Virus record (IMG/VR): IMGVR_UViG_2690316062_000001 | Span: 1 to 41,023 of that record | DNA length: 41,023 nucleotides | Source: a virus | Taxonomy: Duplodnaviria; Heunggongvirae; Uroviricota; Caudoviricetes | Strand: one strand, 5' to 3' | In this document: piece after piece, positions 1-41,023 of the stretch | Layout of the letters: every line of letters starts with the position of its first letter | Position numbering within the stretch: position 1 is the stretch's first letter | Position numbers and translations under genes: made by a program | Notes under the pieces: model-generated | Told to the model about the DNA's origin: nothing | What the model saw: only the letters and a program-made list of their open reading frames with translations | Databases searched by the model: none

Positions 1-380
1 TCCTCATGCATAAGATAAGGGGCAAGTTCACTTCCTAAGTAGAACCCTGCTTCTTTACAGGTATCACCAATTATCGCGTTGGTTAATCCAAGGTTTTCGA
101 GAGCCGTTTTCACCGTGCCATCCGATTTGATATCGCCAAACGGATTCTTGCGGCTTAACAGCAGCGCGCGAAGCGCGGTAAGTAGCTGGTCGTGCCGCCC
201 CTTATCCAGGCTGGCACCGGACGCCTCCACAACGCTGCAAAGCTCCTCCTGCAACATGTCAAAGTAGTCATCATCCAGATCGGTGGCAGGCGTGCCGGTC
301 TGGGGGTTACCACGGGTAAAACCGTTCTTACCCGCGCCGAACTTATCCTTCTGCGCGGTTTTCGTGTCTATACGATGCAT
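1..380 (-). CDS. Side tail fibre protein, N-terminal 126 codons (gene continues beyond window start)
   Basis: Minus-strand ATG at 380-378 translates [47 protein letters not shown], the conserved N-terminus of lambdoid/Mu-type tail fibres; frame stays open to position 1. Confidence 0.75.
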
Positions 381-383
381 GGA

Positions 384-968
384 TTACTCCGGATATTTAA
401 AAATTACGTAGGTATGCGAAGGGCAGAGTTTGTTAAGCACGCACTCGACAACGGTGTCGCCCCAGATACGCAGTGCGGAATCACAGGGATCGCCACATGT
501 CATCCAGGTGGTGTTGGTGGCGGCTGGCATGTTGACCTGCCAGTAATAACGCCATTCCGGCGCATTCACTGCGTCAGTACAGGCCGATGAGCAGGTGAAC
601 GTGCTTTTATCGTATCGCGTGATAGTGGCGTCTGGTCTGCCCAGGGCAGCAAGCTGTGCAAGATAAAAATCCTCATTGATGCCGCCCGCCAGATTAACCT
701 TCGCATCCAGCCGTTGCTGACGCTGGCGAAGGGTCTGTGTCCCTGCGGGAATACATTCATCCGGCAGACCGCACAGACGCTCCCAGCGGTTTATCAGTTC
801 AGTGGTGGTGCGCGGATCCAGCTCCCGCATCAGGGCATCCGCACGCTGATGAACGCGGGTTAATGACGGTGCCGCACCGGCAATCGCCGGATCGCTGACT
901 GACCACGCCGGACCGGGCGGCAACAGTGCCGACAACAGACGGATATAATCATCGTTTGTCACGTCCAT
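384..968 (-). CDS. Tail/baseplate protein, Mu gp48-like (DUF2313-type)
   Basis: 194-aa ORF, overlaps upstream baseplate J gene by 10 nt; position and size fit the last baseplate gene before the fibre in Mu-type tail modules. Confidence 0.55.
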
Positions 969-2017
969 GAAATCGTCCCCAGTACCGCCAGTTCATTTTT
1001 TGCAATGGAGATATTGTCCACCGGTGCAAGCAACTGATGGCTGTATTCCCCGTTCGCACCGGAAATCGCCTCACTGATACGCGATACCTTCAGTTCTCCC
1101 TGCGGATAACCATCACGCAGCAGGAACGAACGCAACTCCGCGGTAATGGCAGCCCGTATTTCCGGTGTGTCCGGCGTCACGCGGATATGAAAATCCACCG
1201 TATGTGCCACCGGCCTGAATACATACAAATCAGAGCCTGCCACCGGGGCCAGTGGCCCGATATGTTGTCTTGCTGCCGTTTCCGTTGATTCTTCCGGAAT
1301 GGGATTAATCAGGTCACTGCTGGCAATCATCACACCGACAGTTCCCGTTCCCATCCAGTGACGGTATGTCCATGCGCGGGTAATGCCGGGCACTTCTTTA
1401 GCCCAGACGACATAGTCCCCGTCAGCCCCGCCCTGAGGCGTCCAGTAATACCGCTCAATGACGCGGGCGCGCCACGTTTCCAGCTCTTCAGTATCAAATC
1501 CACCTGTCAGGGTATCTGCCACGCCGGAAGACGGCAGACCATTCACCGGCGTGACCAGGATTAATGACGTACCGTCGTCAGCGTTACCGACCGCGCCTGC
1601 ACTTGAGCAGGCGATCGGCACGCGCAGGACACCACTGGAGCTGGTTGCATCGGCAGTTGCCGTGTACTGAACCAGGTCATCGCGCTGAATAACACTCCCG
1701 GCGGTCACCTTCAGGCCATCGCTGACACCTTCCCAGCGCATATACCCGCTGGCAGCCGTGGCCCCCTTGCGCGGACACCGTTTCATCGCAGCATGTCGCG
1801 CCAGCCAGGACTCATCGCACAGGTCAGGCAGCATGTTCATTGCCAGATAATCGATGTACCCGTAAACCGTATGCAGCGCCGCCGCATACACCTTTGCCCG
1901 CACGTCTTCATCCATGCGCCGGAGCGTGTCGCTGACGTCCAGCCTGGCGAATAAATCGTTACGGAGCATACTGATATTTTCTGCCAGCGTCGGGCGCTGA
2001 AATTCACTGTCCGCCAT
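959..2017 (-). CDS. Baseplate J-like protein (Mu gp47-like)
   Basis: 352-aa ORF in baseplate gene run; overlapping starts and stops with neighbours typical of a structural operon. Confidence 0.65.
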
Positions 2018-2432
2018 GCGTTATCGCACTCCACAGATCATCAAAAGAAATCATTACCGGTCCGTCACGACGCCAGAGAGTGATACTGTTACCCAGTTCA
2101 TTAATCCCGGTGCGGCGGATATCCAGATCAATACGGGACACCACGCCGTCATCAGTCATCCATTGCAGGCATTCGCGGATATACCCCCTTACCGTCTGCA
2201 CCAGCTGATTGGTCAGTTTGCTGCGCTGAAGCAGCCACAGTCGGGAGCCGTAACGGTCATTCTGTACCGCAGGCCAGGTATCCCCCCACCATCCCATCGG
2301 GACGTCGGCGTTGTCATCAGGCTCCGCCCGCCGCCAGGTAAACAGGGAAATCACCACGGCGCGGGTCAGCGGATCCAGCGGTGCGCTGGCGCAGGTGCGT
2401 TTACCGTTCACCGTCAGCCACAGTTCCATCAT
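2004..2432 (-). CDS. Baseplate protein, Mu gp46-like (phage GP46 family)
   Basis: 142-aa ORF between spike and J genes; order matches Mu-type baseplates. Confidence 0.55.
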   Translation of the reverse strand: MMELWLTVNGKRTCASAPLDPLTRAVVISLFTWRRAEPDDNADVPMGWWGDTWPAVQNDRYGSRLWLLQRSKLTNQLVQTVRGYIRECLQWMTDDGVVSRIDLDIRRTGINELGNSITLWRRDGPVMISFDDLWSAITHGGQ

Positions 2433-2977
2433 GCCTCCATCGCTTTATCAGGTTTGTCGGTGTTACTGCCCTGACCGTTCTCTCTGTGACGATGCCCATT
2501 ATAGGCAAGCCGCATCGCTGACATGGTGGTGCCGCCGGAGTCGCACAGGTCTTTCACCTGTCCTGTCACTTCCAGGTCCATTTCAAAACGCGCTTTAGGT
2601 GAATTGCGAAACGTGATCGTTTTACCTGCACCGTCCACCACAATCCCCTCCCGGGTCAGCGTCACGGACTGCCCCTGATCGTCATAGACAGCCACCTCAC
2701 CCGTCTGCAGCCCTTTCAGGCGGTAGCGCCGGTCCGACACCGTAACAACCACCGCATGAGAACGGTCGCCATCCGGAAACAACACCACCGCTTCCGCACC
2801 GCTGTTTGCCCTTGCGGTAAAACCGTAGGGTTCAAGATGTTCAACCCCGGCTTTGGGTTCACCGGCAATCAGGGACACATCCACGGTCTGACATTTCGTG
2901 GCGGCACTGATACTTTTCACCACTGCCCGCCCAATCAGGCCGAGGAGTTGTCGCTGCATGGCTTCAATCGTCCTCAT
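2429..2977 (-). CDS. Baseplate assembly protein V / central spike (Mu gp45-like)
   Basis: 182-aa ORF, ATGA overlap with next gene, downstream of hub protein gene. Confidence 0.6.
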   Translation of the reverse strand: MRTIEAMQRQLLGLIGRAVVKSISAATKCQTVDVSLIAGEPKAGVEHLEPYGFTARANSGAEAVVLFPDGDRSHAVVVTVSDRRYRLKGLQTGEVAVYDDQGQSVTLTREGIVVDGAGKTITFRNSPKARFEMDLEVTGQVKDLCDSGGTTMSAMRLAYNGHRHRENGQGSNTDKPDKAMEA

Positions 2978-4056
2978 CAGAACGGGTCCTCCTGTACTCT
3001 GGCTTTTTTCTTTTTCCGCGCGCCGGGGGCTTCGGGTTCAGGCAGATAAGCATCAGGTGGGCCGACACGGATTTCCGTCAGGGTGCCGTTCTGGTCCTGA
3101 GTAAACGTGACTTCCGAGACAAGCAGTTCGGTATTGTCGAAACCACAGACCGGATCGAAGACAATCACCCGCTGGTTGGGCTGCCACAGCGTACCGTTAC
3201 CCTGTCGCCAGCCCTGCACCACATAGGTGGTTTCATCCGTCCGCGCCGCCCGTTGCCGGGCTTCAAAGTCAGCACGCGCGATACAGCCTGCCCCCGTGGC
3301 CTGCCCTGTCTGCCTGATATACATCGGACGGTAACGGGCAATAAATGCGTCCTCTGTGCGGGCCCGCAGCGCGGTGGTGGTGGTCTCACCGAAATCATCG
3401 TCGTTTCCGGCACGCTGCCCCGCCACCTGGTAAACAGAAAATCGCTCCCGGATACTCTTCTCCGTATCGCAGGAAAGGATGTTTTCCCCGAGTACCAGCG
3501 CAGTATGTGCCCGCGTTGAGCCAATACCGCCAATCACCAGCCTGCCGTGCGGGTCGTCGTAAGCCAGTGCCTGCTGCTGACCGAGTATTTTGTTGATTAC
3601 CTCAATCACCGTTTCACCGTGATCAGGCTGAACATCAGGAATAACACCCGACGGCGCACCGCTGTTCACCACCTCAATACCGAAAGGCGCAGCAAGCGCC
3701 TGCGCAATCTGCACCAGCGAGCGTCCGTTAAACTGTGTCGGTTCGGCTGCACAGTCAATCAGGTCTGCCGTCAGACTACGTCCGGCAATACCGGTGCTGA
3801 CCGAACGGGCATCGTAACGAACGGGCGTCGCCTCCACCCAGCCGGTGATCACCAGCTCATCACCAATCAGCACTTCCACTTTTGAACCATTTTTAATGCG
3901 CGGCTGAAGCGTGGTGATACCCTCATCTCCCGGCCACTGGCGGGTGATCTCCACACTGAAATCCCGCGCCAGCCGTTCAATACCGGCACCGATGCGCACC
4001 GATGTCCAGCCATTCCACTCCCGGCCATTTACCCGTAGCGTGACATTGTCGTTCAT
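2977..4056 (-). CDS. Baseplate hub / tail protein (Mu gpP-like, late control D family)
   Basis: 359-aa ORF after the DNA circulation gene; 4-nt overlap with it. Confidence 0.6.
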   Translation of the reverse strand: MNDNVTLRVNGREWNGWTSVRIGAGIERLARDFSVEITRQWPGDEGITTLQPRIKNGSKVEVLIGDELVITGWVEATPVRYDARSVSTGIAGRSLTADLIDCAAEPTQFNGRSLVQIAQALAAPFGIEVVNSGAPSGVIPDVQPDHGETVIEVINKILGQQQALAYDDPHGRLVIGGIGSTRAHTALVLGENILSCDTEKSIRERFSVYQVAGQRAGNDDDFGETTTTALRARTEDAFIARYRPMYIRQTGQATGAGCIARADFEARQRAARTDETTYVVQGWRQGNGTLWQPNQRVIVFDPVCGFDNTELLVSEVTFTQDQNGTLTEIRVGPPDAYLPEPEAPGARKKKKARVQEDPF

Positions 4057-5387
4057 TGCACTGGCACCTTCAGAGGGATCACCGGCACAAAGCCGGGATG
4101 CGTAATGGCATTACGCCGGATAATGTCCGCGTCACGCGCCGCGTTATCAAACCAGGTCGCCGCCAGCACCAGCGCGGGTAAAACCTCATCCGGTGTGCGC
4201 TGAATGATCCGTGCAGACTGTTCAAGGCGCGTGTTGATATCCGCATTCAGATCTGCTTTCACCCGGCGCAGCGCCAGAAACAGCGCATCACTGGTTGTAC
4301 GGGACAACTCCTTATCAATTGCCGTATTCAGTGTGTCGCGAATGTCAGTCAGTTCTTCCCACGTCGGCAGATCAACCGTGTTTTTCACCGCCGGTGCATT
4401 GTTCAGTGCCGGATGCGTGACGGAAGGCCAGCCGGTGCTCTGCGCAGCTGTTGTTGCCTGCCCCACTGCGGCATTCTGCATCACCGCGGAAGTTGTTGGC
4501 GCAGGCAATCGGGTGACGGCATACGCCGCTTCGCTGATTGCGGTCGTACGAAGGGTGCTGGCAACCACGTTACGCTGCTGCGTCGCCGTGGCGGTGGTTT
4601 TACTGTCCGTTTTCCAGACGCCGCGCGGTTGCAGATCGCTGCCGAGGCTGACACCGGAAAGCGTTTTGATCATGGTGACCAGGTCGCTGGCGTTACCATA
4701 AAGGCGTTTCCCGGTACGCCACATTTTCTGCACCTGCTCAACGAAATTTTTGCCTGACGATGGCGGCGGCAGAAGTACCGAGATATCCCCCTGCAACAGC
4801 CTGGCGGCATCCGATACGGCAGAATCCACCACTTTCATCGCATCAGAAACATACCCCAGCATTATGCTGGCATTACCGATAACGTCGTTCTGCACGAAAT
4901 CCGCCACACCATCGATACTGAAACCGCTGAAGCTGTCACTGATGCAGTCATCCAGTGCAGAACAGGATGACATCAGCGTCTGCGCCGTCGCCGCACCTGA
5001 TGTGGGGTAAGAGAGTTCTCCTGCTTCGACAAACTTCAGGTCAAAGCGGACAATACGCCCTTCACTTTTCGATGTGCTGACCCGAACTTCCCCGTCAACA
5101 CAGACTTTCAGCTCACCATATGTCGGGTGGACAAGCGTGCCGGGACCGGGTTTATTCAGCGCTTCAATCAGGCGATCGCGCTGGTCAAAGCAGTCATCTC
5201 CCACCACATAAGCTGTGATGGACGGGCGGAAAGTGACTTTTCCCAGATCTTCGGTATAGGGCTTGTCGCGGTTCGGGTATTCATGTGTTTCCACACGGCG
5301 ACCGGTTCCCGCACTTTCTTCTTCAACCTTAAACGGCACACCTCGAAATGACGCATCCTGAAGCCTGTCTTTCCACGTCATATACAC
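4053..5387 (-). CDS. DNA circulation protein (Mu gpN-like)
   Basis: 444-aa ORF; N-terminus MYMTWKDRLQDASFRGVPFKV...THEYPNRDKPYTEDLG...PGPGTLVHPTYGEL matches the recalled Mu N signature. Confidence 0.7.
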   Translation of the reverse strand: MYMTWKDRLQDASFRGVPFKVEEESAGTGRRVETHEYPNRDKPYTEDLGKVTFRPSITAYVVGDDCFDQRDRLIEALNKPGPGTLVHPTYGELKVCVDGEVRVSTSKSEGRIVRFDLKFVEAGELSYPTSGAATAQTLMSSCSALDDCISDSFSGFSIDGVADFVQNDVIGNASIMLGYVSDAMKVVDSAVSDAARLLQGDISVLLPPPSSGKNFVEQVQKMWRTGKRLYGNASDLVTMIKTLSGVSLGSDLQPRGVWKTDSKTTATATQQRNVVASTLRTTAISEAAYAVTRLPAPTTSAVMQNAAVGQATTAAQSTGWPSVTHPALNNAPAVKNTVDLPTWEELTDIRDTLNTAIDKELSRTTSDALFLALRRVKADLNADINTRLEQSARIIQRTPDEVLPALVLAATWFDNAARDADIIRRNAITHPGFVPVIPLKVPVQ

Positions 5388-5390
5388 TCC

Positions 5391-5421
5391 GAAAATAAAA
5401 AAGCCACCTATTAGAAGGTGG
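5391..5421 (-). terminator. Rho-independent terminator after tail-operon moron
   Basis: Minus strand reads GCCACCT-tctaat-AGGTGGC followed by TTTTTTATTTT, immediately 3' of the 5443-5973 ORF. Confidence 0.6.
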
Positions 5422-5442
5422 CCTTGTAATGAATTTTATTAA

Positions 5443-5973
5443 TTAGCGGGTCAGAAACAACGAATCTTTATACTTTTGCTGTTGTTCATTTAAATACTTA
5501 GCTGTTTCATCGCTGGCAAATGGAAATATTACCGTATTTTTAGGCATGGTAATTTCTTTTTTGTCCAGCGTCAGAGTAAACATAGGAACATACTGAGCAG
5601 AGTAACGCACCGCAGAAACGAGCTCTAGTTTAGACTCTTCAATAACACTTAAATTATCCAGGCTAACTTTCTCTTCATCTTTTTTCTTTGACGCATTTAA
5701 AGTTTTTATTACTTTATTTAATTTCTCCTGAAAATCCTCCTTAAAGTTTTCAGGATTGCCGTCGACAACAAGAATCTGTTCACCCTGATTATCTGGAAAA
5801 ATAATCTTTGCACTTATCAATTTATTTTCTTTATAAACATCACCAAGTTTTATGGCTCCTCCAGATAACTGAATAATATGTTCATCTTTAAAGGAGATGT
5901 TGCCAGAGATTATGAGAGATGAAAAAATAGCCGCTGCTCCAAGAATTACACTTGCTGTGATATAGCCTTTCAT
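5443..5973 (-). CDS. Hypothetical membrane-anchored or secreted protein (AT-rich moron inside tail operon)
   Basis: 176-aa ORF with hydrophobic N-terminus MKGYITASVILGAAAIFSSLIISG; visibly AT-rich compared with GC-rich flanking tail genes; own terminator. Confidence 0.6.
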   Translation of the reverse strand: MKGYITASVILGAAAIFSSLIISGNISFKDEHIIQLSGGAIKLGDVYKENKLISAKIIFPDNQGEQILVVDGNPENFKEDFQEKLNKVIKTLNASKKKDEEKVSLDNLSVIEESKLELVSAVRYSAQYVPMFTLTLDKKEITMPKNTVIFPFASDETAKYLNEQQQKYKDSLFLTR

Positions 5974-6064
5974 TTTTCGCCTATTAACATTTTTCTAAAT
6001 GTGCATTAATTCTATCACTCTATTTATGACTTACAACCAGCAATACATGTGAGGGGAATCCTGG

Positions 6065-7897
6065 CTACCAAAATCGGGTATAGCCAACATCGTGATTTAT
6101 ATCAATGCCACTGGAGCGTGTTTCCGTAACCCGCATACCTGGTGGCATATTTATAAATGATACCTTGATCTCACCATCAACTTTTGGCGCGGTAGCTTTA
6201 TTAATCATGAAGGGATTCGAGCCTGTGGCATCGGAGGCGTTGTTTGCCTGAGCCGGATCCACCGCCGGATAAGGAGTGTATCCCCGTGCCGGTATTCCCG
6301 TCCCATAAGCATCATAAGCACCCGCGCCCCACTGCGCAGAGTTAATGGCATCGACCGTGTCACCGGAACTGTCGGTAAACCACTCAATAATTGGCTTCAG
6401 CTTGTCCCACATATCCTGAAACCACTTAACAACCGGCCCCCAGTTATTGATCACCATCCCCAGCGGCGACCAGGCAAAAACTTTCTTAAGGAGTTCCCAG
6501 CCAGCCTCAAAATAAGGACCAATGGTTTCCCAGAGCTTCTTGAAATAAGGTCCGACAACATCCCAGTTAGTGATAATTAATCCCGCAGCCAGGGCTATCG
6601 CCGTCGCAATCATGCCAATCGGCGTCATCGACATGATCCTGCTGACAATGCTGATGGCACTGCCCACGCCCATCAATCCCAGTTTCAGAATCGCAAGACC
6701 GGCAGCAAGCCCGACGACGGCGCGAATAACCCGGGGATTTTCATCCGCAAACTTCGTGAATTTTTCCCCCAACTCCCCCAGCCATTGCGTGATATTTTTG
6801 GCGTCACCAGAAAATGCGCCGCCAATAGCCGCAAGGCCGTTAGTTGCGGTCCCCGTCATTGCCTCCCACAGGTTGGACAGCGTACCAAGCTGTGCCTGAA
6901 CACGTTTATTCAGGCTGGCCTGTTTATTCATCTTTTGCTGGATCTGATCGTAACCATCCTTTCCTTTATCGATCAGCGCATTGACCACCTGAAGGGTTTC
7001 GGCATCATCACCAAATATTGCCTTAAGTACACCTGTTCGCTTAACGTCGGTAAGTTTTCGCAGCTTTGCCAGTTGCTTAAACATGTTATCAAGACCGCCA
7101 AAACTTCCTTTGCCGTCAGTAAAATCGAGCTGTACCCCGAGTTTCTGACGGGCCATAACTTTATTGACGTCCCTGATTTTCTTAACGCTTAATCCGGACT
7201 GGATAACTTTTCGCAGGGCATTACCTGCCGACTCCCCGTTCATCCCCATCTGATCCATCATGACGCTGATGGGGGCAAGGCTCTGTGCAGCCTGAAGACC
7301 GTCCTTGTTCACCATCTTCAGAACAGAACTGGTTTTAGTGAAGAAGGACAACATGTTGGTATCGTCAACGCCCAGATAAAACGCCTTCTGGATAGTGTCG
7401 AACAGCCCCATCATGTCTTCTGACGCCGTTCCGGTAGCATCCTGCATCTTTGCAGCAAACTCAGCAGCCGCTTCCGGTGTTTTTTTTAGTTGTACCGCAA
7501 GATAAGCTGTCGCTTTACCCACACCGCCAAGAATATTTTCTGCCGGGATCCCCTGACGCACCAGCATCTGCATCATGTTCTGGAAATCAGCCGTTGTACC
7601 GGGTAGCTGGTTACCCAGGCCAATAGCCAGTTTATTGATGCCCTGAAAGCTCTTTCCGACCTCGCCGTTCGCATCCATCATGGCGACTTTCAGCCCGGTG
7701 GCGGCGTTTTCCTGATCGGCATAAGATTTCAGGGAAAGCGTCAGCCCCGCTGCCAATCCGCCACCAAGCGCCAGCCCACCCTGTGACGCCTCTTCCGCCT
7801 GGCGTTTAAATCCCCGGATTTTCTTTTGCATTTTCGACAGCGCGGGAGAAAGCCTGTCGACACCGGTGATCAACGCCTTAAGCTCAAATTCAGCCAT
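6065..7897 (-). CDS. Tail tape measure protein
   Basis: 610-aa ORF rich in Gly/Ala with hydrophobic segments, immediately after chaperone frameshift pair. Confidence 0.85.
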   Translation of the reverse strand: MAEFELKALITGVDRLSPALSKMQKKIRGFKRQAEEASQGGLALGGGLAAGLTLSLKSYADQENAATGLKVAMMDANGEVGKSFQGINKLAIGLGNQLPGTTADFQNMMQMLVRQGIPAENILGGVGKATAYLAVQLKKTPEAAAEFAAKMQDATGTASEDMMGLFDTIQKAFYLGVDDTNMLSFFTKTSSVLKMVNKDGLQAAQSLAPISVMMDQMGMNGESAGNALRKVIQSGLSVKKIRDVNKVMARQKLGVQLDFTDGKGSFGGLDNMFKQLAKLRKLTDVKRTGVLKAIFGDDAETLQVVNALIDKGKDGYDQIQQKMNKQASLNKRVQAQLGTLSNLWEAMTGTATNGLAAIGGAFSGDAKNITQWLGELGEKFTKFADENPRVIRAVVGLAAGLAILKLGLMGVGSAISIVSRIMSMTPIGMIATAIALAAGLIITNWDVVGPYFKKLWETIGPYFEAGWELLKKVFAWSPLGMVINNWGPVVKWFQDMWDKLKPIIEWFTDSSGDTVDAINSAQWGAGAYDAYGTGIPARGYTPYPAVDPAQANNASDATGSNPFMINKATAPKVDGEIKVSFINMPPGMRVTETRSSGIDINHDVGYTRFW

Positions 7898-8072
7898 GTG
7901 TGCGTTTCTCCTGCTCTATCCTGTTTGCCTGACTGACCAGCAAGGGAATTTCACTGATCGGCATATTCAGCAATTCGAAGGGATTAATGCGCCAGTAGCT
8001 GGCGCAGTCAAAGAAGCGATCAGTGAGGTATTCAGCCGTCAGGCCTGGAGGAAAAAACCAGCCACAAGCCAC
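7890..8072 (-). CDS. Tail assembly chaperone, -1 frame C-terminal extension (reached by programmed frameshift)
   Basis: ORF overlapping the 3' end of the 8039-8308 gene in the -1 frame; reading through the slippery site gives ...WFFPPGLTAEY... Confidence 0.55.
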   Translation of the reverse strand: MACGWFFPPGLTAEYLTDRFFDCASYWRINPFELLNMPISEIPLLVSQANRIEQEKRTHG

Positions 8073-8308
8073 GCCGCTGCATTCAGGTCTGCCGGAGACA
8101 TCTGGTCGACAGAGCTTTGCGGCACTTTCGCCAGCCGCACAATGTATTTCGACACCACATGCGCCAGAAGTCTGACGGACTCATCCTGATTCATCTGGTA
8201 GGGATACCCCAGCTCGCGGACATCCTTCCCGGTGGGTTCATCAAACTCCAGTACGGAGAGTGTCTCACCATGAGCGATAATCGGTTTCTTTAACTCAAGC
8301 TCTTTCAT
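8039..8308 (-). CDS. Tail assembly chaperone (0-frame product)
   Basis: 89-aa ORF between tail tube and tape measure genes, the conserved position of the G/GT-type chaperone. Confidence 0.6.
   Translation of the reverse strand: MKELELKKPIIAHGETLSVLEFDEPTGKDVRELGYPYQMNQDESVRLLAHVVSKYIVRLAKVPQSSVDQMSPADLNAAAWLVAGFFLQA
8051..8057 (-). promoter_or_regulatory. Slippery heptamer T_TTT_TTC for -1 ribosomal frameshift
   Basis: Minus strand GCT GGT TTT TTC CTC CAG GCC TGA; heptamer T TTT TTC lies 4 codons before the stop of the upstream ORF, and the -1 frame continues into 7890-8072. Confidence 0.6.
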
Positions 8309-8664
8309 TACTGGTAATCCCCTTCTTCACCGTGGAACTCAAGATCAACCGTGCCTTCTTCGGCATTATGGTTCGCTTCTCCGTGCAGCCAGGCGGACGA
8401 CAATACATAGACCTGACCGTTCGCCAGCTCGGCAGTGATGGTCATCTCATCAGACGAGGTGATTTTGCTCACCGGAAAATTCTTCGGCACCTTGAAGGTC
8501 CCTTTGACATAAGGCGCACGGTGAGTTTCCTTGCGGTCCACTGAACCGTCCAGGCCGATGATGTCATCATTGACCGTCCTGTTCATGGGCACCTCAATGC
8601 CGCCGGTCAGCGATAGCTGCTGACCGTCAATTTTGAAATAACAGGTTCCCCCGATACGGGCCAT
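8308..8664 (-). CDS. Tail tube protein
   Basis: 118-aa ORF directly after sheath gene; MARIGGTCYFKIDGQQL... is tube-like. Confidence 0.75.
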   Translation of the reverse strand: MARIGGTCYFKIDGQQLSLTGGIEVPMNRTVNDDIIGLDGSVDRKETHRAPYVKGTFKVPKNFPVSKITSSDEMTITAELANGQVYVLSSAWLHGEANHNAEEGTVDLEFHGEEGDYQ

Positions 8665-10160
8665 TATGCAGACTCCTCTGAATACTGAAGACGGAACTGG
8701 TTAACCACGGCAAAGACACGCAACTGGTTAACATAGTCAGGCGGGAACAGCGTGTTCAGGCGGTTCGGATCGCTGGCATCACGCTCCACAACCAGGTACT
8801 GCTTAAACAGTTCGTAGTTTTCCACGATCCCCGCACGCTCAAGCTGACGGTAGGTTGCCAACAGTTCCCCTTTGATCACCGCCGGGGTGACAATCGCCTG
8901 ACCGGGACCAAAGCGGGTACCGTCACTGGCAAGCTTGTGACGCCCGTACTTACTGGTAATGACGGATTTCAGTTTGCGCAGTACATACGCGCTGGTATGC
9001 AGTGTCTCACTGTCGAGGTAGCTGTTATCCGCAACCCCGTAAGCGTTTTTCCTGTACGTGGTGACATCACGCTGAATGCGCAGTACCCCGCTTTCGACAT
9101 ACGCCGTTGCCACGCCATGAGACAGCAGGGTCTGTTGTTCGGTCATCGTGAACCGTTTCCCCTTCGGCGCAGGCAGCATACCCACCAGCTCACCGGTCTG
9201 CGTGGGACGTGCCGGATCGTTGCGGATAAACACCGCTGCGCGGGCGGTACGGCTTGCCGCAAGTTCGTCGGCAGGCGTCTGGGTCTCTTTTTCGTACCCT
9301 GCCAGGGTAATGTGCTGCTGGTTAAACTGGTCACCTGCGGTCACCAGTTCTGACAGCGTGCCGATCTTTGCCGTATACACATGACCATACAGCTGACGCG
9401 CATAGCTCCAGCGACCGCTGGTATCGTTCATCTCGGTCACCAGCGTGTTAACGGAGGCCGTGTCGTTGAACGGCAGGCCGATATAATCAAACGGCTCATC
9501 CGCCATTGCAGCCACCGCGCCGGTGAGAACCGGAGCACCCGTTCCGGCGGTACCCGTCGCCACGGCAATCTGTACGCCCGCTGGCAGCACTTCGCCCCCA
9601 CCAAAGCCGTAGTAATTGAGGCTGACAGGAATTTCATTCCCGCAAAGCCCCTTATGACGCGCGGTAAGTGTGACCACGCCTGCCGAAGATGAAGCCGTAA
9701 ACGGCAGGGCCGGAACGGCATTGATGGCATCTTTGATACTGCTGGCAATCGTCGTGACGTTATCGCCGTTGGTCACCGGAGCCTGCACGCGGGTACGTCC
9801 CACATAGACATTCACCGTGCCGCTTTCGGTTGCTTCCCCGGTCACCGCCAGCGTAACCGTTGCCGCCGCGCCTGTGGCTTCCGGAACGGCAATCACATAC
9901 AGCTCACCAAACGGGTCTGTCTGGCGATAAGCCTCGACCATACGCGCCAGCTGACTTCCCGCACCACAAATCTGGCGTGCATAGTCTGCCGACGGCATCA
10001 GCACCAGACTGTTGGCAACAATCTCTGCACCGTTATTGGCATGACCAATCAGCAGCGATGCTCCGCTGTCCTGTGCAGTATTCGCAGCCTGGTTATCCAT
10101 TTCCGCATAAAACAGCGGAACCAGCGTATTCGACGGAATGGTGTTAAAGCTTATCGTCAT
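8664..10160 (-). CDS. Contractile tail sheath protein
   Basis: 498-aa ORF, sheath-typical size, followed by tube gene with 1-nt overlap. Confidence 0.85.
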   Translation of the reverse strand: MTISFNTIPSNTLVPLFYAEMDNQAANTAQDSGASLLIGHANNGAEIVANSLVLMPSADYARQICGAGSQLARMVEAYRQTDPFGELYVIAVPEATGAAATVTLAVTGEATESGTVNVYVGRTRVQAPVTNGDNVTTIASSIKDAINAVPALPFTASSSAGVVTLTARHKGLCGNEIPVSLNYYGFGGGEVLPAGVQIAVATGTAGTGAPVLTGAVAAMADEPFDYIGLPFNDTASVNTLVTEMNDTSGRWSYARQLYGHVYTAKIGTLSELVTAGDQFNQQHITLAGYEKETQTPADELAASRTARAAVFIRNDPARPTQTGELVGMLPAPKGKRFTMTEQQTLLSHGVATAYVESGVLRIQRDVTTYRKNAYGVADNSYLDSETLHTSAYVLRKLKSVITSKYGRHKLASDGTRFGPGQAIVTPAVIKGELLATYRQLERAGIVENYELFKQYLVVERDASDPNRLNTLFPPDYVNQLRVFAVVNQFRLQYSEESA

Positions 10161-10322
10161 CGGTGTTCACCTTTTTATTCACGCGCCGGATATCACCCGC
10201 TGCTTCACGGCGCAGCCAGTAGTTGTTCTCGTCAACATTTCGCCCTTCGGCGGGCAAAAGGTCGCCGCGGGCAGGGTCAGGCACTGACCGCCCTTTAACA
10301 GGTTTGACAAACATGAGGATCC

Positions 10323-10883
10323 TCAGGAAGGAAGGGTTATTTCGGTGTGATGTTCGATATCGCCGTCAGGCCCGTTACCGGGCTCGAGATAATCAACATC
10401 AATCGCCAGCGTTTGCAGTTCACCCAGACTGTTCAGATCATCCTGCTGGCGGGTATCGTCTTCAGTCAGCTCGCTGATGACCGAAAAATCGAACTGATAA
10501 ATCAGCTCATGACGATTCAGATCCAGCAGCGTGCCGCCGTCATAGGTAATCGGGTTACCGCACGCTTCCGGGTTCCAGCCCAGCAGGGCCTTAAAGAGCA
10601 TTTGCCGGACATCGTCCACCACATCATACGAGGAAAACTGACCGCGCTCATCACGCCCGTTACTCAGTATGACAACCACGGAGAAGCCCTCTTTCAGCTC
10701 CTGCCAGTAGTCGGTCTGGCTTTTGTTTTCTCCCGGAGAGTCATCACCCGGTACCACATACGCCGCCGGGAGTCTCAGCTTTCCGACCTCCGGCAGATTT
10801 TTGAACTGTGCCGCGCCTGCCACCCGGTTTTCAAAATACGGGCAGCGGGCACGCAGCGCAGCAATAACAGGCGTCAGTTTCAT
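10323..10883 (-). CDS. Virion structural protein (tail completion / DUF1834-like)
   Basis: 186-aa ORF between head-tail joining genes and sheath gene. Confidence 0.45.
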   Translation of the reverse strand: MKLTPVIAALRARCPYFENRVAGAAQFKNLPEVGKLRLPAAYVVPGDDSPGENKSQTDYWQELKEGFSVVVILSNGRDERGQFSSYDVVDDVRQMLFKALLGWNPEACGNPITYDGGTLLDLNRHELIYQFDFSVISELTEDDTRQQDDLNSLGELQTLAIDVDYLEPGNGPDGDIEHHTEITLPS

Positions 10884-11386
10884 CTGTGTCGTCGCTCCGG
10901 CTTCAGTGATTTACGCAATTCCCGCGCCAGAAAATAGCGTGTCCAGCTGCGGTTCTTTTCAAGCGTTTCCACCATGAAGTTATTACGTGGAGCCAGTCGC
11001 CAGCCGCTGCCACCGGATGCACCACGATGATGACTACGACGACGTTTTGCTCCTCCCCGGACACCAAAAAACAGAAACGCCGGATAGAAGTCACCAGAGA
11101 TCATCCGGTTCCCCTTCCCGTTGCGCTGGTTAGGGGCAATGCGTGTCATAAAACCGGCTCGCTTTTTACTGGCTCTCGGCACCATATAACCAATCGAACG
11201 AGCCAGGCGTCCGGTCTGATAACCGGGGTTTTCACCCGGTGCCGACCGCGCACGGCGCATCACCAGCCGACGGGCATCACGCATATGACGCTGCCCAATC
11301 GTGACAAACGCCCGCCGGACACGGGCGCGGTTAAAGCGCATCTCGGCGGGCTGCTGAACATCAACGTGAAAAAAGGGAGTCGCCAT
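10880..11386 (-). CDS. HK97 gp10-like tail component
   Basis: 168-aa basic ORF in head-tail joining block. Confidence 0.55.
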   Translation of the reverse strand: MATPFFHVDVQQPAEMRFNRARVRRAFVTIGQRHMRDARRLVMRRARSAPGENPGYQTGRLARSIGYMVPRASKKRAGFMTRIAPNQRNGKGNRMISGDFYPAFLFFGVRGGAKRRRSHHRGASGGSGWRLAPRNNFMVETLEKNRSWTRYFLARELRKSLKPERRHR

Positions 11387-11771
11387 TGCTGCCTCCGTGA
11401 CTCTGCCTACATTCGCCCAGCTCCGTACACTCCAGCAGCAGAAAGCGCCGCGCCCCGTTCAGATCACGCTGACGTTTCACCCGGTACACACTGTCATCAC
11501 AGACCACCTCATAATCAGCAGTGATCCCCCGGCGGTAACGAATGGTGATGTAATGGGTGATGGCGTCCCCGGTCTGCGCGGTTTCCTGCCAGGTGGTGGC
11601 ACTGGTCTGGATAACCTTCGCCCATGTCCGGAACGTAACCGGGTATTGAGACTCCACGCCAAAGTTATCCGCGGGCATATCCACCCGCTGGCGGATCAGG
11701 ACGCGTTTATTCAGTTCACCGGGGTCCGGCAGAATGTAGGTTGCGCTGGTCTGCGCCTGACGAATTTTCAT
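11361..11771 (-). CDS. Head closure / head-tail adaptor protein
   Basis: 136-aa ORF following gp6-like connector gene. Confidence 0.55.
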   Translation of the reverse strand: MKIRQAQTSATYILPDPGELNKRVLIRQRVDMPADNFGVESQYPVTFRTWAKVIQTSATTWQETAQTGDAITHYITIRYRRGITADYEVVCDDSVYRVKRQRDLNGARRFLLLECTELGECRQSHGGSNGDSLFSR

Positions 11772-12091
11772 TGCGGAAAGTACCTGTACGGGCCGACAAG
11801 CCAGCCAAAACTCTGCGGCATGTCGAGTTTCTCCACTTCCGTAACCGACGAGCGGTTTTCGTAAAAATGGCTGATAAGCATCAGCATCCCCAGACGAATA
11901 TCATCCGGCAGGTGCAGCCCGTCCGGATCGCTGTCCGGAATGGTTTCATCCGGTGCATAGAGCTTCCGGTTCAGATACGTTTCCGTCCGCTTTTGTGCCG
12001 CACAGGCCAGCAGTTGCAGATGGCGGTCATCAGCATCGAAATCCTCATCCAGCCGGAGTTGGGCTTTAATCTCTTCCATTGTCAGAAGCAT
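11768..12091 (-). CDS. gp6-like head-tail connector protein
   Basis: 107-aa acidic ORF MLLTMEEIKAQLRLDEDFDADD..., typical of the HK97 gp6 family. Confidence 0.6.
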   Translation of the reverse strand: MLLTMEEIKAQLRLDEDFDADDRHLQLLACAAQKRTETYLNRKLYAPDETIPDSDPDGLHLPDDIRLGMLMLISHFYENRSSVTEVEKLDMPQSFGWLVGPYRYFPQ

Positions 12092-12093
12092 AC

Positions 12094-12294
12094 TCAGCCC
12101 TCTTTACTGGTCGTGGCTTTTTTCTCTTTTGTCGCTTTACTGCTTTTTGCACTGGTTCCGCGCTCTGCTAACCCGGCCTGAAGTGCAATCTCCTGCACCC
12201 GGGCAGGAAGCGCCCCGTCGTCATACTCACCGGCCCGAATGACCTCAACACGCATACCGTCCGGTGACCATTTCAGATCTTGTTTCAGGATCAT
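12094..12294 (-). CDS. Small hypothetical head-associated protein
   Basis: 66-aa ORF between capsid and connector genes with Lys-rich C-terminus. Confidence 0.4.
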   Translation of the reverse strand: MILKQDLKWSPDGMRVEVIRAGEYDDGALPARVQEIALQAGLAERGTSAKSSKATKEKKATTSKEG

Positions 12295-12315
12295 GATTCT
12301 TCACCCGTCAGAACA

Positions 12316-12336
12316 GGGGGCGCGGTTCCGCGCCCC
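12316..12336 (-). other. GC-rich hairpin between capsid gene and downstream genes
   Basis: GGGGGCGCGG-tt-CCGCGCCCC inverted repeat just 3' of the major capsid gene; no T-tract. Confidence 0.3.
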
Positions 12337-12343
12337 TGAGTGA

Positions 12344-13549
12344 TTACGCCGCTGCAATCTTCAGCAGTTTGATGGCCTGCGAATCGACCAGCATCCCGCC
12401 GGTGCGCTTGGTGGTATAAAAACCGACAAACGGTTTATTGGTGTACGGGTCACGCAGAATGCGGGTGCCGATACGGTCAACGATGGTGTAACCCCGTTTG
12501 AAGTTACCAAATGCAATGGCTTTCGCATCAGCGGCGATATCCGGCATCTGTTCGTTTTCAGCGATACCGTAACCCGCCAGAGAGGACGGCTGCCCCAGTT
12601 CCAGCCCAGGACGCCACAGATAGTTACCCTCGGTGTCTTTCAGCAGACGGATGGCAAACAGGCTGTTGTTGTTCATCATGAACTTCGCGCCAGTGCGGTG
12701 TGCCTTTCGCAGCGTGTAAATCAGTTTGATAATGGCGTCTGCGGTCACCGCAGTCGCGTCGCCGGATACAATATGCTGAAGTTTGCCGAACGCCCGGACC
12801 TTATCGGTTTCATCAGTGGACTCATACGCCAGGAACCCTTTCGGCTTCTTGGTGCCATCGCCGGAGGTAAAGGCAATTTCTTCCTGTTCGGCAAATTCGG
12901 TTGCCAGCTCGCTGTTGATCCAGGCCTCCACGTTGAAGAAGGCATCGTCCAGCATTTTCTGGGTAGCCTGCGGGTTGCCGTAGATTTCCCCCATGAGAGG
13001 TTCAATCAGCTCCAGTCTGGAGGTGGCAGTCTGGGATCGCGTATCCGTTTCCCCCACCCATCCGGAAGCCGTACCGCCCAGATTCACCAGTTTTTTGTAG
13101 TCGGAACCGCCAACGGTGATCACCGTGGCTTCCTGACGCATCGCCACTTCATCTTTCAGCAGGTTAAGAATGTTGCGATCCAGTTCTTCCGGCACGGCGT
13201 AGCCACCGTCTTCATCGGTGCCCACCTGCAATGCCTTACGCTCCAGATCGCGCAGACCGTCTTCACGGCCTTTACGCAGGAAGCCCACAAACGCCTCTTT
13301 ATGCTCGGTGGCCAGTTTATTTTGCGCTCCACCTGCCGGACGTTTCAGCTCAAGCAGCTCTTTTTCAAGGTCGCTTTTGAGATTTTCCAGCTCGCTGAGT
13401 TTTCCGTTCAGGGTTTCCACCTGCCCGGCAAGTTTGCCTTTTTCCTGCTCAATCGCCTCAACGCGCTTGTCGTTCTTTGCTTTGAAGTCGTCAAACTTCT
13501 GCTGCAGCTCCTGCGCGACCTGTTCGACATCTTTAATATCAACCGCCAT
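12344..13549 (-). CDS. Major capsid protein, HK97 family
   Basis: 401-aa ORF with coiled N-terminal delta-domain-like region, downstream of prohead protease. Confidence 0.9.
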   Translation of the reverse strand: MAVDIKDVEQVAQELQQKFDDFKAKNDKRVEAIEQEKGKLAGQVETLNGKLSELENLKSDLEKELLELKRPAGGAQNKLATEHKEAFVGFLRKGREDGLRDLERKALQVGTDEDGGYAVPEELDRNILNLLKDEVAMRQEATVITVGGSDYKKLVNLGGTASGWVGETDTRSQTATSRLELIEPLMGEIYGNPQATQKMLDDAFFNVEAWINSELATEFAEQEEIAFTSGDGTKKPKGFLAYESTDETDKVRAFGKLQHIVSGDATAVTADAIIKLIYTLRKAHRTGAKFMMNNNSLFAIRLLKDTEGNYLWRPGLELGQPSSLAGYGIAENEQMPDIAADAKAIAFGNFKRGYTIVDRIGTRILRDPYTNKPFVGFYTTKRTGGMLVDSQAIKLLKIAAA

Positions 13550-13563
13550 CGTATTTCTCCTGA

Positions 13564-14250
13564 TTAGAAGTTCAGATTTTTCAGTGCATTCAGTGCAGAG
13601 CCCACATCCTCAGCGTCGCGCAGGGACAGTGCGCCATAGCCCCCGGCCATGAATGCTTTGGCCTGGGTACGGGAGAGTCCGACATCACGCAGGACTCTTT
13701 CGATTTTTTTCTGTTCGGGGATTTCCCCGCGGGCCAGTGCGTTCTTGACGTCGCTGATCCGCGCCTCGTCGTTAGACGGGAACGTCACCAGGCTGACTTC
13801 CCAGAGGTCGATTTCTTTCAGCAGAAAGGCTTCTTTGCTCCGGTCGTATTCCCAGTCTTTCAGGACGTACCCAATAGAAAGGCCGGTTAACGAACCGGCC
13901 TTCATGTGTGCATGTGCGCGTTTTGCGAGGGGATCATCATCAATAAGCAACCGTCCCCTGACGTAAAGCCCGACATTGTCTTCCTTCATTTCGGTGTAAA
14001 CACCGATGGGTTCATCCATGCGGTGCTGCCAGAGCAGCGCAGGTAACGCTTTTCTGTCACTCCACGCCCGCAGGGAAGCGGCAAATGCCCCTGACATCAC
14101 CACATCATCGTGGCTGTCCTTTACACCAAAGACGGAGCCATACCCTTCAAACTCACCGGAGTCACTGACAGATTTCAGACTCAGCGGTACATCAAGACGT
14201 TGTTTCGTCTGCATTGGCGTTATCCTTCTGCTTACCGGCTTTACTGCCAT
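13564..14250 (-). CDS. Prohead protease, HK97 family (S78)
   Basis: 228-aa ORF between portal and capsid genes; sequence signature recalled as HK97-type protease. Confidence 0.85.
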   Translation of the reverse strand: MAVKPVSRRITPMQTKQRLDVPLSLKSVSDSGEFEGYGSVFGVKDSHDDVVMSGAFAASLRAWSDRKALPALLWQHRMDEPIGVYTEMKEDNVGLYVRGRLLIDDDPLAKRAHAHMKAGSLTGLSIGYVLKDWEYDRSKEAFLLKEIDLWEVSLVTFPSNDEARISDVKNALARGEIPEQKKIERVLRDVGLSRTQAKAFMAGGYGALSLRDAEDVGSALNALKNLNF

Positions 14251-15433
14251 CGGAGGGTTTCGTGGTCATGTTCATCGGTGTGAGATAGACATCACCACCG
14301 GGACGCGGATTCATATCTTCCAGGTCGCGGCAGTCATTGGGAGAGTAAATTCCCCAATTGATCCCGGTAGCGTAGGCTTCAAAACGGGACTTCATATCCC
14401 CGCGCAGTAAGGCCCCGGCGTTAAATTTGGCGTAATAAACGCCCTGCTTACTTTTTCGTACCAGTCCGGTGTTGATCCGCTGCTCAATGCGGGTCAGATA
14501 CGGCACCAGTGAATAGTTGATAAATCCCAGCCCCAGCTCTTCGATATTGTTGAAGGTGGCGCGATCGGTGTTCTGCACCATGTGCAACGGCACCCGGAAC
14601 AGACGACGGATTTCTTCAAGCTGAAACTTGCGGGTTTCCAGGAACTGGCTGTCCTCGGCGTTCAGCGCCATCGACTTCCAGTCCAGCCCCATCTCAAGGA
14701 TCATCGGGCGGTGAGCATTGCCAAGCCCGGTGTGACGCTCCTCAAAATCTTTCTTCAGGCGCTCATAAGCCTGATCTGACAGCGTCTGCTCTGTACGCAA
14801 CACACCCGACGTCACCGCGCCATTGCTGAACAGTCTGGCCCCGTGCTCTTCGGTCGCAGCTGCCAGCGATATTGCCTCGCGGGCATAGGCGATGGGATTC
14901 AGCCCCACCAGACCGTCCAGCGTCAGCGTGCGCACATGCCAGATATCTTCCTGGCTCAGTACATCCGTAGAGCCGTCCGGGAATGTGACCTGATAGACCG
15001 GCTCCCAGCTACTGTTAAGCTTCGGTACCACACAGCCGGGATCGACGGGCAGCAGTTCAGCCACTTCGCCAAATGCTTTCACTTTGTAGGCGTAAAAGTT
15101 TCCCCGCAGGCACAGACAGGTGACCACCAGCTCCCAGAACTCCTGCGGCGTCATATAGCCATTGGGATGCGTGGAGATCAGCTTATGCAGACGCTCGCCG
15201 GTGGCTCTCTGTTTCAGGCTGCCGTTCAGGTGATACAGATTGCAGGGCAACATCCCGACCGACTCTGCCAGCACCCTGACGCAGGAAAAAACCGCCGTCA
15301 GTCGCATGGCCCGCTGGCTGCTGATCTGCTTTCCGGTATAGGTGTCGTAGGACAACCCGATAGCATCCGCCAGCTCTGCTGGCGTGGTCACCGGTGCGTC
15401 ACTTTTTCGTTGAAATAATCCCGAAAAGAACAC
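14192..15433 (-). CDS. Portal protein, HK97 family
   Basis: 413-aa ORF directly after terminase large subunit. Confidence 0.9.
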   Translation of the reverse strand: MFFSGLFQRKSDAPVTTPAELADAIGLSYDTYTGKQISSQRAMRLTAVFSCVRVLAESVGMLPCNLYHLNGSLKQRATGERLHKLISTHPNGYMTPQEFWELVVTCLCLRGNFYAYKVKAFGEVAELLPVDPGCVVPKLNSSWEPVYQVTFPDGSTDVLSQEDIWHVRTLTLDGLVGLNPIAYAREAISLAAATEEHGARLFSNGAVTSGVLRTEQTLSDQAYERLKKDFEERHTGLGNAHRPMILEMGLDWKSMALNAEDSQFLETRKFQLEEIRRLFRVPLHMVQNTDRATFNNIEELGLGFINYSLVPYLTRIEQRINTGLVRKSKQGVYYAKFNAGALLRGDMKSRFEAYATGINWGIYSPNDCRDLEDMNPRPGGDVYLTPMNMTTKPSDGSKAGKQKDNANADETTS

Positions 15434-15615
15434 TATTTACCTCCGCCGACAGACGACTGTGTACGGTCGAGATATCGCGCCACCAGCCACGACCAGAACA
15501 GGCACAACGCCCCGGCAACAACAAACCCCGCCGGGGGATAAATCAGCCAGGCACCATACGCCAGCAAAAGCGCCCCCAGCACGCCCACCAGAGGCGCGAG
15601 AATCAGCATGATCAT
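15433..15615 (-). CDS. Small hydrophobic protein (uncertain)
   Basis: 60-aa ORF with two predicted TM segments, wedged between terminase and portal genes. Confidence 0.3.
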
Positions 15616-15626
15616 AATTACCTCAG

Positions 15627-17360
15627 TTAAAGCGAGCGGATCCCGTAGGACTCAATGTGGTCAGACAGCGTGTCTTCTTTCTCGTACAGCATGGCTCTGC
15701 CAACCGCCATAATCAGCGCAACTGCACCGTCAATTTTGTTTTCCGCCTGCTCTTTGACGGGTTTCACCACATCATCGTTACCCGGAATGGTTTTGCCGAC
15801 CACATTGCCGATACACCAGGTCATGATGGGATTGCCATCATGATGAAAGCGCCCCGATTCAATTGCCGCTTCCAGCTCTTTCATCGGGTCGGACATGTTG
15901 GTGTAGTTCTGAATGATAGTGACGGGATTCAGGTCTTCATCAGCAAGGTCATGTGACAACCCGGTCGCCCCGAAGGGGTCGATGGGTGACTCACTGACCG
16001 GGCTGATTTTGTTCGCCGCTTTGGCCTCCTCGAGGATGTAGCGATAATCCACCTCCGCACCATCGGTAACGGTCAGAACGCCCATTTCCACCCATTTCTG
16101 AAAGCGTTCGGCTGTCCGGCGATCTTCATTTTTCTCGACGCTGTACACCGTGTCATACGGTACCCAGAAGCGCGGAGCCACACTGTAGTAATGCGTTTTA
16201 CCGTCAATCTCGCGGGTATAAAGTCGCGCCATGCTGTTCATATCCAGCTTACGCGCCAGGTCAAAGGCCAGAATGCACGGTTGCCCCTCGAACTGTTCAA
16301 GGGTCAGTGATTTATCCTCGCAGCTCTGCCAGCTCACCAGGTTGAAATACGCCGAACGCGCCGACACCCAGATATTGAGGTGTTTTGTTTTAAAGACGTT
16401 TGCCAGACGGGCGTTATTTTTCGCACGCTGCTGCTGACTTAACAAAAATTCGCGATAAACCGACACGCCAATATTCGGGTTAGCTTTTTCCAGCACCTGC
16501 GGGTCGGTCCAGTCATCGCCTTCGTCAACGGTATAGATGATCCCGAACAGTTCATCGTTGGGTACCGAACCGTTGAGCATCTCGATAACTTCCCGCCGCT
16601 TGTCGTAGCACGGCCCCTCAATGTTGTACCCGGCGGTGGTGATGGCCCACATCAGTGGCTGACGTCGCGCGCCCATCCCGGTAAGCATCGTGGTATAAAG
16701 CGCATCGGTGGCGTGCTCGTGATATTCATCCACCACGGCACAGTGGGGTGATGAACCATCACCGGGGTTACCGATCAGCGGTTCAAACCGCGCGCCATCC
16801 TCCGGACGGTTCATGTTTGAGGCGTTAACCTCAATCCCGAACGCTTCCGTCAGCATGGGTGTGCGTTTACACATCAGTCGCGCCGGGCGAAAGACTTCCC
16901 ACGCCTGTTTCTCTGTCGTGGCACCGGAATACACTTCCGCGCCAAACTCGTTATCACAGGCAAAACAATACAGGGCAACACCGGCAGAGATTGCCGATTT
17001 GCCGTTCTTACGGGGGATTTCGGTATACACCTCCCTGAAGCGGCGCAGCCGGGAGCCTTTATTGACCCAGCCAAACGCACAGCAGATCACAAAGAGCTGC
17101 CACGGTTCCAGCGTGATGGGCATCCTCTTGAATGCCCACTCCCCCTTGGTGTGTGGCAACAGCTGAATAAATTTCGCGGCCCGTTCAGCCAGGTCCTTGT
17201 CGAAGCGGTAACGAAACGACTTACTTTTTTCCGCCATCAGGTCATCAAGATGGCGCTGGCAGGCCTGAATCACAAACTGGCAGGCCACAATCTTTCCGCG
17301 CACGACATCACGGGCATACTGATTGGCAGCATTTACGTTGGGGTAAGATTTCCGGCTCAT
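15627..17360 (-). CDS. Terminase large subunit
   Basis: 577-aa ORF, ATGA overlap with the small subunit gene. Confidence 0.9.
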
Positions 17361-17860
17361 GATTCGATGATTTTCAGAAACTGGTTAGTGGCTTTCTTCT
17401 GCCCCGCCAGGCCAATCAGACGCTGGCGGCTGCTGGGGTCGAGTCCGAGCATTGCCCCCGTGCTGCTCATCTCGGACTCCTGTTCTTTCTTGGCGGTCAG
17501 CTCCGGATTTTTGACCATGCCACCCATTGCACCGGTGATGGTGTTGCCCTGTCTGGCAATATTTTTCACGGCACGCCGCCAGAACTCGTAGGCCACGCAC
17601 CACCGCTCAAGCACCGCGAGGTCAGTCACGCACAGCAGGCCCTGACCGCAGAGTTCTTTGGTTGTCAGTTGCCACATGATCGTGGCGAGAGGGAGATCTT
17701 CTTCAGCGAACCACTCCGGTGGCTCAACACCTTTGATGGGCGTAAAAACAGGTTCATCTTTATTCAGGGCTCGCTTGCCGGGGTTTCCGGCCAGCGCCTT
17801 GCGCGCCGTTGGCTTGGGGCGACGCCCGGAACGCCCCGCCGTTCCAGCCATATGCGGCAC
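17357..17860 (-). CDS. Terminase small subunit (P27 family)
   Basis: 167-aa ORF with basic N-terminus immediately upstream of large terminase. Confidence 0.8.
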
Positions 17861-17901
17861 TCCTGGTTAAATTTCATTTTTCGCGGGTATAAAAAAACGA
17901 T

Positions 17902-17950
17902 GGGGCGGGCAGTCCGGATGACGTCAGGTCACAGAGATTTGACCCGCCCC
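17902..17950 (-). other. Inverted repeat between HNH and terminase genes (candidate cos-region or terminator structure)
   Basis: GGGGCGGG at 17902-17909 and CCCGCCCC at 17943-17950 with internal TGACGTCA palindrome; on the minus strand followed by a T-run. Confidence 0.3.
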
Positions 17951-17976
17951 TCCCCTCAGACAGTTGAGAGTTATTA

Positions 17977-18327
17977 TCACTTAAGCCGTTCACGGGCCGT
18001 CTTCGCCTTATGACACGGCCAGCACAGACTCTGCAGATTACTGTCGGCATCAGTGCCGCCATGTGCTTTAGGGATGATGTGATCAACGGTTTTCGCTTCA
18101 CGCGCCACACCAGCACGCAGACATAACTGACACAGGCCTTTGTCACGTTGCAGCACACGCACACGGATAACATCCCACTTAGAACCATAACCGCGCTGAT
18201 GACGGGATTGTCCTGACTTGTATTGCTTCCAGCCTTCGCTTTTGTGGCTTTCGCAGTAGCCTGACGGGTCTGTCGTGGTATTACGGCAGCCGCGAACGCG
18301 GCAGGCTTTTGGAGTTCGAGGGGGCAT
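17977..18327 (-). CDS. HNH endonuclease
   Basis: 116-aa Cys/His-rich ORF (CxxC...HIIPKAHGG...CWPCH) in the position typical for HK97-like packaging modules. Confidence 0.85.
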   Translation of the reverse strand: MPPRTPKACRVRGCRNTTTDPSGYCESHKSEGWKQYKSGQSRHQRGYGSKWDVIRVRVLQRDKGLCQLCLRAGVAREAKTVDHIIPKAHGGTDADSNLQSLCWPCHKAKTARERLK

Positions 18328-18353
18328 AAATATATTCCTGTTCTTTGTCCGGA

Positions 18354-18626
18354 CTATTTGACTGCTGCCAGCAAAGCGTTACGGCGCATCTCGATACTTC
18401 TAATCCCCGCTTTGTCAATATTGCATTGTCCCAACGCCGAAAGCAGGCTCACATTCAGATCCAGGCTGGCCCCATAGGTCAGAAGATCGGGAATAACTGG
18501 CTGGGGAGTTTCAGTAGTCAGGCTTGCTGGCAACGGTACCGCCGGAATAGGCACGTAAACTGTTCGCGTACTTCCGCAACCGGTCAGCAGCGGCAGCAGG
18601 CACAGGACGTGAAGCACAATCATCAT
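18354..18626 (-). CDS. Rz1-like outer-membrane spanin (lipoprotein)
   Basis: Alternate frame overlapping the 3' end of the Rz-like gene; MMIVLHVLCLLPLLTGC lipobox, Pro-rich mature region. Confidence 0.5.
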   Translation of the reverse strand: MMIVLHVLCLLPLLTGCGSTRTVYVPIPAVPLPASLTTETPQPVIPDLLTYGASLDLNVSLLSALGQCNIDKAGIRSIEMRRNALLAAVK

Positions 18627-18903
18627 CCGCAACAGCCACTTTGATATCAGCCTGGGTTCTCTGTGACTCCAGTGCGATCTGCTGTTTTGCATGCTGGTTA
18701 GCCTCCAGAACTGTATTGACGAGTTGCAGTGATTGCAGGACGTTACGGGTAATGGCTGTTGCAGATTCAGCATTTTGTACAGCCTCATCAGCACGTTTCT
18801 TTTCGTGCTGATATTTGCTGTAGTAGTGGTTGGCAGACCAGATGAAAGAACCAATGACAGTAAAGAAGAATGCAGCGATAACCAGCTTATAGCTCAACTT
18901 CAT
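18511..18903 (-). CDS. Rz-like inner-membrane spanin
   Basis: 130-aa ORF with N-terminal TM segment and charged coiled region, after the endolysin. Confidence 0.7.
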   Translation of the reverse strand: MKLSYKLVIAAFFFTVIGSFIWSANHYYSKYQHEKKRADEAVQNAESATAITRNVLQSLQLVNTVLEANQHAKQQIALESQRTQADIKVAVADDDCASRPVPAAAADRLRKYANSLRAYSGGTVASKPDY

Positions 18904-19363
18904 TTACCACCCCACCAGCCTCTTTAAACCGGGAAATCAGGTCACTGATTTTATGTTCATACTGACCGTAACCTGCACCAGGTAACGACGCCCAGATATT
19001 GCTGCAACGATCGATAGCCTGACGGATATCACCGCGATCAATCATCGGTAAAGCGCCACGCTCTTTAATCTGCTGCAATGCCACAGCGTCTTGGCTTTTC
19101 GGAGAGAAGTCTTTCAGGCCAAGCTGCTTACGATAGGAATCCCACCAACGGGAAAGAAGCTGGTAGCGCCCGGCTGCTGTTGATTTGAGTTTTGGGTTTA
19201 GCGTGACAAGTTTGCGAGGGTGATCGGAGTAATCAGTAAATAGCTCCCCGCCTACAATGACGTCATAACCATGATTTCTGGTTTTCTGCCGTCCGTTATC
19301 CGTTCCTTCTGACCATGCCACCATATCGAGGAAAGCTTTACGCTGAGGATTAAGATTTTGCAT
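18887..19363 (-). CDS. R: Endolysin, lambda R-type lytic transglycosylase
   Basis: 158-aa ORF; ...NQRKAFLDMVAWSEGTDNGRQKTRNHGYDVIVGGELFTDYSDHPRKLVTLNPKLKSTAAGRYQLLSRWWD... is near-identical to recalled lambda R. Confidence 0.9.
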   Translation of the reverse strand: MQNLNPQRKAFLDMVAWSEGTDNGRQKTRNHGYDVIVGGELFTDYSDHPRKLVTLNPKLKSTAAGRYQLLSRWWDSYRKQLGLKDFSPKSQDAVALQQIKERGALPMIDRGDIRQAIDRCSNIWASLPGAGYGQYEHKISDLISRFKEAGGVVNEVEL

Positions 19364-19667
19364 TTTTCACCCCTGTCAGTCGTTCCCAGAAGTACGTCAG
19401 TGCAACCGAACCCATCGCACCACTAATCCCCGCTGTCGCGAGAATCATGTAAATACTGAATCCACTTTCGATGCTGATCAGGCCACCAATAACACCGGTG
19501 AATCCTGATACCACTATCTGAGCCAGAGCATTTATCCAACTCCACGTTGCTTTACTCTGCTTCACATCTATCAGGTAGCGGACCAGACCGCCCCAACCTG
19601 CGATGATCAGCAAAACGAGCCAGAACGCTCCGGCAAGGCTCTCTTTTTCGTGCATATGAATAGCCAA
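19350..19667 (-). CDS. Holin (possible dual-start)
   Basis: 105-aa ORF with three hydrophobic segments, MAIHM dual-Met start, 14-nt overlap with endolysin. Confidence 0.7.
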   Translation of the reverse strand: MAIHMHEKESLAGAFWLVLLIIAGWGGLVRYLIDVKQSKATWSWINALAQIVVSGFTGVIGGLISIESGFSIYMILATAGISGAMGSVALTYFWERLTGVKNAKS

Positions 19668-19976
19668 TGTTTCGCCGCCGACAAAAGGCCGGGACGTTAA
19701 ATGTCAGAAATCAGGCTCACGGGGTAATTTAACGACAAAGCACGGAGTTGATGCTCCCCGCAAGCCTGGAATAAAAAAGCCAGCATGTAGCTGGCAACAG
19801 AGGGTTAAGCAATATCAACTCAACAGCTGAAGACACCCTGGCTGGGGTACGCTGGAAGGATACTCACCGCCCAGAAACAGAAAAGCCCAAGGCTTTAAAC
19901 CTCGAGCTTGAATTTGGAATACTGCCAGTGCGTACAACATTGGCAAAATATCAGATTTATACAAAATATATGCTTT
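19668..19976 (-). promoter_or_regulatory. Late promoter / Q-utilisation region (inferred)
   Basis: About 300-bp non-coding gap between the Q-like gene and the holin, the canonical pR'-qut-tR' location. Confidence 0.35.
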
Positions 19977-20666
19977 TTAATCCAGTTTTGCAATATCTTG
20001 CTGTGAAAATGTGGTCTTTTGTTTTGAACGTGTTTTCGTTAAAAGCAATAAAGCTTGGCTATCAAGCTGTAGAAAAATGTGCTTCATTGCAACCCAGCGT
20101 TCAGTAAATGTCTCAGACCAGTTTTTTGATGTCACTCCCACCAGTGATGCCAGCTCCTGGTATTCATAGGTCTTACGCCCTGCCAGCTCGTTCTTCACAT
20201 CCTGTGCCGCCAGCCAGATCAACTTCTTCAAACGTTCCAGTGTCTTACCTGCAATTTTCCTGGTACCCAACAGAGTCTTAAACTCGCTCCATACCCACTG
20301 CGTTATGGTGACCTGATGTTCCCAGCGAACACTTTCGCTGTAACTCCACAGCAACCACGCTTTCTGATGTTCTTCGAGAGACAGAACCGCGCGGCGCCAT
20401 GAAGATGTTGAGAACTCAACCTGGCTGACCAGTGCAATGGATGAACCTTTTGCGTACGACTGCTTACCGGAAATCGGCGGATTATCCAGCGTAATCATCT
20501 TGCCCGTTACCTCATCCAGAATGCGCGGCTTCTTTCGTTTATATTTACCAGTATCAAATTGTGCATGCTCCAGCCAGGCTTCAAGCTGGCCTTTCGTTGC
20601 TCCGCTCAAATCAGCAGTAGCCACAATGAGTTGCTCGCGGACATACTGTAAATATTGGGTATTCAT
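19977..20666 (-). CDS. Antitermination protein Q-like
   Basis: 229-aa ORF immediately after ylcG/rusA and before the late-promoter gap. Confidence 0.7.
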   Translation of the reverse strand: MNTQYLQYVREQLIVATADLSGATKGQLEAWLEHAQFDTGKYKRKKPRILDEVTGKMITLDNPPISGKQSYAKGSSIALVSQVEFSTSSWRRAVLSLEEHQKAWLLWSYSESVRWEHQVTITQWVWSEFKTLLGTRKIAGKTLERLKKLIWLAAQDVKNELAGRKTYEYQELASLVGVTSKNWSETFTERWVAMKHIFLQLDSQALLLLTKTRSKQKTTFSQQDIAKLD

Positions 20667-20803
20667 GCGGCAGCTCCTTTCAGTGTTTTGGCGTAATTCT
20701 TCAGTATCCGGTAATCGGTCAAAACAGAACCGGGAAAACGATATAAGCGCAGGCGCACCCAGCGGCGGCGAAGACGTTCTGCCATATAAGACTCAAACAT
20801 CAT
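20663..20803 (-). CDS. ylcG: Small nin-region protein YlcG-like
   Basis: 46-codon [49 protein letters not shown] with overlaps to rusA (stop) and Q (start); below the 60-aa ORF-track cutoff. Confidence 0.6.
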
Positions 20804-21162
20804 TCATCTCCCAGTTCAGTGATGGTCAGCTCCAGCTTTCCACCTTTGGTAACGGGCATCTTCATAACGCGGTAATCAACGACCTGAGCATCATCCAGCC
20901 AGAAACCTGCTTTGGTGAGTGCGTCAAAAGCGGCCTTTTGTAGATTATCCAGGTCACGGCGACGGCGATCCGGCATGTGACACTCAATGCGGATTTTCAC
21001 TGGCATAGCCAGGCCGATATCCAGCATTGCGTTTTTAATGATTTGAGCGACGTTATCGCGGTATGCCTGTCCCTCTGCGCTGACGTGCGTGCGCCCGCGA
21101 TTATGGCGGTAATAGCGATTATTGCTCGGAGGCCAGGGTAATGTGATGCTGTAGGTATTCAC
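20800..21162 (-). CDS. rusA: Holliday junction resolvase RusA
   Basis: 120-aa [40 protein letters not shown]..., recalled as near-identical to DLP12 RusA. Confidence 0.9.
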
Positions 21163-21449
21163 GCCTTAATAACCCCCTCTTTCAGCCAGATAACCTGTGT
21201 TCTCGCCATACCTTCCAGCGCGCATTCTTTTGCATATGCTGCATCGACAAAATGTGTGCGGCGGTCGATTTCGTCGTGGCAGGCAGAACATGCAATGGTG
21301 GCAATCAGGTCTGGCGGTTTGATACCGGTACCGCACAATCCAGCCAGCCGGATATGTGCCAGTACAGACGTTTCAGGGTTGCCATTACATACGCCAGGGA
21401 TTCTTACCTGGCATTCCCGACCACGCGCTGCTTTTCTCAAATCAGCCAT
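21159..21449 (-). CDS. ybcO: YbcO-like nin-region protein (DUF1364, putative nuclease)
   Basis: Start at [14 protein letters not shown] (ATG overlapping ninE stop); Cys-rich 96-aa protein. Confidence 0.65.
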
Positions 21450-21612
21450 GACTCCTCCTTGCTGCCAGTCGCAACCATTTTTTATCAACCAGGCTGGCGG
21501 TATATCCGAGCAGTGTTGGTATTTCGGAAGGCTTCAGCTCAGGTTTACGCTTACGACGATTTGGTACTCTGTAAATGTGCCCGTTCATGACACGAATAAG
21601 CGGTGTAGCCAT
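21442..21612 (-). CDS. ninE: NinE-like protein
   Basis: 56-aa [64 protein letters not shown] overlap with ybcN stop. Confidence 0.65.
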   Translation of the reverse strand: MATPLIRVMNGHIYRVPNRRKRKPELKPSEIPTLLGYTASLVDKKWLRLAARRSHG

Positions 21613-22067
21613 TACGCCTCCTGCTTGTCGCGCAGCAGCTGGAACTCGCAGCTCGGCGGAATAGTCAGGTGGCAGCCAATATTCATCGCCCAGGCTTCAA
21701 CCTTACACAGGAAGACATACATCTCTCCGGTATCAAGATCGGAGGTATGGCGTAACGACTGAATAGTGGTGATTTCACCGGTTACGACATCAACCAGGTC
21801 TTTGGTTTCATAACCGAGGTATGTGTGTTTGAGAGCATCTTTTACCCATGCTGCAGTAGCGAACGATTTCCCCCTGCTTATGAGGTATTCACTGATTTCG
21901 CTGTACCACATGTGGCTAAGTGCATTCTGGGAAAGACTGCGTCTCTCGCGCCACGGTTTAAGCACCATGCGAAAGCATTTGCCGTCCTCCAGATAAGGCT
22001 GGATCTGCTGACCGATAGCGGTGAAGTTACCGCGATGCAGTTTGATGCCATCTTGTGGTAGGTTCAC
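21612..22067 (-). CDS. ybcN: YbcN-like nin-region protein
   Basis: 151-aa [42 protein letters not shown]..., matches recalled DLP12 YbcN. Confidence 0.7.
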
Positions 22068-22514
22068 GCTTCACCTCCACAGAGGTCAGACGCTGGATGC
22101 AAAAAAACGCAGGTGCATTTCTGCATCTGTGAAGGGAGAAGAGAATTTGGATTGTGTGTGCGCATAAACGTCCCCGTTTAGCGCAGAAGTCACCGAAGTT
22201 GTTCAGGCTCCGGTGATACAATTATGGCGAATTGATTATTCATAATCAAACAAGATAAGGTCTCAAACTTCATGCAAGCCAAGATTTATTTCTGACAGAA
22301 TCATACAAAGAAGCTATTGGTCAGAATCTACTCGGACTGTAAAACATACACATAACCTTAAGCTCTCACTTTAAGCATTGTTGAAATAATACCCGTCAAG
22401 TACAACCTTAACCACGACTGGGATATTTCCCTAGCTACCACGAGTTGTACGGCTATTAAACTGTCGTTAAATTCAGTAAGAGAATTTCATCCGATAAGTC
22501 AAGGCATGTAAAAC

Positions 22515-23558
22515 ATGAAAATTAACAAGATATTATCATCTGCAACACTATTGTATGGTATGTCAATGGCCATGTCGGTCGGGAGTTGTGCAACACCTGT
22601 CCAGACTAATCTTCCTGGTTACACCCCGGGTGCAGATATCATTAGTGTTTCACCGACCAGAAACCAGGTCGATCTCATTGGTGATGTTGTTTATTCCCAG
22701 ATAAAAGGAACTCGTTCTGTCAGACAGCTTCACATGTCAGTTCTTGTCCCACGAACAAATGATTTAAAACCAGCCATTATTTATTATCCCGGCGGCGGAT
22801 TCATGTCTTCTGAACATGACAAATTTATTGAAATGAGAATGGCTCTGGCTGAAGCTGGTTTTGTTGTGGCCGCTGTAGAATACAGAACAATTCCTGATAC
22901 ATTTCCAGCACCAGTTGAGGATGGGAAAGCTGCAATACGTTACTTGAGATAACATGCCAGCGATTATGGGATTGATCCTCAAAGAATCGGAGTTCTGGGT
23001 GACTCTGCCGGTGGATGGCTTGCCCAGATGATGGGAACTACAAATGGTGACAAAACCTTTGATAAAGGTGACTTTCTTCAGCAATCAGCAGATGTTCAGG
23101 CAGTTGCCACACTTTATGGGATTTCTGACTTGTTGAATATTGGCGAGGGGTTCCCTGAATCTGTGCAGGAGGTTCATCGATCTCCTGCCGTAACCGAAGC
23201 CTTAATGATCAATGGCCCTGCATTCAGAAGTTTTGCGGGAGCCCCCATAACAGCGTCAAAAGAAAAAGCGCTAAACGCCAGTCCAATCGGACATATGAAA
23301 GGAGTAAAACCCCCATTTCTTATTATGCATGGTAGCAAAGACACTCTGGTTTCACCTGAGCAAAGCGCCAAACTATTCAGGATGTTGAAGAAGAACGGCG
23401 ATAACGCTGAGTACGTTCTGGTAGAAGGGGCTGAGCATGGCGATAATACATGGTATCAGCCAATTATTATAAACAGAGTTGTTGAGTGGTTTACTAAAAA
23501 CCTGGGAACCCCAATAAAAACCGCTACCCAACAACAAAAAACAAACGCTGACCTGTAA
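22515..23558 (+). pseudogene. Alpha/beta-hydrolase esterase/lipase (GDSAG type) interrupted by in-frame TAA
   Basis: ORFs 22515-22952 and 23028-23558 are in the same frame; TAA at 22950-22952; the YYPGGGF oxyanion motif is upstream and the GDSAGG nucleophile elbow lies between the stop and the next Met. Confidence 0.7.
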
Positions 23559-23616
23559 AAAGCAGCCCACACTTATGCGGGCTAACCTATTTCACTCGAT
23601 TCAAAAGAAATTATTT

Positions 23617-23952
23617 TTAATGTGGTGTGCTTCGTGAAAATAAATTAATAACCAACACACCGGCACAAATCAACATCATGCCTATAATAGCTGGCAGGTC
23701 CAGCCGTTGGCCGAAAAATCCCCATGATAGTAAGCTAATCAGGACAATACCGACTCCTGACCAGATAGCATAAGCAATCCCTGTAGGAATATAAGCCAGC
23801 GTCTGAGCTAATAACCAGAATGATGCACAATAACAAATAATTGTACCAACAGATGGCCATAACCGTGTAAAACCTTCTGAAAACTTCATTAAGGTTGTAC
23901 CAATGACCTCTGCAAGTATTGCACCACCAAGATAAATATAAGGATTCATAGC
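23617..23952 (-). CDS. emrE: SMR-family multidrug efflux transporter EmrE
   Basis: MNPYIYLGGAILAEVIGTTLMKFSEGFTRLWPSVGTIICYCASFWLLAQTLAYIPTGIAYAIWSGVGIVLISLLSWGFFGQRLD... matches recalled E. coli EmrE. Confidence 0.9.
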   Translation of the reverse strand, partial: AMNPYIYLGGAILAEVIGTTLMKFSEGFTRLWPSVGTIICYCASFWLLAQTLAYIPTGIAYAIWSGVGIVLISLLSWGFFGQRLDLPAIIGMMLICAGVLVINLFSRSTPH

Positions 23953-24395
23953 ATATTCTTTCCTGTTCAAACTGGAGAGAATTGTACTACAGTTTGAACT
24001 CAACTCATCTGTTTCATCATTGTGTACCCATTGATGTTCTTTTATATACCCTCAATACCCGTTTCATCGCGGCACTCTGGCGACACTCCTTAAAAATCAG
24101 GTTCGTGCTCACCTTTCCTGCCCGTTCTCCCCGGGTAGCAAACCGATAATACACCGTTCGCCAGTCCTTACTATCAATGACCAAGATTCCTGCCCATATC
24201 ATTTTAGCCGCAGCCTAATTTATGCTGGTTATTGTTACGTGTGAATTCAGTTAGCTGCATAAATTGTCACGGAAGTGATACATCGATATTATCGAGAAAT
24301 TCACTCGAATTTATACGATTGAAACTGCACTTATATCTGTTTTAAATACTCCGAACACTCTTTACAACAACTGTGTGAAAATGGAGATAATTAAA

Positions 24396-25124
24396 ATGAA
24401 AAAGGGTTTGGCTATTTCATTCATTGCCGCCGTGTGTGCATTTGCTGCAAATGCGAGTGCTGAGGAAAGTAAAAACGGGTTTTATCTAACCGGTAAAGCC
24501 GGTGCCTCTGTGGCGTCGTTATCAGACCAGCGTTTTCAGTATGATGAAGGCGATTGGTCAACTGGATTTAAGGGCAGCAACAACCATGACACGGCGTTTA
24601 GTGGTGGTATCGCAGCGGGTTATGACTTTTACCCACAGTTCAGTATTCCTGTTCGTACGGAGCTTGAATTTTATGCCCGCGGAAAGGCTGATACAGAATA
24701 CAATCTTTTTAAGGACGACTGGGTGCGAGCTGACATGAAGAATGAGGTGTCAGTCAACAGCCTGATGTTGAACGCGTACTATGACTTCCGGAACGACAGC
24801 GCATTCACCCCTTGGGTGTCCGCAGGGATTGGTTATGCAAGAATTCATCAGAAATCAACGGGTGTCATCACCTTCGATAATGGATACGGATACAGTGACC
24901 GCGCATCTGATTCCCGTTCAGATTCTTCTGATAACTTCGCATGGAGCCTTGGTGCTGGCGTCCGCTATGACGTAACTCCAGATGTCAGTCTGGACATCAG
25001 TTATCGCTACCTGGATGCAGGTGATGCCAATGTGACTTATACCGATGATTGGGGCGATAAATATAAATCAGATGTTGATGTAAAAAGTCATGACATTATG
25101 CTTGGTGTAACCTATAACTTCTGA
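24396..25124 (+). CDS. Outer-membrane beta-barrel protein (Ail/Lom/PagC-like)
   Basis: Start chosen at the second Met with GGAGA 9 nt upstream; signal peptide MKKGLAISFIAAVCAFAANASA; alternating aromatic/hydrophilic strands; C-terminal ...GVTYNF. Confidence 0.7.
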   Translation: MKKGLAISFIAAVCAFAANASAEESKNGFYLTGKAGASVASLSDQRFQYDEGDWSTGFKGSNNHDTAFSGGIAAGYDFYPQFSIPVRTELEFYARGKADTEYNLFKDDWVRADMKNEVSVNSLMLNAYYDFRNDSAFTPWVSAGIGYARIHQKSTGVITFDNGYGYSDRASDSRSDSSDNFAWSLGAGVRYDVTPDVSLDISYRYLDAGDANVTYTDDWGDKYKSDVDVKSHDIMLGVTYNF

Positions 25125-25172
25125 ACAAACCTTTTCTAAATTATAATTACACGCTTACTGTGATTAACTAAA

Positions 25173-25206
25173 GCCCCCTGCAATATATTGCTATGGGGGG
25201 CTCTTT
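25173..25206 (+). terminator. Candidate terminator after OMP gene
   Basis: GCCCCC...GGGGGC stem enclosing a GCAATATATTGC palindrome, then TCTTT. Confidence 0.4.
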
Positions 25207-25605
25207 CGCTCATCGTGCAGGATGATTTTTGCCTAATTCCGTTATCACCACAATAATATTCATCGACATTTTCTTAATGGACACCTGAAAATATTTTATC
25301 GGGTAATATTCCGAGATTTTATTGTTTTTATTCTTTTCCGTTATCTCTGATAATATTGTAAGCATCCGGTGAACTCGCCTTGCGTGGACTAGCCAGTCGT
25401 TGTAGCACTGACGCCGCTGCGTTGAGTTCTTTTTTTCGCCATCAGCTCTCCTGCTTCTGTAGATAAAGAAGAGACAGAAGAATGGCGTTGATCACAACGA
25501 CCAGTAATGCGAATTCATCGGCCCCTCACACTGTTACCGCGGCAACGTCCTGCGCACAGAAGCTCTTATGCGTCCCCAGGTAATAAATAATTGCCTCTTT
25601 GCCCG

Positions 25606-26307
25606 TCATACACTTGCTCCTTTCAGCCCAAACTTAGCTTTGATTTCTGCGATCTTCGCCAGAGCCTGTGCACGATTTAGAGGTCTACCGCCCATGACAG
25701 GAAGTTGTTTTACTGGTTCAGGTATCGCCTCACCACGGTTAATTCGCGCGGTCATACAGGTCAGCTCATCGGCAGCTTTACGCCGTAATTCCGCGTCAGT
25801 CAGCGCATTGGCCCGCATGTTCTGGTACAGATTGGTAACCAACCAGTAGTGCGCGTTTGATTTCCATGGATAAGACTCTGCGTCCGGATACAGGCCACGC
25901 TTCCGGCAATACTCGTAAACCATATCAACCAGCTCGCTGGCGTTTGGCAGCCCGGCGGTAACGGATGCTTCTTCACGGCACCAGGCAACAAACTGCCCGG
26001 GTGATGGCAGGAATGGTCGATTCTGCCGACGGGCTACGCGCATTCCAGCGTTAACCTGTTCCATCGTGGTGATCCCATTTTCCCGGAAAGCCAGAACCCA
26101 CTGGCGGCGGATTTCGTTCAGTTCGTTCTGGTCCCGGTTAGCCAGGCTCGCCGGGAAAGTTGCCAGTAACTGGCTGAACACACCATTGATAATCTGCGCT
26201 ACCTGCTGTACCTGCGGCTTTTCGTCGTACTGTTCCGGCATGTTATTGGCGATCCGACGCATCTGCTCACGGTCAAAGTTAATCATCTGTGCGGCGATGT
26301 TTTTCAT
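25606..26307 (-). CDS. P: Replication protein P (DnaB helicase loader)
   Basis: 233-aa ORF MKNIAAQMINFDREQMRRIANNMPEQYDEKPQVQQVAQIINGVFSQLLATF..., recalled as near-identical to lambda P. Confidence 0.9.
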   Translation of the reverse strand: MKNIAAQMINFDREQMRRIANNMPEQYDEKPQVQQVAQIINGVFSQLLATFPASLANRDQNELNEIRRQWVLAFRENGITTMEQVNAGMRVARRQNRPFLPSPGQFVAWCREEASVTAGLPNASELVDMVYEYCRKRGLYPDAESYPWKSNAHYWLVTNLYQNMRANALTDAELRRKAADELTCMTARINRGEAIPEPVKQLPVMGGRPLNRAQALAKIAEIKAKFGLKGASV

Positions 26308-27233
26308 AGATCCACCCCGTAAATCCAGTCTGTGTTTGTCAGGTCGAGTTTTGGTTTTCCGGCTGTCACGCCAGCCTGTTGTTTGTTACGGTTGATTTCG
26401 AGTTGGGTCCACTTGTCGCGAAGTTTGGCCGGGCTCAGCACGTTACCGGACCAGAAGTTGTCCTGGCATGCCCAGCGGAAAAGCACGCACATGTCGCGGT
26501 GGTTACGTCCGTCACGTTCACGCATCAGGCGGATATCGTTAGCCCACCCTGCAAAATTCGGTTTTCTGGCTGATGGTGCGATGGTCTTCACCATGTCAAA
26601 CATCCACTCTGCGGCGGTCAGGTCTTCTGCTGTCCCCCACTTGCTGCCGCTCTGAATTGCAGCATCTGGTTTCACCACAGGAAGATCGTTTTCTGGTTGG
26701 TCAGAGGATTCGCCAGAATTCTCGGACGAAAAAGGTTTTATATTGTCTTTTGTTAGTTTGTCTTTTGTGTTTACCTGATTCGGGTAAACGCCTTTACCTG
26801 ATTTGGGTAAACTTTTCTTACCTGATTCAGGTAAATTTACCTCTTTCAGGTAAACTTTATTTTTCTTACCTGATTCGGGTAATGTTGACCATTCACTGAC
26901 CACATTATTAATACCGATATTCCGCCCGCTCTGAATCAAAATCCCACGCTTTACCAGAACACTTTTTGCAGCAGAACACTTGTGCGGTAATATCCCGGTC
27001 AATCCGGACAGTTGCTCGTTGCTCACCCAATCCAGTTTTTTATTAAAGCCATATGTTTTGCGCATGACAGCCAGGAAGACCAGAAGCTGGTGCTGTGTTA
27101 ATCCGGCCAGCATCACAGCTTCCAGCAACTCATTTGCAATGCGCGTATAACCATCATCGAGATCTGCCACGCGCGGCTCCTTTTGTGCCGCATCCGGCAC
27201 TGGAAAATTGAATATCTCAGCAGTGTTTGCCAT
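26304..27233 (-). CDS. O: Replication initiator O
   Basis: Start set at MANTAEIFNF with GGGAGG 5 nt upstream; ADLDDGY motif; iteron array inside the gene; ATGA overlap with P. Confidence 0.8.
   Translation of the reverse strand: MANTAEIFNFPVPDAAQKEPRVADLDDGYTRIANELLEAVMLAGLTQHQLLVFLAVMRKTYGFNKKLDWVSNEQLSGLTGILPHKCSAAKSVLVKRGILIQSGRNIGINNVVSEWSTLPESGKKNKVYLKEVNLPESGKKSLPKSGKGVYPNQVNTKDKLTKDNIKPFSSENSGESSDQPENDLPVVKPDAAIQSGSKWGTAEDLTAAEWMFDMVKTIAPSARKPNFAGWANDIRLMRERDGRNHRDMCVLFRWACQDNFWSGNVLSPAKLRDKWTQLEINRNKQQAGVTAGKPKLDLTNTDWIYGVDL
26781..26894. repeat. Replication origin iterons (5 copies of about 19 bp TTACCTGATTCGGGTAAAC)
   Basis: Copies at 26781-26799, 26804-26822, 26828-26846, 26847-26865, 26876-26894, each internally palindromic (TTACC...GGTAA), inside the O gene as in lambda ori. 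Confidence 0.75.
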
Positions 27234-27319
27234 AATTCCTCCCGCAATGAGTGTGTTACGATTTGCACCTGAAAGTCGGTTCTGTTCCAGCAGACCGGCT
27301 TTCGCCATTTCTGAACCTG

Positions 27320-27865
27320 TCATATCGCCCCCAGCATGGTAGTAACCATCGCCATCAATGGACCAGCCAGATCTGGGTCCACACGAAACATCGATACAAT
27401 ACCTTCACTAATTTCCTTCAGTTTCTGGTGGCGTGGTGCGTTGAGAATGACAGCCTGTTTTGCCTCACTGAGTTCCTTTTCCATTTCAGCCAACCTAGCC
27501 ATGAAGCTATCCTGCTCAACCAGGTAACCGCGATATTCCAGCGGTAGTACCGCCAGAATTGCCGGGGTCAGTTCACGCACGTTATTTCGGTATTTTTCAG
27601 AATCGAATTTGTTATCGAGGAAGCGGAACAGCTTCTGGCGTGCACGGCTGACATCATCAGGGAAATCGATGGTGCCGCCGCCCTGCTCCCGATACTCATT
27701 CACAATGAGTGTGGCAACGACATCCTGATTATCTACAGCCGACCAGGCGCGGACGGCATCACGGATTTTTTCGTGGCCTGCCACCTGTTTTGTTTGAGAA
27801 CGATTTATCACCGCAGTCGGGCTAAATCCGCTAGTCTGTTGGTATGTAAGTGGTTGCATAGTCAT
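27320..27865 (-). CDS. YdaT-like regulatory protein (cII position)
   Basis: 181-aa ORF between cro-like gene and O; motifs NEYREQGGG and ILAVLPLEYR resemble recalled Rac YdaT. Confidence 0.5.
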   Translation of the reverse strand: MTMQPLTYQQTSGFSPTAVINRSQTKQVAGHEKIRDAVRAWSAVDNQDVVATLIVNEYREQGGGTIDFPDDVSRARQKLFRFLDNKFDSEKYRNNVRELTPAILAVLPLEYRGYLVEQDSFMARLAEMEKELSEAKQAVILNAPRHQKLKEISEGIVSMFRVDPDLAGPLMAMVTTMLGAI

Positions 27866-27889
27866 TGCCTTATCAGTTAACGCCGCAGT

Positions 27890-28117
27890 TTAGGCGGCAG
27901 AATTACTCGCGTTAAACAATGGTGCGAGGTCGGGACGAATATCTGCTGGTTTAATCTTTCCACCAGTGGCTGAGACAATTTTCATTACATAGCGGGCATC
28001 AATTCCGCCACCGTGTAGCCAACGCCAAACTGTGGGTTGGGCTACACCGCATAGATCTGCCAGTCGTTTTTGACTGCCTGTAATACTGATTGCGAGTTGA
28101 ATGGTTTGATTTGTCAT
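27890..28117 (-). CDS. Cro/YdaS-like HTH repressor
   Basis: Start at ATG preceded by AGGA; HTH QKRLADLCGVAQPTVWRWL; divergent from cI. Confidence 0.6.
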   Translation of the reverse strand: MTNQTIQLAISITGSQKRLADLCGVAQPTVWRWLHGGGIDARYVMKIVSATGGKIKPADIRPDLAPLFNASNSAA

Positions 28118-28151
28118 TATCAATTCCTATTGGTATTGCAATGAATGAATA

Positions 28152-28180
28152 ATAGCAATGCGTATTAATCCAAGCAATAG
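28152..28180 (-). promoter_or_regulatory. PR-like promoter for the cro/replication operon
   Basis: Minus strand TTGCTT-17 nt-TATTAT upstream of the cro-like gene; overlaps AGCAATAGCAA operator-like motif. Confidence 0.45.
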
Positions 28181-28191
28181 CAAAACGTGTT

Positions 28192-28220
28192 TTGACCATC
28201 AATACGCAAGCGTATAAATT
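28192..28220 (+). promoter_or_regulatory. PRM-like promoter for cI (near-leaderless)
   Basis: TTGACC then 15-17 nt then TATAAA/TAAATT; expected start lies within a few nt of the cI ATG at 28228. Confidence 0.4.
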
Positions 28221-28227
28221 AAAACTT

Positions 28228-28920
28228 ATGAAAAAAGAAACTCTTGCTGATCGCTTAAATCTAGCGATGGAACAATCTGGAATGTCTCAAGGCGCTCTTG
28301 CAAAGGCGTCTGGCGTAGCTCAACCCACAATCTGGAGACTGACAAGCGGCAACGCGCGCGGCTCAACAAAAATTGTTGAAATAGCTAATGCATTGGGTGT
28401 TCGAACAGAATGGCTCTCTTCAGGCATAGGCCCGATGAGAAATGACGGTCAACAATCAGGGAAGCCTGCTGTCAGCCATTCCAAATACTTCAAAATTGAC
28501 GTTCTTGATATAGAAGTCAGTGCCGGGCCGGGTGTAATCAACCGTGAGTTTGTAGAAGTTCTACGCTCGGTTGAATACTCGTTTGACGATGCTCGTCACA
28601 TGTTCGATGGCAGGAAGGCGGAAAATATCCGCATCATTAACGTGCGTGGTGACAGCATGTCAGGAACGATCGAACCAGGTGATCTGCTGTTCGTTGATAT
28701 CACGGTTAAATCTTTCGACGGTGATGGTATCTATGCGTTTCTGTATGACGACACCGCCCATGTAAAACGCCTGCAAATGATGAAGGATAAGCTGCTGGTT
28801 ATCTCTGATAACAAGAGCTACTCACCGTGGGACCCGATCGAGAAAGACGAGATGAACCGCGTGTTCATCTTCGGGAAAGTCATCGGGAGCATGCCGCAGA
28901 CATATAGAAAGCATGGGTAG
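28228..28920 (+). CDS. CI-type repressor (HTH plus S24 LexA-like autopeptidase)
   Basis: N-terminal HTH QGALAKASGVAQPTIWRL; C-terminal GDSMSGTIEPGDLLFVD (Ser) and HVKRL (Lys) catalytic dyad. Confidence 0.85.
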   Translation: MKKETLADRLNLAMEQSGMSQGALAKASGVAQPTIWRLTSGNARGSTKIVEIANALGVRTEWLSSGIGPMRNDGQQSGKPAVSHSKYFKIDVLDIEVSAGPGVINREFVEVLRSVEYSFDDARHMFDGRKAENIRIINVRGDSMSGTIEPGDLLFVDITVKSFDGDGIYAFLYDDTAHVKRLQMMKDKLLVISDNKSYSPWDPIEKDEMNRVFIFGKVIGSMPQTYRKHG

Positions 28921-29004
28921 AAATCAGAACAAAATTATGCACTTCGCTTTTCAGCTTACTGTAGTAAGGCAATAAATTAGGCTTGACGTTAGCTATCAGG
29001 TGCA

Positions 29005-29019
29005 CAACAATAATTGTTG
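29005..29019. promoter_or_regulatory. Perfect 15-bp palindrome CAACAATAATTGTTG upstream of cassette
   Basis: Read directly; lies 31 nt upstream of the 29050 ATG, after a TTGACG -35-like hexamer at 28983-28988. Confidence 0.4.
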
Positions 29020-29049
29020 AATAATAGGTTTTTTTAACTAGGTGATAAC

Positions 29050-30189
29050 ATGGCAGCGGTTGAATTTCAATTGTCTAGGAAGATGATTGATTGGATAGCA
29101 AATTCTCAAGGAGTTTCTATCGAAACTCTTGCTGACCAAGTCATGCCCAAAAAGATTAATAAATTTCTTAACGGAGTGGTAAGTAAATCCGCAGCAGAAA
29201 AACTGGCAAAAATTGGAGGAATCCCTTTCGGTTTTTTATTTCTTGAAACGCCACCAACTCCAGCCAAACCCAAGATCCCTGACTTAAGGCAAGCTATAAA
29301 TAGCCGTGAGTTAGGAAAAGATTTTTTTGATGTTTACTATGATATAGAATATAAACTTGAGTGGTACAAAGACTATTTAAGAGAAAATGGTAATGATGAT
29401 CCACTCGATTTTATTGGTAAATTTAAATTTAATAGAAAATTAAATTATAAGGTTGTTGCTACAGACATAGCAAACACAATACATTTTGATATACAAAAAG
29501 AGATAAAAAATGTCACTTTTGAGAGCTATTTTTCTAAAGTGGCAAAATTAATAGAAGACACTGGCGTATTAGTTTTCAAGAATGGTGTTGTGGGTAATAA
29601 TAATAAAAGAAAACTTGACACGCGAGAGTTTCGTGGTTTCTGTATATCTGATAGCGTTGCTCCGATCATTTTTGTAAATAGCTCGGACGCGTTATCTGCG
29701 CAGGTATTTACATTATTTCATGAGGTGGCTCATCTTTGGCTTGGAGTCGATGGAGTCTCTGGGTGGGACACAGAAAAAAACATAGAATCTTTTTGTAATA
29801 AAGTTGCTGCTGAAATCTTAATGCCTGATAATCTCTTCAAATCTTTCTGGCTTAATGCATCCAGCGATAATAATTATTATCGAGTAAAAGAGGTTTCTAA
29901 GTTATTTAAGGTTAGTGATTTCGCTTGTGCAATCAAAGCGTTACAATTAGATTTGATAGAAAGAAACACTTTGGAGATAATTAAAGATCAAGCTTACAAT
30001 AAGCCCAAAAAAGAATCTAATGGTGGTTCTTTCTTTAACACATTACCTGTTCGTAACAGTCCAAAACTTACGAATATAATAATTTCCAAAGCAATGTCTC
30101 AACAATTACCATTAAGGGAAGCAGGCGTACTGCTAAATGTAAAAGCAGATACAGTTGTTGAATTTTATAAAAAACGAGAATCTCTATGA
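29050..30189 (+). CDS. HTH domain fused to ImmA/IrrE-family zinc metallopeptidase (COG2856)
   Basis: AGGTGA RBS; N-terminal HTH-like segment; HEVAHLWLG (HExxH) followed by VAAEILMP, the ImmA/IrrE signature; strongly AT-rich. Confidence 0.8.
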   Translation: MAAVEFQLSRKMIDWIANSQGVSIETLADQVMPKKINKFLNGVVSKSAAEKLAKIGGIPFGFLFLETPPTPAKPKIPDLRQAINSRELGKDFFDVYYDIEYKLEWYKDYLRENGNDDPLDFIGKFKFNRKLNYKVVATDIANTIHFDIQKEIKNVTFESYFSKVAKLIEDTGVLVFKNGVVGNNNKRKLDTREFRGFCISDSVAPIIFVNSSDALSAQVFTLFHEVAHLWLGVDGVSGWDTEKNIESFCNKVAAEILMPDNLFKSFWLNASSDNNYYRVKEVSKLFKVSDFACAIKALQLDLIERNTLEIIKDQAYNKPKKESNGGSFFNTLPVRNSPKLTNIIISKAMSQQLPLREAGVLLNVKADTVVEFYKKRESL

Positions 30190-30698
30190 TTCATAATGGA
30201 AAATTCTTAATTGATAGTAATGTCTTCATAGAGGCAAAAAACTTTGCATATAACTTCAATTATTGCAAAATATTTTGGGATTTTCTTCTCGCTTTACACA
30301 TTAATGGTCTGATTTATAGCATTAATGCTGTAAAAAAAGAACTATGTGCAAAAGATGATCCATTGTGTAAATGGATTAAAGAAGAGTTACCATCATCATT
30401 CTTCGAAGATGAGCATAGTTCAATAGAAAATTATGCAAAGTTAATAAATTGGTCAACTAAATTAGATGTTACCGAAAAGGCAAAGTTTGATTTTGCAAGC
30501 CATGAAAAAGCAGATGCTTTTTTAATAGCCCATGCGATGACACATGGATATACTATTATTACCCATGAGAAACCATCCGGTGGCAAACCTAAAAAAAGAA
30601 TAATGATCCCGGATGCTGCTGCTTCTCACGGCGTTAAGACATTAACACTATATGAATTTCTTCCAAGATACGCTAGTCATAATTTTTCTTTGAAATAA
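30186..30698 (+). CDS. PIN-like nuclease domain protein (DUF4411 family)
   Basis: ATGA start/stop overlap with upstream gene; N-terminal FLIDSNVFIEAKN PIN-like strand with Asp; further acidic residues spaced as in PIN folds; ...IAHAMTHGYTIITHE. Confidence 0.7.
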   Translation: MIHNGKFLIDSNVFIEAKNFAYNFNYCKIFWDFLLALHINGLIYSINAVKKELCAKDDPLCKWIKEELPSSFFEDEHSSIENYAKLINWSTKLDVTEKAKFDFASHEKADAFLIAHAMTHGYTIITHEKPSGGKPKKRIMIPDAAASHGVKTLTLYEFLPRYASHNFSLK

Positions 30699-30703
30699 AA
30701 CGT

Positions 30704-30730
30704 CCCGGCCACCGTGCCGGGTTTTCTTTT
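30704..30730 (+). terminator. Rho-independent terminator ending the cI-cassette operon
   Basis: CCCGGC-caccgt-GCCGGG followed by TTTTCTTTT, 6 nt after the stop at 30698. Confidence 0.7.
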
Positions 30731-30860
30731 GCCTCCCCTCATCACACACACCGTTCAAAAAACCACCACAACCCCGCTTCAGTTATCGCTATGCGATGCA
30801 AGTCACAAAATTAATTCTTTTTGCTATCAAATATTTAATATCAAAACACATCTAGCAATA

Positions 30861-30889
30861 GCAATAAGTATTGATATCATCAATAGCAA
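30861..30889 (+). promoter_or_regulatory. PL-like promoter with operator-like repeats
   Basis: TTGATA-17 nt-TATTAT; spacer and flank carry AGCAATAGCAATA / CAATAGCAATAGC, the same motif as in the cro-cI intergenic region. Confidence 0.45.
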
Positions 30890-31176
30890 TAGCTATTATC
30901 ACCATGTCGCAACAACACAACGATACGGCAATCACCTGATTCACCGTTGCGATGACCGCTTAGATCCGCAGCTTGAATTTCAGCAGGCTCCGGGGAGTGC
31001 GAGGGGTGAAGCGGACGCGTGAACGTCGGTGTGACCAGCTGAAATCAACTCAACACTTCATACCTTAGTCGCTTCAACGAGGCGGCTTAGTTATGACAAC
31101 CGGCGGCCATCCACCGCCTGAATACGCGCAGAAGTCTCTATATGTTCAGCAGCCCAGCTTACGGGCAGGAGTTTTT

Positions 31177-31383
31177 ATGGTTCATCAACATTACGGAACG
31201 CAGACCGTTAATCGCGGCGCGGTCATGCCAGGAATGCTGGTCAAACACAAAGATGGTACCTGGACTGCATCAGCTAATTTACGCGGACGGCTTTATCTGC
31301 ATCGCGGCATCGAGCGCACTTATACCCGTGATTTGCTCGTGGAAGTTTTTCTCGACGGACGCGGTAACGGCCTGAATCACTAA
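31177..31383 (+). CDS. Hypothetical early protein (kil/cIII position)
   Basis: 68-codon ORF starting at ATG with CAGGAG 7 nt upstream (MVHQHYGTQTVNRGAV...); the longer 31093 start lacks an RBS. Confidence 0.35.
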   Translation: MVHQHYGTQTVNRGAVMPGMLVKHKDGTWTASANLRGRLYLHRGIERTYTRDLLVEVFLDGRGNGLNH

Positions 31384-31459
31384 CCCCCCTTTCCTGTTTT
31401 CCTAATCAGCCTGGCATTTCGCGGGCGCTATTTTCACAGCCATTTTCAGGAGTTCAGCC

Positions 31460-31756
31460 ATGAACGCTTATTACATTCAGGATCGTCTTGAGGCTCAGAG
31501 CTGGGCGCGTCACTACCAGCAGATCGCCCGTGAAGAGAAAGAGGCAGAACTGGCAGACGACATGGAAAAAGGCCTACCCCAGCATTTGTTTGAATCGCTC
31601 TGCATCGATCATTTACAACGCTGCGGGGCCAGCAAAAAAGCCATTACCCGTGCATTTGATGACGATGTTGAGTTTCAGGAGCGCATGGCAGAACACATCC
31701 GGTACATGGTTGAAACCATTGCTCACCATCAGGTTGATATTGATTCAGAGGTATAA
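31460..31756 (+). CDS. gam: Gam, RecBCD inhibitor (short GamS-length form)
   Basis: 98-aa [63 protein letters not shown]..., recalled as near-identical to lambda GamS. Confidence 0.9.
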
Positions 31757-31761
31757 AACGG

Positions 31762-32547
31762 ATGAGTACAGCACTCGCAACGCTGGCTGGGAAGCTGGCT
31801 GAACGTGTCGGCATGGATTCTGTCGACCCACAGGAACTGATCACCACTCTTCGCCAGACGGCATTTAAAGGTGATGCCAGCGATGCGCAGTTCATCGCAT
31901 TGTTGATCGTCGCCAACCAGTACGGCCTTAATCCGTGGACGAAAGAAATTTACGCCTTCCCTGATAAGCAGAACGGCATCGTTCCGGTGGTGGGCGTTGA
32001 TGGCTGGTCCCGCATCATCAATGAAAACCAGCAGTTTGATGGTATGGACTTTGAGCAGGACAATGAATCCTGCACATGCCGGATTTACCGCAAGGACCGC
32101 AATCATCCGATCTGCGTTACCGAGTGGATGGATGAATGCCGCCGCGAACCATTCAAAACCCGCGAAGGCAGAGAAATCACCGGACCGTGGCAGTCGCATC
32201 CCAAACGGATGTTACGTCATAAAGCCATGATTCAGTGTGCCCGTCTGGCCTTCGGATTTGCTGGTATCTATGACAAGGATGAAGCCGAGCGCATTGTCGA
32301 AAATACCGCATACACTGCAGAACGTCAGCCGGAACGCGACATCACTCCGGTTAACGATGAAACCATGCAGGAGATTAACACTCTGCTGATCGCCCTGGAT
32401 AAAACATGGGATGACGACTTATTGCCGCTCTGTTCCCAGATATTTCGCCGCGACATTCGCGCATCGTCAGAACTGACACAGGCCGAAGCAGTGAAAGCTC
32501 TTGGATTCCTGAAACAGAAAGCCACTGAGCAGAAGGTGGCAGCATGA
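31762..32547 (+). CDS. bet: Bet (Red-beta) single-strand annealing protein
   Basis: 261-aa [69 protein letters not shown]..., matches recalled lambda Bet. Confidence 0.95.
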
Positions 32548-33224
32548 CACCGGACATTATCCTGCAGCGTACCGGGATCGACGTAAGAGCTGTCGAACAG
32601 GGGGATGATGCATGGCACAAATTACGGCTCGGCGTCATCACCGCTTCAGAAGTTCACAACGTGATAGCAAAGCCCCGCTCAGGAAAGAAGTGGCCTGACA
32701 TGAAAATGTCCTACTTCCACACCCTGCTGGCTGAGGTTTGCACCGGTGTGGCTCCGGAAGTTAATGCTAAGGCGCTGGCATGGGGAAAACAGTACGAGAA
32801 CGACGCCAGAACCCTGTTTGAGTTCACTTCCGGCGTGAATGTTATTGAATCCCCGATCATCTATCGCGACGAAAGTATGCGTACCGCCTGCTCTCCCGAT
32901 GGTTTATGCAGTGACGGCAATGGCCTTGAGCTGAAATGCCCGTTTACCTCCCGGGATTTCATGAAGTTCCGGCTCGGTGGTTTCGAGGCCATAAAGTCGG
33001 CTTACATGGCCCAGGTGCAGTACAGCATGTGGGTGACACGAAAAGATGCCTGGTACTTTGCCAACTATGACCCGCGTATGAAGCGTGAAGGACTGCATTA
33101 TGTCGTGGTTGAGCGGGATGAAAAGTACATGGCGAGTTTTGACGAGATGGTGCCGGAGTTCATCGAAAAAATGGACGAGGCACTGGCTGAAATTGGTTTT
33201 GTATTTGGGGAGCAATGGCGATGA
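32544..33224 (+). CDS. exo: Exo (lambda exonuclease)
   Basis: 226-aa [47 protein letters not shown]..., matches recalled lambda Exo; ATGA overlap with bet. Confidence 0.95.
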
Positions 33225-33403
33225 CGCATCCTCACGATAATATCCGCGTAGGCACGATCACTTTCGTCTACTCCGTTACGAAGCGAGGCTGGGTATTTCC
33301 CGGCCTTTCTGTTATCCGAAATCCCCTGAAAGCACAGCGGCTGGCTGAGGAGATAAATAATAAACGGGGAGCTGTATGCACAAAGCTTCTCCCGTTGAGT
33401 TAA
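33215..33403 (+). CDS. Hypothetical protein
   Basis: 62-aa ORF overlapping the exo stop; no recognisable motif. Confidence 0.3.
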
Positions 33404-33567
33404 GAACGAGTATCGAGATGGCACATAGCCTCGCTCAAATTGGAGTCAGGTTTGTGCCAATACCAGTAGAAACAGACGAAGAATTTCATACGTTAGCCGC
33501 ATCCCTTTCACAAAAGCTGGAAATGATGGTGGCGAAAGCAGAAGCAGATGAGAGAGACCAGGTATGA
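33376..33567 (+). CDS. Hypothetical protein (lambda b-region orf63-like)
   Basis: 63-aa acidic [26 protein letters not shown]... Confidence 0.45.
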   Translation: MHKASPVELRTSIEMAHSLAQIGVRFVPIPVETDEEFHTLAASLSQKLEMMVAKAEADERDQV

Positions 33568-33647
33568 CAACCACTGAATGCATTTTTCTGGCAGCGGGCT
33601 TCATATTCTGTGTGCTTATGCTTGCCGACATGGGGCTTGTTCAATGA
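33564..33647 (+). CDS. Candidate small hydrophobic peptide (27 aa)
   Basis: MTTTECIFLAAGFIFCVLMLADMGLVQ; ATGA-type overlaps at both ends (with 33376-33567 and 33644-33859). Confidence 0.25.
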   Translation: MTTTECIFLAAGFIFCVLMLADMGLVQ

Positions 33648-33859
33648 CACCTCAGCAAGAAAACGCCCTTCGCAGCATTGCCCGTCAGGCTAATTCTGAA
33701 ATCAAAAAAGCCAGACAGCAGTTTCCGGATAATAACGTCGATGACATTTGCCGTAGCGTACTAAAGAAGCACCGCGAAACGGTAATGCTGATGGGATTCA
33801 CACCGACTCATTTAAGCCTGGCGATCGGCATGTTGAACGGCGTCTTTAAGGAACGGTGA
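33644..33859 (+). CDS. Hypothetical protein
   Basis: Start at internal Met MTPQQENALRSIARQ... of the 33578 ORF, overlapping the small-peptide stop. Confidence 0.4.
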   Translation: MTPQQENALRSIARQANSEIKKARQQFPDNNVDDICRSVLKKHRETVMLMGFTPTHLSLAIGMLNGVFKER

Positions 33860-33957
33860 ACATGAAAAGCAAAATCATCAGGGAGCTACAGGCTCCTTTT
33901 TTATTATTCGCATTTACCCTCAAGCGTATTAACCAACAATTCAGGGATTAATGAAAG

Positions 33958-34176
33958 ATGGCAGACATCATTGATTCAGCATCAGAAATCGAAGAATTAC
34001 AGCGCAATACAGCAATAAAAATGCGTCGTCTGAACTACCAGACTGTATCCGCAACTCATTGTTGTGAGTGTGGCGATCCGATAGATGAGCGAAGACGCCT
34101 GGCTGTTCAGGGTTGTCGGACTTGTGCGAGTTGCCAGGAGGAGATCGAACTTAAGAACAAACAATGGGGACTGTGA
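33958..34176 (+). CDS. TraR/DksA-family C4 zinc-finger protein
   Basis: 72-aa ORF with CxxC...CxxC (CCECGDPIDERRRLAVQGCRTCASC). Confidence 0.75.
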   Translation: MADIIDSASEIEELQRNTAIKMRRLNYQTVSATHCCECGDPIDERRRLAVQGCRTCASCQEEIELKNKQWGL

Positions 34177-34223
34177 TGGCCTCAAAGCAGCAAATTTCAA
34201 CATCGTCCAACTGAGGTGTAAAA

Positions 34224-34502
34224 ATGTTCAGAATCATTTTTCCTAACACCTGGTACGTCGACCACCACGGCACTCCCTGCAAAATCCTGCGTTCTACCCA
34301 CAACAAAGTTCACTACATCCGAAAAGGCAGAACATGTATCGCCAGCATGTTCCGCTTTAATCATGACTTTGAACCTGTGAATAAAGCTGATGCAGATCGG
34401 ATAGCAGAAGAGATCGAAACGGCAGAACACATTAAGAAGTTACGTGACATGCGTTCAAAAAGCAGAGGTAACCATGGAATCATACAGCCTCACACTCGAT
34501 GA
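34224..34502 (+). CDS. Hypothetical protein
   Basis: 92-aa ORF upstream of xis; basic. Confidence 0.35.
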   Translation: MFRIIFPNTWYVDHHGTPCKILRSTHNKVHYIRKGRTCIASMFRFNHDFEPVNKADADRIAEEIETAEHIKKLRDMRSKSRGNHGIIQPHTR

Positions 34503-34824
34503 GGCCTGTCAGTTTCTTAAGATATCCAGACCAACCGCCACCAACTGGATACGAACAGGCCGCCTACAGGCAACACGCAAAGACCCCACTAAACTAAAAT
34601 CTCCTTACCTCACAACACGACAAGCCTGCATTGCGGCGCTTCAGTCTCCGCTGCATACTGTCCAGGTGAGCGCGGGTGATGGCATAACAGAGGAAAGAAA
34701 ATGTCACTCTTCCGCAGAGGTGAAATATGGTACGCCAGTTTCACATTGCCGAACGGTAAAAGATTTAAACAGTCTCTTGGAACAAAGGACAAAAGGCAGG
34801 CGACAGAGCTCCATGACAAGCTAA
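34474..34824 (+). CDS. xis: Excisionase (P22 Xis-like)
   Basis: 116-aa product from [32 protein letters not shown] (HTH); overlaps the int start by about 120 nt. Confidence 0.65.
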
Positions 34825-35864
34825 AGGCTGAAGCATGGCGGGTCAGCAAACTTGGTGAAATACCTGATATGACGTTCGAGGAGGCGTGTATCAGGTGGCT
34901 CGAAGAGAAAGCACATAAAAAATCACTGGACGATGACAAAAGCCGGATCGGATTCTGGCTTCAACATTTCGCAGGAATGCAACTAAGAGACATTACTGAA
35001 TCAAAAATTTATTCAGCAATGCAGAAAATGACGAACCGGCGTCATGAGGAAAACTGGAAACTCAGGGCAGAAGCATGCAGAAAAAAAGGGAAACCAGTTC
35101 CAGAATACACGCCAAAACCAGCGTCCGTTGCAACGAAGGCTACGCATCTTTCATTTATAAAGGCCCTGCTAAGAGCCGCAGAGCGTGAATGGAAAATGCT
35201 GGATAAGGCACCAATTATTAAAGTGCCTCAACCAAAGAATAAACGGATCCGCTGGCTGGAGCCCCATGAAGCACAAAGGCTGATTGATGAATGTCCGGAG
35301 CCATTAAAGTCTGTTGTTGAATTTGCACTGGCAACAGGCTTAAGACGCTCGAACATCATCAACCTTGAATGGCAACAAATAGATATGCAGCGCCGGGTGG
35401 CATGGATAAACCCGGAAGAGAGTAAATCAAACCGCGCAATTGGCGTTGCGCTGAATGATACTGCATGTCGCGTATTGAAAAAACAAATCGGGAATCATCA
35501 CCGTTGGGTATTTGTGTACAAGGAAAGCTGTACCAAACCAGACGGAACGAAAGCGCCAACAGTAAGGAAGATGCGGTATGACGCAAACACAGCCTGGAAA
35601 GCAGCGCTGAGACGGGCTGGTATTGATGATTTCAGATTTCACGACTTGAGACACACCTGGGCAAGTTGGCTGGTTCAAGCCGGAGTCCCGTTGTCAGTGT
35701 TACAGGAAATGGGAGGCTGGGAGTCTATCGAAATGGTTCGTCGATATGCTCACCTTGCACCTAATCACCTTACCGAACACGCACGGCAAATAGACTCGAT
35801 CCTGAACCCATCGGTCCCAAATTCGTCCCAGTCAAAAAATAAGGAAGGTACTAATGATGTGTAA
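34701..35864 (+). CDS. int: Tyrosine integrase (P22/DLP12 Int-like)
   Basis: 387-aa [45 protein letters not shown]...; catalytic-domain motifs ...[10 protein letters not shown]...RYAHL; stop 16 bp from the att core. Confidence 0.9.
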
Positions 35865-35880
35865 CTTATTGATTTAAATG

Positions 35881-35928
35881 GTGCCGATAATAGGAGTCGA
35901 ACCTACGACCTTCGCATTACGAATGCGA
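35881..35928 (-). other. att core: 48-bp copy of the 3' end of tRNA-Thr(CGU) (thrW-type), not a complete tRNA
   Basis: Reverse complement GCATTCGTAATGCGAAGGTCGTAGGTTCGACTCCTATTATCGGCACC corresponds to anticodon loop (CGT), T-arm and acceptor 3' strand of tRNA-Thr; flanking sequence on the 5' side does not continue the tRNA. Confidence 0.7.
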
Positions 35929-36012
35929 AGTTTTTATATTTTAACTGCTTGAACAACCATCAGAAATCACAAATTTATCATTTTAAATCATAATATTAAA
36001 ACAAAAAACCTG

Positions 36013-36038
36013 TTGATGTAAATTGATGAGTGTTGATG
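36013..36038. repeat. Three TTGATG repeats phased at 10 bp upstream of second integrase
   Basis: TTGATG at 36013, 36023, 36033; similar GTTGAT / ATCAAC copies at 37416-37447 after the gene. Confidence 0.4.
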
Positions 36039-36110
36039 TTTATCCTTTCAATTTACTTACACCAGCCGTTACATTACTGTAAACCGTAATCCCCAACAGG
36101 AACCCTAAAA

Positions 36111-37430
36111 ATGGCGCTTTCAAGACAAAAACTAACCTTCGAACGAATTCGAAGATTTACTTTACCTGAAGGGAAAAACCAAGTTTTCCTTTGGGATACG
36201 GACGTAACAAGCTTGGCATGTCGAGCAACTCGTGGAGCAAAAGCCTTTGTATTCCAAAGCCTGTATGCGGGAAAAACCCTTCGCATGACCATTGGCAACA
36301 TTAACGATTGGAGGATTGATGATGCGAGGGCCGAAGCCAGGCGACTGCAAACATTAATCGATACTGGGATAGATCCGCGTATAGCTAAGGCGGAAAAAAT
36401 TGCTGAAGCGGAATCACAGCAGGCTGAATCTCGTAAAACGAAGGCAACCTTTTCAAGCGCTTGGGAAGATTATCTTGATGAATTGAGAACCGGAATCAGC
36501 GCAAAAACTAAACGCCCCTACTCTGCACGCTACATTGCCGATCACGTTAACTTGTCCAGTCGTGGAGGCGAAAGTAAAAAAAGAGGCCGGGGCCCAACCT
36601 CACCTGGGCCACTGGCTAGCCTGCTCGACCGACCATTATCAGAACTAACACCAGAGAACATTGCCGAATGGCTAAGTACAGAGAGACAAAATCGGCCTAC
36701 CGTCACTGCTCATGCCTACCGTCTGTTGCGTGCATTCATCAAATGGGCTAATTACCAGAAAAAATATCAGGGAATAATCCATGGCGATCTTGCACAAGAT
36801 CATAACGTGAGAAAAATGGTTCCAATATCAGCGAGCAAAGCGGGAGATTGCTTACAAAAAGAACAGCTCAAAAGCTGGTTCAGTGCCGTGCGTAGCCTCA
36901 ATAATCCCATTGCATCAGCCTATCTCCAAGTGCTTTTGCTCACCGGTGCACGGCGTGAAGAAATTTCCTCACTTCGCTGGTCTGACATAGATTTCAAATG
37001 GTCAAGCATGCGAATTAAAGACAAGATCGAAGGCGAGCGAATTATCCCCCTCACTCCCTATGTTTCTGACTTGTTACGCTCACTGATGGAGATCCCCAAT
37101 CGTGGTACAAACGAGGAGAATTGGGTTTTCAGAAGTAACAGCAAAAGTGGCAAAATTATTGAACCGCGTTCAGCACATAATAGAGCATTAACTCGCGCGG
37201 AGTTACCACATATCAGCTTGCACGGATTGCGCCGTAGTTTTGGGACCCTCGCTGAATGGGTCGAAGTACCAACAGGTATTGTTGCGCAGATTATGGGCCA
37301 TAAGCCTAGCGCTCTTGCTGAAAAGCACTATCGCCGCCGTCCATTAGATTTGCTAAGAAAATGGCATGAAAAAGTTGAATTATGGATCTTAGAAGAAGCA
37401 AAAATAAAAAACAACGTTGATAAGCGTTGA
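36111..37430 (+). CDS. Tyrosine integrase of second element (P4-type)
   Basis: 439-aa ORF; C-terminal LHGLRRSFGTLAEW...IMGHKPSALAEKHYRRR catalytic motifs (R, HxxR, Y). Confidence 0.85.
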   Translation: MALSRQKLTFERIRRFTLPEGKNQVFLWDTDVTSLACRATRGAKAFVFQSLYAGKTLRMTIGNINDWRIDDARAEARRLQTLIDTGIDPRIAKAEKIAEAESQQAESRKTKATFSSAWEDYLDELRTGISAKTKRPYSARYIADHVNLSSRGGESKKRGRGPTSPGPLASLLDRPLSELTPENIAEWLSTERQNRPTVTAHAYRLLRAFIKWANYQKKYQGIIHGDLAQDHNVRKMVPISASKAGDCLQKEQLKSWFSAVRSLNNPIASAYLQVLLLTGARREEISSLRWSDIDFKWSSMRIKDKIEGERIIPLTPYVSDLLRSLMEIPNRGTNEENWVFRSNSKSGKIIEPRSAHNRALTRAELPHISLHGLRRSFGTLAEWVEVPTGIVAQIMGHKPSALAEKHYRRRPLDLLRKWHEKVELWILEEAKIKNNVDKR

Positions 37431-37966
37431 TTTTATCAAATATCAACAACTTACATAAAATCACATGTGTTGACAGAAATTTTTTTTCAGTTATCTTTTA
37501 TTACTGCTAACTACATTCACTCACTAAGCAGGAGATTAACTACAGTGACTAACCCAATAACTGTATCAAGAGAAGACCGAAGTGCGGAAATCAGAGCGAG
37601 ATGGGGTTTACATCCGACTAAAAACAAAAGTTCTAATTTTTGGGAAACAACAATTCAGCGTTTTAATAATAGTAGTACTGACCGAATACTACCTCTTTGG
37701 CACCGTGTTTCAAAACTTTTAGTTGCTATTAGGAATGTAGTCAATACTATAACATGCCCTTTTCCACCAAAGGGGAATACTTCCCGCTCACGCCGAAGTT
37801 CAACAACGTCATCAAAAAACTCATCATCATCTTCATCGGATGGTAGTAGTAGCGACCCCGATCCCGATAGAGACCCCATATTCACCCCTTTTCATTTCAT
37901 TCTTTCATCTCTGTTAAAAACAATGATCGTCTTATTTGCCCACATATCAAATGTTGGGGTGATGAA

Positions 37967-38188
37967 ATGAGCGATATCAAACATCAAAAACCCTCTCAGT
38001 CACAACTAATTTCTACCCGCGAGTTAGCTAATATTATTGGCTATGAAGTACAAACTATTCGAGCTTGGCTTTGCAAAGACAAACTGCCTAATGGTTTACC
38101 GCGACCGAAGAAAATTAAAAACCGACATTATTGGTCACGTAAAGACATTGATAGATACCTATTAACCTTCTCAGTATATAGTAACTAA
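37967..38188 (+). CDS. AlpA/excisionase-like HTH DNA-binding protein
   Basis: 73-aa ORF LISTRELANIIGYEVQTIRAWL...; followed by perfect hairpin CCGGCTATTC-taaa-GAATAGCCGG at 38201-38224. Confidence 0.5.
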   Translation: MSDIKHQKPSQSQLISTRELANIIGYEVQTIRAWLCKDKLPNGLPRPKKIKNRHYWSRKDIDRYLLTFSVYSN

Positions 38189-38310
38189 TAGAGGCCTCCC
38201 CCGGCTATTCTAAAGAATAGCCGGGTTAGTTAATACAAACCTTCCATTAACAATGGGGGGAGATTAATACTATTTATCACATCTCACATTAACAAAATTC
38301 AAGGTCACAT

Positions 38311-39075
38311 ATGAAAAAACGCATCACTTTCAGCGTAAACAATAGTTCTACTATTGATGCAATTGACGACTATAGCAATGCAAAAGGATACTCCAGGTCA
38401 GAGGTGATATCATTTTTATTAAACGCCACAGTCCCAGCATTGAATAAAATAACATCGCAATATCATATAGCTCAAACTTTGGAGTCAACATTAGGCTGTA
38501 TTTTTGAAGAGAAGGCCCCGTCAATAGCACGGGGGGAGCCAAAATTAACTTACGAAGAGTTTTTTCATTCCGTCTGGAACACTCACATTCGACACCGGAA
38601 CGAGGTTATCGACCAGAATTTTTATGCACACAAAATATCTCATGATAAGATGGGGAAGAGTGAAAAAAAATTAATTCATGAAAAGCTCACATACATTATA
38701 AAAAGCTTCAATGTAAAAAAAGCAATTTTTATTTACACAGATCGGCGCGTGAACCACAAACATCTAATTGCAGGAGGGTTGTCAAATATCATACTGATAA
38801 AGGAAACAGTTTACGATGGTTGTTTTTTTGATTTGAGCAGCATTGTGATTATGCCAATCTTTGAACTTATTACATTTGGAATTGAAGAGGTATTGAAAAG
38901 AAATAAAATCCACCATAAACAATCATGCTATTGCTGGATACCAATTTATTACACAAATGATCTAGCGGTAATGGTCCCGGTGATTGCCGAAGGCGATACA
39001 CCTCAAAAGGCGATGAAAGGAGGAGATGCCATCATTATTAACCCCTTTAACGGTGAAGTAAACCATACTTTCTGA
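38311..39075 (+). CDS. Ribbon-helix-helix (CopG-like) N-terminus fused to about 200-aa domain of unknown function
   Basis: MKKRITFSVNNSSTIDAIDDYSNAKGYSRSEVISFLL is an RHH-type beta-strand/helix motif; the remainder has no motif I recognise; AT-rich. Confidence 0.5.
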   Translation: MKKRITFSVNNSSTIDAIDDYSNAKGYSRSEVISFLLNATVPALNKITSQYHIAQTLESTLGCIFEEKAPSIARGEPKLTYEEFFHSVWNTHIRHRNEVIDQNFYAHKISHDKMGKSEKKLIHEKLTYIIKSFNVKKAIFIYTDRRVNHKHLIAGGLSNIILIKETVYDGCFFDLSSIVIMPIFELITFGIEEVLKRNKIHHKQSCYCWIPIYYTNDLAVMVPVIAEGDTPQKAMKGGDAIIINPFNGEVNHTF

Positions 39076-39157
39076 TACCAATGTTAAGCATAACCACTTA
39101 GTTGCATACATCTCGACAGTATGGAGTTAGTACCTAATAGCTTGATGAGGGTAAAAG

Positions 39158-39334
39158 ATGCCTACTAACAAAGCAAAATCAAAGAAAATTCTAGGAAGGC
39201 CTGAAGGAAGTAAATATTACCATTTAATTCAGAGTGAGAAGGCTAAGCATTACTCTCAATCCAAGGTGGCAAAGATCTTAGGAATAAGTATTTCCACGGT
39301 AAAAAGACACTGGGATAACGGCATCTTTGGGTGA
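39158..39334 (+). CDS. Small HTH protein (uncertain)
   Basis: 58-codon ORF MPTNKAKSKKILGRPEGSKYYHLIQSEKAKHYSQSKVAKILGISISTVKRHWDNGIFG; below the ORF-track cutoff. Confidence 0.35.
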   Translation: MPTNKAKSKKILGRPEGSKYYHLIQSEKAKHYSQSKVAKILGISISTVKRHWDNGIFG

Positions 39335-39537
39335 TTATAATTGCAGAGTTGCTTTTTAAGTATTTTACTGCATGGGTAATGGGTTGATAACAAGTTTTAT
39401 TGTTGGAAAGGTATTATATAACAGTCATTACTATTAATAGTTAATTAATATAAATAACCACAGACATTCATCTATGTCTTATCATATTACTATATACGGC
39501 TTTAGAAAACCGTAGAACTAACTACAAGGGTATACAT

Positions 39538-40158
39538 ATGGAATTATATCATGGTTCCCATGGTGAGCATGTACTCGCCTATAGAAAGCATATTGAGCGA
39601 GTCGTTAATGATGCTGTCAGTGAATTCCCTAGAACAATGGCATTACGTGTTGATGCCCATTACCCCCCTATTTTAGATAGAGGTGATACGGTTTGCTGCT
39701 TTCCTAATCTAGAGCCTGGTGCCATATCCCGTTTCCGTAATGCATTAAATGCCATGTTGGAGGCCAATGAGAGAGCCAGAGCCGCCAACGGTAAAAGAAT
39801 ATATTCAAATCGTGTTCGTCATGTTTGGGTAAGGGAGTTTTCCGAAGAGGGGAAATGTCATTTTCATCTTGGTCTTTTTTTTAACAAAGATGCTTATTAC
39901 CATTTAGGTGATTATGAGGCTGAAAGCAATTTACGGATGATGATTGTAAGGGCATGGTACAGTGCCCTGGGGTTGGAACTGGATGATTATCCGGGATTAG
40001 TTCACTACCCTGAAAATTGTCGTTATATATTAGACGTCAATGATTTTAACTTTGAAGGAGAATACAATAAATTACTGAATCGCTTCGACTACCTAGCTAA
40101 ACTCGATACAAAAGCATATGGAGATGGCGACCGTAGCTTCGGCTGCAGTCGCGGTTAA
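39538..40158 (+). CDS. Inovirus Gp2-family protein (YagK/YfjJ-like)
   Basis: 206-aa ORF MELYHGSHGEHVLAYRKHIERVVNDAVSEF..., resembles recalled CP4-type island proteins. Confidence 0.6.
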   Translation: MELYHGSHGEHVLAYRKHIERVVNDAVSEFPRTMALRVDAHYPPILDRGDTVCCFPNLEPGAISRFRNALNAMLEANERARAANGKRIYSNRVRHVWVREFSEEGKCHFHLGLFFNKDAYYHLGDYEAESNLRMMIVRAWYSALGLELDDYPGLVHYPENCRYILDVNDFNFEGEYNKLLNRFDYLAKLDTKAYGDGDRSFGCSRG

Positions 40159-40213
40159 TTTATTTTTTACAGCAATGGCCTTTCTTATAGATGGAAAGGC
40201 CAGACCTTATATA

Positions 40214-40936
40214 TCAAGACGATGGTGAGCGATAAAGTATTGTTTTCAAGTAATCATCTGTTGCAGTAAACTCAGGGAGTTGGCCACTCATGGCCTGTGT
40301 TAGTGGAATAATCTTTGTCCTGACTCCCATCCCCCTGAAATCAACGTAACCATAATCACGTAAGACTTCCATAATAATCGTATTACGTGGTGAACGCTGA
40401 CCTGCAACCATCTTTTCAACCGACATCGAATTATTCAGTGCCCCTGGGCTAATAACTTCAAATCGATTGCTATACAAGCCAATCTCTATCTCAACAAAGC
40501 GTGTCCAGTCACGATGAGCCAGTGCATTTACAACAGTTTCGCGAATAGCTTCCAGTGGATAGTACCAGGTTGTTTCACGACGTAGATGCGTATCGGGTAG
40601 AGGAGCCTCTGAAGTGATAAAGGGCATGATAGTCGACATCAAACGCTCAATCAATCCACCATCGATCAAAGCCTTTCCGGCTTCCTCAGTATCAAAACGC
40701 CCAACCATTGGACCATCCAGAATATCATCGAGTAACGGTTGGTACTCCTTATCCTCGCTGGCAAACGCAAAGACTCGGATACCTGATTGACGTAAATACT
40801 GGCGTGGATGTTTACCGAAGAGCACCAACCCGGCAATTGTACAACAGACATTTTCACCCGCTTGTGTCAGAAAACTTAATCCTAACAACCGTTGTTGCCA
40901 TTGTTCCTGAGTCTCAGGAATATCAGGATCACGCAA
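40214..40936 (-). CDS. AlbA_2 / RecG-C-terminal-like putative DNA-binding regulator (5' end unresolved at window edge)
   Basis: 240 codons from a TTG; motif VVNALAHRDW; in-frame TGA at 41012-41014 and an ATG in another frame at 41019 suggest a frameshift or a start outside the window. Confidence 0.5.
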   Translation of the reverse strand: MRDPDIPETQEQWQQRLLGLSFLTQAGENVCCTIAGLVLFGKHPRQYLRQSGIRVFAFASEDKEYQPLLDDILDGPMVGRFDTEEAGKALIDGGLIERLMSTIMPFITSEAPLPDTHLRRETTWYYPLEAIRETVVNALAHRDWTRFVEIEIGLYSNRFEVISPGALNNSMSVEKMVAGQRSPRNTIIMEVLRDYGYVDFRGMGVRTKIIPLTQAMSGQLPEFTATDDYLKTILYRSPSS

Positions 40937-41023
40937 AATATCACGCAGATAATTCAGTAAACGTGCGGCTTTGTTGAATAAATCGAACTTTTGCTGAGTT
41001 GAAGGATCAGATCACGCATCCTC

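Follow-up and report, generated by a model that had tools for sequence, protein, structure and literature searches.

Phages SfI, SfII, SfIV and SfV are myoviruses that can be induced and that use thrW as their integration site (PMC3851460). Prophages of this published family are already well known and common in E. coli and Shigella, and they follow one plan, being myoviruses organised like lambdoid phages, with a head of the HK97 fold, cos packaging assisted by HNH and a contractile tail like that of Mu. The window analysed here is a stretch of 41,023 nt, and its positions 1-35927 very probably represent the right-hand, larger part (about 36 kb) of a temperate member of this SfV/SfI/SfII/SfIV family, integrated as a prophage at thrW (Table 1). 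The initial annotation had described an apparently complete mosaic prophage built from four phage lineages. The element is real and its modules are mostly as named there, but its completeness, its lysis type and the number of lineages call for revision, as discussed below.

Table 1. Features of the window, their coordinates and the evidence for them
Feature	Position	Strand	Evidence or remark
Tail-fibre gene, N-terminal 126 codons	1..380	-	Open frame 380 to 3
Baseplate and tail-tip genes	384..5396	-	Mu gp48-, gp47- (baseplate J), gp46-, gp45-, gp44-like; DNA-circulation gene (gp43-like)
Low-GC moron inserted in tail operon	5406..6070	-	Nucleotide sequence absent from SfI
Tape measure, tail assembly chaperone (8039-8308), tail tube, tail sheath, DUF2635 (Mu gp38-like) gene	6065..10314	-	
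Tail terminator, head completion, head closure, head-tail connector genes	10323..12294	-	PF05521, PF05135
Major capsid, prohead protease, portal, ymfR-like small gene, TerL, TerS (HK97-type)	12344..17860	-	PF05065, PF05119
cos region	17861..17976	.	Linear SfI genome ends map to ~17901
HNH endonuclease	17977..18327	-	PF01844; adjoins cos and terminase genes
Lysis cassette	18354..19667	-	Holin, endolysin, i-spanin, o-spanin
o-spanin lipoprotein	about 18354-18626	-	Lipobox LLTGC; PF23793 LysC; translation
i-spanin	18511-18903	-	Overlapped by o-spanin; LysB/LysC-type pair
Lambda-R-like endolysin	18887-19363	-	89% aa to lambda R
LydA-type holin	19350-19667	-	PF16083
Q antiterminator and DLP12-like nin block (ylcG, rusA, ybcO, ninE, ybcN)	19977..22067	-	PF06323
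Alpha/beta-hydrolase (esterase) lipoprotein moron	22515..23558	+	Pfam BD-FAE spread over two ORFs
emrE-like small multidrug-resistance transporter gene	23617..23949	-	PF00893
ren, split	24020..25609	-	Codons 29-100 at 24235-24020, codons 1-26 at 25609-25532 (tblastn)
Outer-membrane beta-barrel gene in ren insert	24375-25124	+	PF13505
P	25606-26307	-	98% aa to lambda P
O	26304-27323	-	98% aa to PhiR47_2, 67% to lambda
YdaT-like gene	27320-27865	-	Immunity region 27320..28920
YdaS-type Cro-like gene	27890-28123	-	Immunity region 27320..28920
OR, predicted operator	about 28125-28190	.	ATAGCAAT motif common to OR and OL
cI repressor	28228-28920	+	HTH and S24 peptidase domains (Pfam)
Two-gene cargo, position of lambda rexAB	29050..30698	+	GC 0.34
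ImmA/IrrE (M78) protein	29050-30189	+	Pfam; PADLOC capP and RmrA hits, RmrA-like matches full-length
DUF4411 PIN-like protein	30186-30698	+	Pfam
Bidirectional terminator	30704-30721	+	Terminator scan; start of 30704..30910 segment
OL/pL cassette	within 30704..30910	+	Promoter-like site 30871-30899; operator motifs at 30858, 30883
Early-left operon: kil, gam, bet, exo, orf60a, orf63, orf61, TraR-like gene, DUF4222 gene	31177..34502	+	
xis	34474-34824	+	97% aa to SfI, 90% to P22
Tyrosine integrase int	34701-35864	+	99% aa to SfI, 90% to P22; PF00589
attR core, 3' 49 nt of thrW	35879..35927	-	Exact match to E. coli thrW end
Second integrative island, left end (non-prophage)	35928..41023	+	In tandem with prophage
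int2	36111-37430	+	Second island
ATPase-like gene	40214-40936	-	Second island

The prophage continues beyond the left edge of the window, where the tail-fibre ORF is still open at position 1. Since the fibre C-terminus, the fibre assembly genes, any O-antigen or conversion genes and attL all lie outside, completeness cannot be claimed; from position 1 as far right as the window covers it, the prophage nevertheless looks intact in sequence. Over its first 102 aa the fibre fragment shares 97% identity with SfI_023, and it is identical to its counterpart in E. coli 2022CK-00450, in which the complete ORF encodes 245 aa. What adjoins the fibre gene bears on whether the element is a strict SfV-like serotype-converting phage, carrying O-antigen modification genes (gtrABC or oac) just past the fibre. 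The gtr genes of SfI sit between the fibre genes and attP, and the thrW prophage of E. coli S1 carries an acyltransferase-family gene next to a fibre assembly gene. However, an E. coli relative identical to the window at the left edge has fibre-assembly genes and an inverted fibre segment there rather than gtr. Of eight further loci encoding exactly this baseplate protein, fibre and fibre-assembly genes occupy this place in seven, six of which also have an adjoining resolvase/invertase, and none shows gtr. A serotype-converting phage of this strict kind is therefore unlikely.

The resemblance to SfV-type phages that had been guessed at was borne out by alignment. Window positions 85-5405 and 6071-17900 are 97% identical to SfI at the nucleotide level and positions 33662-35924, with int and xis, 98.5% identical, and both the late region and int/xis are similarly close to SfII, SfIV and SfV. 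Identities to SfI proteins are 97-99% for the baseplate and tail-tip genes, 97-100% for the block from the tape measure to the DUF2635 gene and 98-100% for the head and packaging genes, all at full length, and 92-99% for the genes of the tail terminator, head completion and connector. Taken together, the 22 SfI structural proteins compared, which are those lying wholly inside the window, align over their full or near-full length at 93-100% aa identity, with alignments short by the last few residues for TMP (609/611) and SfI_010 (164/168). This agrees with the earlier observation that no structural or replication gene is disrupted. As far as the window reaches, every gene essential for replication, packaging, head, tail shaft, baseplate, lysis or excision is full length. 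For the baseplate and tail-tip genes, the Pfam families come from their counterparts in relatives. The alignments that reach SfI positions 2 and 38389 abut at window positions 17900/17902, placing the SfI cos ends between the HNH and TerS genes, and the HNH endonuclease is 95% identical to that of SfI and 36% to HK97 gp74.

Module identities to Mu, HK97, lambda, DLP12 and P22 were measured by tblastn. Mu gp38, gp39 and gp43-48 match the tail and baseplate genes in the same order at 29-42% aa identity (sheath 36%, gp38 42%), and HK97 TerL, portal, protease and capsid (gp2-gp5) together with the HNH protein match their counterparts at 26-36%, supporting a Mu-type contractile tail and an HK97-type head with HNH-terminase packaging, as had been annotated. 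The assignments of replication and Red recombination to lambda (Gam 97%, Bet 100%, Exo 98%, P 98%, with O at 67%), of the nin block to DLP12 of K-12 (ybcN 95%, ninE 100%, ybcO 97%, rusA 96%, ylcG 83%) and of xis and int to P22 also stood. By contrast, the likeness of the lysis cassette to that of lambda is limited to the endolysin, the holin being of LydA type and the spanins of LysB/LysC type; with holin, endolysin, i-spanin and o-spanin all present, the lysis set is complete.

These resemblances are real, but counting four lineages mixes old ones with recent ones. The Mu and HK97 likenesses (26-42% aa) are old and common to the whole SfV family, whereas those to lambda, DLP12 and P22 (about 90-100%) are recent. 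The comparison with lambda-type phages showed that the early-to-lysis region is ~96-97% identical in nucleotides to PhiR47_2 and 4A7, of the genus Bievrevirus, the latter of which carries lambda-type siphovirus structural genes; the segments 18951-24239, 25531-27860 and 30703-34453 are 95-97% identical to PhiR47_2, and the Q/nin block genes are 95-98% identical to those of PhiR47_2 in amino acids. From these alignments we infer a recent recombinant of two parts, in which an SfI/SfII-type late region and int/xis would have been joined to an early-to-lysis part from lambdoid siphovirus-type phages, and this is a more accurate description than a mosaic of four lineages.

The switches between SfI-like and PhiR47_2-like sequence, near 18.3-18.9 kb and 33.7-34.4 kb, are sharp, as might be expected if an SfI-type remnant and a lambdoid remnant lay adjacent or nested and had never formed one replicating genome. 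However, the gene order is that of a single SfI-type genome (cos, late genes, att, int, early genes, Q, lysis, HNH) without duplication, no internal att site or integrase remnant occurs at the module junctions, and the sole thrW core of the window lies at its right end. Moreover, the same lambda-like early genes are found in SfI as well (Bet 100%, Exo 99%, P 98%), and the late region, lysis and nin genes are contiguous in 71 E. coli genomes, these being the 71 of 5,426 complete genomes in which 80% or more of the window's first 25 kb is present. Two separate elements are thus highly improbable. The whole arrangement seen in the window was found in no genome record searched, and no exact counterpart is therefore known to be inducible.

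The immunity region is Rac-like (YdaS/YdaT), with Pfam support across it (PF06254, PF15943, PF00717 and PF01381). Alignment indicates that the OL cassette is immunity-specific, being swapped relative to PhiR47_2. Protein comparison and a PHROG search of the window found no N homologue. Kil belongs to phrog_294, and the names of the early-left genes follow the PGAP annotation of E. coli Tig228. The ori lies inside O, marked by five iterons of 20 nt (26770-26884) and by an AT-rich stretch (26738-26767).

Several accessory genes interrupt this plan. The moron in the tail operon (GC 0.41 in its kb) has its own terminator, read directly from the sequence, and the 176-aa product of its ORF (5443-5973, minus strand) has a membrane or signal segment at the N-terminus. 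This protein, which is predicted to be exported cargo, belongs to phrog_5485, a family without assigned function, and its homologues are confined to Enterobacteriaceae. Where lambda has rexAB, an ImmA-protease/DUF4411 pair is found here, with a match to phrog_2439. The pair is probably toxin-antitoxin-like cargo, and in E. coli Tig228 it likewise comes after the gene for the repressor. The emrE-like product is 98% identical to EmrE of K-12, where it belongs to DLP12. The absence of visible lesions holds for structural and replication genes, but two accessory genes are broken. In the hydrolase moron, a GAG codon has become an in-frame TAA (22950-22952) upstream of GDSAGG; the homologue in PhiR47_2 is intact (347 aa), and this premature stop inactivates the esterase gene. 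Junction sequences show that ren is interrupted by a 1292-bp insert at 24240-25531; E. coli S1 has the same split allele, listed in its annotation as a pseudogene of ren.

The right end of the prophage lies where it had been placed, since the thrW 3' fragment, beginning 14 nt beyond the int stop codon, is matched at 46 of 49 nt by the annotated SfI attP core, at the end of which (35924) the similarity to SfI ceases. Only one thrW core is present in the window, and no intact thrW follows int: ARAGORN found no intact tRNA in the window, and the 5' half of thrW is absent. An Rfam tRNA match at 35882-35954 (36 bits) proved to be the real thrW 3' fragment joined to unrelated sequence. In the single lysogens of E. 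coli Tig228 and S1 the order is int, thrW, proA. Here the prophage is followed by a second island that also carries an HTH gene, a UCP007319-like gene and a YagK/YfjJ-family gene (Pfam). This island is 97.8% identical in nucleotides to E. coli ECONIH4, in which it extends for ~44 kb up to an intact thrW and proA, and eight other genomes carry it, beginning at a thrW core. The prophage sits in a tandem array, with the second integrase island between it and an intact thrW that is expected further right.

Such an island between the prophage and its intact tRNA points to a long-occupied site, which, with the mutations that the two accessory pseudogenes have accumulated since integration, raises the question of whether the prophage is cryptic, yielding no infectious particles owing to lesions outside the window (fibre or attL) or in regulatory sites. 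Relatives have decayed. E. coli 2022CK-00450, which matches the window from position 1 at 98.9% over 1-18328, has an IS5 element next to the fibre genes at the left end of its prophage, and its gp48-like gene is broken by an internal stop, suggesting that decay is common in this type, and the thrW prophage of E. coli S1 is heavily deleted, having lost its whole structural region. Against this, no essential gene in the window is shortened, each is 93-100% identical to its counterpart in SfI, and SfI was isolated as particles; in addition, the gp48-like gene broken in 2022CK-00450 is whole, there is no damage to Int, Xis or the attR core, and the immunity elements match one another. A defective prophage is thus possible, if rather doubtful.

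Inducibility is plausible for the prophage described here, being compatible with its S24-type repressor, with OR and OL operators that match, with the iterons of the ori and with int, xis and the packaging, head, tail and lysis genes, all of them intact. The gene complement from replication to excision can be read in the sequence, and we infer the functions of these genes from lambdoid phages. The anatomy of the site suggests that the P22-type integrase inserted the prophage at the thrW 3' end, where a LexA-like, S24-cleavable cI would hold OR and OL; given such a repressor, induction would run via the SOS response. Early-left transcription from pL would then proceed, without N, through kil and the Red genes to xis and int, while early-right transcription would cover the cro-like gene, the YdaT-like gene, O, P, the nin genes and Q, and Q would in turn switch on the lysis and late genes.

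On the ORF map and GC profile, the window opens at position 1 with a long block of minus-strand genes reaching to about 28.1 kb; plus-strand genes take over at about 28.2 kb and extend to about 35.9 kb, beyond which GC content is lower up to the window end. In megablast searches of phage genomes, the first 20 kb were matched by vB_EcoM-689R6 (93% covered, 96.4% identity), by SfII and SfI (86% covered each, 97.4-97.5%), and by SfIV and SfV at coverages of 73 and 67%, respectively. The second half was matched at about 97% identity over half its length by PhiR47_2, 4A7, Lambda_4C10 and Perceval, with SfI matching there over the int end. The blastn segment map switches between SfI and PhiR47_2, and the complete structural region of 4A7, which is closely related to PhiR47_2, is that of a lambda-type siphovirus. 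For these reasons, the stretch appears to be a recombinant in which a late region and int/xis genes of the SfI/SfII type have been joined to an early half that circulates in lambdoid siphoviruses. At least 80% of window 1-25000 is held, at about 97-98% identity, by 71 of 5,426 complete Escherichia coli genomes. No single genome record in the nucleotide searches, nor any of these 5,426 genomes, holds all the segments combined, so that the prophage is a new combination of known segments rather than a new kind of element. It belongs, as an ordinary member, to a prophage family already known.

Features of the window, with positions and strands where assigned
Feature	Position (strand)	Remarks
Tail-fibre ORF	starts at 380	still open at position 1
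SfI-like segment	85-5405 and 6071-17900	97.2-97.5% (blastn)
Low-GC insert	5406-6070	665 bp; between tape measure and DNA-circulation genes; absent from SfI
ORF of the insert (moron)	5443-5973 (-)	176 aa; own terminator
SfI cos ends	~17901	between HNH and TerS genes
HNH segment	17902-18327	89% to other end of linear SfI genome (blastn)
Lysis cassette	18354-19667 (-)	mosaic
PhiR47_2-like segments	18951-23625, 23588-24239, 25531-27860, 28364-28920, 30703-34453	89-97% (blastn)
Hydrolase lipoprotein moron	22515-23558 (+)	premature TAA at 22950-22952, GAG in PhiR47_2
emrE-like gene	23617-23949 (-)	small multidrug-resistance transporter; nin region
ren, codons 29-100	24235-24020	break at codon 27-28
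Insert in ren	24240-25531	1292 bp
Beta-barrel gene	24375-25124 (+)	249 aa, outer membrane; PF13505; weak Lom-like PHROG
ren, codons 1-26	25609-25532
Tig228-like stretch	25531-33378	98.5%; includes M78/DUF4411 pair
Replication origin iterons	26770-26884	inside O
OR	~28125-28190
M78/DUF4411 pair	29050-30698 (+)	GC 0.34
pL-kil leader region	30704-31177	conserved leader of ~270 nt
Terminator	30704-30721
ORF beside pL	30714-31022	rejected as a gene
OL	~30855-30905
pL-like promoter	30871-30899
SfI-like int end	33662-35924	98.5%, ending exactly at annotated SfI attP core (blastn)
thrW core	35879-35927 (-)	exact 3' 49 nt of thrW, covering SfI attP core
Weak Rfam tRNA match	35882-35954	thrW fragment plus unrelated sequence
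int2	36111-37430	439-aa tyrosine recombinase, Arm-DNA-binding domain; second island
Small HTH gene, YagK/YfjJ-family gene		second island, after int2
ATPase-like gene (HATPase_c_4)	40214-40936 (-)	240 aa; second island

The initial annotation had likened the prophage to SfV-type phages, and this was borne out by its SfV-like tail, head, Int/Xis and att core. SfI (JX509734) and the window share 97-98.5% of nucleotides from TerS to the N-terminus of the fibre and in int, xis and the attP core (89% for HNH), with proteins 93-100% identical; they also agree in genome order and in integration at thrW, and both carry Red and P genes like those of lambda. They differ in the nin, Q and lysis genes, and neither the moron (an accessory gene insert) between the tape measure and DNA-circulation genes nor the insertion in ren is found in SfI. 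The cos ends of SfI can be placed between the HNH and TerS genes, because window positions 17900 and 17902 align to opposite ends of the linear SfI genome.

The individual modules were compared by tblastn searches of lambda, Mu, HK97, P22 and the K-12 DLP12 region against all window proteins. An HK97-type head with HNH packaging was found as initially described (TerL 26%, portal 32%, protease 36%, capsid 26% and HNH 36% identical to HK97); these head and packaging proteins are 98-100% identical to those of SfI, and PF05065, PF05119 and PF01844 are present. However, the HK97 tail is that of a siphovirus and the window tail is contractile, with sheath and tube genes; no tail protein in the window matches HK97, and the non-contractile tail that accompanies this head in HK97-like phages (Hendrixvirinae) is absent. 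The early region is not HK97-like except for an R-type endolysin (90%) and a ybcO-like gene (71%).

The tail and baseplate are indeed of the Mu type, with proteins like gp48, gp47, gp46, gp45, gp44 and gp43, the sheath (gp39) and gp38 at 29-42% amino acid identity and collinear with Mu. Mu matches were confined to gp23, an Rz-like spanin at 30% identity, and to gp38-48. None of the window proteins matched Mu transposase A/B, head genes or regulators. Instead of the transposases A and B and the transposition that characterize Muvirus, there are a tyrosine integrase and lambda-type O and P genes, and the element is thus an integrase phage and not a transposable one. No structural gene is disrupted: in the series that begins with TerS and ends with the gp48-like baseplate protein, every SfI structural protein can be aligned from end to end, or short of its last few residues, at 93-100% identity.

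The gene order int-xis, recombination genes, repressor-cro, O-P, nin, Q, lysis and late genes is identical to that of lambda, including the early and lysis gene order and the origin iterons within O. Lambda-type replication and Red recombination genes were confirmed (Gam 97%, Bet 100%, Exo 98%, P 98% and O 67% identical to lambda), as were orf60a/63/61 (95-96%), and the origin is recognizable from five 20-nt iterons (TTTACCTGATTCGGGTAAAC and variants) with an adjoining AT-rich stretch. By contrast, lambda-type head, tail, cI/cro/cII, N, Q, S, Rz, int and att are all absent from the window by tblastn. The nin block is DLP12-like, with ybcN at 95%, ninE 100%, ybcO 97%, rusA 96%, ylcG 83% and emrE 98% amino acid identity. 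The emrE-like gene lies in the nin region as it does in DLP12, its product being 98% identical to K-12 EmrE, and the ybcK recombinase gene, a neighbor in DLP12 and PhiR47_2, is absent from the window.

The closest counterparts of this half are PhiR47_2 (PV340567) and 4A7 (genus Bievrevirus), in which the early, nin, Q and holin region is 95-97% identical in nucleotides, and O, P, the YdaT-like protein, Q, rusA, ybcO, ninE and ybcN 95-98% identical in amino acids. These phages differ in having lambda-type heads, non-contractile tails, another integrase, and another operator cassette and Cro, and in carrying ybcK. The replication genes are undisrupted: O and P match their PhiR47_2 counterparts along the full length at 95-100%, as do Q, the holin and the products of the nin genes.

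The lysis genes had been called lambda-type, and this holds for the R endolysin (89% identical to lambda) but not for the holin, which is of the LydA type (PF16083), nor for the spanins, a pair with overlapping genes in which the i-spanin shares 30% identity with Mu gp23 and the o-spanin is a LysC-like lipoprotein with the lipobox LLTGC. The cassette as a whole is a mosaic, combining a holin of the LydA type and an endolysin of the lambda R type with overlapped spanins of the LysB/LysC type, in which the o-spanin gene reaches past the end of the i-spanin gene.

Taken together, the proposal that modules of four phage lineages are combined here is right in substance as a list of modules. However, it is overstated in that it places ancient, family-level similarity to Mu and HK97 on the same level as recent exchange with lambda, DLP12 and P22. 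Similarity to P22 is concentrated in the integration genes: both phages integrate at thrW, and Int and Xis are each 90% identical to their P22 homologs (99 and 97%, respectively, to those of SfI), whereas outside int/xis only distant matches were found, an O-like replication gene (46%) and ninE (50%).

The immunity region is Rac-like and not lambda-type, comprising a repressor with HTH and Peptidase_S24 domains, a YdaS-type Cro-like protein and a YdaT-domain protein. In SfI, the same region holds lambda cI/cro/cII/N/rexAB, whereas the window has the S24 repressor and YdaS/YdaT-type genes, no N, and a gene pair encoding M78 and DUF4411 proteins. Both OR and OL carry ATAGCAAT motifs, which occur six times in the window, three of these in OR/OL, against 1.3 expected in the whole window. 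Compared with PhiR47_2, about 95 bp around OL/pL have been swapped, with nearly identical flanks on both sides of the alignment, and the version in the window is that of E. coli Tig228. Since Tig228 also has the same repressor region, the immunity elements of the prophage match each other.

No N-type antiterminator was found beside pL by tblastn with SfI N, a departure from the usual lambdoid gene set. The ORF at this position was considered as an N gene and rejected, as it matches no PHROG or Pfam family and overlaps both a terminator and the pL-like promoter, and for the same sequence in Tig228, PGAP annotates no gene at the N position. Between pL and kil lies a conserved leader, for which put-like antitermination or another known RNA was considered and dropped (no significant fold, z-score −1.4); Rfam searches of the leader gave no match at E ≤ 1 except an implausible miRNA.

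Two accessory genes are broken. The ren gene is split by an insert that carries an outer-membrane beta-barrel gene and whose ends show no convincing target duplication, terminal inverted repeat or transposon ends. The identical allele occurs in 6 of the 5,426 E. coli genomes; in strain S1, which has this insertion, both ren pieces are annotated as pseudogenes by PGAP. In the renD gene of K-12 DLP12, IS3 splits the gene at almost the same codon. The second is an alpha/beta-hydrolase (BD-FAE/esterase) lipoprotein moron, intact at 347 aa in PhiR47_2 and a pseudogene in the window, where a premature stop lies upstream of the GDSAGG motif. Lambda ren is dispensable and the hydrolase is cargo, and therefore neither lesion argues against viability.

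At the right end, the initial placement of a P22-type xis/int beside a thrW-type core was confirmed, and its end coordinate of 35928 was off by no more than a base. A functional thrW in the window was rejected, as ARAGORN found no tRNA; in the weak Rfam tRNA match across the core, the 5' half is not thrW. In the single lysogens Tig228 and S1, int, an intact thrW (minus strand) and proA follow in order, whereas here the core is directly succeeded not by an intact thrW but by a second integrative element, which begins at 35928 and continues to the window end at 41023. This second island is 97.8% identical to E. coli ECONIH4, where an island of about 44 kb with sucrose-utilization genes, remnants of conjugation genes and IS elements extends up to an intact thrW and proA. 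The exact protein of int2, the intact recombinase gene of the second island, is encoded in eight further genomes. In all eight the similarity to the window starts at 35876-35881, at most three bases from the core start, and in seven the first 30 nt of the core are matched exactly. To the left of the core in these genomes lie P22-type prophages, P4-like satellites, defence genes or chromosome. Because the island similarity starts at the core in all eight, with varied left neighbors, the prophage appears to be one unit of a tandem array at thrW.

The core at the left of the second island also serves as a secondary attachment site that has been used repeatedly, as its left side is occupied elsewhere by P22-type prophages, P4-like satellites or defence genes, these occupants varying between genomes. 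The HATPase_c_4 protein encoded near the window end shows PADLOC similarity to domains of proteins associated with SIR2 and pAgo. Its counterpart in another genome is 410 aa long with an added Schlafen/AlbA_2 domain, and lies beside SMC-like and restriction-type genes.

The prophage had also been described as apparently complete, which does not hold for the left edge: the window cuts the prophage here, leaving the tail-fibre ORF open at position 1. In E. coli 2022CK-00450, the sequence at this edge is the same as in the window, and identity over 1-18328 is 98.9% without gaps, the 176-aa moron included. The prophage copy of this strain is partly decayed; next to its 245-aa fibre come genes for fibre assembly, then an inverted segment of the fibre and an IS5 element, and gtr genes are absent. 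Searching for exact copies of the gp48-like baseplate protein gave eight other loci, and in none of them does the match to the window extend left of position 84; six of them have fibre and fibre-assembly genes with a resolvase/invertase. SfV-like phages carry O-antigen modification genes (gtrA, gtrB, gtr-type or oac) between the tail-fibre genes and attP, a region that would lie left of position 1 here; the closest E. coli relatives instead have fibre-assembly genes and invertible fibre segments in this place, and one E. coli relative has an acyltransferase gene in this fibre-flanking region.

SfI, SfII, SfIV and SfV are serotype-converting temperate myoviruses with HK97-family heads that integrate at thrW, and induction with myovirus particles has been published for SfIV and relatives (PMC3851460). 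For SfIV, an isometric head of about 55 nm and a contractile tail of about 100 nm are reported. As to the suggestion that the element may be inducible, the gene set within the window is compatible with a functional, SOS-inducible phage.

Two sets of cargo genes remain to be considered. The product of the 176-aa moron has an N-terminal hydrophobic segment and is predicted to be exported or membrane-anchored. It matched nothing in Pfam or PADLOC, and in PHROGs only a family of unknown function; none of its 25 homologs is annotated, and those with a named source come from E. coli, Lelliottia and Leclercia. Its AlphaFold2 model, from a 15-sequence alignment, is mediocre (pLDDT 66.8, pTM 0.64), and a Foldseek search with it gave no PDB match at E ≤ 0.001. 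In relatives, the same slot holds unrelated exported proteins of 162 or 164 aa (GC 0.31-0.34), or nothing. For E. coli MB10, a "SNIPE associated domain" protein was listed under the match and may lie in this slot.

The M78/DUF4411 pair directly follows the repressor gene, here as in Tig228, and thus occupies the position of lambda rexAB. The same position is held by GevT/GevA in PhiR47_2, by RexAB in SfI, and by a DUF6414 protein in 2022CK-00450; a literature search for GevT returned nothing relevant. The first gene encodes a 379-aa ImmA/IrrE (M78) protein that has the protease domain of RmrA-type proteins (PF06114, E = 1e-13) and matches eleven PADLOC RmrA profiles, the best at a weak E value of 6e-8 and two over nearly their full length, as well as CapP-like profiles. 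The start of the DUF4411 PIN-like gene overlaps the stop codon of this first gene. Pairs of HTH-ImmA with DUF4411 or other PIN-like proteins have been described and are predicted to be toxin-antitoxin or defence modules (PMC5499597, PMC10440598). The arrangement resembles RosmerTA in combining an M78 domain and weak, full-length RmrA matches (E 6e-8 to 1e-7) with a subsequent small putative toxin gene. It differs in that the DUF4411 partner matches no PADLOC toxin profile. The pair is a candidate Rosmer-like toxin-antitoxin or defence system. More tentatively, and with some doubt on our part, the tape measure/DNA-circulation junction and the rexAB position could be two exchangeable slots for lysogen-protecting genes; neither gene set in the window has been characterized.

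The SfV-type architecture, i.e., an HK97 head, a Mu-like tail, lambdoid early genes and a P22-type integrase at thrW, had already been described when the SfI, SfII, SfIV and SfV genomes were published, and E. coli commonly harbors prophages of this kind, so that the present one carries little weight as a discovery. For annotation, its value lies in the prophage boundary at 35927, the separate island beyond it and the recognition that the left end is missing. It also illustrates how modules have recently been exchanged between phages that differ in tail morphology. The two cargo slots, with the 176-aa exported protein in one and the ImmA/DUF4411 pair in the other, offer candidates for exclusion or defence roles; should these proteins prove to act against superinfecting phages, they would count as new determinants of exclusion or defence.

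Follow-up and report, generated by a model that had tools for sequence, protein, structure and literature searches.

The tail operon of the prophage studied here is interrupted by a short, AT-rich gene coding for a hypothetical protein, which raises the question of what such a gene does between two tail genes and what its product may act on. The window, meaning the whole stretch of 41,023 nucleotides that was analysed, contained an SfV-like Escherichia coli prophage with its late genes on the minus strand. It pairs a Mu-type contractile tail with lambdoid regulation. The order on the minus strand was the late-gene antiterminator Q (19977..20666; PF06323, E 1.8e-94), the lysis region with a holin and an Rz1/LysC-like gene (18354-19667), a series of ORFs at 10323-17860 that by position alone would be head and packaging genes, and then the tail genes. 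Among these, Pfam scans identified the sheath (8664-10160), the tube (8308-8664) and the baseplate hub P (2977-4056). The gene in question, hereafter the cargo gene, had as its upstream backbone neighbour the gene of the tail tape-measure protein (TMP, Mu gp42-like; 6065..7897, minus strand; PF10145, E 5.7e-27), which shared 97% nucleotide identity with SfV and SKA5. Its downstream neighbour was the gene of the DNA-circulation protein N (Mu gpN/gp43-like; 4053..5381, minus strand; PF07157, DNA_circ_N, E 3.7e-34). A preliminary description of this DNA had placed the gene between tape-measure and DNA-circulation genes, and the two Pfam matches bore this out.

The cargo gene (5443..5973, minus strand) ran from an ATG start to a TAA stop and encoded a protein of 176 aa, which corresponded to RefSeq WP_000679479.1 (annotated as a hypothetical protein). 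Its GC content was 0.345 (GC3 0.305), against 0.514 for TMP, 0.560 for N, 0.586 for P and 0.574 for the sheath gene. Among all 600-nt bins of the window's structural half (1-18000), the one at 5401-6000 had the lowest GC content (0.338), and the next lowest was 0.488. Thus the AT-richness of the gene within a GC-rich tail operon, noted earlier from the letters alone, was confirmed (0.345 vs. 0.51-0.59), as was the ORF of 176 aa with one N-terminal hydrophobic segment (residues 4-24). No overlapping ORF of at least 50 aa was found on the plus strand opposite the gene. On the minus strand the ORF was preceded by a 91-nt AT-rich spacer (5974-6064) that contained a promoter-like site. The variable cassette as a whole spanned about 5403..6064 (minus strand), its limits being defined as the stretch that differed among the window, phage SKA5 (other cargo) and SfII (empty) in a three-way alignment, together with the junction survey described below. 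The range of 5391-5973 given in the preliminary description covered the ORF and the terminator and left out the upstream region at 5974-6064. A search for repeats around the cassette found no flanking direct or inverted repeats, and insertion of a transposon-like or site-specific kind was therefore rejected. We infer that homologous recombination in the conserved flanks most simply accounts for exchange of the cassette.

The position turned out to be a polymorphic slot. When the TMP-to-N stretch was compared with phage records by megablast, both flanks were 96-97% identical in SfV, SfII and SfI, and a cassette of ~620 bp was missing from these phages. In SfII, TMP and N were separated only by an annotated terminator. 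Phage SKA5 had the same TMP-N span with a middle part of no similarity, and a different 170-aa ORF occupied its slot (BLASTP E 2.9 against the window cargo protein, i.e., unrelated). For a wider survey, both flanks were joined as a query against 5,426 complete E. coli genomes. The TMP/N junction was present in 1,093 genomes, in 864 of which it was covered to at least 80%. From the ranking, 48 full-coverage rows were sampled in even steps; ~28 of these junctions (~58%) were empty, with a span of 855 bp, and ~10 carried the cassette of the window. The remaining ones comprised five of the SKA5 type, three with an OB-fold protein, one with a 225-aa protein and one with a 145-aa protein. Judged from these infectious relatives and empty junctions, the cargo gene is dispensable for the phage.

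At least four other unrelated cargo genes used the slot in other E. coli. They coded for a secreted protein of the SKA5 type with a cleavable-looking signal peptide (WQM42337.1/WP_001219112.1), a membrane-anchored, tRNA_anti-like OB-fold protein (WP_000734912.1), a lipoprotein with the lipobox LLGGC (WP_000866660.1) and a two-helix membrane protein; the genes of the OB-fold and the two-helix proteins lay on the opposite strand. The fourth accession among the other cargo genes of the TMP/N slot was WP_061350224.1. Counted by cassette sequence, with the position in the slot verified for a single locus of each type and for the junction sample, the SKA5 type was found in 85 genomes, the OB-fold type in 79, the lipoprotein in 55 and the two-helix membrane protein in six. 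The cassette of the window, the commonest type, occurred in 179 of the 5,426 complete genomes (~3%) at 184 places, some genomes having two copies. All cargo types amounted to 404 genome matches vs. 864-1093 genomes with the junction. Cargo is therefore common in the slot, and the earlier statement that accessory genes are uncommon at this position was wrong for this phage group. The other cargoes resembled that of the window in insertion point, low GC content, envelope export and the single-gene form of the cassette, and differed in their unrelated sequences, their types of anchor and, for two of them, orientation. All slot cargo genes had GC contents of 0.31-0.42 vs. 0.52 in the flanks, and all had export or membrane signals. 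The slot thus gathers genes for proteins that are predicted to be envelope-targeted.

The preliminary description had also assigned the gene a terminator of its own at 5391-5421. An intrinsic terminator was found at 5390..5425 (minus strand) by a terminator scan and by reading of the sequence, with a 10-pair hairpin at 5425..5400 and a T-run at 5399..5390. The range first given was therefore about right. The T-run, TTTATTTTCG, reached 5390 and abutted the GGAG ribosome-binding site of gene N (5390..5387). Terminator hairpins with another stem were also present at the TMP/N junction of empty sites (the SfII annotation and locus L102) and in the loci of the Leclercia homologues; in both cases the hairpin led into this T-run and the ribosome-binding site of N. 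The T-run and the N ribosome-binding site belong to the backbone; what each cassette contributes is its own terminator stem, the one part that is cassette-specific. In this respect the claim of a terminator belonging to the gene held only in part.

Upstream of the gene, a consensus scan found a sigma-70-like promoter candidate at 6009..6036 (minus strand; TTGTAA-16 nt-TAGAAT, with TG before the -10 element; 9/12 matches), 35 nt upstream of the ATG. Matches of 9/12 in this region were no more numerous than in shuffled sequence. At the equivalent place, two diverged homologous loci had the promoter-like sites TTGTCA-16-TATAAT (11/12; L086) and TTGGCT-17-CATAAT (9/12; L008). Promoter-like sites, by consensus matches only, thus occurred at an equivalent position in three diverged lineages, and because of this recurrence, transcription of the cargo gene from its own promoter in the lysogen was proposed. 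With a lambdoid Q antiterminator encoded by the phage, a terminator inside a late operon would be tolerable. By analogy with the known behaviour of lambdoid Q proteins, Q-dependent read-through of the cargo terminator would be expected during late transcription.

The cargo protein matched PHROG 5485 ("unknown function") over its full length (residues 1-176 of 176; E 3.8e-108). No Pfam family was found at E ≤0.01 and no match in NCBIfam, and a Pfam scan of all 64 members of the family gave scattered chance matches only. PADLOC (PADLOC-DB 2.0) gave no defence family at E ≤1, a profile search of PDB sequences gave nothing but a dextranase at E 0.45, and no carrier of the family turned up among 50,697 phage records by megablast or tblastn. 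An exhaustive profile search recovered 77 clusters at E ≤0.001, nearly all of 165-195 aa. A second word-indexed protein search added few distant members, and one distant member that was searched in viral contigs had no match there. The close relatives were near-identical copies in E. coli and proteins of 53-58% identity from Leclercia, Lelliottia and metagenomes. The Leclercia and Lelliottia genes were in the same position between TMP and N, had their own terminators and showed GC contents of 0.35 vs. 0.54. Between the window and the Leclercia prophage, protein identity was 36% for TMP, 53% for the cargo protein, 68% for N, 82% for P, 86% for the tube and 75% for the sheath. In IMG/VR, 77 of 80 loci had the arrangement TMP, 94 nt, cargo gene, 64 nt, N; the other three were cut by contig ends. 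Among homologues, dN/dS was 0.08-0.13 for pairs with unsaturated synonymous sites. The gene is thus selectively maintained, under purifying selection.

Distant members were found in other surroundings. A 29%-identical member was in the baseplate module of an unrelated myovirus, between a gene matching E217_GP41 and a GpV-type spike gene (GC 0.377 vs. 0.52-0.57), and its stop overlapped the next predicted start. A 31%-identical member of a lambdoid prophage was located between antiterminator Q and the holins, a classic moron site (GC 0.398 vs. 0.49-0.52). Another distant member adjoined an IS3 element in a genomic island (GC 0.304 vs. 0.486), and a further one adjoined a tape-measure-like gene in convergent orientation. 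Every locus examined was in a phage or mobile element, and the family is AT-rich relative to its surroundings wherever it was found.

A moron, in the sense of Juhala and Hendrix, is "more DNA" that is present in some phages and absent from close relatives (PMC3594210). The cargo gene fitted this description in being absent from SfV, SfII, SfI and ~28 of the 48 sampled junctions. It had a deviant base composition, as did homologues in four other contexts, and a terminator of its own (hairpin and T-run, 5425..5390), though empty sites carry one too. We conclude that it is very probably a horizontally acquired, compositionally foreign accessory gene coding for an envelope protein. Its identification as a moron, as first proposed, is supported because SfV, SfII and SfI lack the gene, unrelated genes replace it and distant homologues are found outside tail operons. 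The comparison with homologues that might have revealed a conserved tail component had a negative outcome, and the occurrence of distant members as cargo elsewhere rules out such a tail-assembly role.

Membrane anchoring of the product, which the preliminary description had proposed, was supported by topology prediction, with one N-terminal helix followed by a predicted periplasmic domain. The hydrophobic segment had a Kyte-Doolittle 19-residue mean of 2.1 (later maximum 0.9). The AlphaFold model, built from an alignment of 64 sequences (pLDDT 90.5, pTM 0.75), predicted a membrane helix at residues ~2-24, strands at 32-36, 39-44, 46-58 and 67-72, a helix at 74-93, strands at 114-126 and 132-143, and a helix at 149-171. 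The domain at about residues 32-171 (~150 residues) would thus be an alpha/beta domain with a six-stranded sheet and two helices. Across the family the residues preceding the hydrophobic segment had a net charge of about +1 and the 15 residues following it one of about -0.7, and a lipobox pattern was found in one of 64 sequences, i.e., the family as a whole has no lipobox. The membrane helix was conserved like the fold core (column entropy 2.33 vs. 2.32-2.37) and had a face of small residues (G12, S14, S18, and S23). We infer that it probably is an uncleaved signal anchor of N-in, C-out orientation, and the domain would therefore face the periplasm. Cleavage by signal peptidase is possible, and the domain is predicted to be exported in either case. 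G44 and Y124 were invariant, and G39, L43, Y47, E49, N93, and L134 nearly so. Weak RNase-H-like beta-beta-beta-alpha matches and a weak PHROG "endonuclease" match (E 0.014) were noted, and a nuclease reading was rejected since no acidic triad was found among the invariant and nearly invariant residues and the predicted location of the domain is periplasmic.

The only significant structural match in BFVD was a lipoprotein of Pseudomonas phage ventosus, CNR37_00111 (A0A2H4P829; Foldseek E 1.7e-6; TM-score 0.56/0.66). Its match to the family profile was weak (hhalign E 1.2e-4, probability 56%). The two proteins had similar motifs after the anchor (KD.IIH...V.VGEV.AE vs. KDEHIIQ...IKLGDVYKE). The ventosus protein differed in having a lipoprotein signal (LLTGC) in place of the membrane helix, in its shorter length of 144 aa without most of the first long helix, and in the location of its gene among non-structural genes of a virulent 97-kb phage. 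The replacement of the helix by a lipoprotein signal supports a periplasmic site of action. The homology and structure searches proposed at the outset therefore yielded a full-length PHROG match and this lipoprotein, with no characterised relative, and the modelled fold appears to have no solved relative.

The best explanation overall, to which we give a probability of roughly 0.45, is that the cargo gene is a moron in a polymorphic slot, with its own transcription signals, whose envelope protein would act in entry exclusion. Among the possible roles of the product, for which the preliminary description had suggested superinfection exclusion or host interaction, superinfection exclusion at the DNA-entry step was ranked first by analogy, at odds somewhat short of even. 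The cargo gene would be transcribed in the lysogen from its own predicted sigma-70 promoter, and during lytic growth the Q-modified RNA polymerase would pass the cargo terminator into gene N. The periplasmic domain, anchored in the inner membrane, would hinder the DNA-delivery apparatus of an incoming phage (tape measure, gpN, and tail tip) or, alternatively, would target an inner-membrane factor used by incoming phages. DNA entry would be blocked and the surface receptor left untouched, as with HK97 gp15 and P22 SieA. Exclusion was favoured because these two proteins, the nearest functional precedents, have this anatomy. It was also favoured because the flanking genes are those whose Mu counterparts leave the virion together with the DNA; the position of the cargo gene next to TMP is only circumstantial. 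A virulent phage does not persist in its host, and the remote homologue in such a phage favours a role directed at phages over one in host virulence or fitness. No similarity of the cargo protein to known exclusion or defence proteins was found in PADLOC, Pfam, NCBIfam or PDB sequences.

DNA-entry exclusion is among the least understood layers of phage resistance. To our knowledge, only a handful of such proteins have been described (HK97 gp15, P22 SieA, T4 Imm and Sp, Ltp, and the Sie2009 type), of which hardly any acts against contractile-tail temperate phages of enterobacteria. In the lactococcal Sie2009-type proteins and in Ltp of TP-J34, an extracytoplasmic domain follows an N-terminal anchor, which is of the membrane type in the former and a lipid anchor in Ltp; these proteins are comparable in size to the cargo protein, are expressed from prophages and block DNA injection. 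Ltp of Streptococcus phage TP-J34 reportedly acts on the tape-measure protein.

HK97 gp15 is a YebO-related inner-membrane exclusion protein encoded by a moron in the tail operon beside the tape-measure gene (PMC3594210). The cargo gene is like it in being a compositionally deviant, self-contained gene of the tail operon next to TMP, and its product is likewise a small inner-membrane protein, by prediction, that is dispensable for the phage. However, the position relative to the tape-measure gene differs, being upstream for gp15, in a siphovirus, and downstream for the cargo gene, in a contractile-tail phage. The cargo protein also has a folded periplasmic domain of ~150 residues, and exclusion is a proposal in its case. 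No sequence relationship to gp15 or YebO was detected, with no Pfam family at the above threshold for the cargo protein and no consistent one across the 64 relatives. P22 SieA, an inner-membrane protein of 162-164 aa encoded by a prophage, acts on ejected virion proteins and thereby blocks DNA delivery; members of its family are predicted to have three membrane helices, and they share a cytoplasmic motif, FxRYPxEAxxFNK (PMC10883804). The cargo protein is similar in being encoded by a prophage, in its predicted inner-membrane location and in size, and the mechanism is proposed for it by analogy. However, it has one hydrophobic segment with a predicted periplasmic domain instead of three helices with a cytoplasmic motif; FxRYPxEAxxFNK is absent from its translation, no sequence similarity to SieA was found, and the genome position is different.

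A rather unlikely explanation is lysogenic conversion, the class exemplified by lambda Bor and Lom, in which the periplasmic domain would alter the envelope of the lysogen (tolerance to stress, bile, serum or antimicrobials, or homeostasis) and phages would not be affected directly. The moron anatomy and the envelope location fit it equally well, and a Lom/Ail-like outer-membrane barrel gene was found in another AT-rich island of the same prophage. One of the slot cargoes also had an OB-fold domain behind its membrane anchor, which gives no specific pointer to phage exclusion. However, the remote homologue belongs to a virulent phage, which has no gain from long-term fitness of the host, and the family was confined to phage and mobile-element contexts in every locus examined. 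No similarity to known virulence or stress proteins was found in searches that included Pfam and NCBIfam.

The product may also be an orphan immunity protein with its anchor in the inner membrane, directed against a toxin with a periplasmic site of action (a colicin, or an effector of the type VI or contact-dependent kind). The immunity protein of colicin M is anchored in this membrane, the predicted N-terminal anchor with a small periplasmic domain would be a compatible architecture, and the cassette is mobile, AT-rich and made up of a single gene. We consider this improbable. A function in the late phase of the phage's own cycle, expressed mainly via Q read-through, was given a similarly low chance; it would concern the timing of lysis or a block of re-adsorption or DNA entry into infected cells. 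The cargo gene is downstream of Q and shares the orientation of the late operon. One distant homologue occupies a site between Q and holins, and the stop of another, inside a baseplate operon, overlaps the predicted start that follows. However, the window has a separate lysis cassette, the gene is missing from closely related infectious phages, and its own promoter-like sites are conserved in position. In addition, the anchor is followed by a predicted beta-rich alpha/beta fold and not by a coiled coil of the spanin type, as would be found in an i-spanin (Rz-type), and no adjacent lipoprotein ORF that could serve as a spanin partner was found beside the cargo ORF, the lysis cassette being elsewhere (18354-19667). 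The same-strand position in the tail operon and the TMP-cargo-N synteny in E. coli, Leclercia and Lelliottia prophages and 77 of 80 viral contigs might suggest a conserved part of the Mu-type tail, with a role in structure or assembly. This is highly improbable given that the gene is not universal in the tail module (lacking in SfV, SfII, SfI and ~58% of the sampled E. coli junctions), gives way elsewhere to unrelated genes, in some cases on the opposite strand, has relatives outside tail modules (the Q/holin site and the IS3 island) and codes for a protein that is predicted to be exported, whereas phage tails assemble in the cytoplasm.

Returning to entry exclusion, a broader proposal was considered, which we regard as doubtful. 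The cargo protein would be the founding member of a widely mobile family of periplasm-facing exclusion proteins, with a helix or lipoprotein anchor, directed against the ejected TMP/gpN machinery, and the junction would be a hot spot that shuffles at least five envelope-level anti-phage genes. If that were true, the DNA-delivery machinery of contractile-tail phages would be the target, and the slot would be dedicated to anti-phage genes. The cargo of the window and the four envelope-targeted alternatives form a compact set of candidates for the guarding of the periplasm and inner membrane by prophages. If it had no phage phenotype, the cargo gene would be one more uncharacterised moron. The moron itself is of a familiar kind, and no earlier description of the slot or characterisation of the family was found; the literature was searched for the accession and for a cargo slot between TMP and N of SfV-group phages, and neither yielded a paper.

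A second SfV-like junction was present in three of nine genomes with the cassette vs. ~3 of 28 genomes with an empty site, in a small sample. As the second junction was no rarer in the genomes with the cassette, strong exclusion of the phage's own type is not suggested by these genomes or by those with two copies; either prophage may have been acquired first, and the second sites may be remnants. A minor observation concerned the start of gene N downstream of the slot. The ORF extends to a GTG at 5387 (4053..5387), but the ATG at 5381 is the likely start; RefSeq and SKA5 annotate N as a gene of 1329 nt, and the GGAG lies 5 nt (TGTAT) upstream of this ATG.

The tail modules of the E. coli prophage in the window and of the Leclercia prophage L004 differed most in the tape-measure protein, which was by far the most diverged of the tail proteins, with 36% identity (window 6065–7897 vs. 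L004 6147–7931). The other tail proteins compared (the DNA-circulation protein N, the baseplate hub protein P, tube and sheath) were 68–86% identical between the two prophages, and the cargo protein was 53% identical. L004 (10013–11808) and the other Leclercia and Lelliottia prophages (L005–L008) carried two additional genes between those for N and P, and these were missing from the window. Their products were 503–520 aa and 94 aa in length, and neither had a match in Pfam.

Two of the alternative cargo types found at the tape-measure/N junction of other E. coli were transcribed in the direction opposite to the tail operon (L097 703–1149, L098 621–1007, and L101 685–1122). The cargo gene of L098 looks like a copy of the OB-fold gene that was truncated at its N-terminus and lost its membrane anchor.

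Among the 80 copies of the cassette in IMG/VR viral contigs, one (L078 5001–5529) had an extra T in the T-run within codons 16–18 of the cargo gene, at a site corresponding to window 5922–5927. The consequence is a frameshift, and the L078 cargo gene is a rare pseudogenised allele. In another copy, an IS200-type element with a Y1 transposase was located between the cargo gene and N (L064 5529–6300), and its insertion point was within the T-run directly past the terminator hairpin of the cassette.

A 144-aa lipoprotein of the virulent Pseudomonas syringae phage ventosus (L104 1995–2429, equivalent to MG018930 51995–52429) is a remote relative of the cargo protein by predicted structure and profile comparison. 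Its gene was situated outside any tail module, among small hypothetical genes and with a putative anti-sigma factor nearby.

A second AT-rich cargo island (28192–30698; GC 0.31–0.38) was found in the window immediately downstream of the CI-like repressor (28192–28920; HTH_3 and Peptidase_S24). It encoded a 379-aa Peptidase_M78 (ImmA/IrrE-type) protein with PADLOC capP and RmrA-like matches (29050–30189) and, overlapping this gene, a DUF4411 protein (30186–30698); the two genes are a candidate defence or toxin-antitoxin pair. The AT-rich stretch at 22200–25200 contained a gene for a 249-aa Lom/Ail-like outer-membrane beta-barrel protein (24375–25124), which matched OMP_b-brl, Opacity and OmpA-like families, and two ORFs (22515–22952 and 23028–23558) that look like a single BD-FAE/alpha-beta-hydrolase gene, now split. 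Beyond the prophage integrase (34701–35864), the region 36111–40936 contained a second integrase (36111–37430) and an AT-rich stretch (GC 0.35–0.41) that encoded a YagK/YfjJ_C protein (39538–40158) and a 240-aa HATPase_c_4 protein (40214–40936), the latter with matches to the pAgo-associated Aga models of PADLOC. This region is probably a separate island neighbouring the prophage.

Follow-up and report, generated by a model that had tools for sequence, protein, structure and literature searches.

At the entrance to the nin region of phage lambda, tR2 lies between ren and ninB, directly upstream of a gene of the NinB/Orf family, and consists of a perfect, GC-rich stem-loop followed by a U run; it is accompanied by neither a promoter, nor a leader ORF, nor additional hairpins. 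In the leader of the E. coli pyrBI operon, a short ORF spans a terminator-like hairpin and extends to the first structural gene, and the sequence of the encoded peptide is unimportant. The put RNAs of phage HK022, a promoter-proximal pair of stem-loops located upstream of terminators in a lambdoid early operon, are about 70 nt in length and form long bulged stems and a triplex (PMC9378689). The optional and compositionally distinct genes that are inserted between the conserved modules of lambdoid phages are treated under the concept of morons (Juhala et al. 2000, as cited in PMC4104026).

The DNA considered here separates the nin gene ybcN from a divergently oriented esterase gene, and on its ybcN side it has two described counterparts. 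One is phage 82, for which the GenBank record deposited with Mahdi et al. 1996 (X92588.1) marks promoter elements, labelled as putative, an inverted repeat, ribosome-binding sites, and orf33 upstream of orf151; the other is the DLP12 prophage of E. coli K-12, where the corresponding genes are ylcH and ybcN (b4588-b0547). The promoter, the inverted repeat and orf33 (putative since 1996) are therefore already known, as is the name ylcH. What appears to be undescribed is a set of four hairpins backed by covariation, including a terminator-like hairpin inside the ORF and another that would sequester a Shine-Dalgarno sequence, together with the neutral drift of the YlcH peptide, the breadth of the module across genera, and its tie to a Term-seq 3' end. 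Hairpins 2-4 and an RNA-level function are absent from the annotation of the phage 82 record.

The junction and the esterase cassette

The window, by which the whole stretch of 41,023 nucleotides is meant (IMGVR_UViG_2690316062_000001:1-41023), represents a lambdoid prophage in which the nin genes are read leftward, from the minus strand. A preliminary description of this DNA had pointed to about 450 bp of AT-rich, non-coding sequence between divergent genes. The extent was well judged, as the interval 22068-22514 measures 447 bp, with ybcN (21612-22067, minus) and the esterase ORF (from 22515, plus) diverging on either side. With regard to composition, the GC content is indeed low at 0.409 (40.9%), the window having 0.494 (49.4%) and the adjacent nin genes 0.499, but 16% of all 447-bp segments of the 41-kb sequence are equally or more AT-rich, so the AT-richness is unremarkable. 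Nor is the composition uniform, since GC drops in three steps from 0.49 (22068-22165) through 0.42 (22166-22250) to 0.375 (22251-22514). The view that the interval is non-coding holds for 22166-22514, where no gene is annotated, but not for its ybcN end; a 33-codon ORF, ylcH, is already annotated at 22064-22165, so the annotation-free stretch comes to just 349 bp.

More likely than not, the interval is a junction between two unrelated modules: a control leader of the nin operon (22250-22064) and the flank of an esterase moron (22251-22514). The gene-sized gap is accounted for by an annotated micro-ORF, a leader that was outlined in the 1996 phage 82 record, and a moron flank. Homology to K-12 DLP12 and homology to phage 82 both stop exactly at 22250/22251, a point that in DLP12 lies 32 bp past the ybcM stop codon. 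Among 72 distinct upstream contexts, drawn from annotated phages, 22 species-level genomes and 80 IMG/VR contigs, similarity again ends at one shared point, just outside the TTGAT of the -35 element. The scar of a moron insertion had been suggested for this interval, along with a search for its boundary by alignment with related prophages; that alignment has located the scar, at the sharp break at 22250/22251 where the DLP12, phage 82 and 72-context homologies all give out. Where the esterase is present, in 680 genomes and 8 phage records, the interval is contiguous; against esterase-free relatives it is not.

On the esterase side of the junction, the features are as follows.

22251-22514, plus strand: 5' flank of the esterase cassette, 264 bp, GC 0.375
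22445-22450 and 22468-22473, plus strand: weak, hand-read candidate for an esterase promoter, -35 TTGTAC and -10 TAAATT with a 17-nt spacer
22515-23558, plus strand: esterase gene, BD-FAE / Abhydrolase_3, with a lipoprotein-type signal ending VGSC

The flank is found only alongside the esterase, in 682 of 5426 complete E. coli genomes, where it is at least 95% identical in every case and is never annotated; in all 44 of the 44 IMG/VR loci examined it is contiguous with both the esterase and the ybcN leader. A search of IMG/VR for diverse relatives of the esterase likewise returned only copies that are at least 97% identical, all in the same context. As the flank accompanies the esterase at an identity of at least 95% and lies directly 5' of its start codon, it must hold at least the translation and transcription signals of the gene, and it is presumably the moron's own 5' region, comprising the esterase promoter and 5' UTR. 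The RNA fold of the flank does not differ significantly from that of shuffled sequences (z = -0.56), and 22251-22514 contains no plus-strand ORF of 25 codons or more. Promoter prediction, which had been proposed as a check, was productive on one strand: it yielded the putative -35 and -10 elements of the minus strand, but on the plus strand, that of the esterase, a consensus scan of the interval found nothing that reached the threshold. The earlier suggestion that the interval carries the esterase promoter is thus plausible at the level of a candidate, namely the hand-read pair listed above, which agrees with the consensus at 3/6 positions in the -35 and at 4/6 in the -10.

The esterase itself gives a Pfam match to BD-FAE (E = 3e-44). 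Compared with the intact 347-aa copy at locus L001, the gene in the window has 4 differences, one of which makes a stop (GAA>TAA at 22950); it is disrupted and, judged by its sequence, is a pseudogene. The cassette (6252-7869 of L001) is allelic to ybcL-ybcM of K-12, and at this fixed site between phage modules it alternates with ybcL-ybcM or with other genes. Its GC content of 0.425 (0.375 in the flank) is set against 0.499 for the nin genes. In these respects it resembles the morons of lambdoid phages, being an optional and compositionally distinct insert between conserved modules at a site where relatives hold alternative cargo. The cassette is oriented against the early operon, and a promoter and terminator of its own are only putative. 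In K-12, ybcL-ybcM lie upstream of the leader in the same orientation, unlike the divergent esterase of the window, and phage 82 resembles DLP12 in that the ybcM 3' flank precedes position 49 of its record, where the window has the esterase cassette. In the window, the downstream end of the cassette has been removed by a deletion.

The leader on the ybcN side

The leader module (22250-22064, minus) precedes a nin operon of the phage 82 type, which consists of orf33/ylcH, ybcN, ninE, ybcO, rusA, ylcG and Q. From 22250 to 19977 the window aligns with positions 49-2322 of X92588.1 at 95.5% identity and with zero gaps, a stretch that in phage 82 covers orf33, orf151, orf56, orf96, rus, orf45 and Q. 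Position 49, where the alignment starts, is 1 nt before the annotated putative -35, and all of the annotated features, including a 229-codon Q of the phage 82 type, map one-to-one on the window. In K-12 DLP12 the module is 94.6% identical, the stop-start overlap between ylcH and ybcN is common to both, and 27 of the 33 residues of YlcH are identical to those of the ORF in the window. The module was found in Escherichia, Enterobacter, Klebsiella, Citrobacter, Raoultella, Phytobacter, Scandinavium, Siccibacter, Pseudocitrobacter and Pseudescherichia. The features of the leader and of the first gene behind it are listed below, with the corresponding positions of the phage 82 record in brackets.

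22232-22249: palindrome TTGATTAT-GA-ATAATCAA, from alignments, with the family consensus TTGAT-N8-ATCAA
22244-22249, minus strand: putative -35 TTGATT, from the consensus scan and the phage 82 annotation (50-55)
22221-22226, minus strand: putative -10 CATAAT, from the same two sources, 17-bp spacer (73-78)
22189-22217, minus strand: inverted repeat, annotated in phage 82 as 'possible regulator-binding site' (82-110)
22190-22216, minus strand: hairpin 1, a variable stem and a 9-nt loop CCUGAACAA (22199-22207) closed by G-C
22160-22184, minus strand: hairpin 2, GCGCTAAACG-GGGA-CGTTTATGCGC
22172-22177, minus strand: ribosome-binding site annotated in phage 82 (122-127)
22064-22165, minus strand: ylcH/orf33, 33 codons, its TGA overlapping the ybcN GTG as GTGA (134-235)
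22132-22159, minus strand: C-rich spacer between hairpins 2 and 3, 28 nt with 11 C and 0 G
22101-22131, minus strand: hairpin 3 and U7, terminator-like, with the stem-loop at 22108-22131 and U7 at 22101-22107
22067-22092, minus strand: hairpin 4, containing the ybcN Shine-Dalgarno sequence GGAGG (22074-22078)
22074-22078, minus strand: second ribosome-binding site annotated in phage 82 (221-225)
21612-22067, minus strand: ybcN (orf151), NinB/Orf family, first long gene of the operon (232-687)

The -35/-10 pair of phage 82 was recovered independently by the consensus scan, and the predicted transcription start lies near A22214 on the minus strand. Among the 72 distinct homologues, TTGATT is present in 54/72, CATAAT in 50/72 and the 17-bp spacer in 65/72; the -35, the spacer and the -10 are conserved while the sequence farther upstream diverges, and the lineages without TTGATT or CATAAT carry other good -10 elements. 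The pair would make up a putative promoter of the sigma-70 type at the 5' end of the leader. The palindrome overlaps the -35, which is one of its halves, and forms the left-hand limit of the conserved module. In phi80 the two half-sites change together (TTGATA/TATCAA). The palindrome is common rather than universal, its right half being missing in the Klebsiella-type and some other lineages.

Hairpins 1-3 are captured by a covariance model (R1) that was built from ten sequences and that finds exactly one copy per locus, matching the window at 22091-22220 on the minus strand with 89.4 bits (E = 9e-16). In 69 distinct sequences, 95.5% of the cells of the three hairpins are paired, compared with 81.9% in shuffles (0 of 500 reach the observed value) and with 23-40% when the partners are slid against each other, and compensatory changes are seen in 27 of the 30 pairs. 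Rfam 15 yielded no family match at E <= 1 for positions 21000-24500 of the window, and none on the module in the K-12, phi80, Klebsiella and L028 loci.

In hairpin 1, 9/10 pairs are compensatory, and the loop CCUGAACAA is invariant while the stem covaries. The hairpin occurs in two to three copies in three loci (L024, L028 and L029), and CUGAAC is repeated after hairpin 2 in the phi80-type lineage. Hairpin 1 is followed by no U tract in many lineages and is therefore not a canonical terminator. In hairpin 2 the 3' arm contains the ylcH start codon (22163-22165), and the loop a Shine-Dalgarno-like GGGGA; all 11/11 pairs are compensatory, with 97.2% of cells paired, and the curated record of phi80 labels this hairpin simply 'IR4'. 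The poverty in G of the spacer between hairpins 2 and 3 recurs in other lineages, and the C-rich spacer is a possible loading site for Rho when it is untranslated.

Hairpin 3 sits inside ylcH, at codons 12-21; its 10-bp stem is interrupted and includes two conserved A.C mismatches, its loop is GAAA, 7/9 pairs are compensatory and 98.2% of cells are paired. Its architecture is the same in 27 lineages, with a dG of about -8 to -16 kcal/mol and a U-rich tail. A stem-loop followed by a U tract is the geometry of an intrinsic terminator, here of moderate stability, and the consensus scan gave a terminator-like match at this point. Hairpin 4 ends at the first base of the ybcN GTG start (22065-22067); MFE folds of 21 lineages predict it almost throughout, in two or three versions related by compensatory changes. 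For this hairpin 97.2% of cells are paired, compared with 86.6% in shuffles, and 4/9 pairs are compensatory (model R2, alignment A7), values that rest on 19 distinct sequences together with the MFE folds because R2, a small model, missed most of the window-type sequences under default filters. In most lineages hairpins 3 and 4 fold separately; in the window hairpin 4 has two mismatches, and the Shine-Dalgarno sequence is predicted to pair with 22127-22136 instead.

The ORF that runs through these hairpins carries the locus tag b4588 in K-12, is WP_072093903.1 in the RefSeq annotation of E. coli genomes, and corresponds to orf33 of phage 82. Across lineages it measures 31-34 codons, begins at an AUG or GUG in hairpin 2, and ends with its stop at +1 of the ninB-family start in nearly all cases, despite several independent changes in length. 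Among 77 close relatives, the variable sites of ylcH are distributed over the three codon positions as 13/13/11, compared with 21/11/54 in the adjacent ybcN, and the nonsynonymous/synonymous ratio is 3.46 for ylcH versus 0.30 for ybcN. The amino-acid sequence bears no sign of purifying selection, the N-terminal half of the peptide is unconserved, with neither regulatory codons nor a conserved peptide to be found in it, and YlcH matches no Pfam or NCBIfam family. Some members have a second frame open through the G-poor stretch, and the openness of the ORF is by itself therefore weak evidence of translation; indels that preserve the frame and the fixed stop-start overlap are stronger arguments. 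Since the frame and the overlap are kept while the amino acids drift neutrally, ylcH bears the signature of a leader ORF, in which translation would be selected and the product would not.

Evidence from transcription comes from K-12. Term-seq of MG1655 (Adams et al. 2021, PMC7815308 supplements) contains curated 'orphan' 3' ends at 572349 and 572350 (+), recorded in two growth conditions with ~1,600-1,900 reads (PMC7815308). Their context, ...CATAATTATGTCACCGGAGCCTGAACAACTCCGGTGACTTCTG|CGC, lies 6 nt past the stem of hairpin 1, which corresponds to window position 22184. No 3' end was found in these supplements near hairpin 3 in K-12, where the tail of this hairpin is degraded and its U tract degenerate (CAAUUCUUUG, compared with CGUUUUUUUG in the window). 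The 3' end after hairpin 1 could derive from processing, or from transcripts that begin upstream in ybcM. The RNA of ylcH, listed alone, is up 2.03 log2 under microaerobic growth (PMC8910356), and an FNR site was considered at the palindrome, whose half-sites TTGAT/ATCAA fit; the site was rejected, and the microaerobic induction and the FNR-like half-sites are regarded as a loose coincidence, because the spacing is N8 and not N4. The rusA gene of DLP12 is poorly expressed unless an insertion brings in a promoter (PMC4118853), an observation with which a leader that blocks read-through would fit.

Comparison with known systems and rival readings

With lambda tR2 the module shares a map position, directly upstream of a NinB/Orf-family gene at the nin entry, and hairpin 3 shares with it the succession of a stem-loop and a U run. 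The sequence of tR2 is nevertheless unlike that of the module, R1 finds no match in the lambda locus (L015), and homology between the two was not found. Moreover, the promoter (putative), the leader ORF and the extra hairpins of the module have no equivalents in lambda at tR2, whose perfect, GC-rich stem differs from the mismatched stem of hairpin 3 within an ORF. In function, the nearest parallel is a pyrBI-like attenuator with its leader ORF, to which translational coupling would be added, although the defining features of such a system are only partly present. Like that leader, ylcH overlaps a terminator-like hairpin and extends as far as the start codon of the following gene, but conserved regulatory codons or a UTP-sensitive pause tract were not identified in it; the ylcH leader adds two hairpins that would gate start sites, and a pairing of the antiterminator type is only predicted, in the window. 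With the put RNAs the module has in common a pair of stem-loops close to a (putative) promoter and ahead of terminator-like elements in a lambdoid early operon. Its hairpins are short and simple, unlike the long bulged put stems, and HK639, a phage that uses put, has the leader module in its nin region.

Several further identities were rejected. A put-like RNA was sought with R1, filters off, on HK022 28000-40751, a stretch outside of which putL lies, and the best hit was 9 bits (E = 0.6). A nut-like site is at odds with phi80, where the boxA/boxB of nutL differ and the module is single-copy. The AgvB/AsxR small RNAs are located downstream of PR' (PMC4104026), the Pas small RNAs go with structural genes or with a sialate esterase located close to the lysis genes, and not with the present alpha/beta hydrolase, and the HusR (YnfL) site is found upstream of rusA within ybcO, outside the leader.

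We infer that the leader (22250-22064) is a cis-acting entrance control, or insulator, of the nin-Q operon, placed at the position that tR2 occupies in lambda, and that this role would involve termination at hairpin 3 and translational coupling. Unmodified RNA polymerase, whether started locally or arriving from upstream, would mostly be halted after hairpin 1 and/or at hairpin 3, and early termination of this kind would keep the nin-Q operon silent in the prophage; Rho-dependent termination at the untranslated C-rich tract may add to the block. During lytic growth, antiterminated polymerase from PR would pass the leader. On the full-length RNA, hairpin 2 would limit initiation of ylcH, and translation of ybcN would require ribosomes engaged on ylcH to melt hairpin 4 and then to start again at the overlapping start codon, so it would be the act of translating ylcH that counts and not the peptide. 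It may be added that it is hard to see what a constitutive promoter placed right before its own terminators would serve, and that a plain insulator or terminator model accounts neither for the invariance of the loop CCUGAACAA nor for its occurrence in two or three copies in three lineages.

Because the invariant loop of hairpin 1 and its multiplication are unexplained, a trans-acting or protein-binding RNA is kept as a live rival, albeit a rather unlikely one. The module would then make a small RNA, either of ~31 nt (hairpin 1) or of ~115 nt ending at the U tract, with the loop as seed or protein site and with the downstream ORF and genes as secondary. A putative promoter of its own, a 5' hairpin and a terminator-like 3' end would suit such an RNA, as would an invariant loop on a covarying stem, the two to three copies of hairpin 1 in L024, L028 and L029, the CUGAAC repeat of the phi80-type lineage, the discrete K-12 3' end after hairpin 1, and the report of ylcH RNA apart from that of the downstream genes. 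Sites complementary to the loop are, however, at chance level in the window (13 with <=1 mismatch versus 9.9 expected), each phage genome has a single copy of the element, which does not resemble phi80 nutL, and no Rfam family matches. In every case the element runs in frame into the beginning of the following gene, an arrangement typical of leaders, and this favours a leader over a small RNA. The preliminary description had also allowed for a small RNA in the interval, and in part this was perceptive: about 185 bp on the minus strand do specify a covarying structured RNA with 3' ends in K-12, but the RNA lies on the ybcN side and is like the leader of an mRNA.

That YlcH/orf33 is a functional small protein, to whose coding sequence the hairpins are incidental, is considered very improbable. 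It is an annotated gene in K-12, RefSeq and phage 82, with a conserved frame, a conserved start preceded five nt upstream by GGGGA, and a semi-conserved stretch 'SQM..T(C/G)DFLHSA'. Against these stand the even spread of variable sites over codon positions (13/13/11) and the ratio of 3.46 next to 0.30 in ybcN, and compensatory changes in the stems rewrite the peptide (as in QMQKCTC to PMAKATG); the C-terminal stretch that is conserved is encoded just where the U tract and hairpin 4 lie, and no protein family matches. A functionless spacer, in which the interval would be AT-rich filler together with the recombination scar of the esterase insertion, is improbable as well, if not to the same degree. 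The 264-bp part on the esterase side, with no significant fold (z = -0.56), no consensus promoter and no annotation in 682 genomes, is what such a spacer would look like, and the AT-richness of the interval is unexceptional; yet about 185 bp on the ybcN side are conserved with covariation over about ten genera, and the 264-bp part is itself at least 95% identical wherever the esterase occurs, directly 5' of the esterase start codon.

A more speculative reading, to which we give little credence at present, sees in hairpin 1 the element recognized by a hitherto undescribed riboregulatory system of phages that gates entry to nin-Q. It draws on the covarying stem, the invariant loop, the presence of one to three copies, the position at the 5' end, and the 3' end seen in vivo. 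The hairpin could be the site of a host or nin-encoded protein, for example in autoregulation by the ssDNA-binding NinB/YbcN, or it could modify RNA polymerase in the manner of put, independently of any factor, and so control entry to nin-Q. Were this reading true, the timing of late genes would be set there in many enterobacterial lambdoid phages.

With regard to the leader as entrance control, it precedes an operon that ends in Q, the late-gene switch, and in Stx phages the late genes include the toxin genes; a leader that insulates or meters transcription into Q would therefore bear on prophage silencing and on the timing of induction. The covarying four-hairpin RNA is worth keeping on record, being well supported, present in lambdoid prophages from ten or more genera of enterobacteria, and absent from Rfam. 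The leader module also constitutes a very sharp recombination boundary for the exchange of cargo genes, and at one locus (L155) it is duplicated around the cargo.

The leader module across loci

The leader module (22250-22064, minus strand; putative promoter, hairpins 1-4 and ylcH/orf33) is present twice in an IMG/VR prophage (L155), at 143-272, where the first copy lies beside the esterase flank, with rha and a gene for 169 aa after it, and at 2077-2206, where the second copy stands before ybcN. This two-copy arrangement suggests two roles for the module, one as a portable leader and the other as a linker for recombination when cargo is exchanged. The module is not tied to a single NinB subfamily, as in HK639 and KO-TP1 the same leader precedes a NinB of the lambda-Orf type and not of the YbcN type; the ORF of the leader in HK639 extends 7 nt beyond the annotated NinB start.

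Hairpin 1, the 5' hairpin, is repeated in tandem (2-3 copies), in the region some 150-100 nt upstream of ninB, in three enterobacterial lineages (L024, L028 and L029), and every copy carries a loop of the (C/U)CUGAACAA type. These loci also have an extra CUGAAC 3' of hairpin 2, and the sequence of hairpin 2 itself is entirely different, although the start codon is still kept within it.

The palindrome at the putative -35

22232-22249: palindrome TTGAT-N8-ATCAA, overlapping the -35 of the putative minus-strand promoter

The half-sites of this palindrome are identical to those of an FNR box, but they are separated by N8 instead of N4, which is the wrong spacing for FNR. In E. coli, ylcH RNA has been reported to be induced under microaerobic conditions (PMC8910356). 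On the plus strand, the esterase-linked variant of the palindrome includes a -10-like CATAAT (22241-22246) directed towards the esterase gene, whose start lies about 270 nt downstream; no matching -35 accompanies the hexamer, and its designation as a candidate divergent promoter is speculative.

Nonsense change, deletion and insertion in neighbouring genes

22515-23558, plus strand: esterase ORF, with a nonsense change at 22950
24375-25124: gene for an outer-membrane beta-barrel protein of 249 aa (Pfam OMP_b-brl), inside a 1.29-kb insertion

A GAA>TAA change at esterase codon 146, seen by comparison with the intact gene (347 aa) of SCU-301 and SE15, splits the reading frame into two ORFs of 145 and 176 codons, and the moron cargo of the window is therefore a pseudogene. 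In related prophages, ylcJ and ybcK, the latter a serine-recombinase gene, occupy the interval from the esterase gene to emrE; both are missing from the window. The deletion junction (23608-23622), common to three IMG/VR contigs (L123, L124 and L126), falls within a 15-bp repeat, AAATTATTTTTAATG, that is found on both sides of the corresponding segment in L001, a compared locus. Further along, comparison with L001 and a second locus, L002, places the 1.29-kb insertion at 24240-25530, where it interrupts a ren-like gene some 10 bp away from the position of the IS3 insertion in renD of K-12.

Follow-up and report, generated by a model that had tools for sequence, protein, structure and literature searches.

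The locus at 22515-23558 raises the question of whether two adjacent open reading frames (ORFs) in an Escherichia coli prophage encode two small hypothetical proteins or the remains of a single enzyme and, in the latter case, whether the stop codon that parts them is genuine and what became of the enzyme. The whole stretch of DNA analysed here, 41,023 nucleotides in length, is referred to as the window, and its early region is lambdoid and lies on the - strand. The elements of the interrupted gene are the following:

22515..22589, + strand: start codon and export signal, comprising MKINK, a hydrophobic stretch and the lipobox-like S-V-G-S-C25 (Cys codon 22587-22589)
22515..22949, + strand: N-terminal fragment, codons 1-145, carrying the PGGGF oxyanion-hole motif (92-96) and the first central beta-strands, without any catalytic-triad residue
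22950..22952, + strand: premature ochre stop TAA, apparently derived from GAA (Glu146) via G>T at 22950
22953..23027, + strand: 25 in-frame codons (HASDYGIDPQRIGVLGDSAGGWLAQ) without a canonical start, containing the nucleophile elbow G-D-S164-A-G-G (Ser codon 23004-23006)
23028..23558, + strand: C-terminal fragment ORF, 176 aa from Met171 (ATG 23028), with Asp276 (23340-23342) and His308 (23436-23438), the nucleophile Ser being absent

According to the translation and the ORF listing, 22515-23558 (+) constitutes a single 347-codon alpha/beta-hydrolase frame, in which the TAA at 22950-22952 is the sole break and which is shared by the 145-aa ORF (22515-22952 including the TAA) and the 176-aa ORF (23028-23558). 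The Pfam family PF20434 (BD-FAE) was matched over residues 80-290 with 151.7 bits against a gathering cut-off of 26.8 (E 2.7e-44), and PHROG 3341, named 'esterase', over residues 40-339 (E 1.9e-129). Since the Pfam and the PHROG matches are each single and span the stop, the two ORFs represent one gene rather than a chance juxtaposition, exactly as an earlier note on this DNA had claimed from the two same-frame ORFs parted by one TAA. That note had also placed the GDSAGG elbow within the 25-codon gap from the stop to the next Met, which agrees with the position of the Ser164 codon, and no in-frame ATG, GTG or TTG was found between the stop and Ser164. Because GDSAGG falls in these 25 codons, neither ORF should encode an active enzyme.

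The residues G162-D163-S164, G166-G167, D276, H308 and P92-G-G-G-F96 were invariant in alignments of 30 and of 34 homologues, and S164, D276 and H308 align with the triad region of solved esterases. On this evidence, the three residues are the predicted Ser-Asp-His triad and P92-G-G-G-F96 the predicted oxyanion-hole glycine motif. The arrangement is the same as in BD-FAE, the bifunctional feruloyl/acetyl-xylan esterase that founded PF20434, whose triad is Ser128/Asp237/His269 (PMC8165983). By sequence, the nearest solved structures are those of Lip_vut4 (6NKF, E 6.6e-37), a Bacteroides eggerthii GH43-CE protein (6MLY) and BD-FAE (6XYC, 6TKX). The AlphaFold2 (AF2) model of P0004, a near-identical intact protein, is an alpha/beta hydrolase (pLDDT 76, pTM 0.77), for which Foldseek returned 6NKF, 6XYC, 6TKX and 6MLY as top matches with probability 1.00. 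In this model, residue 146 ends the helix 132-146, just ahead of the strand 153-163 that leads to Ser164, and the break at codon 146 thus interrupts the central sheet of the predicted fold.

Taken together, the profile matches and the model indicate that the restored protein would be an alpha/beta-hydrolase carboxyl/carbohydrate esterase of the BD-FAE family, whereas the coding sequence of the window copy is itself interrupted by TAA at codon 146. Although it shares the family, the fold and the Ser-Asp-His triad with BD-FAE, the window protein is only about 25% identical to it, and BD-FAE is encoded in a metagenome-derived polysaccharide utilisation locus (PUL) and not on a phage. No solved structure is closer in either sequence or fold (Foldseek E 8e-26, TM 0.71-0.81) than that of Lip_vut4, a lipase/esterase of goat rumen metagenomic origin, but this protein is 32% identical to the window protein and does not possess the exported N-terminal extension. 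As all NCBIfam matches were sub-threshold (LipQ, PaeX, Aes and others), they provide no equivalog name.

At the N-terminus, K2 and K5 are followed in the translation by a hydrophobic stretch and then by S-V-G-S-C25, which presumably fits the PROSITE-type lipoprotein lipobox pattern; the Ala at +2 after Cys25 would, on our assumption, send the protein to the outer membrane. Cys25 is common to the E. coli phage alleles, is replaced by Tyr in P0004, the cluster representative, and is absent from most homologues. The ancestor would have carried a signal peptide, probably of the lipoprotein type, and the signal-peptide-like N-terminus described previously can be specified as a lipobox-like VGS-C25 whose Cys is not conserved outside the phage clade.

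The chromosomes of Dickeya, Pectobacterium, Pantoea, Kluyvera, Kosakonia, Klebsiella, Enterobacter and Rhizobium carry the closest relatives outside E. coli, at 62-80% identity. The Dickeya 'ferulate esterase' and its Pectobacterium, Pantoea, Kluyvera, Klebsiella and Rhizobium orthologues share the same motifs and 62-72% identity over the whole mature protein. In contrast to the window protein with its lipobox-like Cys, these Dickeya-type orthologues, encoded on the chromosomes of plant-associated bacteria, have a Sec signal that ends in A-x-A, and a classical A-x-A signal peptidase I site is likewise found in the Dickeya, Pantoea, Klebsiella and other homologues. The nearest named relative is the D. 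aquatica protein P0094, whose source name is 'Ferulate esterase' and which is 66% identical. Two feruloyl esterases, FaeD and FaeT, are known in Dickeya (bioRxiv 10.1101/568105), and FaeD is a secreted feruloyl esterase (PMC9007343). Judging by its signal peptide, P0094 is probably FaeD rather than FaeT.

Therefore, of the earlier label 'esterase/lipase', the first half stands, whereas 'lipase' is less apt than carbohydrate/carboxyl esterase, considering that BD-FAE is the best family and the Dickeya 'ferulate esterase' the nearest named relative. The likeliest ancestral substrate class would be acetyl or feruloyl esters on polysaccharides. The literature search turned up neither expression nor activity measurements for the family in E. 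coli, nor any report of the substrate of the esterase or of its role in lysogens; on esterases in lambdoid prophages, it returned only papers on the unrelated NanS-p and on sRNAs. The NanS-p sialate O-acetylesterases of Stx prophages are likewise prophage carbohydrate esterases and lysogenic-conversion cargo, but they have an unrelated fold and family (PF03629/SGNH) and a late-region position beside stx and the lysis genes.

The ancestral state of codon 146 was approached by alignment to intact homologues, the check that the earlier note had suggested. The window gene differs from the intact gene of E. coli Rb-50, whose prophage alpha/beta hydrolase is WP_137502009.1, at 4 of 1044 nt, one of which is G>T at 22950 (GAA>TAA). 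The same gene is present in phage 4A7 (Bievrevirus bv4A7, NC_049946) as gp57 'esterase' (YP_009909478.1), with 98.4% nucleotide identity, and in phages Lambda_4C10, D2, 1W, 3W, PhiR47_2 and Perceval, so that eight deposited phage records correspond to seven distinct phages (two accessions belong to 4A7). None of the phage copies is interrupted, and where the window has TAA they read GAG (Glu), as in 4A7. In all 30 aligned homologues, position 146 is a sense codon (E, Q or A). When Glu is restored, the window protein becomes identical to the intact E. coli protein P0001 (e.g. CAK0712020.1), which was found on 156 public contigs. By these comparisons, the ancestral codon is evidently GAA, encoding Glu146, and, because the Glu-restored protein matches a known intact protein exactly, the stop should be both the only lesion and a recent one.

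Accordingly, the preferred reading, to which we assign a probability of about 90%, is that the locus is an allele, recently turned into a pseudogene, of an exported BD-FAE/PHROG 3341 esterase carried by the prophage. The ancestor would have been a 347-aa exported esterase with the oxyanion-hole PGGG motif and the Ser164-Asp276-His308 triad, in which a single G>T transversion at 22950 would have converted Glu146 (GAA) into an ochre stop. Translation would then end after 145 residues, ahead of the strand and the nucleophile elbow, with the loss of all three catalytic residues, and re-initiation at Met171 would yield a fragment devoid of the nucleophile and of the N-terminal half of the fold. Since the 145-aa product would lack the triad and the Met171 fragment the nucleophile, the gene is presumably non-functional, and the proposal that an alpha/beta-hydrolase had been inactivated by one nonsense codon is thus upheld as far as sequence can speak for inactivity. 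The loss would most simply be explained as neutral decay of dispensable cargo.

The alternative that retains most weight, while still being unlikely, holds that the loss was selected rather than neutral, the exported esterase being costly in some hosts or niches, where knock-outs recur. The gene was found in 681 of the 5,426 complete E. coli genomes, 671 of which contain 80% or more of it at a single site, and the carriers include ST131 strains such as EC958. Disruptions that are independent of the window allele do exist, such as an ISEc23 insertion near esterase codon 266 in E. coli AZ 191 (L012 3516-7099) and an esterase frameshift in E. coli A1.S1.65 (L014 416-1458). Additionally, the TAA allele has persisted into several samples, one copy having diverged by 19 SNPs in the flanks, which would also suit a selected loss. 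However, in an even sample of 60 records, 57 presented one full-length colinear match annotated as alpha/beta hydrolase, and the remaining three (H128, H170, H171) comprised one IS1 insertion and two truncations. A disruption rate of ~5% is what is expected for dispensable prophage cargo and is by itself no argument for selected loss. Furthermore, the intact alleles differ mostly at synonymous sites (dN/dS about 0.07-0.15), indicating that the intact gene is maintained by selection, and such strong purifying selection speaks against the advantage of losing it, as does the fact that the disrupted alleles do not cluster by host or niche. A more specific form of this idea, in which the esterase would be a lysogenic-conversion factor that is costly under some conditions, the TAA one of several selected knock-outs and the loss of the enzyme advantageous in certain gut hosts, is considered slightly less probable still.

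A sequencing or assembly error, with GAA as the true sequence and the gene intact, has very little probability left. It would be consistent with the otherwise flawless gene and with the rarity of the allele: an exact 60-nt probe centred on the stop was found in 0 of 5,426 complete E. coli genomes, a result that applies to the local haplotype of the window, given that TAA on another background would be missed, and the same probe matched 30 complete E. coli genomes when one mismatch was allowed. In opposition to this, exact-protein look-ups with the 145-aa and 176-aa sequences led to four independent public datasets, produced with different assemblers, in which the TAA was verified in the DNA on the same haplotype:

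ERZ28578782: TAA allele, 100% identical to the window over 3,789 nt
ERR14061116: TAA allele, 100% identical to the window over 2,483 nt
ERZ1755931: TAA allele, 100% identical over 1,487 nt
ERZ27239104: TAA allele, 99.6% identical over 4,957 nt, with no differences within the gene

The recurrence of the same TAA haplotype in four independent assemblies rules out a private sequencing error, and the allele is, on these comparisons, evidently real, heritable and confined to a minor lineage of the prophage. The finding that the earlier note had named as its refutation, a sense codon at 22950-22952 upon resequencing, is very unlikely, considering that the same T is present in all four assemblies. 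In the comparison across strains that it had called for, the allele is rare. On the ERZ1755931 contig, the esterase gene is joined with a GH3 glycosidase, and this contig may be a metagenomic chimera.

The look-up with the 145-aa protein matched many contigs and, among the matches listed, five of eight end 1-2 nt past codon 145. These five (L003, L006-L009) carry the wild-type GA(G/A) and not TAA, their ends being equivalent to 22950-22951. An IS insertion hotspot at this point was considered and ruled out, as complete genomes with that haplotype are continuous there, and the breaks most likely reflect an assembly-graph branch at the synonymous GAA/GAG polymorphism. They inflate the apparent database count of the '145-aa protein'. 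GCA_021649245.1 was also rejected as a TAA carrier: it encodes the 176-aa ORF, but its codon is GAA, and its esterase gene is cut at the window equivalent of 22899 by unrelated sequence.

It is similarly hard to credit that the stop is read through or suppressed, by programmed recoding or by a host ochre suppressor, with some active full-length esterase being made. The stop is followed by C, and TAAC is not the strongest termination context; moreover, the downstream frame is still entirely intact, which is, however, explained by a recent mutation. Among the stops, UAA leaks least in E. coli, and there is no tRNA gene in the prophage. A stop is absent from this position in all 30 aligned homologues, and the nearest alleles from E. 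coli and phages have GAA or GAG; since all homologues have a sense codon there, the stop is not a conserved recoding site. Finally, that the two ORFs form a functional split enzyme, or that the 145-aa lipoprotein fragment has acquired a new function, can be practically dismissed, for, although public assemblies annotate each of the two as a gene, Ser164 lies in neither of them, no canonical start precedes it after the stop, and the cut would fall within the central sheet of the predicted fold.

Returning to the preferred reading, that of a recently inactivated prophage esterase, the pseudogene is part of a cargo island inserted into the early region, whose gene order is ydaT, O, P, cargo, ybcN, ninE, ybcO, rusA, ylcG and Q. 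The elements of this island are the following:

22068..25605: cargo island of 3.5 kb and 43% GC, between ybcN and replication gene P, with the esterase pseudogene (+), emrE (-) and an outer-membrane beta-barrel gene (+)
23563..23584: GC-rich hairpin where the convergent esterase and emrE genes meet, scoring as a - strand terminator, with the T-run on the emrE side
23617-23949, - strand: emrE, within the cargo island and convergent with the esterase
24375-25124, + strand: outer-membrane beta-barrel gene (Pfam OMP_b-brl, 1.7e-23)

The esterase gene has 44.2% GC (GC3 36.8%) against about 50% in the flanking early genes, and it lies on the + strand, whereas the - strand carries O, P, ybcN, ninE, ybcO, rusA and Q, in full accordance with its previous description as AT-rich and opposite to the early operon. 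In related prophages, the content of this slot varies and includes ybcK, an inverse autotransporter, an OMP gene or a ren-like gene. Its designation as a moron is therefore adequate in the broad sense of dispensable cargo with atypical GC in a variable slot, but not in the sense of an autonomous transcription unit, since the hairpin has its T-run on the emrE side and a consensus scan of 22068-22514, which is weak evidence either way, detected no + strand sigma-70-like promoter. An Rfam scan of the whole window detected no RNA element near the esterase gene.

In phage 4A7, the esterase gene occupies the same slot as in the window, between the replication/emrE region and ybcN and on the strand opposite to the early operon, but the place taken in the window by the outer-membrane beta-barrel gene is filled in 4A7 by ybcK and a ren-like gene. 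The ren-like gene, of 100 aa, is found at this place in both Rb-50 and 4A7. The beta-barrel gene at 24375-25124 (+), which also shows a weak PHROG Lom match and a sub-threshold match to the Rickettsia Adr adhesin, accompanies the TAA esterase allele in ERZ27239104 and ERZ28578782. With regard to emrE, the ORF as called (23617-24003, -) starts at TTG and encodes 128 aa, and the NCBIfam EmrE model aligns to residues 19-128; therefore, the real emrE is taken to be the 110-aa form starting at 23949.

The locus is thus an ordinary pseudogene and its lesion an ordinary nonsense mutation; the family, the PHROG and the RefSeq phage and bacterial annotation were already known, and the TAA allele was already present, unremarked, in public assemblies. 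The appropriate label is pseudogene (internal stop) of a prophage alpha/beta-hydrolase esterase, instead of two hypothetical proteins, and beyond correct annotation the importance of the lesion is small. Of mild wider interest is that ~1/8 of complete E. coli genomes carry on prophages an exported esterase akin to probable ferulate esterases, and what such a widespread exported prophage esterase does in E. coli lysogens is a question of some interest. For a study of its role, the natural TAA allele, one base from an intact allele, represents a ready-made isogenic negative control.

Some further features of the prophage were observed. It is a mosaic: the morphogenesis module (1 to about 19,350) is of the SfI/SfII/SfV myovirus type, with 97% identity to Shigella phages, and is joined to an emrE-containing early region (19500-35900) of the DLP12/lambda-like kind. 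In the immunity region, two paired genes (29050-30698, +), one for an ImmA/IrrE-type metallopeptidase (Peptidase_M78) and the other for a DUF4411 protein, adjoin a cI-like repressor (28192-28920), and together they may form a cargo module with a defence or toxin-antitoxin-like role. Immediately following the prophage integrase (34701-35864), a tRNA-like sequence at 35882-35954 (-) scored 36.3 bits with Rfam and was not called by ARAGORN; it corresponds to the 3' part of a tRNA (…GGTTCGACTCCTATTATCGGCACCA), which we take to be thrW, and marks the attachment site. It is followed by a second integrase (36111-37430; Arm-DNA-bind_3 and Phage_integrase) and by a YagK/YfjJ-family gene (39538-40158), which suggests that a second, CP4-6-like island lies in tandem at the same tRNA site.

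Follow-up and report, generated by a model that had tools for sequence, protein, structure and literature searches.

The DNA analysed here, a stretch of 41,023 nucleotides that we call the window, is a lambda-like E. coli prophage hosting three unrelated accessory genes, namely an esterase pseudogene, the efflux gene emrE and a gene for an outer-membrane protein (OMP). Its minus strand carries the early-right operon in the order O, P, ren, emrE, ybcN, ninE, ybcO and rusA, and the accessory genes lie between P and the ninB-like gene ybcN. The features of this region are as follows.

21612..22067, minus strand: ybcN/NinB-like gene, where the cargo region ends downstream (annotated so at collinear loci in RefSeq; weak Pfam NinB match).
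22515..23558, plus strand: esterase pseudogene, alpha/beta hydrolase of BD-FAE type (Pfam BD-FAE matches on both halves).
23563..23584, no strand: terminator-like hairpin, bidirectional, where the esterase and emrE genes converge (terminator scan on the minus strand, 23584..23563; folds).
23588..23622, no strand: deletion joint of 35 bp (BLAST overlap and junction sequences).
23617..23949, minus strand: emrE, small-multidrug-resistance proton/drug antiporter, 110 aa (NCBIfam EmrE model, PDB 3b5d, PHROG).
24017..24238, minus strand: 3' ren fragment, about codons 28-100, decayed, with an in-frame TAA (alignment to the intact 100-aa ren of prophages L002, L004 and L021).
24239..25529, plus strand: OMP cassette, 1,291 bp, inserted in ren (absent from the collinear prophages L002, L004, L021 and L022).
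24264..24292, plus strand: TTGTCA-17-TATTAT, resembling a sigma-70 promoter at 10/12 positions, some 100 bp ahead of the start codon of the OMP gene.
24396..25124, plus strand: Hra/Hek/Tia-family outer-membrane protein, 242 aa (Pfam OMP_b-brl, E 1.6e-23).
25172..25203, no strand: strong GC-rich hairpin after the OMP gene (fold z -3.63 on the plus strand, -3.42 on the minus strand).
25277..25357, plus strand: ept', degenerate stub of a phosphoethanolamine-transferase gene, covering ~27 codons from its start (DNA homology).
25358..25529, minus strand: internally deleted IS66-family element, 172 bp (80-86% identity to IS66-family left ends and tnpA of chromosomes and plasmids).
25530..25609, minus strand: 5' ren fragment of 26 codons, headed by the right target-repeat copy.
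25606..26307, minus strand: replication gene P, upstream border of the cargo region (Pfam Phage_lambda_P, E 9e-62).

An earlier note, made from the letters of this DNA, had described host-facing cargo between replication and nin genes. This is borne out, as accessory, envelope-directed cargo between ren and ninB in a lambdoid prophage: all three genes are present where it placed them, with family-model scores far beyond chance, and the cargo is partly antisense to the early operon as it said, the OMP and esterase genes being opposed and emrE in sense. The same note gave each gene its own AT-rich upstream DNA, which is true of the OMP gene (GC of 0.335-0.37 upstream and 0.36-0.38 downstream) and of the esterase gene (0.355-0.375 upstream) but not of emrE, which lies within the early operon with the ren stop codon just 67 bp away and is no self-contained unit. 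The flanks, at 0.335-0.38 GC against 0.49-0.575 in the phage backbone, have the base composition of a moron. No tRNA gene was found in the window by scanning, and an Rfam scan of 21000-27000 (E <= 1) returned nothing relevant, with no riboswitch or other Rfam RNA family upstream of emrE.

The identity of emrE is genuine. Its product scores 239 bits on the NCBIfam model NF042984 (cutoff 226) and matches Pfam Multi_Drug_Res (PF00893, E 3.4e-35) as well as phrog_1395, a PHROG of the category 'moron' (E 4e-58); it shares 108 of 110 residues with crystallised EmrE (PDB 3b5d, residues 1-110 on 1-110), the two differences being I101V and L104F. With Glu14 present (…AILAEVIG…), the product would be a canonical dual-topology SMR antiporter exchanging protons for cationic aromatic compounds through this residue. 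The 128-aa reading frame from TTG at 24003 is an over-extension, ATG at 23949 giving the canonical 110 aa, and an inverted repeat at 23965-23999, upstream of the ribosome-binding site, folds no better than shuffled sequence (z -0.23). Transcription of emrE would run in sense with the early-right operon and then meet the bidirectional terminator. The gene has been published as cargo of DLP12 and lambda (PMC8382913, PMC6969025), and the order esterase-ybcK-emrE-ren-P is found at 97% identity in 4A7, Lambda_4C10, Perceval, 1W and 3W, all of them viable phages; as passengers of viable lambdoid phages both emrE and the esterase are known and routine, and in this sense nothing new.

The second passenger would be a gene for a secreted esterase, its N-terminus resembling a lipoprotein signal (…MSVGSC), inactivated by one nonsense mutation. 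A single G-to-T change at 22950 turns GAA into TAA (22950-22952, E146*) upstream of the GDSAG catalytic motif. In length the gene equals exactly its intact counterpart in other prophages, an alpha/beta hydrolase of 347 aa, and it differs from that of L002 by four substitutions and no indel; it is not frameshifted. The intact allele matches phrog_3341 (E 1.9e-129), and a metagenome contig that is otherwise 99.9% identical (L027) keeps GAA at this codon. The 35-bp joint at 23588-23622 matches sequence on either flank of a module that related prophages carry, ylcJ-ybcK (large serine recombinase); these 2,039 bp are absent here, so that the esterase terminator is fused to the emrE stop codon, a fusion found also in two of 5,426 complete genomes and in L027. 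The hairpin at this place forms 8-9 pairs with one G·U in the emrE transcript, followed by CUUUUUAC, and has an A·C mismatch instead of the G·U in the esterase transcript.

The three genes were further supposed to form a single block, with every gene self-contained, that confers envelope traits together, the OMP being of Ail/Lom type and giving serum resistance and adhesion. This reading we consider improbable as a whole. Comparison among prophages finds the esterase, emrE and OMP genes assorting independently: E. coli S1 has the OMP gene and lacks emrE, strain F467 has esterase and emrE with ren intact, and in most carriers ybcK lies between emrE and its neighbours. This shows that the ren-to-ninB gap was assembled piecemeal and is not to be taken as a co-selected envelope island; the position of emrE inside the early operon also speaks against a coherent block. 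Very likely, the gap is a moron hotspot of a lambda-like prophage of the DLP12 type which acquired its three passengers independently.

As to the OMP itself, the Ail/Lom assignment has some support, since both belong to the same Pfam clan with the same eight-stranded fold, a weak full-length match to the Lom PHROG exists (E 1.8e-6), and Lom and Bor are classic lambda morons (PMC6969025). However, Pfam Ail_Lom (PF06316) reaches only 16.2 bits against its threshold of 23 and covers residues 127-211 only, which contradicts family membership, and at 242 aa the protein is much larger than Ail or OmpX. It is instead 59-78% identical to proteins of the Hra/Tia family: 59% over the full length to clusters named Tia by NCBI (P0027, P0029), 76-78% to paralogs borne on genomic islands (P0002-P0005) and 76% to a cluster with a Hek-named member, while the exact protein (identical to P0106/WP_016243514) is named 'Heat resistant agglutinin 1' in UniRef. 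Judged from its sequence, the OMP is a member of the Hra/Hek/Hes/Tia/PagN family of adhesins and invasins, a placement that rests on database names rather than on the canonical Hra1/Hek/Hes/Tia reference sequences. Identities among members of this family are given as 65-90% (PMC5539235), and the published work lists as its phenotypes haemagglutination, autoaggregation, and adherence and invasion that depend on proteoglycan, but not serum resistance (PMC2553418, PMC5539235). A literature search found no paper citing the accessions of the protein.

That the protein is an outer-membrane beta-barrel, as also claimed earlier, is supported by its AlphaFold model (pLDDT 88.4), which has four long loops and eight long beta-strands at residues 29-51, 54-77, 86-106, 110-130, 137-163, 166-192, 197-216 and 222-241. 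In a fold search with this model the best PDB matches are OmpA-TM and NspA, and Ail (3qra/3qrc, E ~3e-7, TM 0.28-0.46) ranks 15th behind them; the small eight-stranded barrel is common to the whole Pfam clan and is not diagnostic for Ail/Lom. The start is best placed at ATG 24396, supported by a GGAGA ribosome-binding site and by the paralog alignment, which makes the frame from GTG 24375 too long; the signal peptide runs to …ANASA|EES and the C-terminal residue is Phe. Export of the protein would go through Sec, and BAM would insert it as a barrel of eight strands, with its four long, allele-specific loops projecting from the cell surface. Differences from the paralogs cluster at residues ~48-63, 99-115, 155-178 and 210-222, which are the four loop tips, and include a deletion of 4 residues within 99-115 (loop 2); conserved strands with diverged loops are the pattern described for the Hra family (PMC5539235). 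The dN/dS against the paralogs is 0.15-0.17, mostly reflecting the history before capture.

The OMP gene adjoins P and lies in ren, and not in a tRNA-linked pathogenicity island as is typical of Hra genes. Its cassette, from the left end GTGTGAATTC… to the right end, an IS66-family terminal repeat …CCCCTCAC, contains the OMP gene, its hairpin, the transferase stub ept' and the 172-bp IS66 remnant. It splits ren, which RefSeq annotates in carriers as 'protein ren, frameshifted; internal stop', into a 3' fragment ending in the left copy of the target repeat ATTGTTAC (24231-24238) and a 5' fragment beginning with the right copy ACTGTTAC (25530-25537). These two copies form an 8-bp target duplication and match at 7 of 8 positions, not at all 8, and the right ren flank in the window is a secondary recombinant, 9 bp shorter than in other carriers. 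The empty-site ren allele of L022 reads GCTGGTT-ACTGTCAC-ACCTG… and is collinear without gap with the ancestral right flank. An exact empty ren site is expected to read GCTGGTTACTGTTACAGCTGATAG, and the alternative of no duplication would give GCTGGTT-ATTGTTAC-ACTGTTAC. Because the other carriers and the L022 allele were compared, an initial reading by a 9-bp deletion of ren, with a 6-bp duplication and 6-bp inverted ends, was dropped and replaced by an 8-bp duplication followed by recombination specific to the window. Prophage L021 is collinear with the window at 98% (20673-24231) and 95.6% (25531-28934), with an intact ren and no cassette; thus presence and absence of the moron are polymorphic between otherwise collinear phage genomes. 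The earlier reading of this DNA had missed the splitting of ren, the IS66-family and transferase remnants, and the loss of ybcK beside emrE.

The degenerate ept' is homologous to annotated phosphoethanolamine-transferase genes that follow OMP paralogs at three other loci (L018, L019, L020). A 51-aa reading frame on the minus strand (25210-25365) overlaps this stub, has no family match and was rejected as a gene. The IS66 remnant has terminal inverted repeats of the GTAAGC…CCGGTGAA type, one of them (GTAAGCATCCGGTGAACTCGCC…) starting at 25358 and being identical at 26 of 27 positions to that of the IS66 copy of L016, the other at 25503-25529; counted by hand, the outer repeat GTGAGGGGCCGATGAATTCGC matches the one at 25358 at 18 of 26 positions. 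In place of a tnpA-tnpB-tnpC set the remnant keeps only the first 17 codons of tnpA (ATG 25442, stop 25389), and it is non-autonomous. A hydrophobic mini-ORF near 25470-25520 lies inside the IS66 end and is no toxin candidate. IS66-family elements reportedly duplicate 8 bp of target as a rule. At its left end the cassette shows no more than a vestigial likeness to an IS66 terminal repeat (10 bases, GTG…TGAATTC, interrupted by a gap of 9), and the alignment to the island paralogs may reach the left junction itself; for these reasons the use of a surrogate end is something that we only infer.

Among 5,426 complete E. coli genomes 6 have the cassette, and no phage record does. Identical junctions were found at 11 genome loci (10 distinct places), in four IMG/VR contigs and in two metagenome contigs, and because all carriers share them the insertion is taken as one event. 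The exact OMP protein adjoins P in all 10 distinct places, three of them cut by IS3, and lies in ren wherever the far side survives; it is seen on 464 contigs and indexed in about 1,000 collection blocks, and the variants in its cluster differ by single residues only. No direct donor turned up: among E. coli genomes and plasmids there were only paralogs at 75-81% DNA identity, the IMG/VR and metagenome matches all had the same ren junctions, and the cassette hairpin had no exact match in contigs of one genome per species.

With regard to expression, the gene probably has a promoter of its own, from which transcription would run antisense to the repressed early operon. The promoter-like site TTGTCA-17-TATTAT is the top-scoring one in a 4-kb scan, in which the number of sites is no higher than chance, and its -10 hexamer is partly conserved in the island paralogs. 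The AT-rich flanks of the gene could be subject to silencing by H-NS. The earlier note was right that a hairpin follows the OMP gene; its view that this one is terminator-like and the emrE one weak is roughly reversed, since the emrE hairpin passes the consensus terminator scan and the OMP hairpin, although more stable, has a poor U tract and is not called. On the plus strand a weak U tract CUCUUUCG follows the OMP hairpin, on the minus strand UUUAGUUAAU, and the paralog locus L018 has a hairpin at the equivalent place.

Such signals bear on the suggestion that the cassette is a neutral or decaying hitch-hiker, inserted accidentally by an IS, silent in the lysogen and conferring nothing. The rarity of the cassette agrees with this, as do the wreckage around it (a split ren with an internal stop, ept', a truncated tnpA, an esterase with a nonsense mutation), the status of the promoter-like site as a consensus match only, and the fact that several carriers are truncated prophages with IS3 or IS1 in the IS66 remnant of the cassette. 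We nevertheless regard it as unlikely, for all carriers keep an unbroken OMP reading frame, neither the ribosome-binding site nor the signal peptide, C-terminal Phe or hairpin shows damage, and the exact protein recurs on the contigs counted above.

It appears, rather, that an IS moved the OMP gene from a locus of pathogenicity-island type into ren. In tRNA-linked genomic islands the paralogs stand in the order integrase, phosphoethanolamine transferase, OMP. In the order of events that we infer, an IS66-family element would have inserted near the 5' end of an island transferase gene, and a 1.29-kb segment comprising the OMP promoter, gene, terminator, transferase stub and IS end would then have transposed into ren as a transposase-less unit, duplicating 8 bp. 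Recombination at the duplicated CTGTTAC may later have produced the present right flank, the ylcJ-ybcK module would have been lost between short direct repeats, and the esterase nonsense mutation would have arisen. From its homologs one would expect the OMP to make the lysogen haemagglutinate, autoaggregate and/or adhere in a proteoglycan-dependent way. Our tentative proposal, possible though well short of established, is that a transposase-less cassette bounded by IS66 sequence brought an island adhesin of the Hra family into a complete-looking lambdoid phage, and that this loop variant is expressed from the prophage, alters adherence or autoaggregation, and falls below a typing cut-off of the 90% type.

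One may ask whether the OMP serves the phage instead of host colonisation, for example through superinfection exclusion by remodelling of the surface, or as a decoy or receptor. Membrane proteins dominate the lambda morons and superinfection-exclusion genes are common there (PMC6969025), and from its orientation the OMP gene would be transcribed independently of the lytic operons. But PADLOC gave no match for the protein, no close homolog was found among 50,697 phage records, and the relatives that have been characterised are all adhesins or invasins (PMC2553418, PMC5539235), which leaves such a role highly improbable.

Taken as a whole this is moron biology of the ordinary kind, except that the route by which the OMP gene was acquired can be read with unusual clarity. 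The cassette offers a modest and clean example of a virulence-type surface gene leaving a tRNA-linked island for a phage, in which one can still make out the gene that was its neighbour in the donor, as well as the IS end and the duplicated target. If the proposal is true, a loop-variant adhesin is transmissible by lysogeny, and expression of this allele would mean that lysogeny spreads an adhesin family whose members described to date all lie on pathogenicity islands. The allele would presumably be missed by typing schemes that need about 90% identity, because its DNA is only ~76-81% identical to the hra-type genes of islands.

Among known systems, the nearest to the OMP are Hra1, Hek, Hes, Hra2 and Tia together with Salmonella PagN, which share with it a size of ~25 kDa, eight predicted membrane strands and four long loops, with nearly invariant strands and divergent loops (PMC5539235, PMC2553418). 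The published members lie in tRNA-linked pathogenicity islands, whereas the prophage allele lies in a gene of a lambdoid prophage; its loops differ, and loop 2 is four residues shorter. Like lom and bor of lambda, it is an outer-membrane protein gene of a lambdoid prophage, outside the essential operons and plausibly expressed in the lysogen. Unlike them, it belongs to another family (Ail_Lom below threshold), sits in ren rather than in the tail or lysis region, is on the strand opposite to its surroundings and bears the scars of IS-mediated capture. For emrE the counterpart is the same gene in DLP12, the cryptic prophage of K-12, and in 4A7, Lambda_4C10 and Perceval, where it also lies directly downstream of ren in the early-right operon (PMC6969025, PMC8382913) and has the esterase, ybcN, ninE, ybcO and rusA as common neighbours; here, unlike there, the ylcJ-ybcK module beside it is deleted and the upstream ren is split by the OMP cassette.

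Mobile insertion cassettes are transposase-less passengers bounded by IS ends, to which one-ended or surrogate-end IS mobilisation is comparable. The OMP cassette resembles them in being a passenger without transposase, with an IS-family terminal repeat at its end and a target duplication around it, and differs in having only one clear terminal repeat at an outer border, the other being vestigial at best, and in that all of its known copies lie at one site.

The window is a lambdoid prophage whose early-right operon lies on the minus strand in the order O, P, ren, emrE, a ybcN/NinB-like gene, ninE, ybcO and rusA, and the region under study is the gap from P/ren to the nin genes.

19977-20666, Q-type ORF, left of rusA (ORFs in lysis-gene position also further left)
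20800-21162, minus strand, rusA
21612-22067, minus strand, ybcN/NinB-like gene
22515-23558, plus strand, esterase pseudogene, exactly as long as the intact 347-aa gene of related prophages
23617-23949, minus strand, emrE, 239 bits on the NCBI EmrE-specific model (cutoff 226)
24396-25124, plus strand, outer-membrane protein (OMP) gene, 242 aa, start ATG 24396, Pfam OMP_b-brl E 1.6e-23
25277-25357, phosphoethanolamine-transferase remnant, degenerate first ~27 codons
25358-25529, internally deleted IS66-family element, 172 bp
25606-26307, minus strand, P
26304-27323, minus strand, O
28192-28920, cI-like S24 repressor, right side
34701-35864, integrase, right side

The left part holds Mu-like baseplate and tail genes (Gp48 and a minor tail protein, at 384-968 and 6065-7897), which, set against the lambda/DLP12-like early region, make the prophage a mosaic. 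Directly past the repressor, a gene pair (29050-30698) encodes an M78/IrrE-type metallopeptidase of 379 aa, with weak PADLOC matches to capP and RmrA, and a PIN-like DUF4411 protein of 170 aa; together they are a possible moron of defence or toxin-antitoxin-like type. The integrase stands in tandem with another tyrosine-integrase gene (36111-37430) carrying a P4-type arm-binding domain, a sign that a second integrative element may adjoin the prophage. No tRNA genes were detected anywhere in the window.

An earlier note had read emrE, the OMP gene and the esterase pseudogene as one host-facing block, but these genes assort separately across genomes, and 22400-25600 has no match covering at least 80% of its length in any complete E. 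coli genome. emrE with its flank is present in about 3,700 of 5,426 complete E. coli genomes and the OMP insertion in six. E. coli S1 has the insertion and lacks emrE; strain F467 (L021, a collinear prophage) shares the window's esterase-emrE fusion, but there neither ren nor the esterase is disrupted. The arrangement esterase-ybcK-emrE-ren-P is found, at about 97% identity, in viable lambdoid phages (4A7, Lambda_4C10, Perceval, 1W, 3W and others), and EmrE has been described in two lambda genomes (PMC6969025); neither emrE nor the esterase is new as phage cargo.

The identification of emrE holds, the protein differing from crystallised K-12 EmrE at 2 of 110 positions (I101V, L104F) with Glu14 retained. 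AT-rich upstream DNA had been ascribed to each gene; it is found for the OMP gene (GC 0.335-0.38 around it) and the esterase (0.355-0.375), against 0.49-0.575 in the backbone, but emrE lacks a separate upstream region, the ren stop codon being only 67 bp away. Nor is the hairpin downstream of emrE weak, since that at 23563-23584 (nine pairs, CUUUUUAC) satisfies the consensus terminator rule. The gene would be expressed from the early operon or from read-through transcripts terminating there, and its product would act as the usual Glu14-dependent proton/cation antiporter. Just upstream of its ribosome-binding site lies a perfect 10-bp inverted repeat (GTTCAAACTG…CAGTTTGAAC, 23965-23999, minus strand), no more stable than shuffled sequence. 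A minus-strand promoter-like site, TTCACA-17-TAAATT (9/12, 24217-24245), faces ren' and emrE across the left junction of the cassette, the 1,291-bp insertion (24239-25529) that splits ren and contains the OMP gene; its -35 hexamer is cassette DNA and its -10 is ren, and the region has about as many sites of this kind as chance would give.

The esterase is indeed a pseudogene. It differs from the intact gene by four substitutions, and G to T at 22950 gives a single nonsense codon, E146*, before the GDSAG motif; there is no frameshift. In metagenome contig L027, otherwise 99.9% identical to the window, this codon is still GAA. Absent from the window is the 2,039-bp ylcJ-ybcK module, formerly between two imperfect direct repeats of about 36 bp, both ending AAATTATTTTTAATG. 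The resulting esterase-emrE fusion occurs in 2 of 5,426 complete E. coli genomes, and together with the OMP insertion in one metagenome contig, L027; in most OMP carriers ylcJ-ybcK still adjoins emrE. ybcK is a large serine recombinase, and in related prophages each bracketing repeat is preceded by a hairpin (7189-7223 and 9263-9297 in L002, a locus free of the cassette). The left copy resembles a second, truncated emrE 3' end, and the loss in the window falls exactly at the repeat (23588-23622).

At the site of the window's extra DNA, ren is uninterrupted (100 aa) in collinear prophages. The cassette comprises the OMP gene and roughly 150 bp in front of it, a stretch that can be aligned with the corresponding DNA of island paralogs; a hairpin, as in the paralog locus L018; the transferase remnant; and the IS66-family remnant. 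The same transferase gene comes after the OMP paralogs of L018 (a plasmid), L019 (an island at tRNA-Phe) and L020 (an island at tRNA-Leu), where the gene order is integrase, transferase, OMP. The IS66-family remnant keeps the first 17 tnpA codons (minus strand) and a terminal repeat, GTAAGCATCCGGTGAACTCGCC, which agrees with the repeat of an annotated IS66 copy at 26 of 27 positions, and its second terminal repeat is the cassette end. The left end, GTGTGAATTCAG, is like the IS66 repeat only in GTG…TGAATTC, with a 9-base gap.

The target duplication of the IS66 family is 8 bp. Directly outside the cassette stand ATTGTTAC (24231-24238) and ACTGTTAC (25530-25537). The right flank of other carriers (ACTGTTAC-AGCTGATAGTGC…) is base-for-base collinear with the intact ren allele of the cassette-free locus L022 (GCTGGTT-ACTGTCAC-ACCTGTTACC…), which means that the original insertion duplicated 8 bp with no loss of sequence. 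The ren 5' fragment beside the cassette (25530-25560) is …ACTGTTAC-CGCGGCAACG… in the window versus …ACTGTTAC-AGCTGATAGTGC… in all other carriers (compared with L003, L006, L008 and L011). The apparent 9-bp loss in the window is secondary: its different ren 5' allele implies that a crossover at the duplicated CTGTTAC later removed these bases. The left junction and the transferase/IS junction are the same in every carrier examined (11 genome loci in 10 distinct places, 4 IMG/VR contigs and 2 metagenome contigs), as is the right flank except where IS3 or IS1 interrupts it; such common junctions point to one ancestral insertion, later spread by phage recombination. At the left, the event may have used a surrogate end or else another IS copy that has eroded since. 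In the LAA island, which carries hes, IS66-family transposases border the modules (PMC5539235), consistent with an IS66 route for the cassette. In L009, L010 and L012 (near locus position 7100) and in L027, the IS66 remnant was struck again, by IS3 and IS1; with the IS3 insertion, the prophage is truncated beside the lambda attachment region near ybhC.

The OMP gene is, as proposed, an outer-membrane beta-barrel gene. GTG 24375, its start in a mechanical ORF list, is an over-extension, with a GGAGA ribosome-binding site and aligned paralog starts favouring ATG 24396. Its description as Ail/Lom-like survives in the sense of an envelope adhesin from the same superfamily, and fails for family membership: Pfam Ail_Lom reaches 16.2 bits against a 23-bit cutoff, over residues 127-211 only, and the Lom PHROG is a distant match (E 1.8e-6), so that the kinship is at superfamily level only. 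In a search of 5.8 billion proteins, full-length relatives were E. coli proteins at 76-78% identity, one cluster having a Hek-named member, and two large clusters NCBI-named 'invasion outer membrane protein Tia' at 59% and 58%. The exact protein, P0106 (WP_016243514), is on 464 contigs, with the UniRef name 'Heat resistant agglutinin 1'. An AlphaFold model from 45 homologs (pLDDT 88.4) has eight long strands and four long hairpin loops; its nearest solved folds are OmpA-TM, NspA and a Legionella eight-stranded porin, with Ail 15th and OmpX 48th, and the fold search found no solved structure among close relatives.

Upstream of the OMP gene lies the region's best promoter-like match, TTGTCA-17-TATTAT (24264-24292), and in the lysogen, where pR is repressed, the gene would be transcribed from its own promoter. 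Repeated (A)TCGAT motifs, which could be regulator binding sites, crowd this upstream region (24280-24345) and those of the island paralogs in L019 and L020 (e.g. CATCGATATTATCGAG…TCGAATTTATACGATTGA). Of the terminator-like hairpin claimed for the gene, the stable fold is there (25172-25203, z -3.6, more stable than that of emrE; z -3.4 on the minus strand), but a good U tract is missing. Export would use a signal peptide whose end reads ANASA|EES, and BAM would fold the protein via its C-terminal Phe. Upon induction, rightward transcripts would have to cross the cassette in antisense and meet the minus-strand fold of this hairpin, which N-type antitermination is expected to overcome. Lambda ren is dispensable. 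That the cassette is a silent hitch-hiker is a tenable reading, given its rarity, the pseudogenes all around it and the weak promoter evidence, although every copy retains an intact OMP ORF with intact signals. A phage-serving OMP, e.g. for superinfection exclusion, has no specific support, with no close homolog in 50,697 phage records and no PADLOC match.

We found no paper on this OMP. The allele is new and uncharacterised, though its adhesin family is known; the kind of location is also new, and the history of its capture can still be read. The Hra family (Hra1, Hra2, Tia, Hek, Hes) consists of integral outer-membrane proteins, 65-90% identical, with substitutions chiefly in exposed loops, and acts in haemagglutination, autoaggregation, adherence and sometimes invasion (PMC5539235); in Hek these activities depend on loop 2, and heparan-sulfate proteoglycan is a ligand of both Hek and Tia (PMC2553418). 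The OMP would display allele-specific loops mediating haemagglutination, autoaggregation or adherence. Compared with island-borne paralogs (dN/dS 0.15-0.17), it varies in four segments (residues ~48-63, 99-115, where four residues are deleted, 155-178 and 210-222) centred on the four loop tips, the barrel strands being almost invariant, and this loop-centred divergence agrees with the published description of the Hra family.

Follow-up and report, generated by a model that had tools for sequence, protein, structure and literature searches.

A predicted toxin-antitoxin module distantly related to VapBC52 directly downstream of the repressor gene in a lambda-like prophage of Escherichia coli

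Pairs of a DUF4411 gene and a COG2856-type gene were predicted to be toxin-antitoxin systems in 2009 and 2017 (PMC2701414, PMC5499597), and one such pair, VapBC52 (Rv2515c/Rv2514c) of Mycobacterium tuberculosis, was described by structure and biochemistry in June 2026 (Singh et al., NAR, PMC13273310; PDB entries 9vzy and 9vzz). That report credits Tandon et al. with the earlier demonstration of functional toxin-antitoxin activity at the VapBC52 locus. VapC52 is a toxic, tRNA-cleaving protein that VapB52 neutralises in a 1:2 VapB52:VapC52 complex, while VapB52 cleaves itself in a reaction that is triggered by single-stranded DNA (ssDNA) and depends on its HExxH motif (PMC13273310). The FR motif in the VapB52 linker is the probable self-cleavage site, the cut is proposed to free the tRNA-cleaving PIN toxin, and C229 belongs to a cysteine-switch loop where it acts as fourth zinc ligand and auto-inhibits the peptidase (PMC13273310). 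The roles demonstrated for VapBC52 are copper tolerance and growth in the host; against phage D29 the complete system gave no protection, whereas overexpression of the toxin alone did (PMC13273310). Within toxin-antitoxin networks, validated defence systems such as RosmerTA are overrepresented in the zone of ImmA antitoxins, and in NetFlax ImmA-type antitoxins also partner PIN-like toxins (PMC10440598).

We report that the window, i.e. the whole stretch of 41,023 nucleotides analysed, includes a two-gene cassette that lies directly 3' of the repressor gene in a lambda-like E. coli prophage and that, judged by homology, is a predicted toxin-antitoxin module. The cI-type repressor (28228-28920, + strand) combines an HTH (Pfam HTH_3, E=1.5e-6) with an S24 self-cleaving peptidase domain (Peptidase_S24, E=1.5e-18); TTG 28192 was rejected as its start, the RefSeq start being ATG 28228. 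The cargo cassette, which consists of its own promoter, gene 1 and gene 2, covers 28921-30702 on the + strand (1,782 bp, 33% G+C). Its edges were set by BLAST breakpoints against ten sister prophage loci: homology to the sister prophages stops at 28919-28921, such that the left edge is the cI stop codon, and picks up again at 30703/30704. The G+C content is 0.333 in the cargo versus 0.47-0.49 in the flanks. The two genes, their AT-richness and the ATGA overlap (30186-30189) proposed in a sequence-only reading of this DNA were all confirmed. Rfam gave no structured RNA within or beside the cassette, either over the whole window or over 28800-31500, and a search for a put-like or nut-like element 3' of PL was negative.

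Among 5,426 complete E. coli genomes, 33 carry the cassette at ≥99% identity, and the same cI is present in 719 genomes. In the sister prophages the slot after this cI holds PADLOC candidate defence systems or uncharacterised genes, or is empty; the cargo types include SIR2, a HipA-like protein with DUF3037, and an ASCH pair, and the PADLOC candidates in other strains are PDC-S25 (SIR2), PDC-M66 and PDC-M11. For the E. coli slot we count at least six alternative cargos, three of which match defence families that are themselves candidates only. An ST131 prophage has an empty slot with the backbone terminator kept. It appears that cassettes are exchanged precisely between the cI stop codon and the terminator of the backbone, and the uncharacterised alleles of this slot, the LF82 pair and the DUF7946/DUF7947 protein, may represent new defence systems. 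A slot so sharply bounded after cI offers a compact hunting ground for new prophage-encoded defences.

With respect to transcription signals, a sigma-70-like promoter is predicted within the cassette (TTGACG-17 nt-AACAAT, 28983-29011, + strand; 9/12 matches in the promoter scan), and both hexamers and their spacing are kept 5' of the homologues in Klebsiella and Rosenbergiella, amid DNA that has otherwise diverged. The -10 hexamer is overlaid by a perfect palindrome, CAACAAT-A-ATTGTTG (29005-29019), a possible operator, the second arm of which is missing in the Klebsiella, Rosenbergiella and Providencia homologues; because it is not conserved in the homologous loci we consider it a weak operator candidate only. 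The sequence-only reading also held that the PR/PRM and PL regions share an operator motif, and AGCAATAGCAA is indeed found exactly at 28173, in the cro/cI intergenic region, and at 30854. Copies with one mismatch, at 30879 and 30885, adjoin a PL-like promoter (30871-30899), and the OL/PL-like region (30854-30899, + strand) thereby has three operator copies of this type around TTGATA-17-TATTAT. Six matches to AGCAATAGCAA were observed altogether, a number reached in 0/100 shuffles. At 30704-30730 (+ strand) there is an intrinsic, tImm-like terminator of the immunity operon, with six G-C pairs in the stem (30704-30721) followed by a T-run. Its presence agrees with what had been read from the letters but its assignment as closing element of the cassette does not, since sister-prophage homology resumes at 30703/30704 and the terminator thus belongs to the phage backbone; it is likewise kept in sister prophages with other cargo. 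No terminator-like site was detected on the + strand from the cI stop (28920) up to gene 1, as had been anticipated.

Gene 1 (29050-30189, + strand; 379 aa) encodes a multidomain ImmA/IrrE-type zinc peptidase, which Pfam, PHROG, profile and AF2 data together suggest to be a VapB52-like antitoxin and sensor. It matches Pfam Peptidase_M78 with E=1.2e-13 (51 bits, cut-off 22), PHROG 2439 with 3e-76, and the PADLOC models capP and RmrA with 1e-14 and ~1e-7, respectively. The assignment to the ImmA/IrrE peptidases with an HExxH...AAEILMP signature, made earlier from the sequence, is borne out by this match and by the motifs HEVAH (residues 224-228) and NKVAAEILMP (250-259). The NCBIfam antitoxin family spr1629 was considered for the cassette and rejected as sub-threshold (24.6 bits, cut-off 335). 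In the AF2 model (pLDDT 89) residues 1-64 form an N-terminal domain, 65-89 a linker, 90-317 a middle domain and 328-378 a four-helix C-terminal domain; the best Foldseek matches are CapP (7t5t) and IrrE (3dti), homologues also reported for the VapB52 middle domain (PMC13273310), and the predicted fold is CapP/IrrE-like. The HTH-like character ascribed to the N-terminus stands in part: it is seen in a profile alignment to the N-terminal domain of VapB52, in a weak hhalign match to the cI HTH (E=3.5e-4, probability 37%) and in a weak Foldseek match of gene 1 to C.BclI, but Pfam HTH models match neither gene 1 at its N-terminus nor any of 36 homologues.

Two sites in gene 1 bear on its likely mode of action. 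The first is the zinc site, H224-E-V-A-H228 plus E246 (codons within 29719-29787, + strand), of which H224, E225, H228 and E246 are invariant among the homologues, with HExxH present in 120/120 homologue clusters; the same interval includes S237, which aligns with the cysteine switch C229 of VapB52, a position where the clusters have Ser in 115 cases, Thr in three, and Cys and Phe in one each. The second is P77-D78-L79-R80 in the linker (29278-29289, + strand), where model confidence is low; the motif aligns to the DFR of VapB52 and is the predicted counterpart of its FR self-cleavage motif. D78 and R80 are invariant among 37 homologues, and over the 120 clusters the middle residue of D-x-R is L (95), F (21), M (1) or A (1).

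Gene 2 (30186-30698, + strand; 170 aa) encodes a DUF4411 PIN-like nuclease, predicted from Pfam, PHROG and AF2 to be a VapC52-like toxin. The protein, the N-terminal start of which is FLIDSNVFIEAKN, matches Pfam DUF4411 with E=1.2e-37 (130 bits, cut-off 23.5) and PHROG 11126 with 1.3e-67; at the level of sequence neither this match nor that of gene 1 to Peptidase_M78 is due to chance. Residues D10, E52, D110 and E128 are invariant in 36 homologues and align to the D/E/D/E of VapC52. For its AF2 model (pLDDT 88.7) the top Foldseek matches are all VapC PIN toxins with probability 1.0, the best being VapC2, VapC15, VapC11 and Shigella VapC, and a VapC-like PIN fold is predicted, in accord with the suggestion that gene 2 is a PIN-like DUF4411 protein. 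No PADLOC match was obtained for gene 2, PADLOC v2 having no model for such a toxin.

The two genes form a consistent pair. All 73 IMG/VR loci in which DNA upstream of the DUF4411 homologue is available place the protease gene immediately before it, and the same order holds in all six homologue families checked by gene context. The 4-nt ATGA overlap recurs in 33 of the 73 IMG/VR loci that allowed inspection of both genes. At least 18 of 39 IMG/VR clusters sit downstream of a cI-like repressor, and homologues in Klebsiella, Providencia, Rosenbergiella and a Rac-like prophage likewise come after a prophage repressor. The pair is also found with unrelated repressors, of S24 or HTH-only type, and outside any prophage. 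A distant homologue on an integrase island adjoins a type III-like restriction-modification pair and an Actinobacillus homologue has an ordinary chromosomal context. The module is essentially absent from the INPHARED GenBank phage records because a megablast with the cassette gave 0 matches and tblastn with the toxin a single one of 27% identity. It does occur in prophage-derived contigs of IMG/VR.

As single sequences, gene 1 matches chain A of 9vzy with E=8e-7 and gene 2 chain D with E=7e-6; using family profiles these values are 2.3e-22 for gene 1 against 9vzy_A, over positions 10-334 (the N-terminal and middle domains), and 7.8e-13 for gene 2 against VapC52. In both systems a large gene for an HTH-M78 peptidase antitoxin comes first and a DUF4411 PIN toxin gene second, in one operon. 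Shared are furthermore the zinc site of HExxH and a downstream Glu, a D-[FL]-R motif in the linker that joins the N-terminal domain to the middle one (LR in E. coli, FR in VapB52), the four conserved PIN acidic residues and, according to the model, an antitoxin of three domains, the C-terminal one with four helices; for this last domain the helix count agrees with VapB52 but the sequences are not alignable. Unlike in VapB52, the cysteine of the switch is replaced by Ser in the E. coli pair and in nearly all of the proteobacterial clade, and, given Ser in 115/120 clusters, the peptidase may be activated by another mechanism and perhaps by another trigger. VapBC52 is a remote relative, with a similarity that became convincing only with sequence profiles, so function may also have drifted. 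Finally, VapBC52 is an actinobacterial chromosomal locus whereas the E. coli pair is part of the immunity operon of a temperate phage.

The VapBC52 homology, the conserved motifs, the predicted folds, the obligate pairing and the position in a slot that otherwise holds candidate defence systems were computed here, while for toxicity, neutralisation, trigger, RNA target and protection in the E. coli pair we infer as follows. The cassette is probably a VapBC52-type type II toxin-antitoxin module that a lambdoid prophage carries in its immunity operon as cargo for lysogenic conversion and that acts in abortive infection. Both genes would be transcribed in the lysogen, from the conserved promoter of the cassette or by read-through from the cI promoter, the latter route being suggested because no terminator precedes gene 1 and the shared backbone terminator comes just after gene 2; translation of the two genes is probably coupled via the ATGA overlap. 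In the resting state, by homology to 9vzy, the gene 1 protein would hold the dimeric PIN nuclease from gene 2 in an inactive form, with its N-terminal helical domain docked on the toxin and its C-terminal four-helix domain covering the active site. The biochemistry of VapB52 and CapP, the latter described as activated by ssDNA in PMC13273310, points to ssDNA as the most likely signal of phage attack or DNA damage by which the M78 peptidase would be activated. The peptidase may then cut its own linker at P-D-L-R (residues 77-80), with the N-terminal domain lost and the toxin released, and the toxin would cleave tRNAs by means of D10/E52/D110/E128, which would stop translation and abort the infection. 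Phage defence at native level by any member of the family is putative because complete VapBC52 did not protect against D29. In two ETEC genomes IS1 is inserted within gene 1 with the toxin gene intact, which is unexpected if free toxin is lethal, unless polarity or fragments block toxicity.

A further-reaching version of this scheme, which we put forward tentatively and consider doubtful, is that the phage-borne proteobacterial clade is a mechanistic variant of VapBC52 with Ser in place of the cysteine switch and perhaps another cue, and that the slot is a precise exchange site with possibly new defences. Such a cue could be one particular phage protein, or an intermediate of replication or recombination. 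The variant might be a real abortive-infection defence when expressed natively from the cI operon, unlike VapBC52, and it might need a way to stay silent during SOS induction of its own prophage, when ssDNA is abundant.

Alternatively, the same pair might serve for prophage addiction or stabilisation, killing or arresting cells that lose or inactivate the prophage, or might modulate growth under DNA-damage stress. This would agree with the roles demonstrated for VapBC52 and its failure to protect as a complete system, with the classification of the cassette, by homology, as a type II toxin-antitoxin pair, and with the Actinobacillus homologue in its ordinary chromosomal setting. Yet many prophages with the same cI persist with the slot empty or filled otherwise, sister prophages hold candidate defence genes in the same slot, homologues also adjoin restriction-modification genes and the ImmA-antitoxin zone is rich in validated defence, RosmerTA among others (PMC10440598), and we regard addiction as unlikely.

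Still less probable is that gene 1 is an ImmA-type anti-repressor which upon stress cleaves the neighbouring cI-like or another Xre repressor and offers a second route of induction, with gene 2 as an accessory nuclease. The cI repressor has its own S24 self-cleavage domain, and the same cI is found in 719 genomes but the cassette in just 33; moreover, gene 1 is always paired with DUF4411, and its D-x-R linker motif fits VapB52-like self-cleavage. These points outweigh, in our view, the location of gene 1 immediately 3' of cI, the weak alignment of its N-terminal region with the cI HTH and the precedent of ImmA, IrrE and CapP, each of which cleaves a separate HTH repressor (PMC2701414; PMC13273310). 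The analogy to cleavage of a separate repressor in ICEBs1 and Deinococcus, drawn in the sequence-only reading, is not supported, given that VapB52 cuts itself and that the module occurs with unrelated repressors or none. Least probable of all is a reversed or mixed arrangement in which the Xre-peptidase fusion is toxic, as is PD-lambda-2B when overexpressed alone (PMC9519451), and the DUF4411 protein is a modulator or DNA-directed effector and not a tRNase, for although COG2856 was first listed as a possible toxin (Makarova et al. 2009, PMC2701414) and gene 1 has a PADLOC match to PD-Lambda-2_B, that match is marginal (8.5e-4), VapBC52 as the direct homologue has a toxic PIN protein that its peptidase partner neutralises, the four catalytic acids of the PIN family are invariant, and a large first partner overlapping the toxin is the usual antitoxin-toxin order.

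The VapBC52-type reading, which we prefer, makes the prophage pair an E. coli- and coliphage-tractable member of a family with its sole characterised representative in M. tuberculosis; literature searches for ImmA plus PIN/DUF4411 pairs tested in E. coli or with coliphages found the VapBC52 paper alone. With the prophage copy one can ask whether self-cleaving protease-antitoxins really sense infection, which trigger acts when the cysteine switch is absent, and how a prophage avoids tripping its own DNA-damage-type sensor on induction.

Among other known systems, RosmerTA (RmrT/RmrA) of the ImmA/D25 zone resembles the cassette in having an ImmA-type zinc peptidase antitoxin, often with an N-terminal HTH, and a swappable toxin (Millman 2022; Ernits 2023, PMC10440598). 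Several members of this zone defend against phage and some are phage-encoded (PMC10440598). Gene 1 matches twelve PADLOC RmrA models with E between 6e-8 and 8e-4 (≤30 bits), in some cases over nearly the full length (residues 20-314), which on sequence grounds shows relatedness but not clear membership; unlike RosmerTA, gene 2 matches no PADLOC RmrT model and has a predicted PIN fold instead. Gene 1 shares the M78 peptidase fold with attached HTH subdomain with CapP/CapH (CBASS), IrrE/DdrO (Deinococcus) and ImmA/ImmR (ICEBs1). In those systems cleavage of the separate repressor turns transcription on, whereas in gene 1, as in VapB52, the protease is predicted to be its own substrate and its cleavage to release a toxin. 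Nor is the pair accompanied by a dedicated small HTH partner as they are: the sole adjacent HTH protein is the prophage cI with its own S24 domain, which is unlinked to the pair in other contexts.

By position, between cI and PL within the immunity transcription unit, the cassette corresponds to lambda rexAB and to BstA. In lysogeny the prophage expresses BstA strongly, BstA acts by abortive infection, and RexAB is likewise described as an abortive-infection system of prophages (PMC8585504). Sequence, fold and mechanism all differ, however, with RexB as an ion channel and BstA active where the phage replicates, and neither protein of the cassette gave RexA or RexB matches in Pfam, NCBIfam, PHROGs or PADLOC. 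With canonical VapBC the pair has in common a PIN-fold toxin with an acidic quartet; it differs in that the antitoxin is a 379-aa M78 enzyme, which probably controls its own removal, and not a small AbrB, RHH or Phd protein.

The earlier interpretation of the locus as a toxin-antitoxin-like or abortive-infection module thus survives by homology, as a self-contained protease-antitoxin and PIN-toxin module downstream of cI, while neither the implied novelty of the pairing nor the ICEBs1/Deinococcus analogy is supported. The pairing was predicted in 2009 and 2017 and maps to the ImmA/Rosmer zone in the toxin-antitoxin network of NetFlax (PMC10440598), and VapBC52 is the experimentally characterised member of which that interpretation knew none. 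Taken together, the profile data suggest that the E. coli pair is a distant relative of VapBC52, and as such a new member in an interesting place rather than a new kind of system.

We report that the window, which is lambdoid, is 100% identical to the prophage integrated at the argU/DLP12 site of E. coli strain CI5, with the lambda leftward direction corresponding to the + strand. Specifically, a cro-like gene on the - strand lies upstream of the gene for the cI-type HTH-S24 repressor (28228-28920, +), which is followed by gene 1, the predicted protease-antitoxin gene (29050-30189, +; Peptidase_M78, E = 1.2e-13), gene 2, the predicted PIN toxin gene (30186-30698, +; DUF4411, E = 1.2e-37), a terminator (30704-30730, +) with a stem of six G-C pairs, an OL/PL-like region with a PL-like promoter (30871-30899) and, beyond it, kil, gam, bet and exo in that order. 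This layout bears out the sequence-only reading, which had placed an ImmA/IrrE-type peptidase gene and a DUF4411 gene in an AT-rich cassette between two control regions: the genes overlap by ATGA at 30186-30189, the cassette has a G+C of 0.30-0.36, zero terminator-like sites precede gene 1 on the cI side, the terminator past gene 2 is strong, and the operator motif AGCAATAGCAA is present at both control regions, including the PL-type one (its count was matched in 0 of 100 shuffles).

The genes at the cro and cII positions (27320-27865 and 27890-28123, - strand) carry the annotations YdaS-like HTH protein and "toxin YdaT domain" protein, a pair that also flanks the repressor in Klebsiella and Rac-like prophages carrying cassette homologues. 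Between 30731 and 31176, no N-like ORF was detected from the PL-like promoter to the kil-like gene, RefSeq has no annotation there and the Rfam scan gave no put-like or nut-like RNA; by contrast, an N_peptide gene sits at the equivalent position in the homologous Providencia and Rosenbergiella prophages. RefSeq annotates the host tRNA-Arg at the attachment site (35880-35956, - strand) and Rfam detects it at 36 bits; ARAGORN predicted no tRNA in the window. A DUF4145-domain gene (about 24275-25027, - strand) separates the replication genes from the nin region and adjoins a local G+C dip (25000-25400; 0.38) and a DNA polymerase III theta-like pseudogene; sister prophages have different genes at this position, and the DUF4145 gene may be another cargo gene.

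Among 5,426 complete E. coli genomes, the same cI (≥95% identity) is present in 719, the PL-side flank in 2,033 and the cassette in 33. In pairwise BLAST of the window against ten sister loci, homology on the left ends at the cI stop codon (28919-28921) and, in seven of the ten, returns on the right at 30703/30704, where the terminator stem begins; the terminator, comparable to lambda tImm, is therefore phage backbone and the cargo is 28921-30702. The tenth locus carries the same cassette interrupted by IS1. In both loci with a SIR2 allele (L026 and L006), where cI is about 97% identical to that of the window, homology returns only at 30940, and what this allele replaces thus includes the terminator and the OL/PL operator region as well. 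The interval from the cI stop to the backbone terminator is a slot for cassette exchange, and most alleles share identical breakpoints. Its other cargos are a HipA-like (HipA_2) kinase with a DUF3037 protein (PADLOC candidate PDC-M66; 284 genomes), an unannotated protein with an ASCH protein (PDC-M11; 275 genomes), the SIR2 protein (PDC-S25; 166 genomes), a DUF7946/DUF7947 protein (Pfam match only) and two LF82 proteins without Pfam or PADLOC match, while the slot is empty in ST131; all sampled cargos are AT-rich (30-40% G+C). The cI-N region was known before as a mosaic hotspot and home of rexAB and bstA (PMC8585504). The cassette-bearing immunity region occurs at two integration sites, argU (CI5) and adjoining ybhC (IAI1).

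Gene 2 matches the "DUF4411 family protein" chain of PDB 9vzy (E = 7e-6 with the single sequence, 7.8e-13 with the family profile), and gene 1 the 393-residue "HTH cro/C1-type domain-containing protein" chain (8e-7, and 2.3e-22 over profile positions 10-334). Together with 9vzz, this entry represents M. tuberculosis VapBC52 (Rv2515c/Rv2514c; NAR June 2026, PMC13273310). VapC52 is a PIN toxin that causes growth arrest and cleaves tRNA, and its dimer is bound by one unusually large VapB52, composed of an HTH-like N-terminal domain essential for binding, a middle M78 peptidase and HTH domain with CapP and IrrE as structural matches, and a four-helix C-terminal domain that occludes the VapC52 active site; ssDNA triggers HExxH-dependent self-cleavage of VapB52 at a conserved linker "FR" motif, which removes the N-terminal domain (PMC13273310).

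The VapC52 PIN acids D/E/D/E align with D10, E52, D110 and E128 of gene 2, invariant among 36 toxin homologues, and the VapB52 D-F-R with D-L-R of gene 1, where D78-x-R80, H224ExxH228, E246 and C249 are invariant among 37 antitoxin homologues. The AlphaFold2 model of gene 2 is confident (pLDDT 88.7), and every top Foldseek match in the PDB is a VapC toxin (probability 1.0). That of gene 1, likewise confident (pLDDT 89, pTM 0.80), has a helical domain at the N-terminus (1-64), a linker of lower confidence with P-D-L-R (65-89), a core that combines the peptidase with helices (90-317) and, at the C-terminus, four helices (328-378), with CapP (7t5t) and IrrE (3dti) as best structural matches; that its N-terminus is HTH-like in its own right is weakly supported. 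In contrast, one defining feature of VapBC52 is missing: the "cysteine switch" residue of VapB52 and CapP (C229 in VapB52) aligns to S237 of gene 1, a position occupied by Ser in 115 of the 120 closest homologue clusters, by Thr in 3 and by Cys in 1.

Transcription of the cassette by read-through from the cI promoter would fit the terminator-free interval from cI to gene 1 and the position of the shared terminator just past gene 2. A promoter-like element (TTGACG-17-AACAAT, 28983-29011) and a Shine-Dalgarno sequence also come with the cassette, and both are conserved ahead of the homologues in Klebsiella and Rosenbergiella, where neighbouring DNA diverges; conservation of a palindrome overlapping the -10 hexamer was not found in the homologous loci.

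In Klebsiella (61% toxin identity), Providencia (66%) and Rosenbergiella (79%) the pair lies between a prophage repressor and N or recombination genes, with differing repressors and replication modules, and in a Rac-like element downstream of an HTH-only repressor. An IMG/VR scan gave 75 loci, with a gene 1 homologue directly upstream in all 73 that have upstream DNA (4-nt overlap in 33 of these). The antitoxins form 39 clusters at 90% identity, and at least 18 (40 loci) have a same-strand HTH-S24 cI-like ORF within about 1.3 kb upstream, a lower bound since the models covered HTH-S24 repressors only. More distant homologues are found on an integrase island adjoining a methyltransferase and ResIII pair, near Arc/pRha-type phage genes and, in Actinobacillus, in an ordinary chromosomal setting. 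These contexts make the pair a self-contained mobile module that strongly, and not exclusively, prefers the repressor-downstream slot.

Damaged copies also occur. IS1 lies at about codon 180 of gene 1 in two ETEC genomes, ATCC 43886 (L002) and E2528-C1, with a 9-bp target duplication equivalent to 29586-29594, and splits the antitoxin into N-terminal (189 aa) and C-terminal (205 aa) ORFs (L002), while the toxin gene is intact and matches the wild-type sequence (WP_000581650.1) exactly; survival might reflect polarity, complementation between the fragments or low toxicity. In a 99% identical IMG/VR copy (L033, 5001-5513) the toxin frame is broken (ORFs 5001-5156 and 5178-5513) and gene 1 intact, and this may be a toxin-inactivated variant.

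A VapBC52-type toxin-antitoxin module is the best-supported prediction for the cassette. A DNA-type signal would cause the protease-antitoxin to remove its own toxin-binding domain, which would free the PIN RNase and stop translation. Caution is due given the remote sequence similarity to VapBC52, the Ser-for-Cys change at the switch position, the lack of protection from phage D29 by intact VapBC52 (PMC13273310) and the intact toxin gene beside the IS1-split gene 1. Alternatively, the cassette might be a prophage addiction module, or gene 1 an ImmA-like anti-repressor acting on cI. A reversal of the toxin and antitoxin roles, as in PD-lambda-2B, is a further rival.

Predictions from 2009 and 2017 (PMC2701414, PMC5499597) already cast an HTH-COG2856 protein paired with a DUF4411 PIN toxin as a three-component toxin-antitoxin system, and ImmA-type antitoxins have been validated in RosmerTA defence, their pairing with PIN-like toxins being noted by NetFlax (PMC10440598). 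Our literature search found no paper testing an E. coli or phage-borne member. VapBC52 now supplies structure and biochemistry for the family. Given these precedents, the cassette joins an already-known type of system; new are that the clade as a whole has lost the cysteine switch, that the pair is tightly associated with prophage immunity operons, and that the cargo slot has sharp boundaries and several alleles still uncharacterised.

What the first reader, a model, noticed from the sequence alone, without database searches (positions are those of the whole stretch)
29005..29019. Perfect 15-bp palindrome immediately upstream of the ImmA-PIN cassette
CAACAATAATTGTTG lies 31 nt upstream of the cassette start codon, next to a TTGACG -35-like hexamer. 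Its sequence is unrelated to the AGCAATAGCAA motif in the cI/cro control regions. A dyad-symmetric site at this position is what an autoregulatory HTH domain (the N-terminus of gene 1) would bind, implying the cassette has its own regulated promoter in addition to any read-through from PRM.
Basis: inference. Interest (0 to 1): 0.4.

Follow-up and report, generated by a model that had tools for sequence, protein, structure and literature searches.

The report
Cassette promoter with a lineage-specific palindrome
The 15-bp palindrome is real, but its left half is the strictly conserved -10 element of the cassette's own promoter while its right half is absent or differently spaced in related cassettes, so it is an ordinary promoter, not a conserved repressor-binding site.

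Summary
CAACAAT-A-ATTGTTG is at 29005-29019 as described, with TTGACG at 28983-28988 and the ATG at 29050. As a palindrome it is weak evidence: 31 inverted repeats with arms of at least 7 bp occur in the window, and 8% of random 129-nt sequences of this composition contain one.

The comparison with homologous cassettes decides the matter. I recovered the HTH-ImmA/DUF4411 cassette (Rosmer-like toxin-antitoxin or defence module) from 11 further lineages by protein identity (gene 1 53-82% identical). It sits behind different repressors, DinI or YdcA. In all of them TTGACG, a 17-nt unconserved spacer and CAACAAT are invariant. The right-arm columns are no better conserved than background.

An ACAAT/ATTGT dyad is present in 6 of 13 promoter lineages, with spacers of 1, 2 or 3 nt, and absent in 7. 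The closest relative has an N-terminal domain 64/70 identical and no dyad. Two nearly identical N-domains (67/70) sit behind dyads of different spacing. A circulating E. coli allele, C29008A, breaks the palindrome.

So the "own promoter" part is well supported. This is an ordinary feature of low interest.

The parts
28983..28988 (+). -35 hexamer TTGACG of the cassette promoter
   Evidence: Consensus scan. All six columns are 100% identical in 11 cassette lineages retrieved by protein, not by DNA motif.
28989..29005 (+). 17-nt spacer. It is not conserved except for T29001 and C29005 (-13).
   Evidence: Mean commonest-base fraction over the first 16 spacer columns is 0.57, against 1.00 for the hexamers.
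29006..29011 (+). -10 hexamer AACAAT. Together with C29005 it forms the left arm of the palindrome.
   Evidence: CAACAAT is invariant in all 11 lineages, down to 53% protein identity. The spacing to -35 is always exactly 17.
29005..29019 (.). The reported palindrome CAACAAT-A-ATTGTTG
   Evidence: It is perfect only in the E. coli lineage. The allele C29008A breaks it in at least 4 of 33 genomes.
29013..29019 (+). Right arm ATTGTTG, covering about -5 to +2 of the promoter. It is lineage-specific.
   Evidence: The 7-nt arm at 1-nt spacing is found only in the E. coli lineage: other lineages carry a 5-nt ATTGT arm at a 2- or 3-nt spacer, or no arm at all. In the ungapped anchored comparison the columns just downstream of CAACAAT, which contain the right arm, score 0.45-0.73 against a background of 0.55.
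29018..29020 (+). Predicted transcription start, 7-9 nt after the -10 hexamer (inferred, not mapped)
   Evidence: Inference from sigma-70 promoter geometry. The distance from the -10 hexamer to the ATG is 32-40 nt in all lineages.
29040..29045 (+). Shine-Dalgarno AGGTGA, preceded by a T-run at 29029-29035
   Evidence: GGTG is invariant in alignments A2 and A3.
29050..30189 (+). Gene 1: Xre-like N-domain + M78 (ImmA/IrrE) peptidase + helical C-domain. Predicted antitoxin/regulator.
   Evidence: Pfam PF06114 1e-13. PADLOC capP 1e-14 and RmrA about 1e-7. PDB 9vzy_A 2e-20. AF2 model pLDDT 83. Foldseek hits to CapP and IrrE.
30186..30698 (+). Gene 2: DUF4411 PIN-like predicted nuclease toxin/effector. 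Its start overlaps gene 1 by 4 nt.
   Evidence: Pfam PF14367 1e-37. Always follows gene 1 in homologous loci. Matelska 2017, PMC5499597.
30704..30721 (+). Terminator hairpin CCCGGCCACCGTGCCGGG + T-run. It belongs to the phage backbone and closes the cargo slot.
   Evidence: From 30704 onward the sequence matches more than 1100 E. coli prophages and lambda-like phages.

Best explanation
The palindrome marks the core of the cassette's own sigma-70-type promoter. TTGACG (28983-88) is the -35 element. After a 17-nt spacer, AACAAT (29006-11), preceded by an invariant C at -13, is the -10 element. This is the left arm. Transcription is predicted to start near 29018-29020, giving a leader of about 31 nt with a T-run and the SD AGGTGA. 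The bicistronic HTH-ImmA/DUF4411 message would end at the hairpin at 30704-21. No terminator lies between cI and the cassette, so read-through from the cI promoter probably adds to it, as for rexAB in lambda (own knowledge).

The right arm (29013-19) lies between -5 and +2. It descends from a short ATTGT motif that has slid relative to the -10 by small indels in different lineages. The perfect 7+1+7 symmetry is peculiar to the E. coli lineage. The symmetry is therefore most likely incidental, or at most a lineage-specific tuning site. It is not the conserved operator of the gene-1 HTH.

Shown here: the sequence, conservation of the promoter elements, non-conservation of the right arm, and the mobility of promoter plus genes as one unit. 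Inferred: promoter activity, the start site, and lack of binding.
For: - The cassette is cargo. Homology to other prophages carrying the same cI stops at the cI stop codon (28920) and resumes at 30704. The same cI is followed by other genes in SE11, LF82 and O157:H7 (SIR2).
- Homologous cassettes (gene 1 53-82% identical) lie after at least 8 different repressors, after DinI and after YdcA.
- In 11 lineages found by protein identity, all 6 columns of TTGACG and all 7 of CAACAAT are 100% conserved at a fixed 17-nt spacing. The spacer averages 0.57 and the 16 nt after the -10 average 0.55.
- Dyad table: window has spacer 1 and arm 7; L082, L102, L083 and L087 have spacer 3 and arm 5; L121 has spacer 2 and arm 5; L081, L086, L088, L090, L092, L097 and L100 have arm <=2.
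- L081 has an N-domain 64/70 identical to the window's and no dyad. L102 and L121 have N-domains 67/70 identical to each other but spacers of 3 versus 2.
- Allele C29008A (GF8, MJ-T, CDF6, M24FEP) breaks the palindrome.
- There is no excess of upstream palindromes in 62 distant homologues.
- The palindrome alone is expected in about 8% of such intergenic regions.
Against: - A perfect 7-bp right arm next to a fixed left arm is unlikely by drift alone, roughly 1e-3 to 1e-2 even starting from an ancestral ATTGT. Its position over -10/+1 is the classical place for a repressor.
- Gene 1 does carry an Xre-like N-domain, and type II antitoxins usually autoregulate.
- ATTGT persists in 6 of 13 lineages, which is more than random sequence would give, although shared descent explains that.
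- Invariance of a non-consensus -10, including C(-13) and T(-17), hints at an additional constraint beyond RNA polymerase.
- No transcription data were available, so promoter activity is inferred from conservation only.
Confidence: 0.6

Rival explanations
1. Autoregulatory operator. A dimer of the gene-1 protein, alone or with the DUF4411 partner, binds the dyad through its N-terminal Xre-like domain. It occludes the -10/+1 region and represses the cassette promoter, as type II antitoxins do. Operators would differ from lineage to lineage.
For: - The dyad overlaps -13 to +2 of a conserved promoter.
- The N-domain is a five-helix Xre-like bundle, homologous to the HTH cro/C1 domain of PDB 9vzy_A and locally similar to C.BclI.
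- HTH-COG2856 fusions next to PIN toxins are predicted regulated TA systems (PMC2701414; PMC5499597; PMC10440598).
- A shorter ACAAT/ATTGT dyad occurs in 5 other lineages.
- A Morganellaceae homologue has a different promoter carrying its own pair of ATTAAT hexamers.
Against: - The right arm is at background conservation.
- The dyad is absent in 7 of 13 lineages, including the one with the most similar N-domain (64/70).
- Spacers of 1, 2 or 3 nt would rotate the half-sites by about 35-70 degrees. Nearly identical N-domains (67/70) face spacers of 2 and 3.
- A natural allele breaks the left arm.
- There is no family-wide palindrome signal.
- Pfam finds no HTH even at E<=10, and the family has a 2-residue deletion at the turn/recognition helix relative to 9vzy_A.
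Confidence: 0.3
2. Site for another protein, shared with cI. The cassette palindrome and the near-identical palindrome inside cI (28363-28379) would be bound by the same factor: a host protein, the phage repressor or the gene-1 protein. That would couple or loop the 641-bp segment.
For: Only 0.02 matches with <=1 mismatch are expected per window, and one is found 641 bp away. Further CAACAAT half-sites lie at 28450 and 30100.
Against: - The cI site encodes STKIVE and is present unchanged in cI alleles that have never had the cassette next to them (SE11, O157:H7 Z1833, LF82).
- The cassette's CAACAAT is invariant behind unrelated repressors.
- The two sites therefore have independent histories.
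- The cI operators use a different motif.
Confidence: 0.04
3. RNA or terminator element. In read-through transcripts from cI the palindrome would fold into a hairpin that terminates or processes the message before the cassette.
For: A T-run (29029-29035) lies 9 nt downstream of the palindrome.
Against: - The hairpin is A/U-only with a 1-nt centre. The centroid structure is -2.5 kcal/mol, and the 71-nt segment folds worse than its shuffles (z = +1.04).
- The terminator scan reports nothing here.
- There is no Rfam match.
- The stem is not conserved.
Confidence: 0.01

Closest known systems
Moron promoters in the cI-to-PL slot of lambdoid prophages (lambda rexA-rexB, with PRM read-through plus the internal PLIT promoter)
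   Same: Same genomic slot, directly after cI and before the immunity-region terminator and OL/PL. The cargo is AT-rich (33% vs 49% GC), has its own promoter, and has no terminator separating it from cI. The slot holds alternative defence-type cargo in related prophages.
   Different: The genes are unrelated to rexAB. The details of lambda transcription are from my own knowledge and were not tested here.
Type II toxin-antitoxin operators (e.g. HigA, MqsA and other Xre-type antitoxins binding palindromes that overlap their promoter)
   Same: An HTH-bearing first gene, a nuclease-like second gene with overlapping reading frames, and a dyad over the -10/+1 region.
   Different: In characterised systems both half-sites are needed. 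Here only the half that is the -10 element is conserved across homologous cassettes, and the spacing varies. No binding data exist.
RosmerTA (RmrA Zn-peptidase antitoxin + RmrT toxin) and the 'HTH-DUF955 + DUF4411/PIN' three-component TA prediction
   Same: Gene 1 has the RmrA-like architecture (small N-terminal HTH + ImmA/M78 peptidase, about 380 aa) and weak full-length hits to RmrA models. The pairing with DUF4411.1 is the one described by Matelska 2017 and noted by Ernits 2023.
   Different: RmrA scores are marginal (E about 1e-7). The best PADLOC hit is capP, and gene 2 hits no PADLOC model. Neither toxicity nor defence has been tested for this cassette, and nothing is published on its promoter.
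Protease/repressor switches ImmA-ImmR (ICEBs1), CapP-CapH (CBASS), IrrE-DdrO (Deinococcus)
   Same: The M78 peptidase fold is closest to CapP (7t5t) and IrrE (3dti). In those systems an Xre-type repressor sits on a palindromic operator in the regulated promoter and is cleaved on a stress signal.
   Different: There the repressor is a separate small protein with a conserved operator. Here the HTH is fused to the peptidase, no separate small HTH gene belongs to the cassette, and no conserved dyad exists.

Membership tests
Sigma-70-type promoter | -35 and -10 hexamers close to TTGACA/TATAAT at 16-18 nt spacing, with A at position 2 and T at position 6 of the -10 | tested here: met
   TTGACG-17-AACAAT scores 9/12. 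The scan alone is not evidence: 13 sites were found against 10 expected.
Sigma-70-type promoter | The elements, but not the spacer sequence, are conserved among orthologous upstream regions and keep their position relative to the gene | tested here: met
   13 of 13 hexamer/C(-13) columns are invariant in 11 lineages. The spacer averages 0.57. The distance to the ATG is 32-40 nt.
Sigma-70-type promoter | A mapped transcription start and activity in vivo | not testable with these tools
   No transcript data are available. It needs 5'-RACE or a reporter fusion.
Autoregulatory operator of an HTH antitoxin/repressor | Dyad-symmetric site overlapping the promoter | tested here: met
   The 7+1+7 dyad at 29005-29019 covers -13 to about +2.
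Autoregulatory operator of an HTH antitoxin/repressor | Both half-sites and their spacing are conserved wherever the cognate DNA-binding domain is conserved | tested here: not met
   The right arm is at background conservation. The dyad is absent in 7 of 13 lineages. Spacers are 1, 2 or 3 nt. N-domains 64/70 and 67/70 identical face different or missing dyads.
Autoregulatory operator of an HTH antitoxin/repressor | The adjacent gene product has a DNA-binding HTH | tested here: inconclusive
   There is no Pfam HTH hit at E<=10. However, the protein is homologous to PDB 9vzy_A, an 'HTH cro/C1-type domain-containing protein' (E 2e-20, with a 2-residue gap at the turn). The AF2 model has a five-helix N-domain, with local Foldseek similarity to C.BclI.
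Autoregulatory operator of an HTH antitoxin/repressor | Demonstrated binding and repression | not testable with these tools
   Needs EMSA or footprinting and reporter assays.
RosmerTA-like toxin-antitoxin/defence cassette (context of the site) | HTH + M78 Zn-peptidase antitoxin gene adjacent to a toxin gene | tested here: inconclusive
   Gene 1 hits PF06114 and has the invariant HExxH motif (H224, E225, H228). RmrA hits are only at E about 1e-7 and capP scores better. Gene 2 is DUF4411, PIN-like, with no PADLOC model. Toxicity is untested. IS1 splits gene 1 in two strains that keep gene 2.
Intrinsic terminator / structured RNA | Stable G+C-rich hairpin directly followed by a U-run, or a known RNA family | tested here: not met
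   (z = +1.04).
Operator of the prophage cI/Cro switch | Matches the repeated operator motif of OR/OL | tested here: not met
   AGCAATAGCAA and its variants occur only at OR and OL. The palindrome shares only a CAAT core.

The most novel reading that the evidence does not exclude
The invariant, non-consensus CAACAAT (with C at -13 and T at -17) would be more than a -10 element. It would also be the primary recognition site of the cassette's own Xre-like/ImmA protein, or a sigma-S-selective -10. The variable right arm would then be an optional second half-site that sets a lineage-specific repression level. In the E. coli lineage a small deletion would have created a full 15-bp operator that happens to match, or has been matched to, the palindrome inside the neighbouring cI gene. 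That would allow the defence cassette and the prophage repressor gene to be sensed together.
Probability: 0.07. Interest if true: 0.45.

Novelty: new member of a known kind. Interest (0 to 1): 0.2.

Why it matters
The result gives a concrete promoter, conserved across lineages, for an uncharacterised Rosmer-like HTH-ImmA/DUF4411 cassette. That cassette occupies the rex slot of many enterobacterial prophages. The promoter travels with the genes, which is useful for anyone cloning the system under native control. The result also warns that the palindrome is not a reliable operator prediction. Beyond that it is an ordinary promoter region.

Tried and rejected
- The repeat finder did not list the palindrome, because its arms are shorter than the 10-nt minimum length I set for that call.
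- A megablast of the cassette against phage genomes found only the backbone terminator. A tblastn of gene 1 in phages found two remote hits, which I did not use.
I used them only for the negative palindrome-enrichment test, which looks for perfect arms only and would miss imperfect operators.
- Pfam on the isolated N- and C-terminal parts of gene 1 gave nothing.
- Literature searches for 9VZY, and for any promoter or operator study of HTH-COG2856/DUF4411 cassettes, found nothing specific.
- I considered cI binding because the -10 AACAAT differs by one base from the AGCAAT operator repeat, and 29006-29021 is 12/16 identical to 30860-30875. I rejected it as within chance and inconsistent with the cassette's presence behind unrelated repressors.
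- I considered an IHF site. It does not fit WATCAANNNNTTR.
- I considered a terminator or RNA hairpin and rejected it.
- I considered the cI-internal near-copy as a partner site. I judged it coincidental because it exists in cI alleles without the cassette.

Full report
**Observation.** The window is a lambdoid prophage of E. coli, 100% identical to strain CI5 over the region.

On the + strand the local order is:
- cro-like gene, 27890-28123 (minus strand)
- OR
- cI (HTH_3 + S24 peptidase), 28228-28920
- a 129-nt gap
- gene 1 (M78/ImmA peptidase), 29050-30189
- gene 2 (DUF4411, PIN-like), 30186-30698
- a terminator hairpin, 30704-30721
- OL/PL, then gam, bet and exo

CAACAATAATTGTTG lies exactly at 29005-29019. 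It is a 7-bp inverted repeat around a single central A. TTGACG is at 28983-28988, and the ATG follows the palindrome after 30 nt. The description is therefore correct.

As a statistical object the palindrome is weak. The window holds 31 inverted repeats with arms of at least 7 bp and spacers of 0-3 nt. Simulated sequences with the composition of this 33%-GC gap contain one in 7.9% of cases, or 2.8% for a 50-nt promoter-sized stretch.

**What the surroundings are.** The cassette is cargo in a variable slot.
- Sequence shared with other prophages stops at the cI stop codon and resumes at 30704.
- The same cI allele occurs full-length in 761 complete E. coli genomes, but the cassette occurs in only 33.
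- Behind the same cI, other strains carry a SIR2 gene (O157:H7 Z1833) or pairs of hypothetical genes (SE11, LF82).

Gene 1 matches Peptidase_M78, PADLOC capP, and weakly but over its full length the RosmerTA antitoxin RmrA. It also matches PDB 9vzy_A, 'HTH cro/C1-type domain-containing protein' (E 2e-20).

An AlphaFold model (pLDDT 83) has three parts: a five-helix N-domain (residues 10-64), the peptidase, and a helical C-domain. Foldseek finds CapP and IrrE for the peptidase, and the controller protein C.BclI locally for the N-domain. Pfam sees no HTH in the N-domain even at E<=10. Relative to 9vzy_A the family lacks two residues at the turn/start of helix 3.

The pairing of an HTH-COG2856/DUF955 fusion with DUF4411.1 has been predicted to be a three-component toxin-antitoxin system (Makarova 2009, PMC2701414; Matelska 2017, PMC5499597). 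It belongs to the ImmA/Rosmer zone of TA and defence systems (Ernits 2023, PMC10440598; Millman 2022 preprint). I found nothing published on its promoter.

**Comparative test.** I retrieved the DNA around gene-1 homologues by exact protein look-up. Gene 1 plus DUF4411 always travel together, and the context changes:
- at least eight different prophage repressors, with or without an S24 domain
- DinI next to tail-fibre genes (L083-85)
- YdcA (L082, L102)

Alignment of the upstream regions was followed by an ungapped comparison anchored on the -35, in 11 lineages chosen by protein only. All six columns of TTGACG and all seven of CAACAAT are invariant. So is a T four nt upstream of the C, and an A seven nt upstream of the -35. 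The spacing is always exactly 17 nt. In contrast, the spacer averages 0.57 commonest-base fraction, the 25 nt upstream 0.51 and the 16 nt downstream 0.55. GGTG and ATGGC at the ribosome-binding site and start codon are conserved too.

This pattern holds down to 53% protein identity (Klebsiella). It is replaced by a different promoter-like sequence only in Morganellaceae and beyond. It is the signature of a functional promoter that belongs to the mobile unit. The left arm of the palindrome is simply C(-13) plus the -10 hexamer AACAAT.

**The right arm.** The columns that form the right arm (0.45-0.73) are no better conserved than background. A motif scan of IMG/VR added one more lineage. I then measured, for 13 promoter lineages, the longest perfect inverted copy abutting CAACAAT.

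| Lineages | Spacer (nt) | Arm (bp) |
|---|---|---|
| window | 1 | 7 |
| L082, L102, L083, L087 | 3 | 5 (ACAAT/ATTGT) |
| L121 | 2 | 5 |
| L081, L086, L088, L090, L092, L097, L100 | - | 2 or fewer |

The pattern reads as an ancestral ATTGT a few nt after the -10 that has been moved by small indels and eroded by substitutions.

Two natural experiments bear directly on the operator idea.
- L081 encodes the N-domain most similar to the window's (64 of 70 residues identical), yet it has no dyad.
- L102 and L121 encode N-domains 67/70 identical to each other, yet they sit behind dyads with 3-nt and 2-nt spacers.

Within E. coli the 111-nt promoter region has three alleles. One of them, C29008A, breaks the palindrome. 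It occurs in isolates from Swiss chicken meat, a Chinese mink, human urine and Lebanese chicken faeces. Finally, 62 more distant homologues show no excess of perfect palindromes in the 100 nt upstream of the gene: one has p<0.05, the median p is 0.8, and imperfect dyads would be missed.

**Other readings.**
- *RNA or terminator.* As RNA the segment is unstructured (z = +1.04). The hairpin is A/U-only, no terminator is called and there is no Rfam hit.
- *cI/Cro operator.* The cI/Cro operators use AGCAATAGCAA-type repeats found only at OR and OL.
It is one mismatch from the palindrome, and only 0.02 such matches are expected per window. However, it encodes STKIVE and is present unchanged in cI alleles that have other cargo downstream. 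Conversely, the cassette's CAACAAT is invariant behind unrelated repressors. The two sites therefore have separate histories, and the resemblance is most economically a coincidence. I list it as unexplained, not functional.

**Mechanism and verdict.** The best-supported reading (about 0.6) has these elements:
- The site is the core of the cassette's own sigma-70 promoter.
- The start is predicted near 29018-29020, with a leader of about 31 nt.
- Input from cI read-through is probable, because no terminator intervenes.
- The perfect symmetry is a lineage-specific accident or tuning feature.

A perfect 7-bp arm over -10/+1 next to a gene with an Xre-like domain is suggestive.

The strict invariance of a non-consensus -10, including C(-13), is the only slightly unusual feature. 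It could reflect selection on expression level, sigma-S selectivity, or a half-site for a regulator. None of these can be tested here.

The feature is a new instance of a known kind (a moron promoter, possibly with an overlapping operator) and of low general interest.

Noticed in passing
window 28363-28379 (inside cI, codons S58-E63); also 28450-28456 and 30100-30106: A perfect 7-3-7 palindrome, TCAACAA-AAA-TTGTTGA, lies 641 bp upstream and is one mismatch from the cassette palindrome (0.02 expected per window). It is present in cI alleles that lack the cassette. Extra CAACAAT copies lie at 28450 and 30100.
   Followed up: partly
window 28921-30703; loci L094, L095, L096: The slot directly after the cI stop codon is a variable cargo/defence hotspot. 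It holds ImmA-DUF4411 here, a SIR2-family gene in O157:H7 Z1833, and unrelated pairs of hypothetical genes in SE11 and LF82. Homologous ImmA-DUF4411 cassettes sit after at least 8 different prophage repressors, and also after DinI and YdcA.
   Followed up: partly
window 30852-30898 (OL/PL region): AGCAATAGCAA repeats are interleaved with a perfect palindrome, TATTGAT-ATC-ATCAATA (30869-30885), and with AATAG|CTATT (30888-30897). These are probably the real cI operators, and their architecture is unusual (direct repeats plus dyads). No N-like gene is obvious between PL and gam.
   Followed up: no
L138 (E. coli ATCC 43886) 1061-1758; also strain E2528-C1: IS1 is inserted in gene 1 at about codon 187. 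It splits the gene into an HTH-containing fragment and a peptidase fragment, while the DUF4411 gene stays intact. Either the split antitoxin still works, or the effector is not expressed, or it is not toxic on its own.
   Followed up: partly
window 30103-30186 (gene 1 residues ~352-378): The C-terminus LPLREAGVLLNVKADTVVEFYKKR looks like a second helix-turn-helix. R356, A358 and L362 are invariant across 22 homologues. It is an alternative DNA-binding candidate to the N-domain.
   Followed up: no
L083 ~2871-2895: In the DinI-context cassette a CTGT-N8-ACAG (LexA-box-like) sequence lies about 110 nt upstream of gene 1, between dinI and the cassette promoter.
   Followed up: no
L103-L105 ~1935-1975: Morganellaceae homologues (54% identical) lack TTGACG/CAACAAT. 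Instead they have TTGACC-N17-AATACT, with two palindromic ATTAAT hexamers 11 bp apart across the spacer and the -10. This may be a different, lineage-specific control site.
   Followed up: no
L082 vs L102 (upstream regions and first ~10 codons): Nearly identical YdcA-context promoter regions are joined to gene-1 alleles only about 55% identical overall. This implies recombination with a breakpoint near the start of gene 1, so the promoter and the N-domain are exchangeable.
   Followed up: partly
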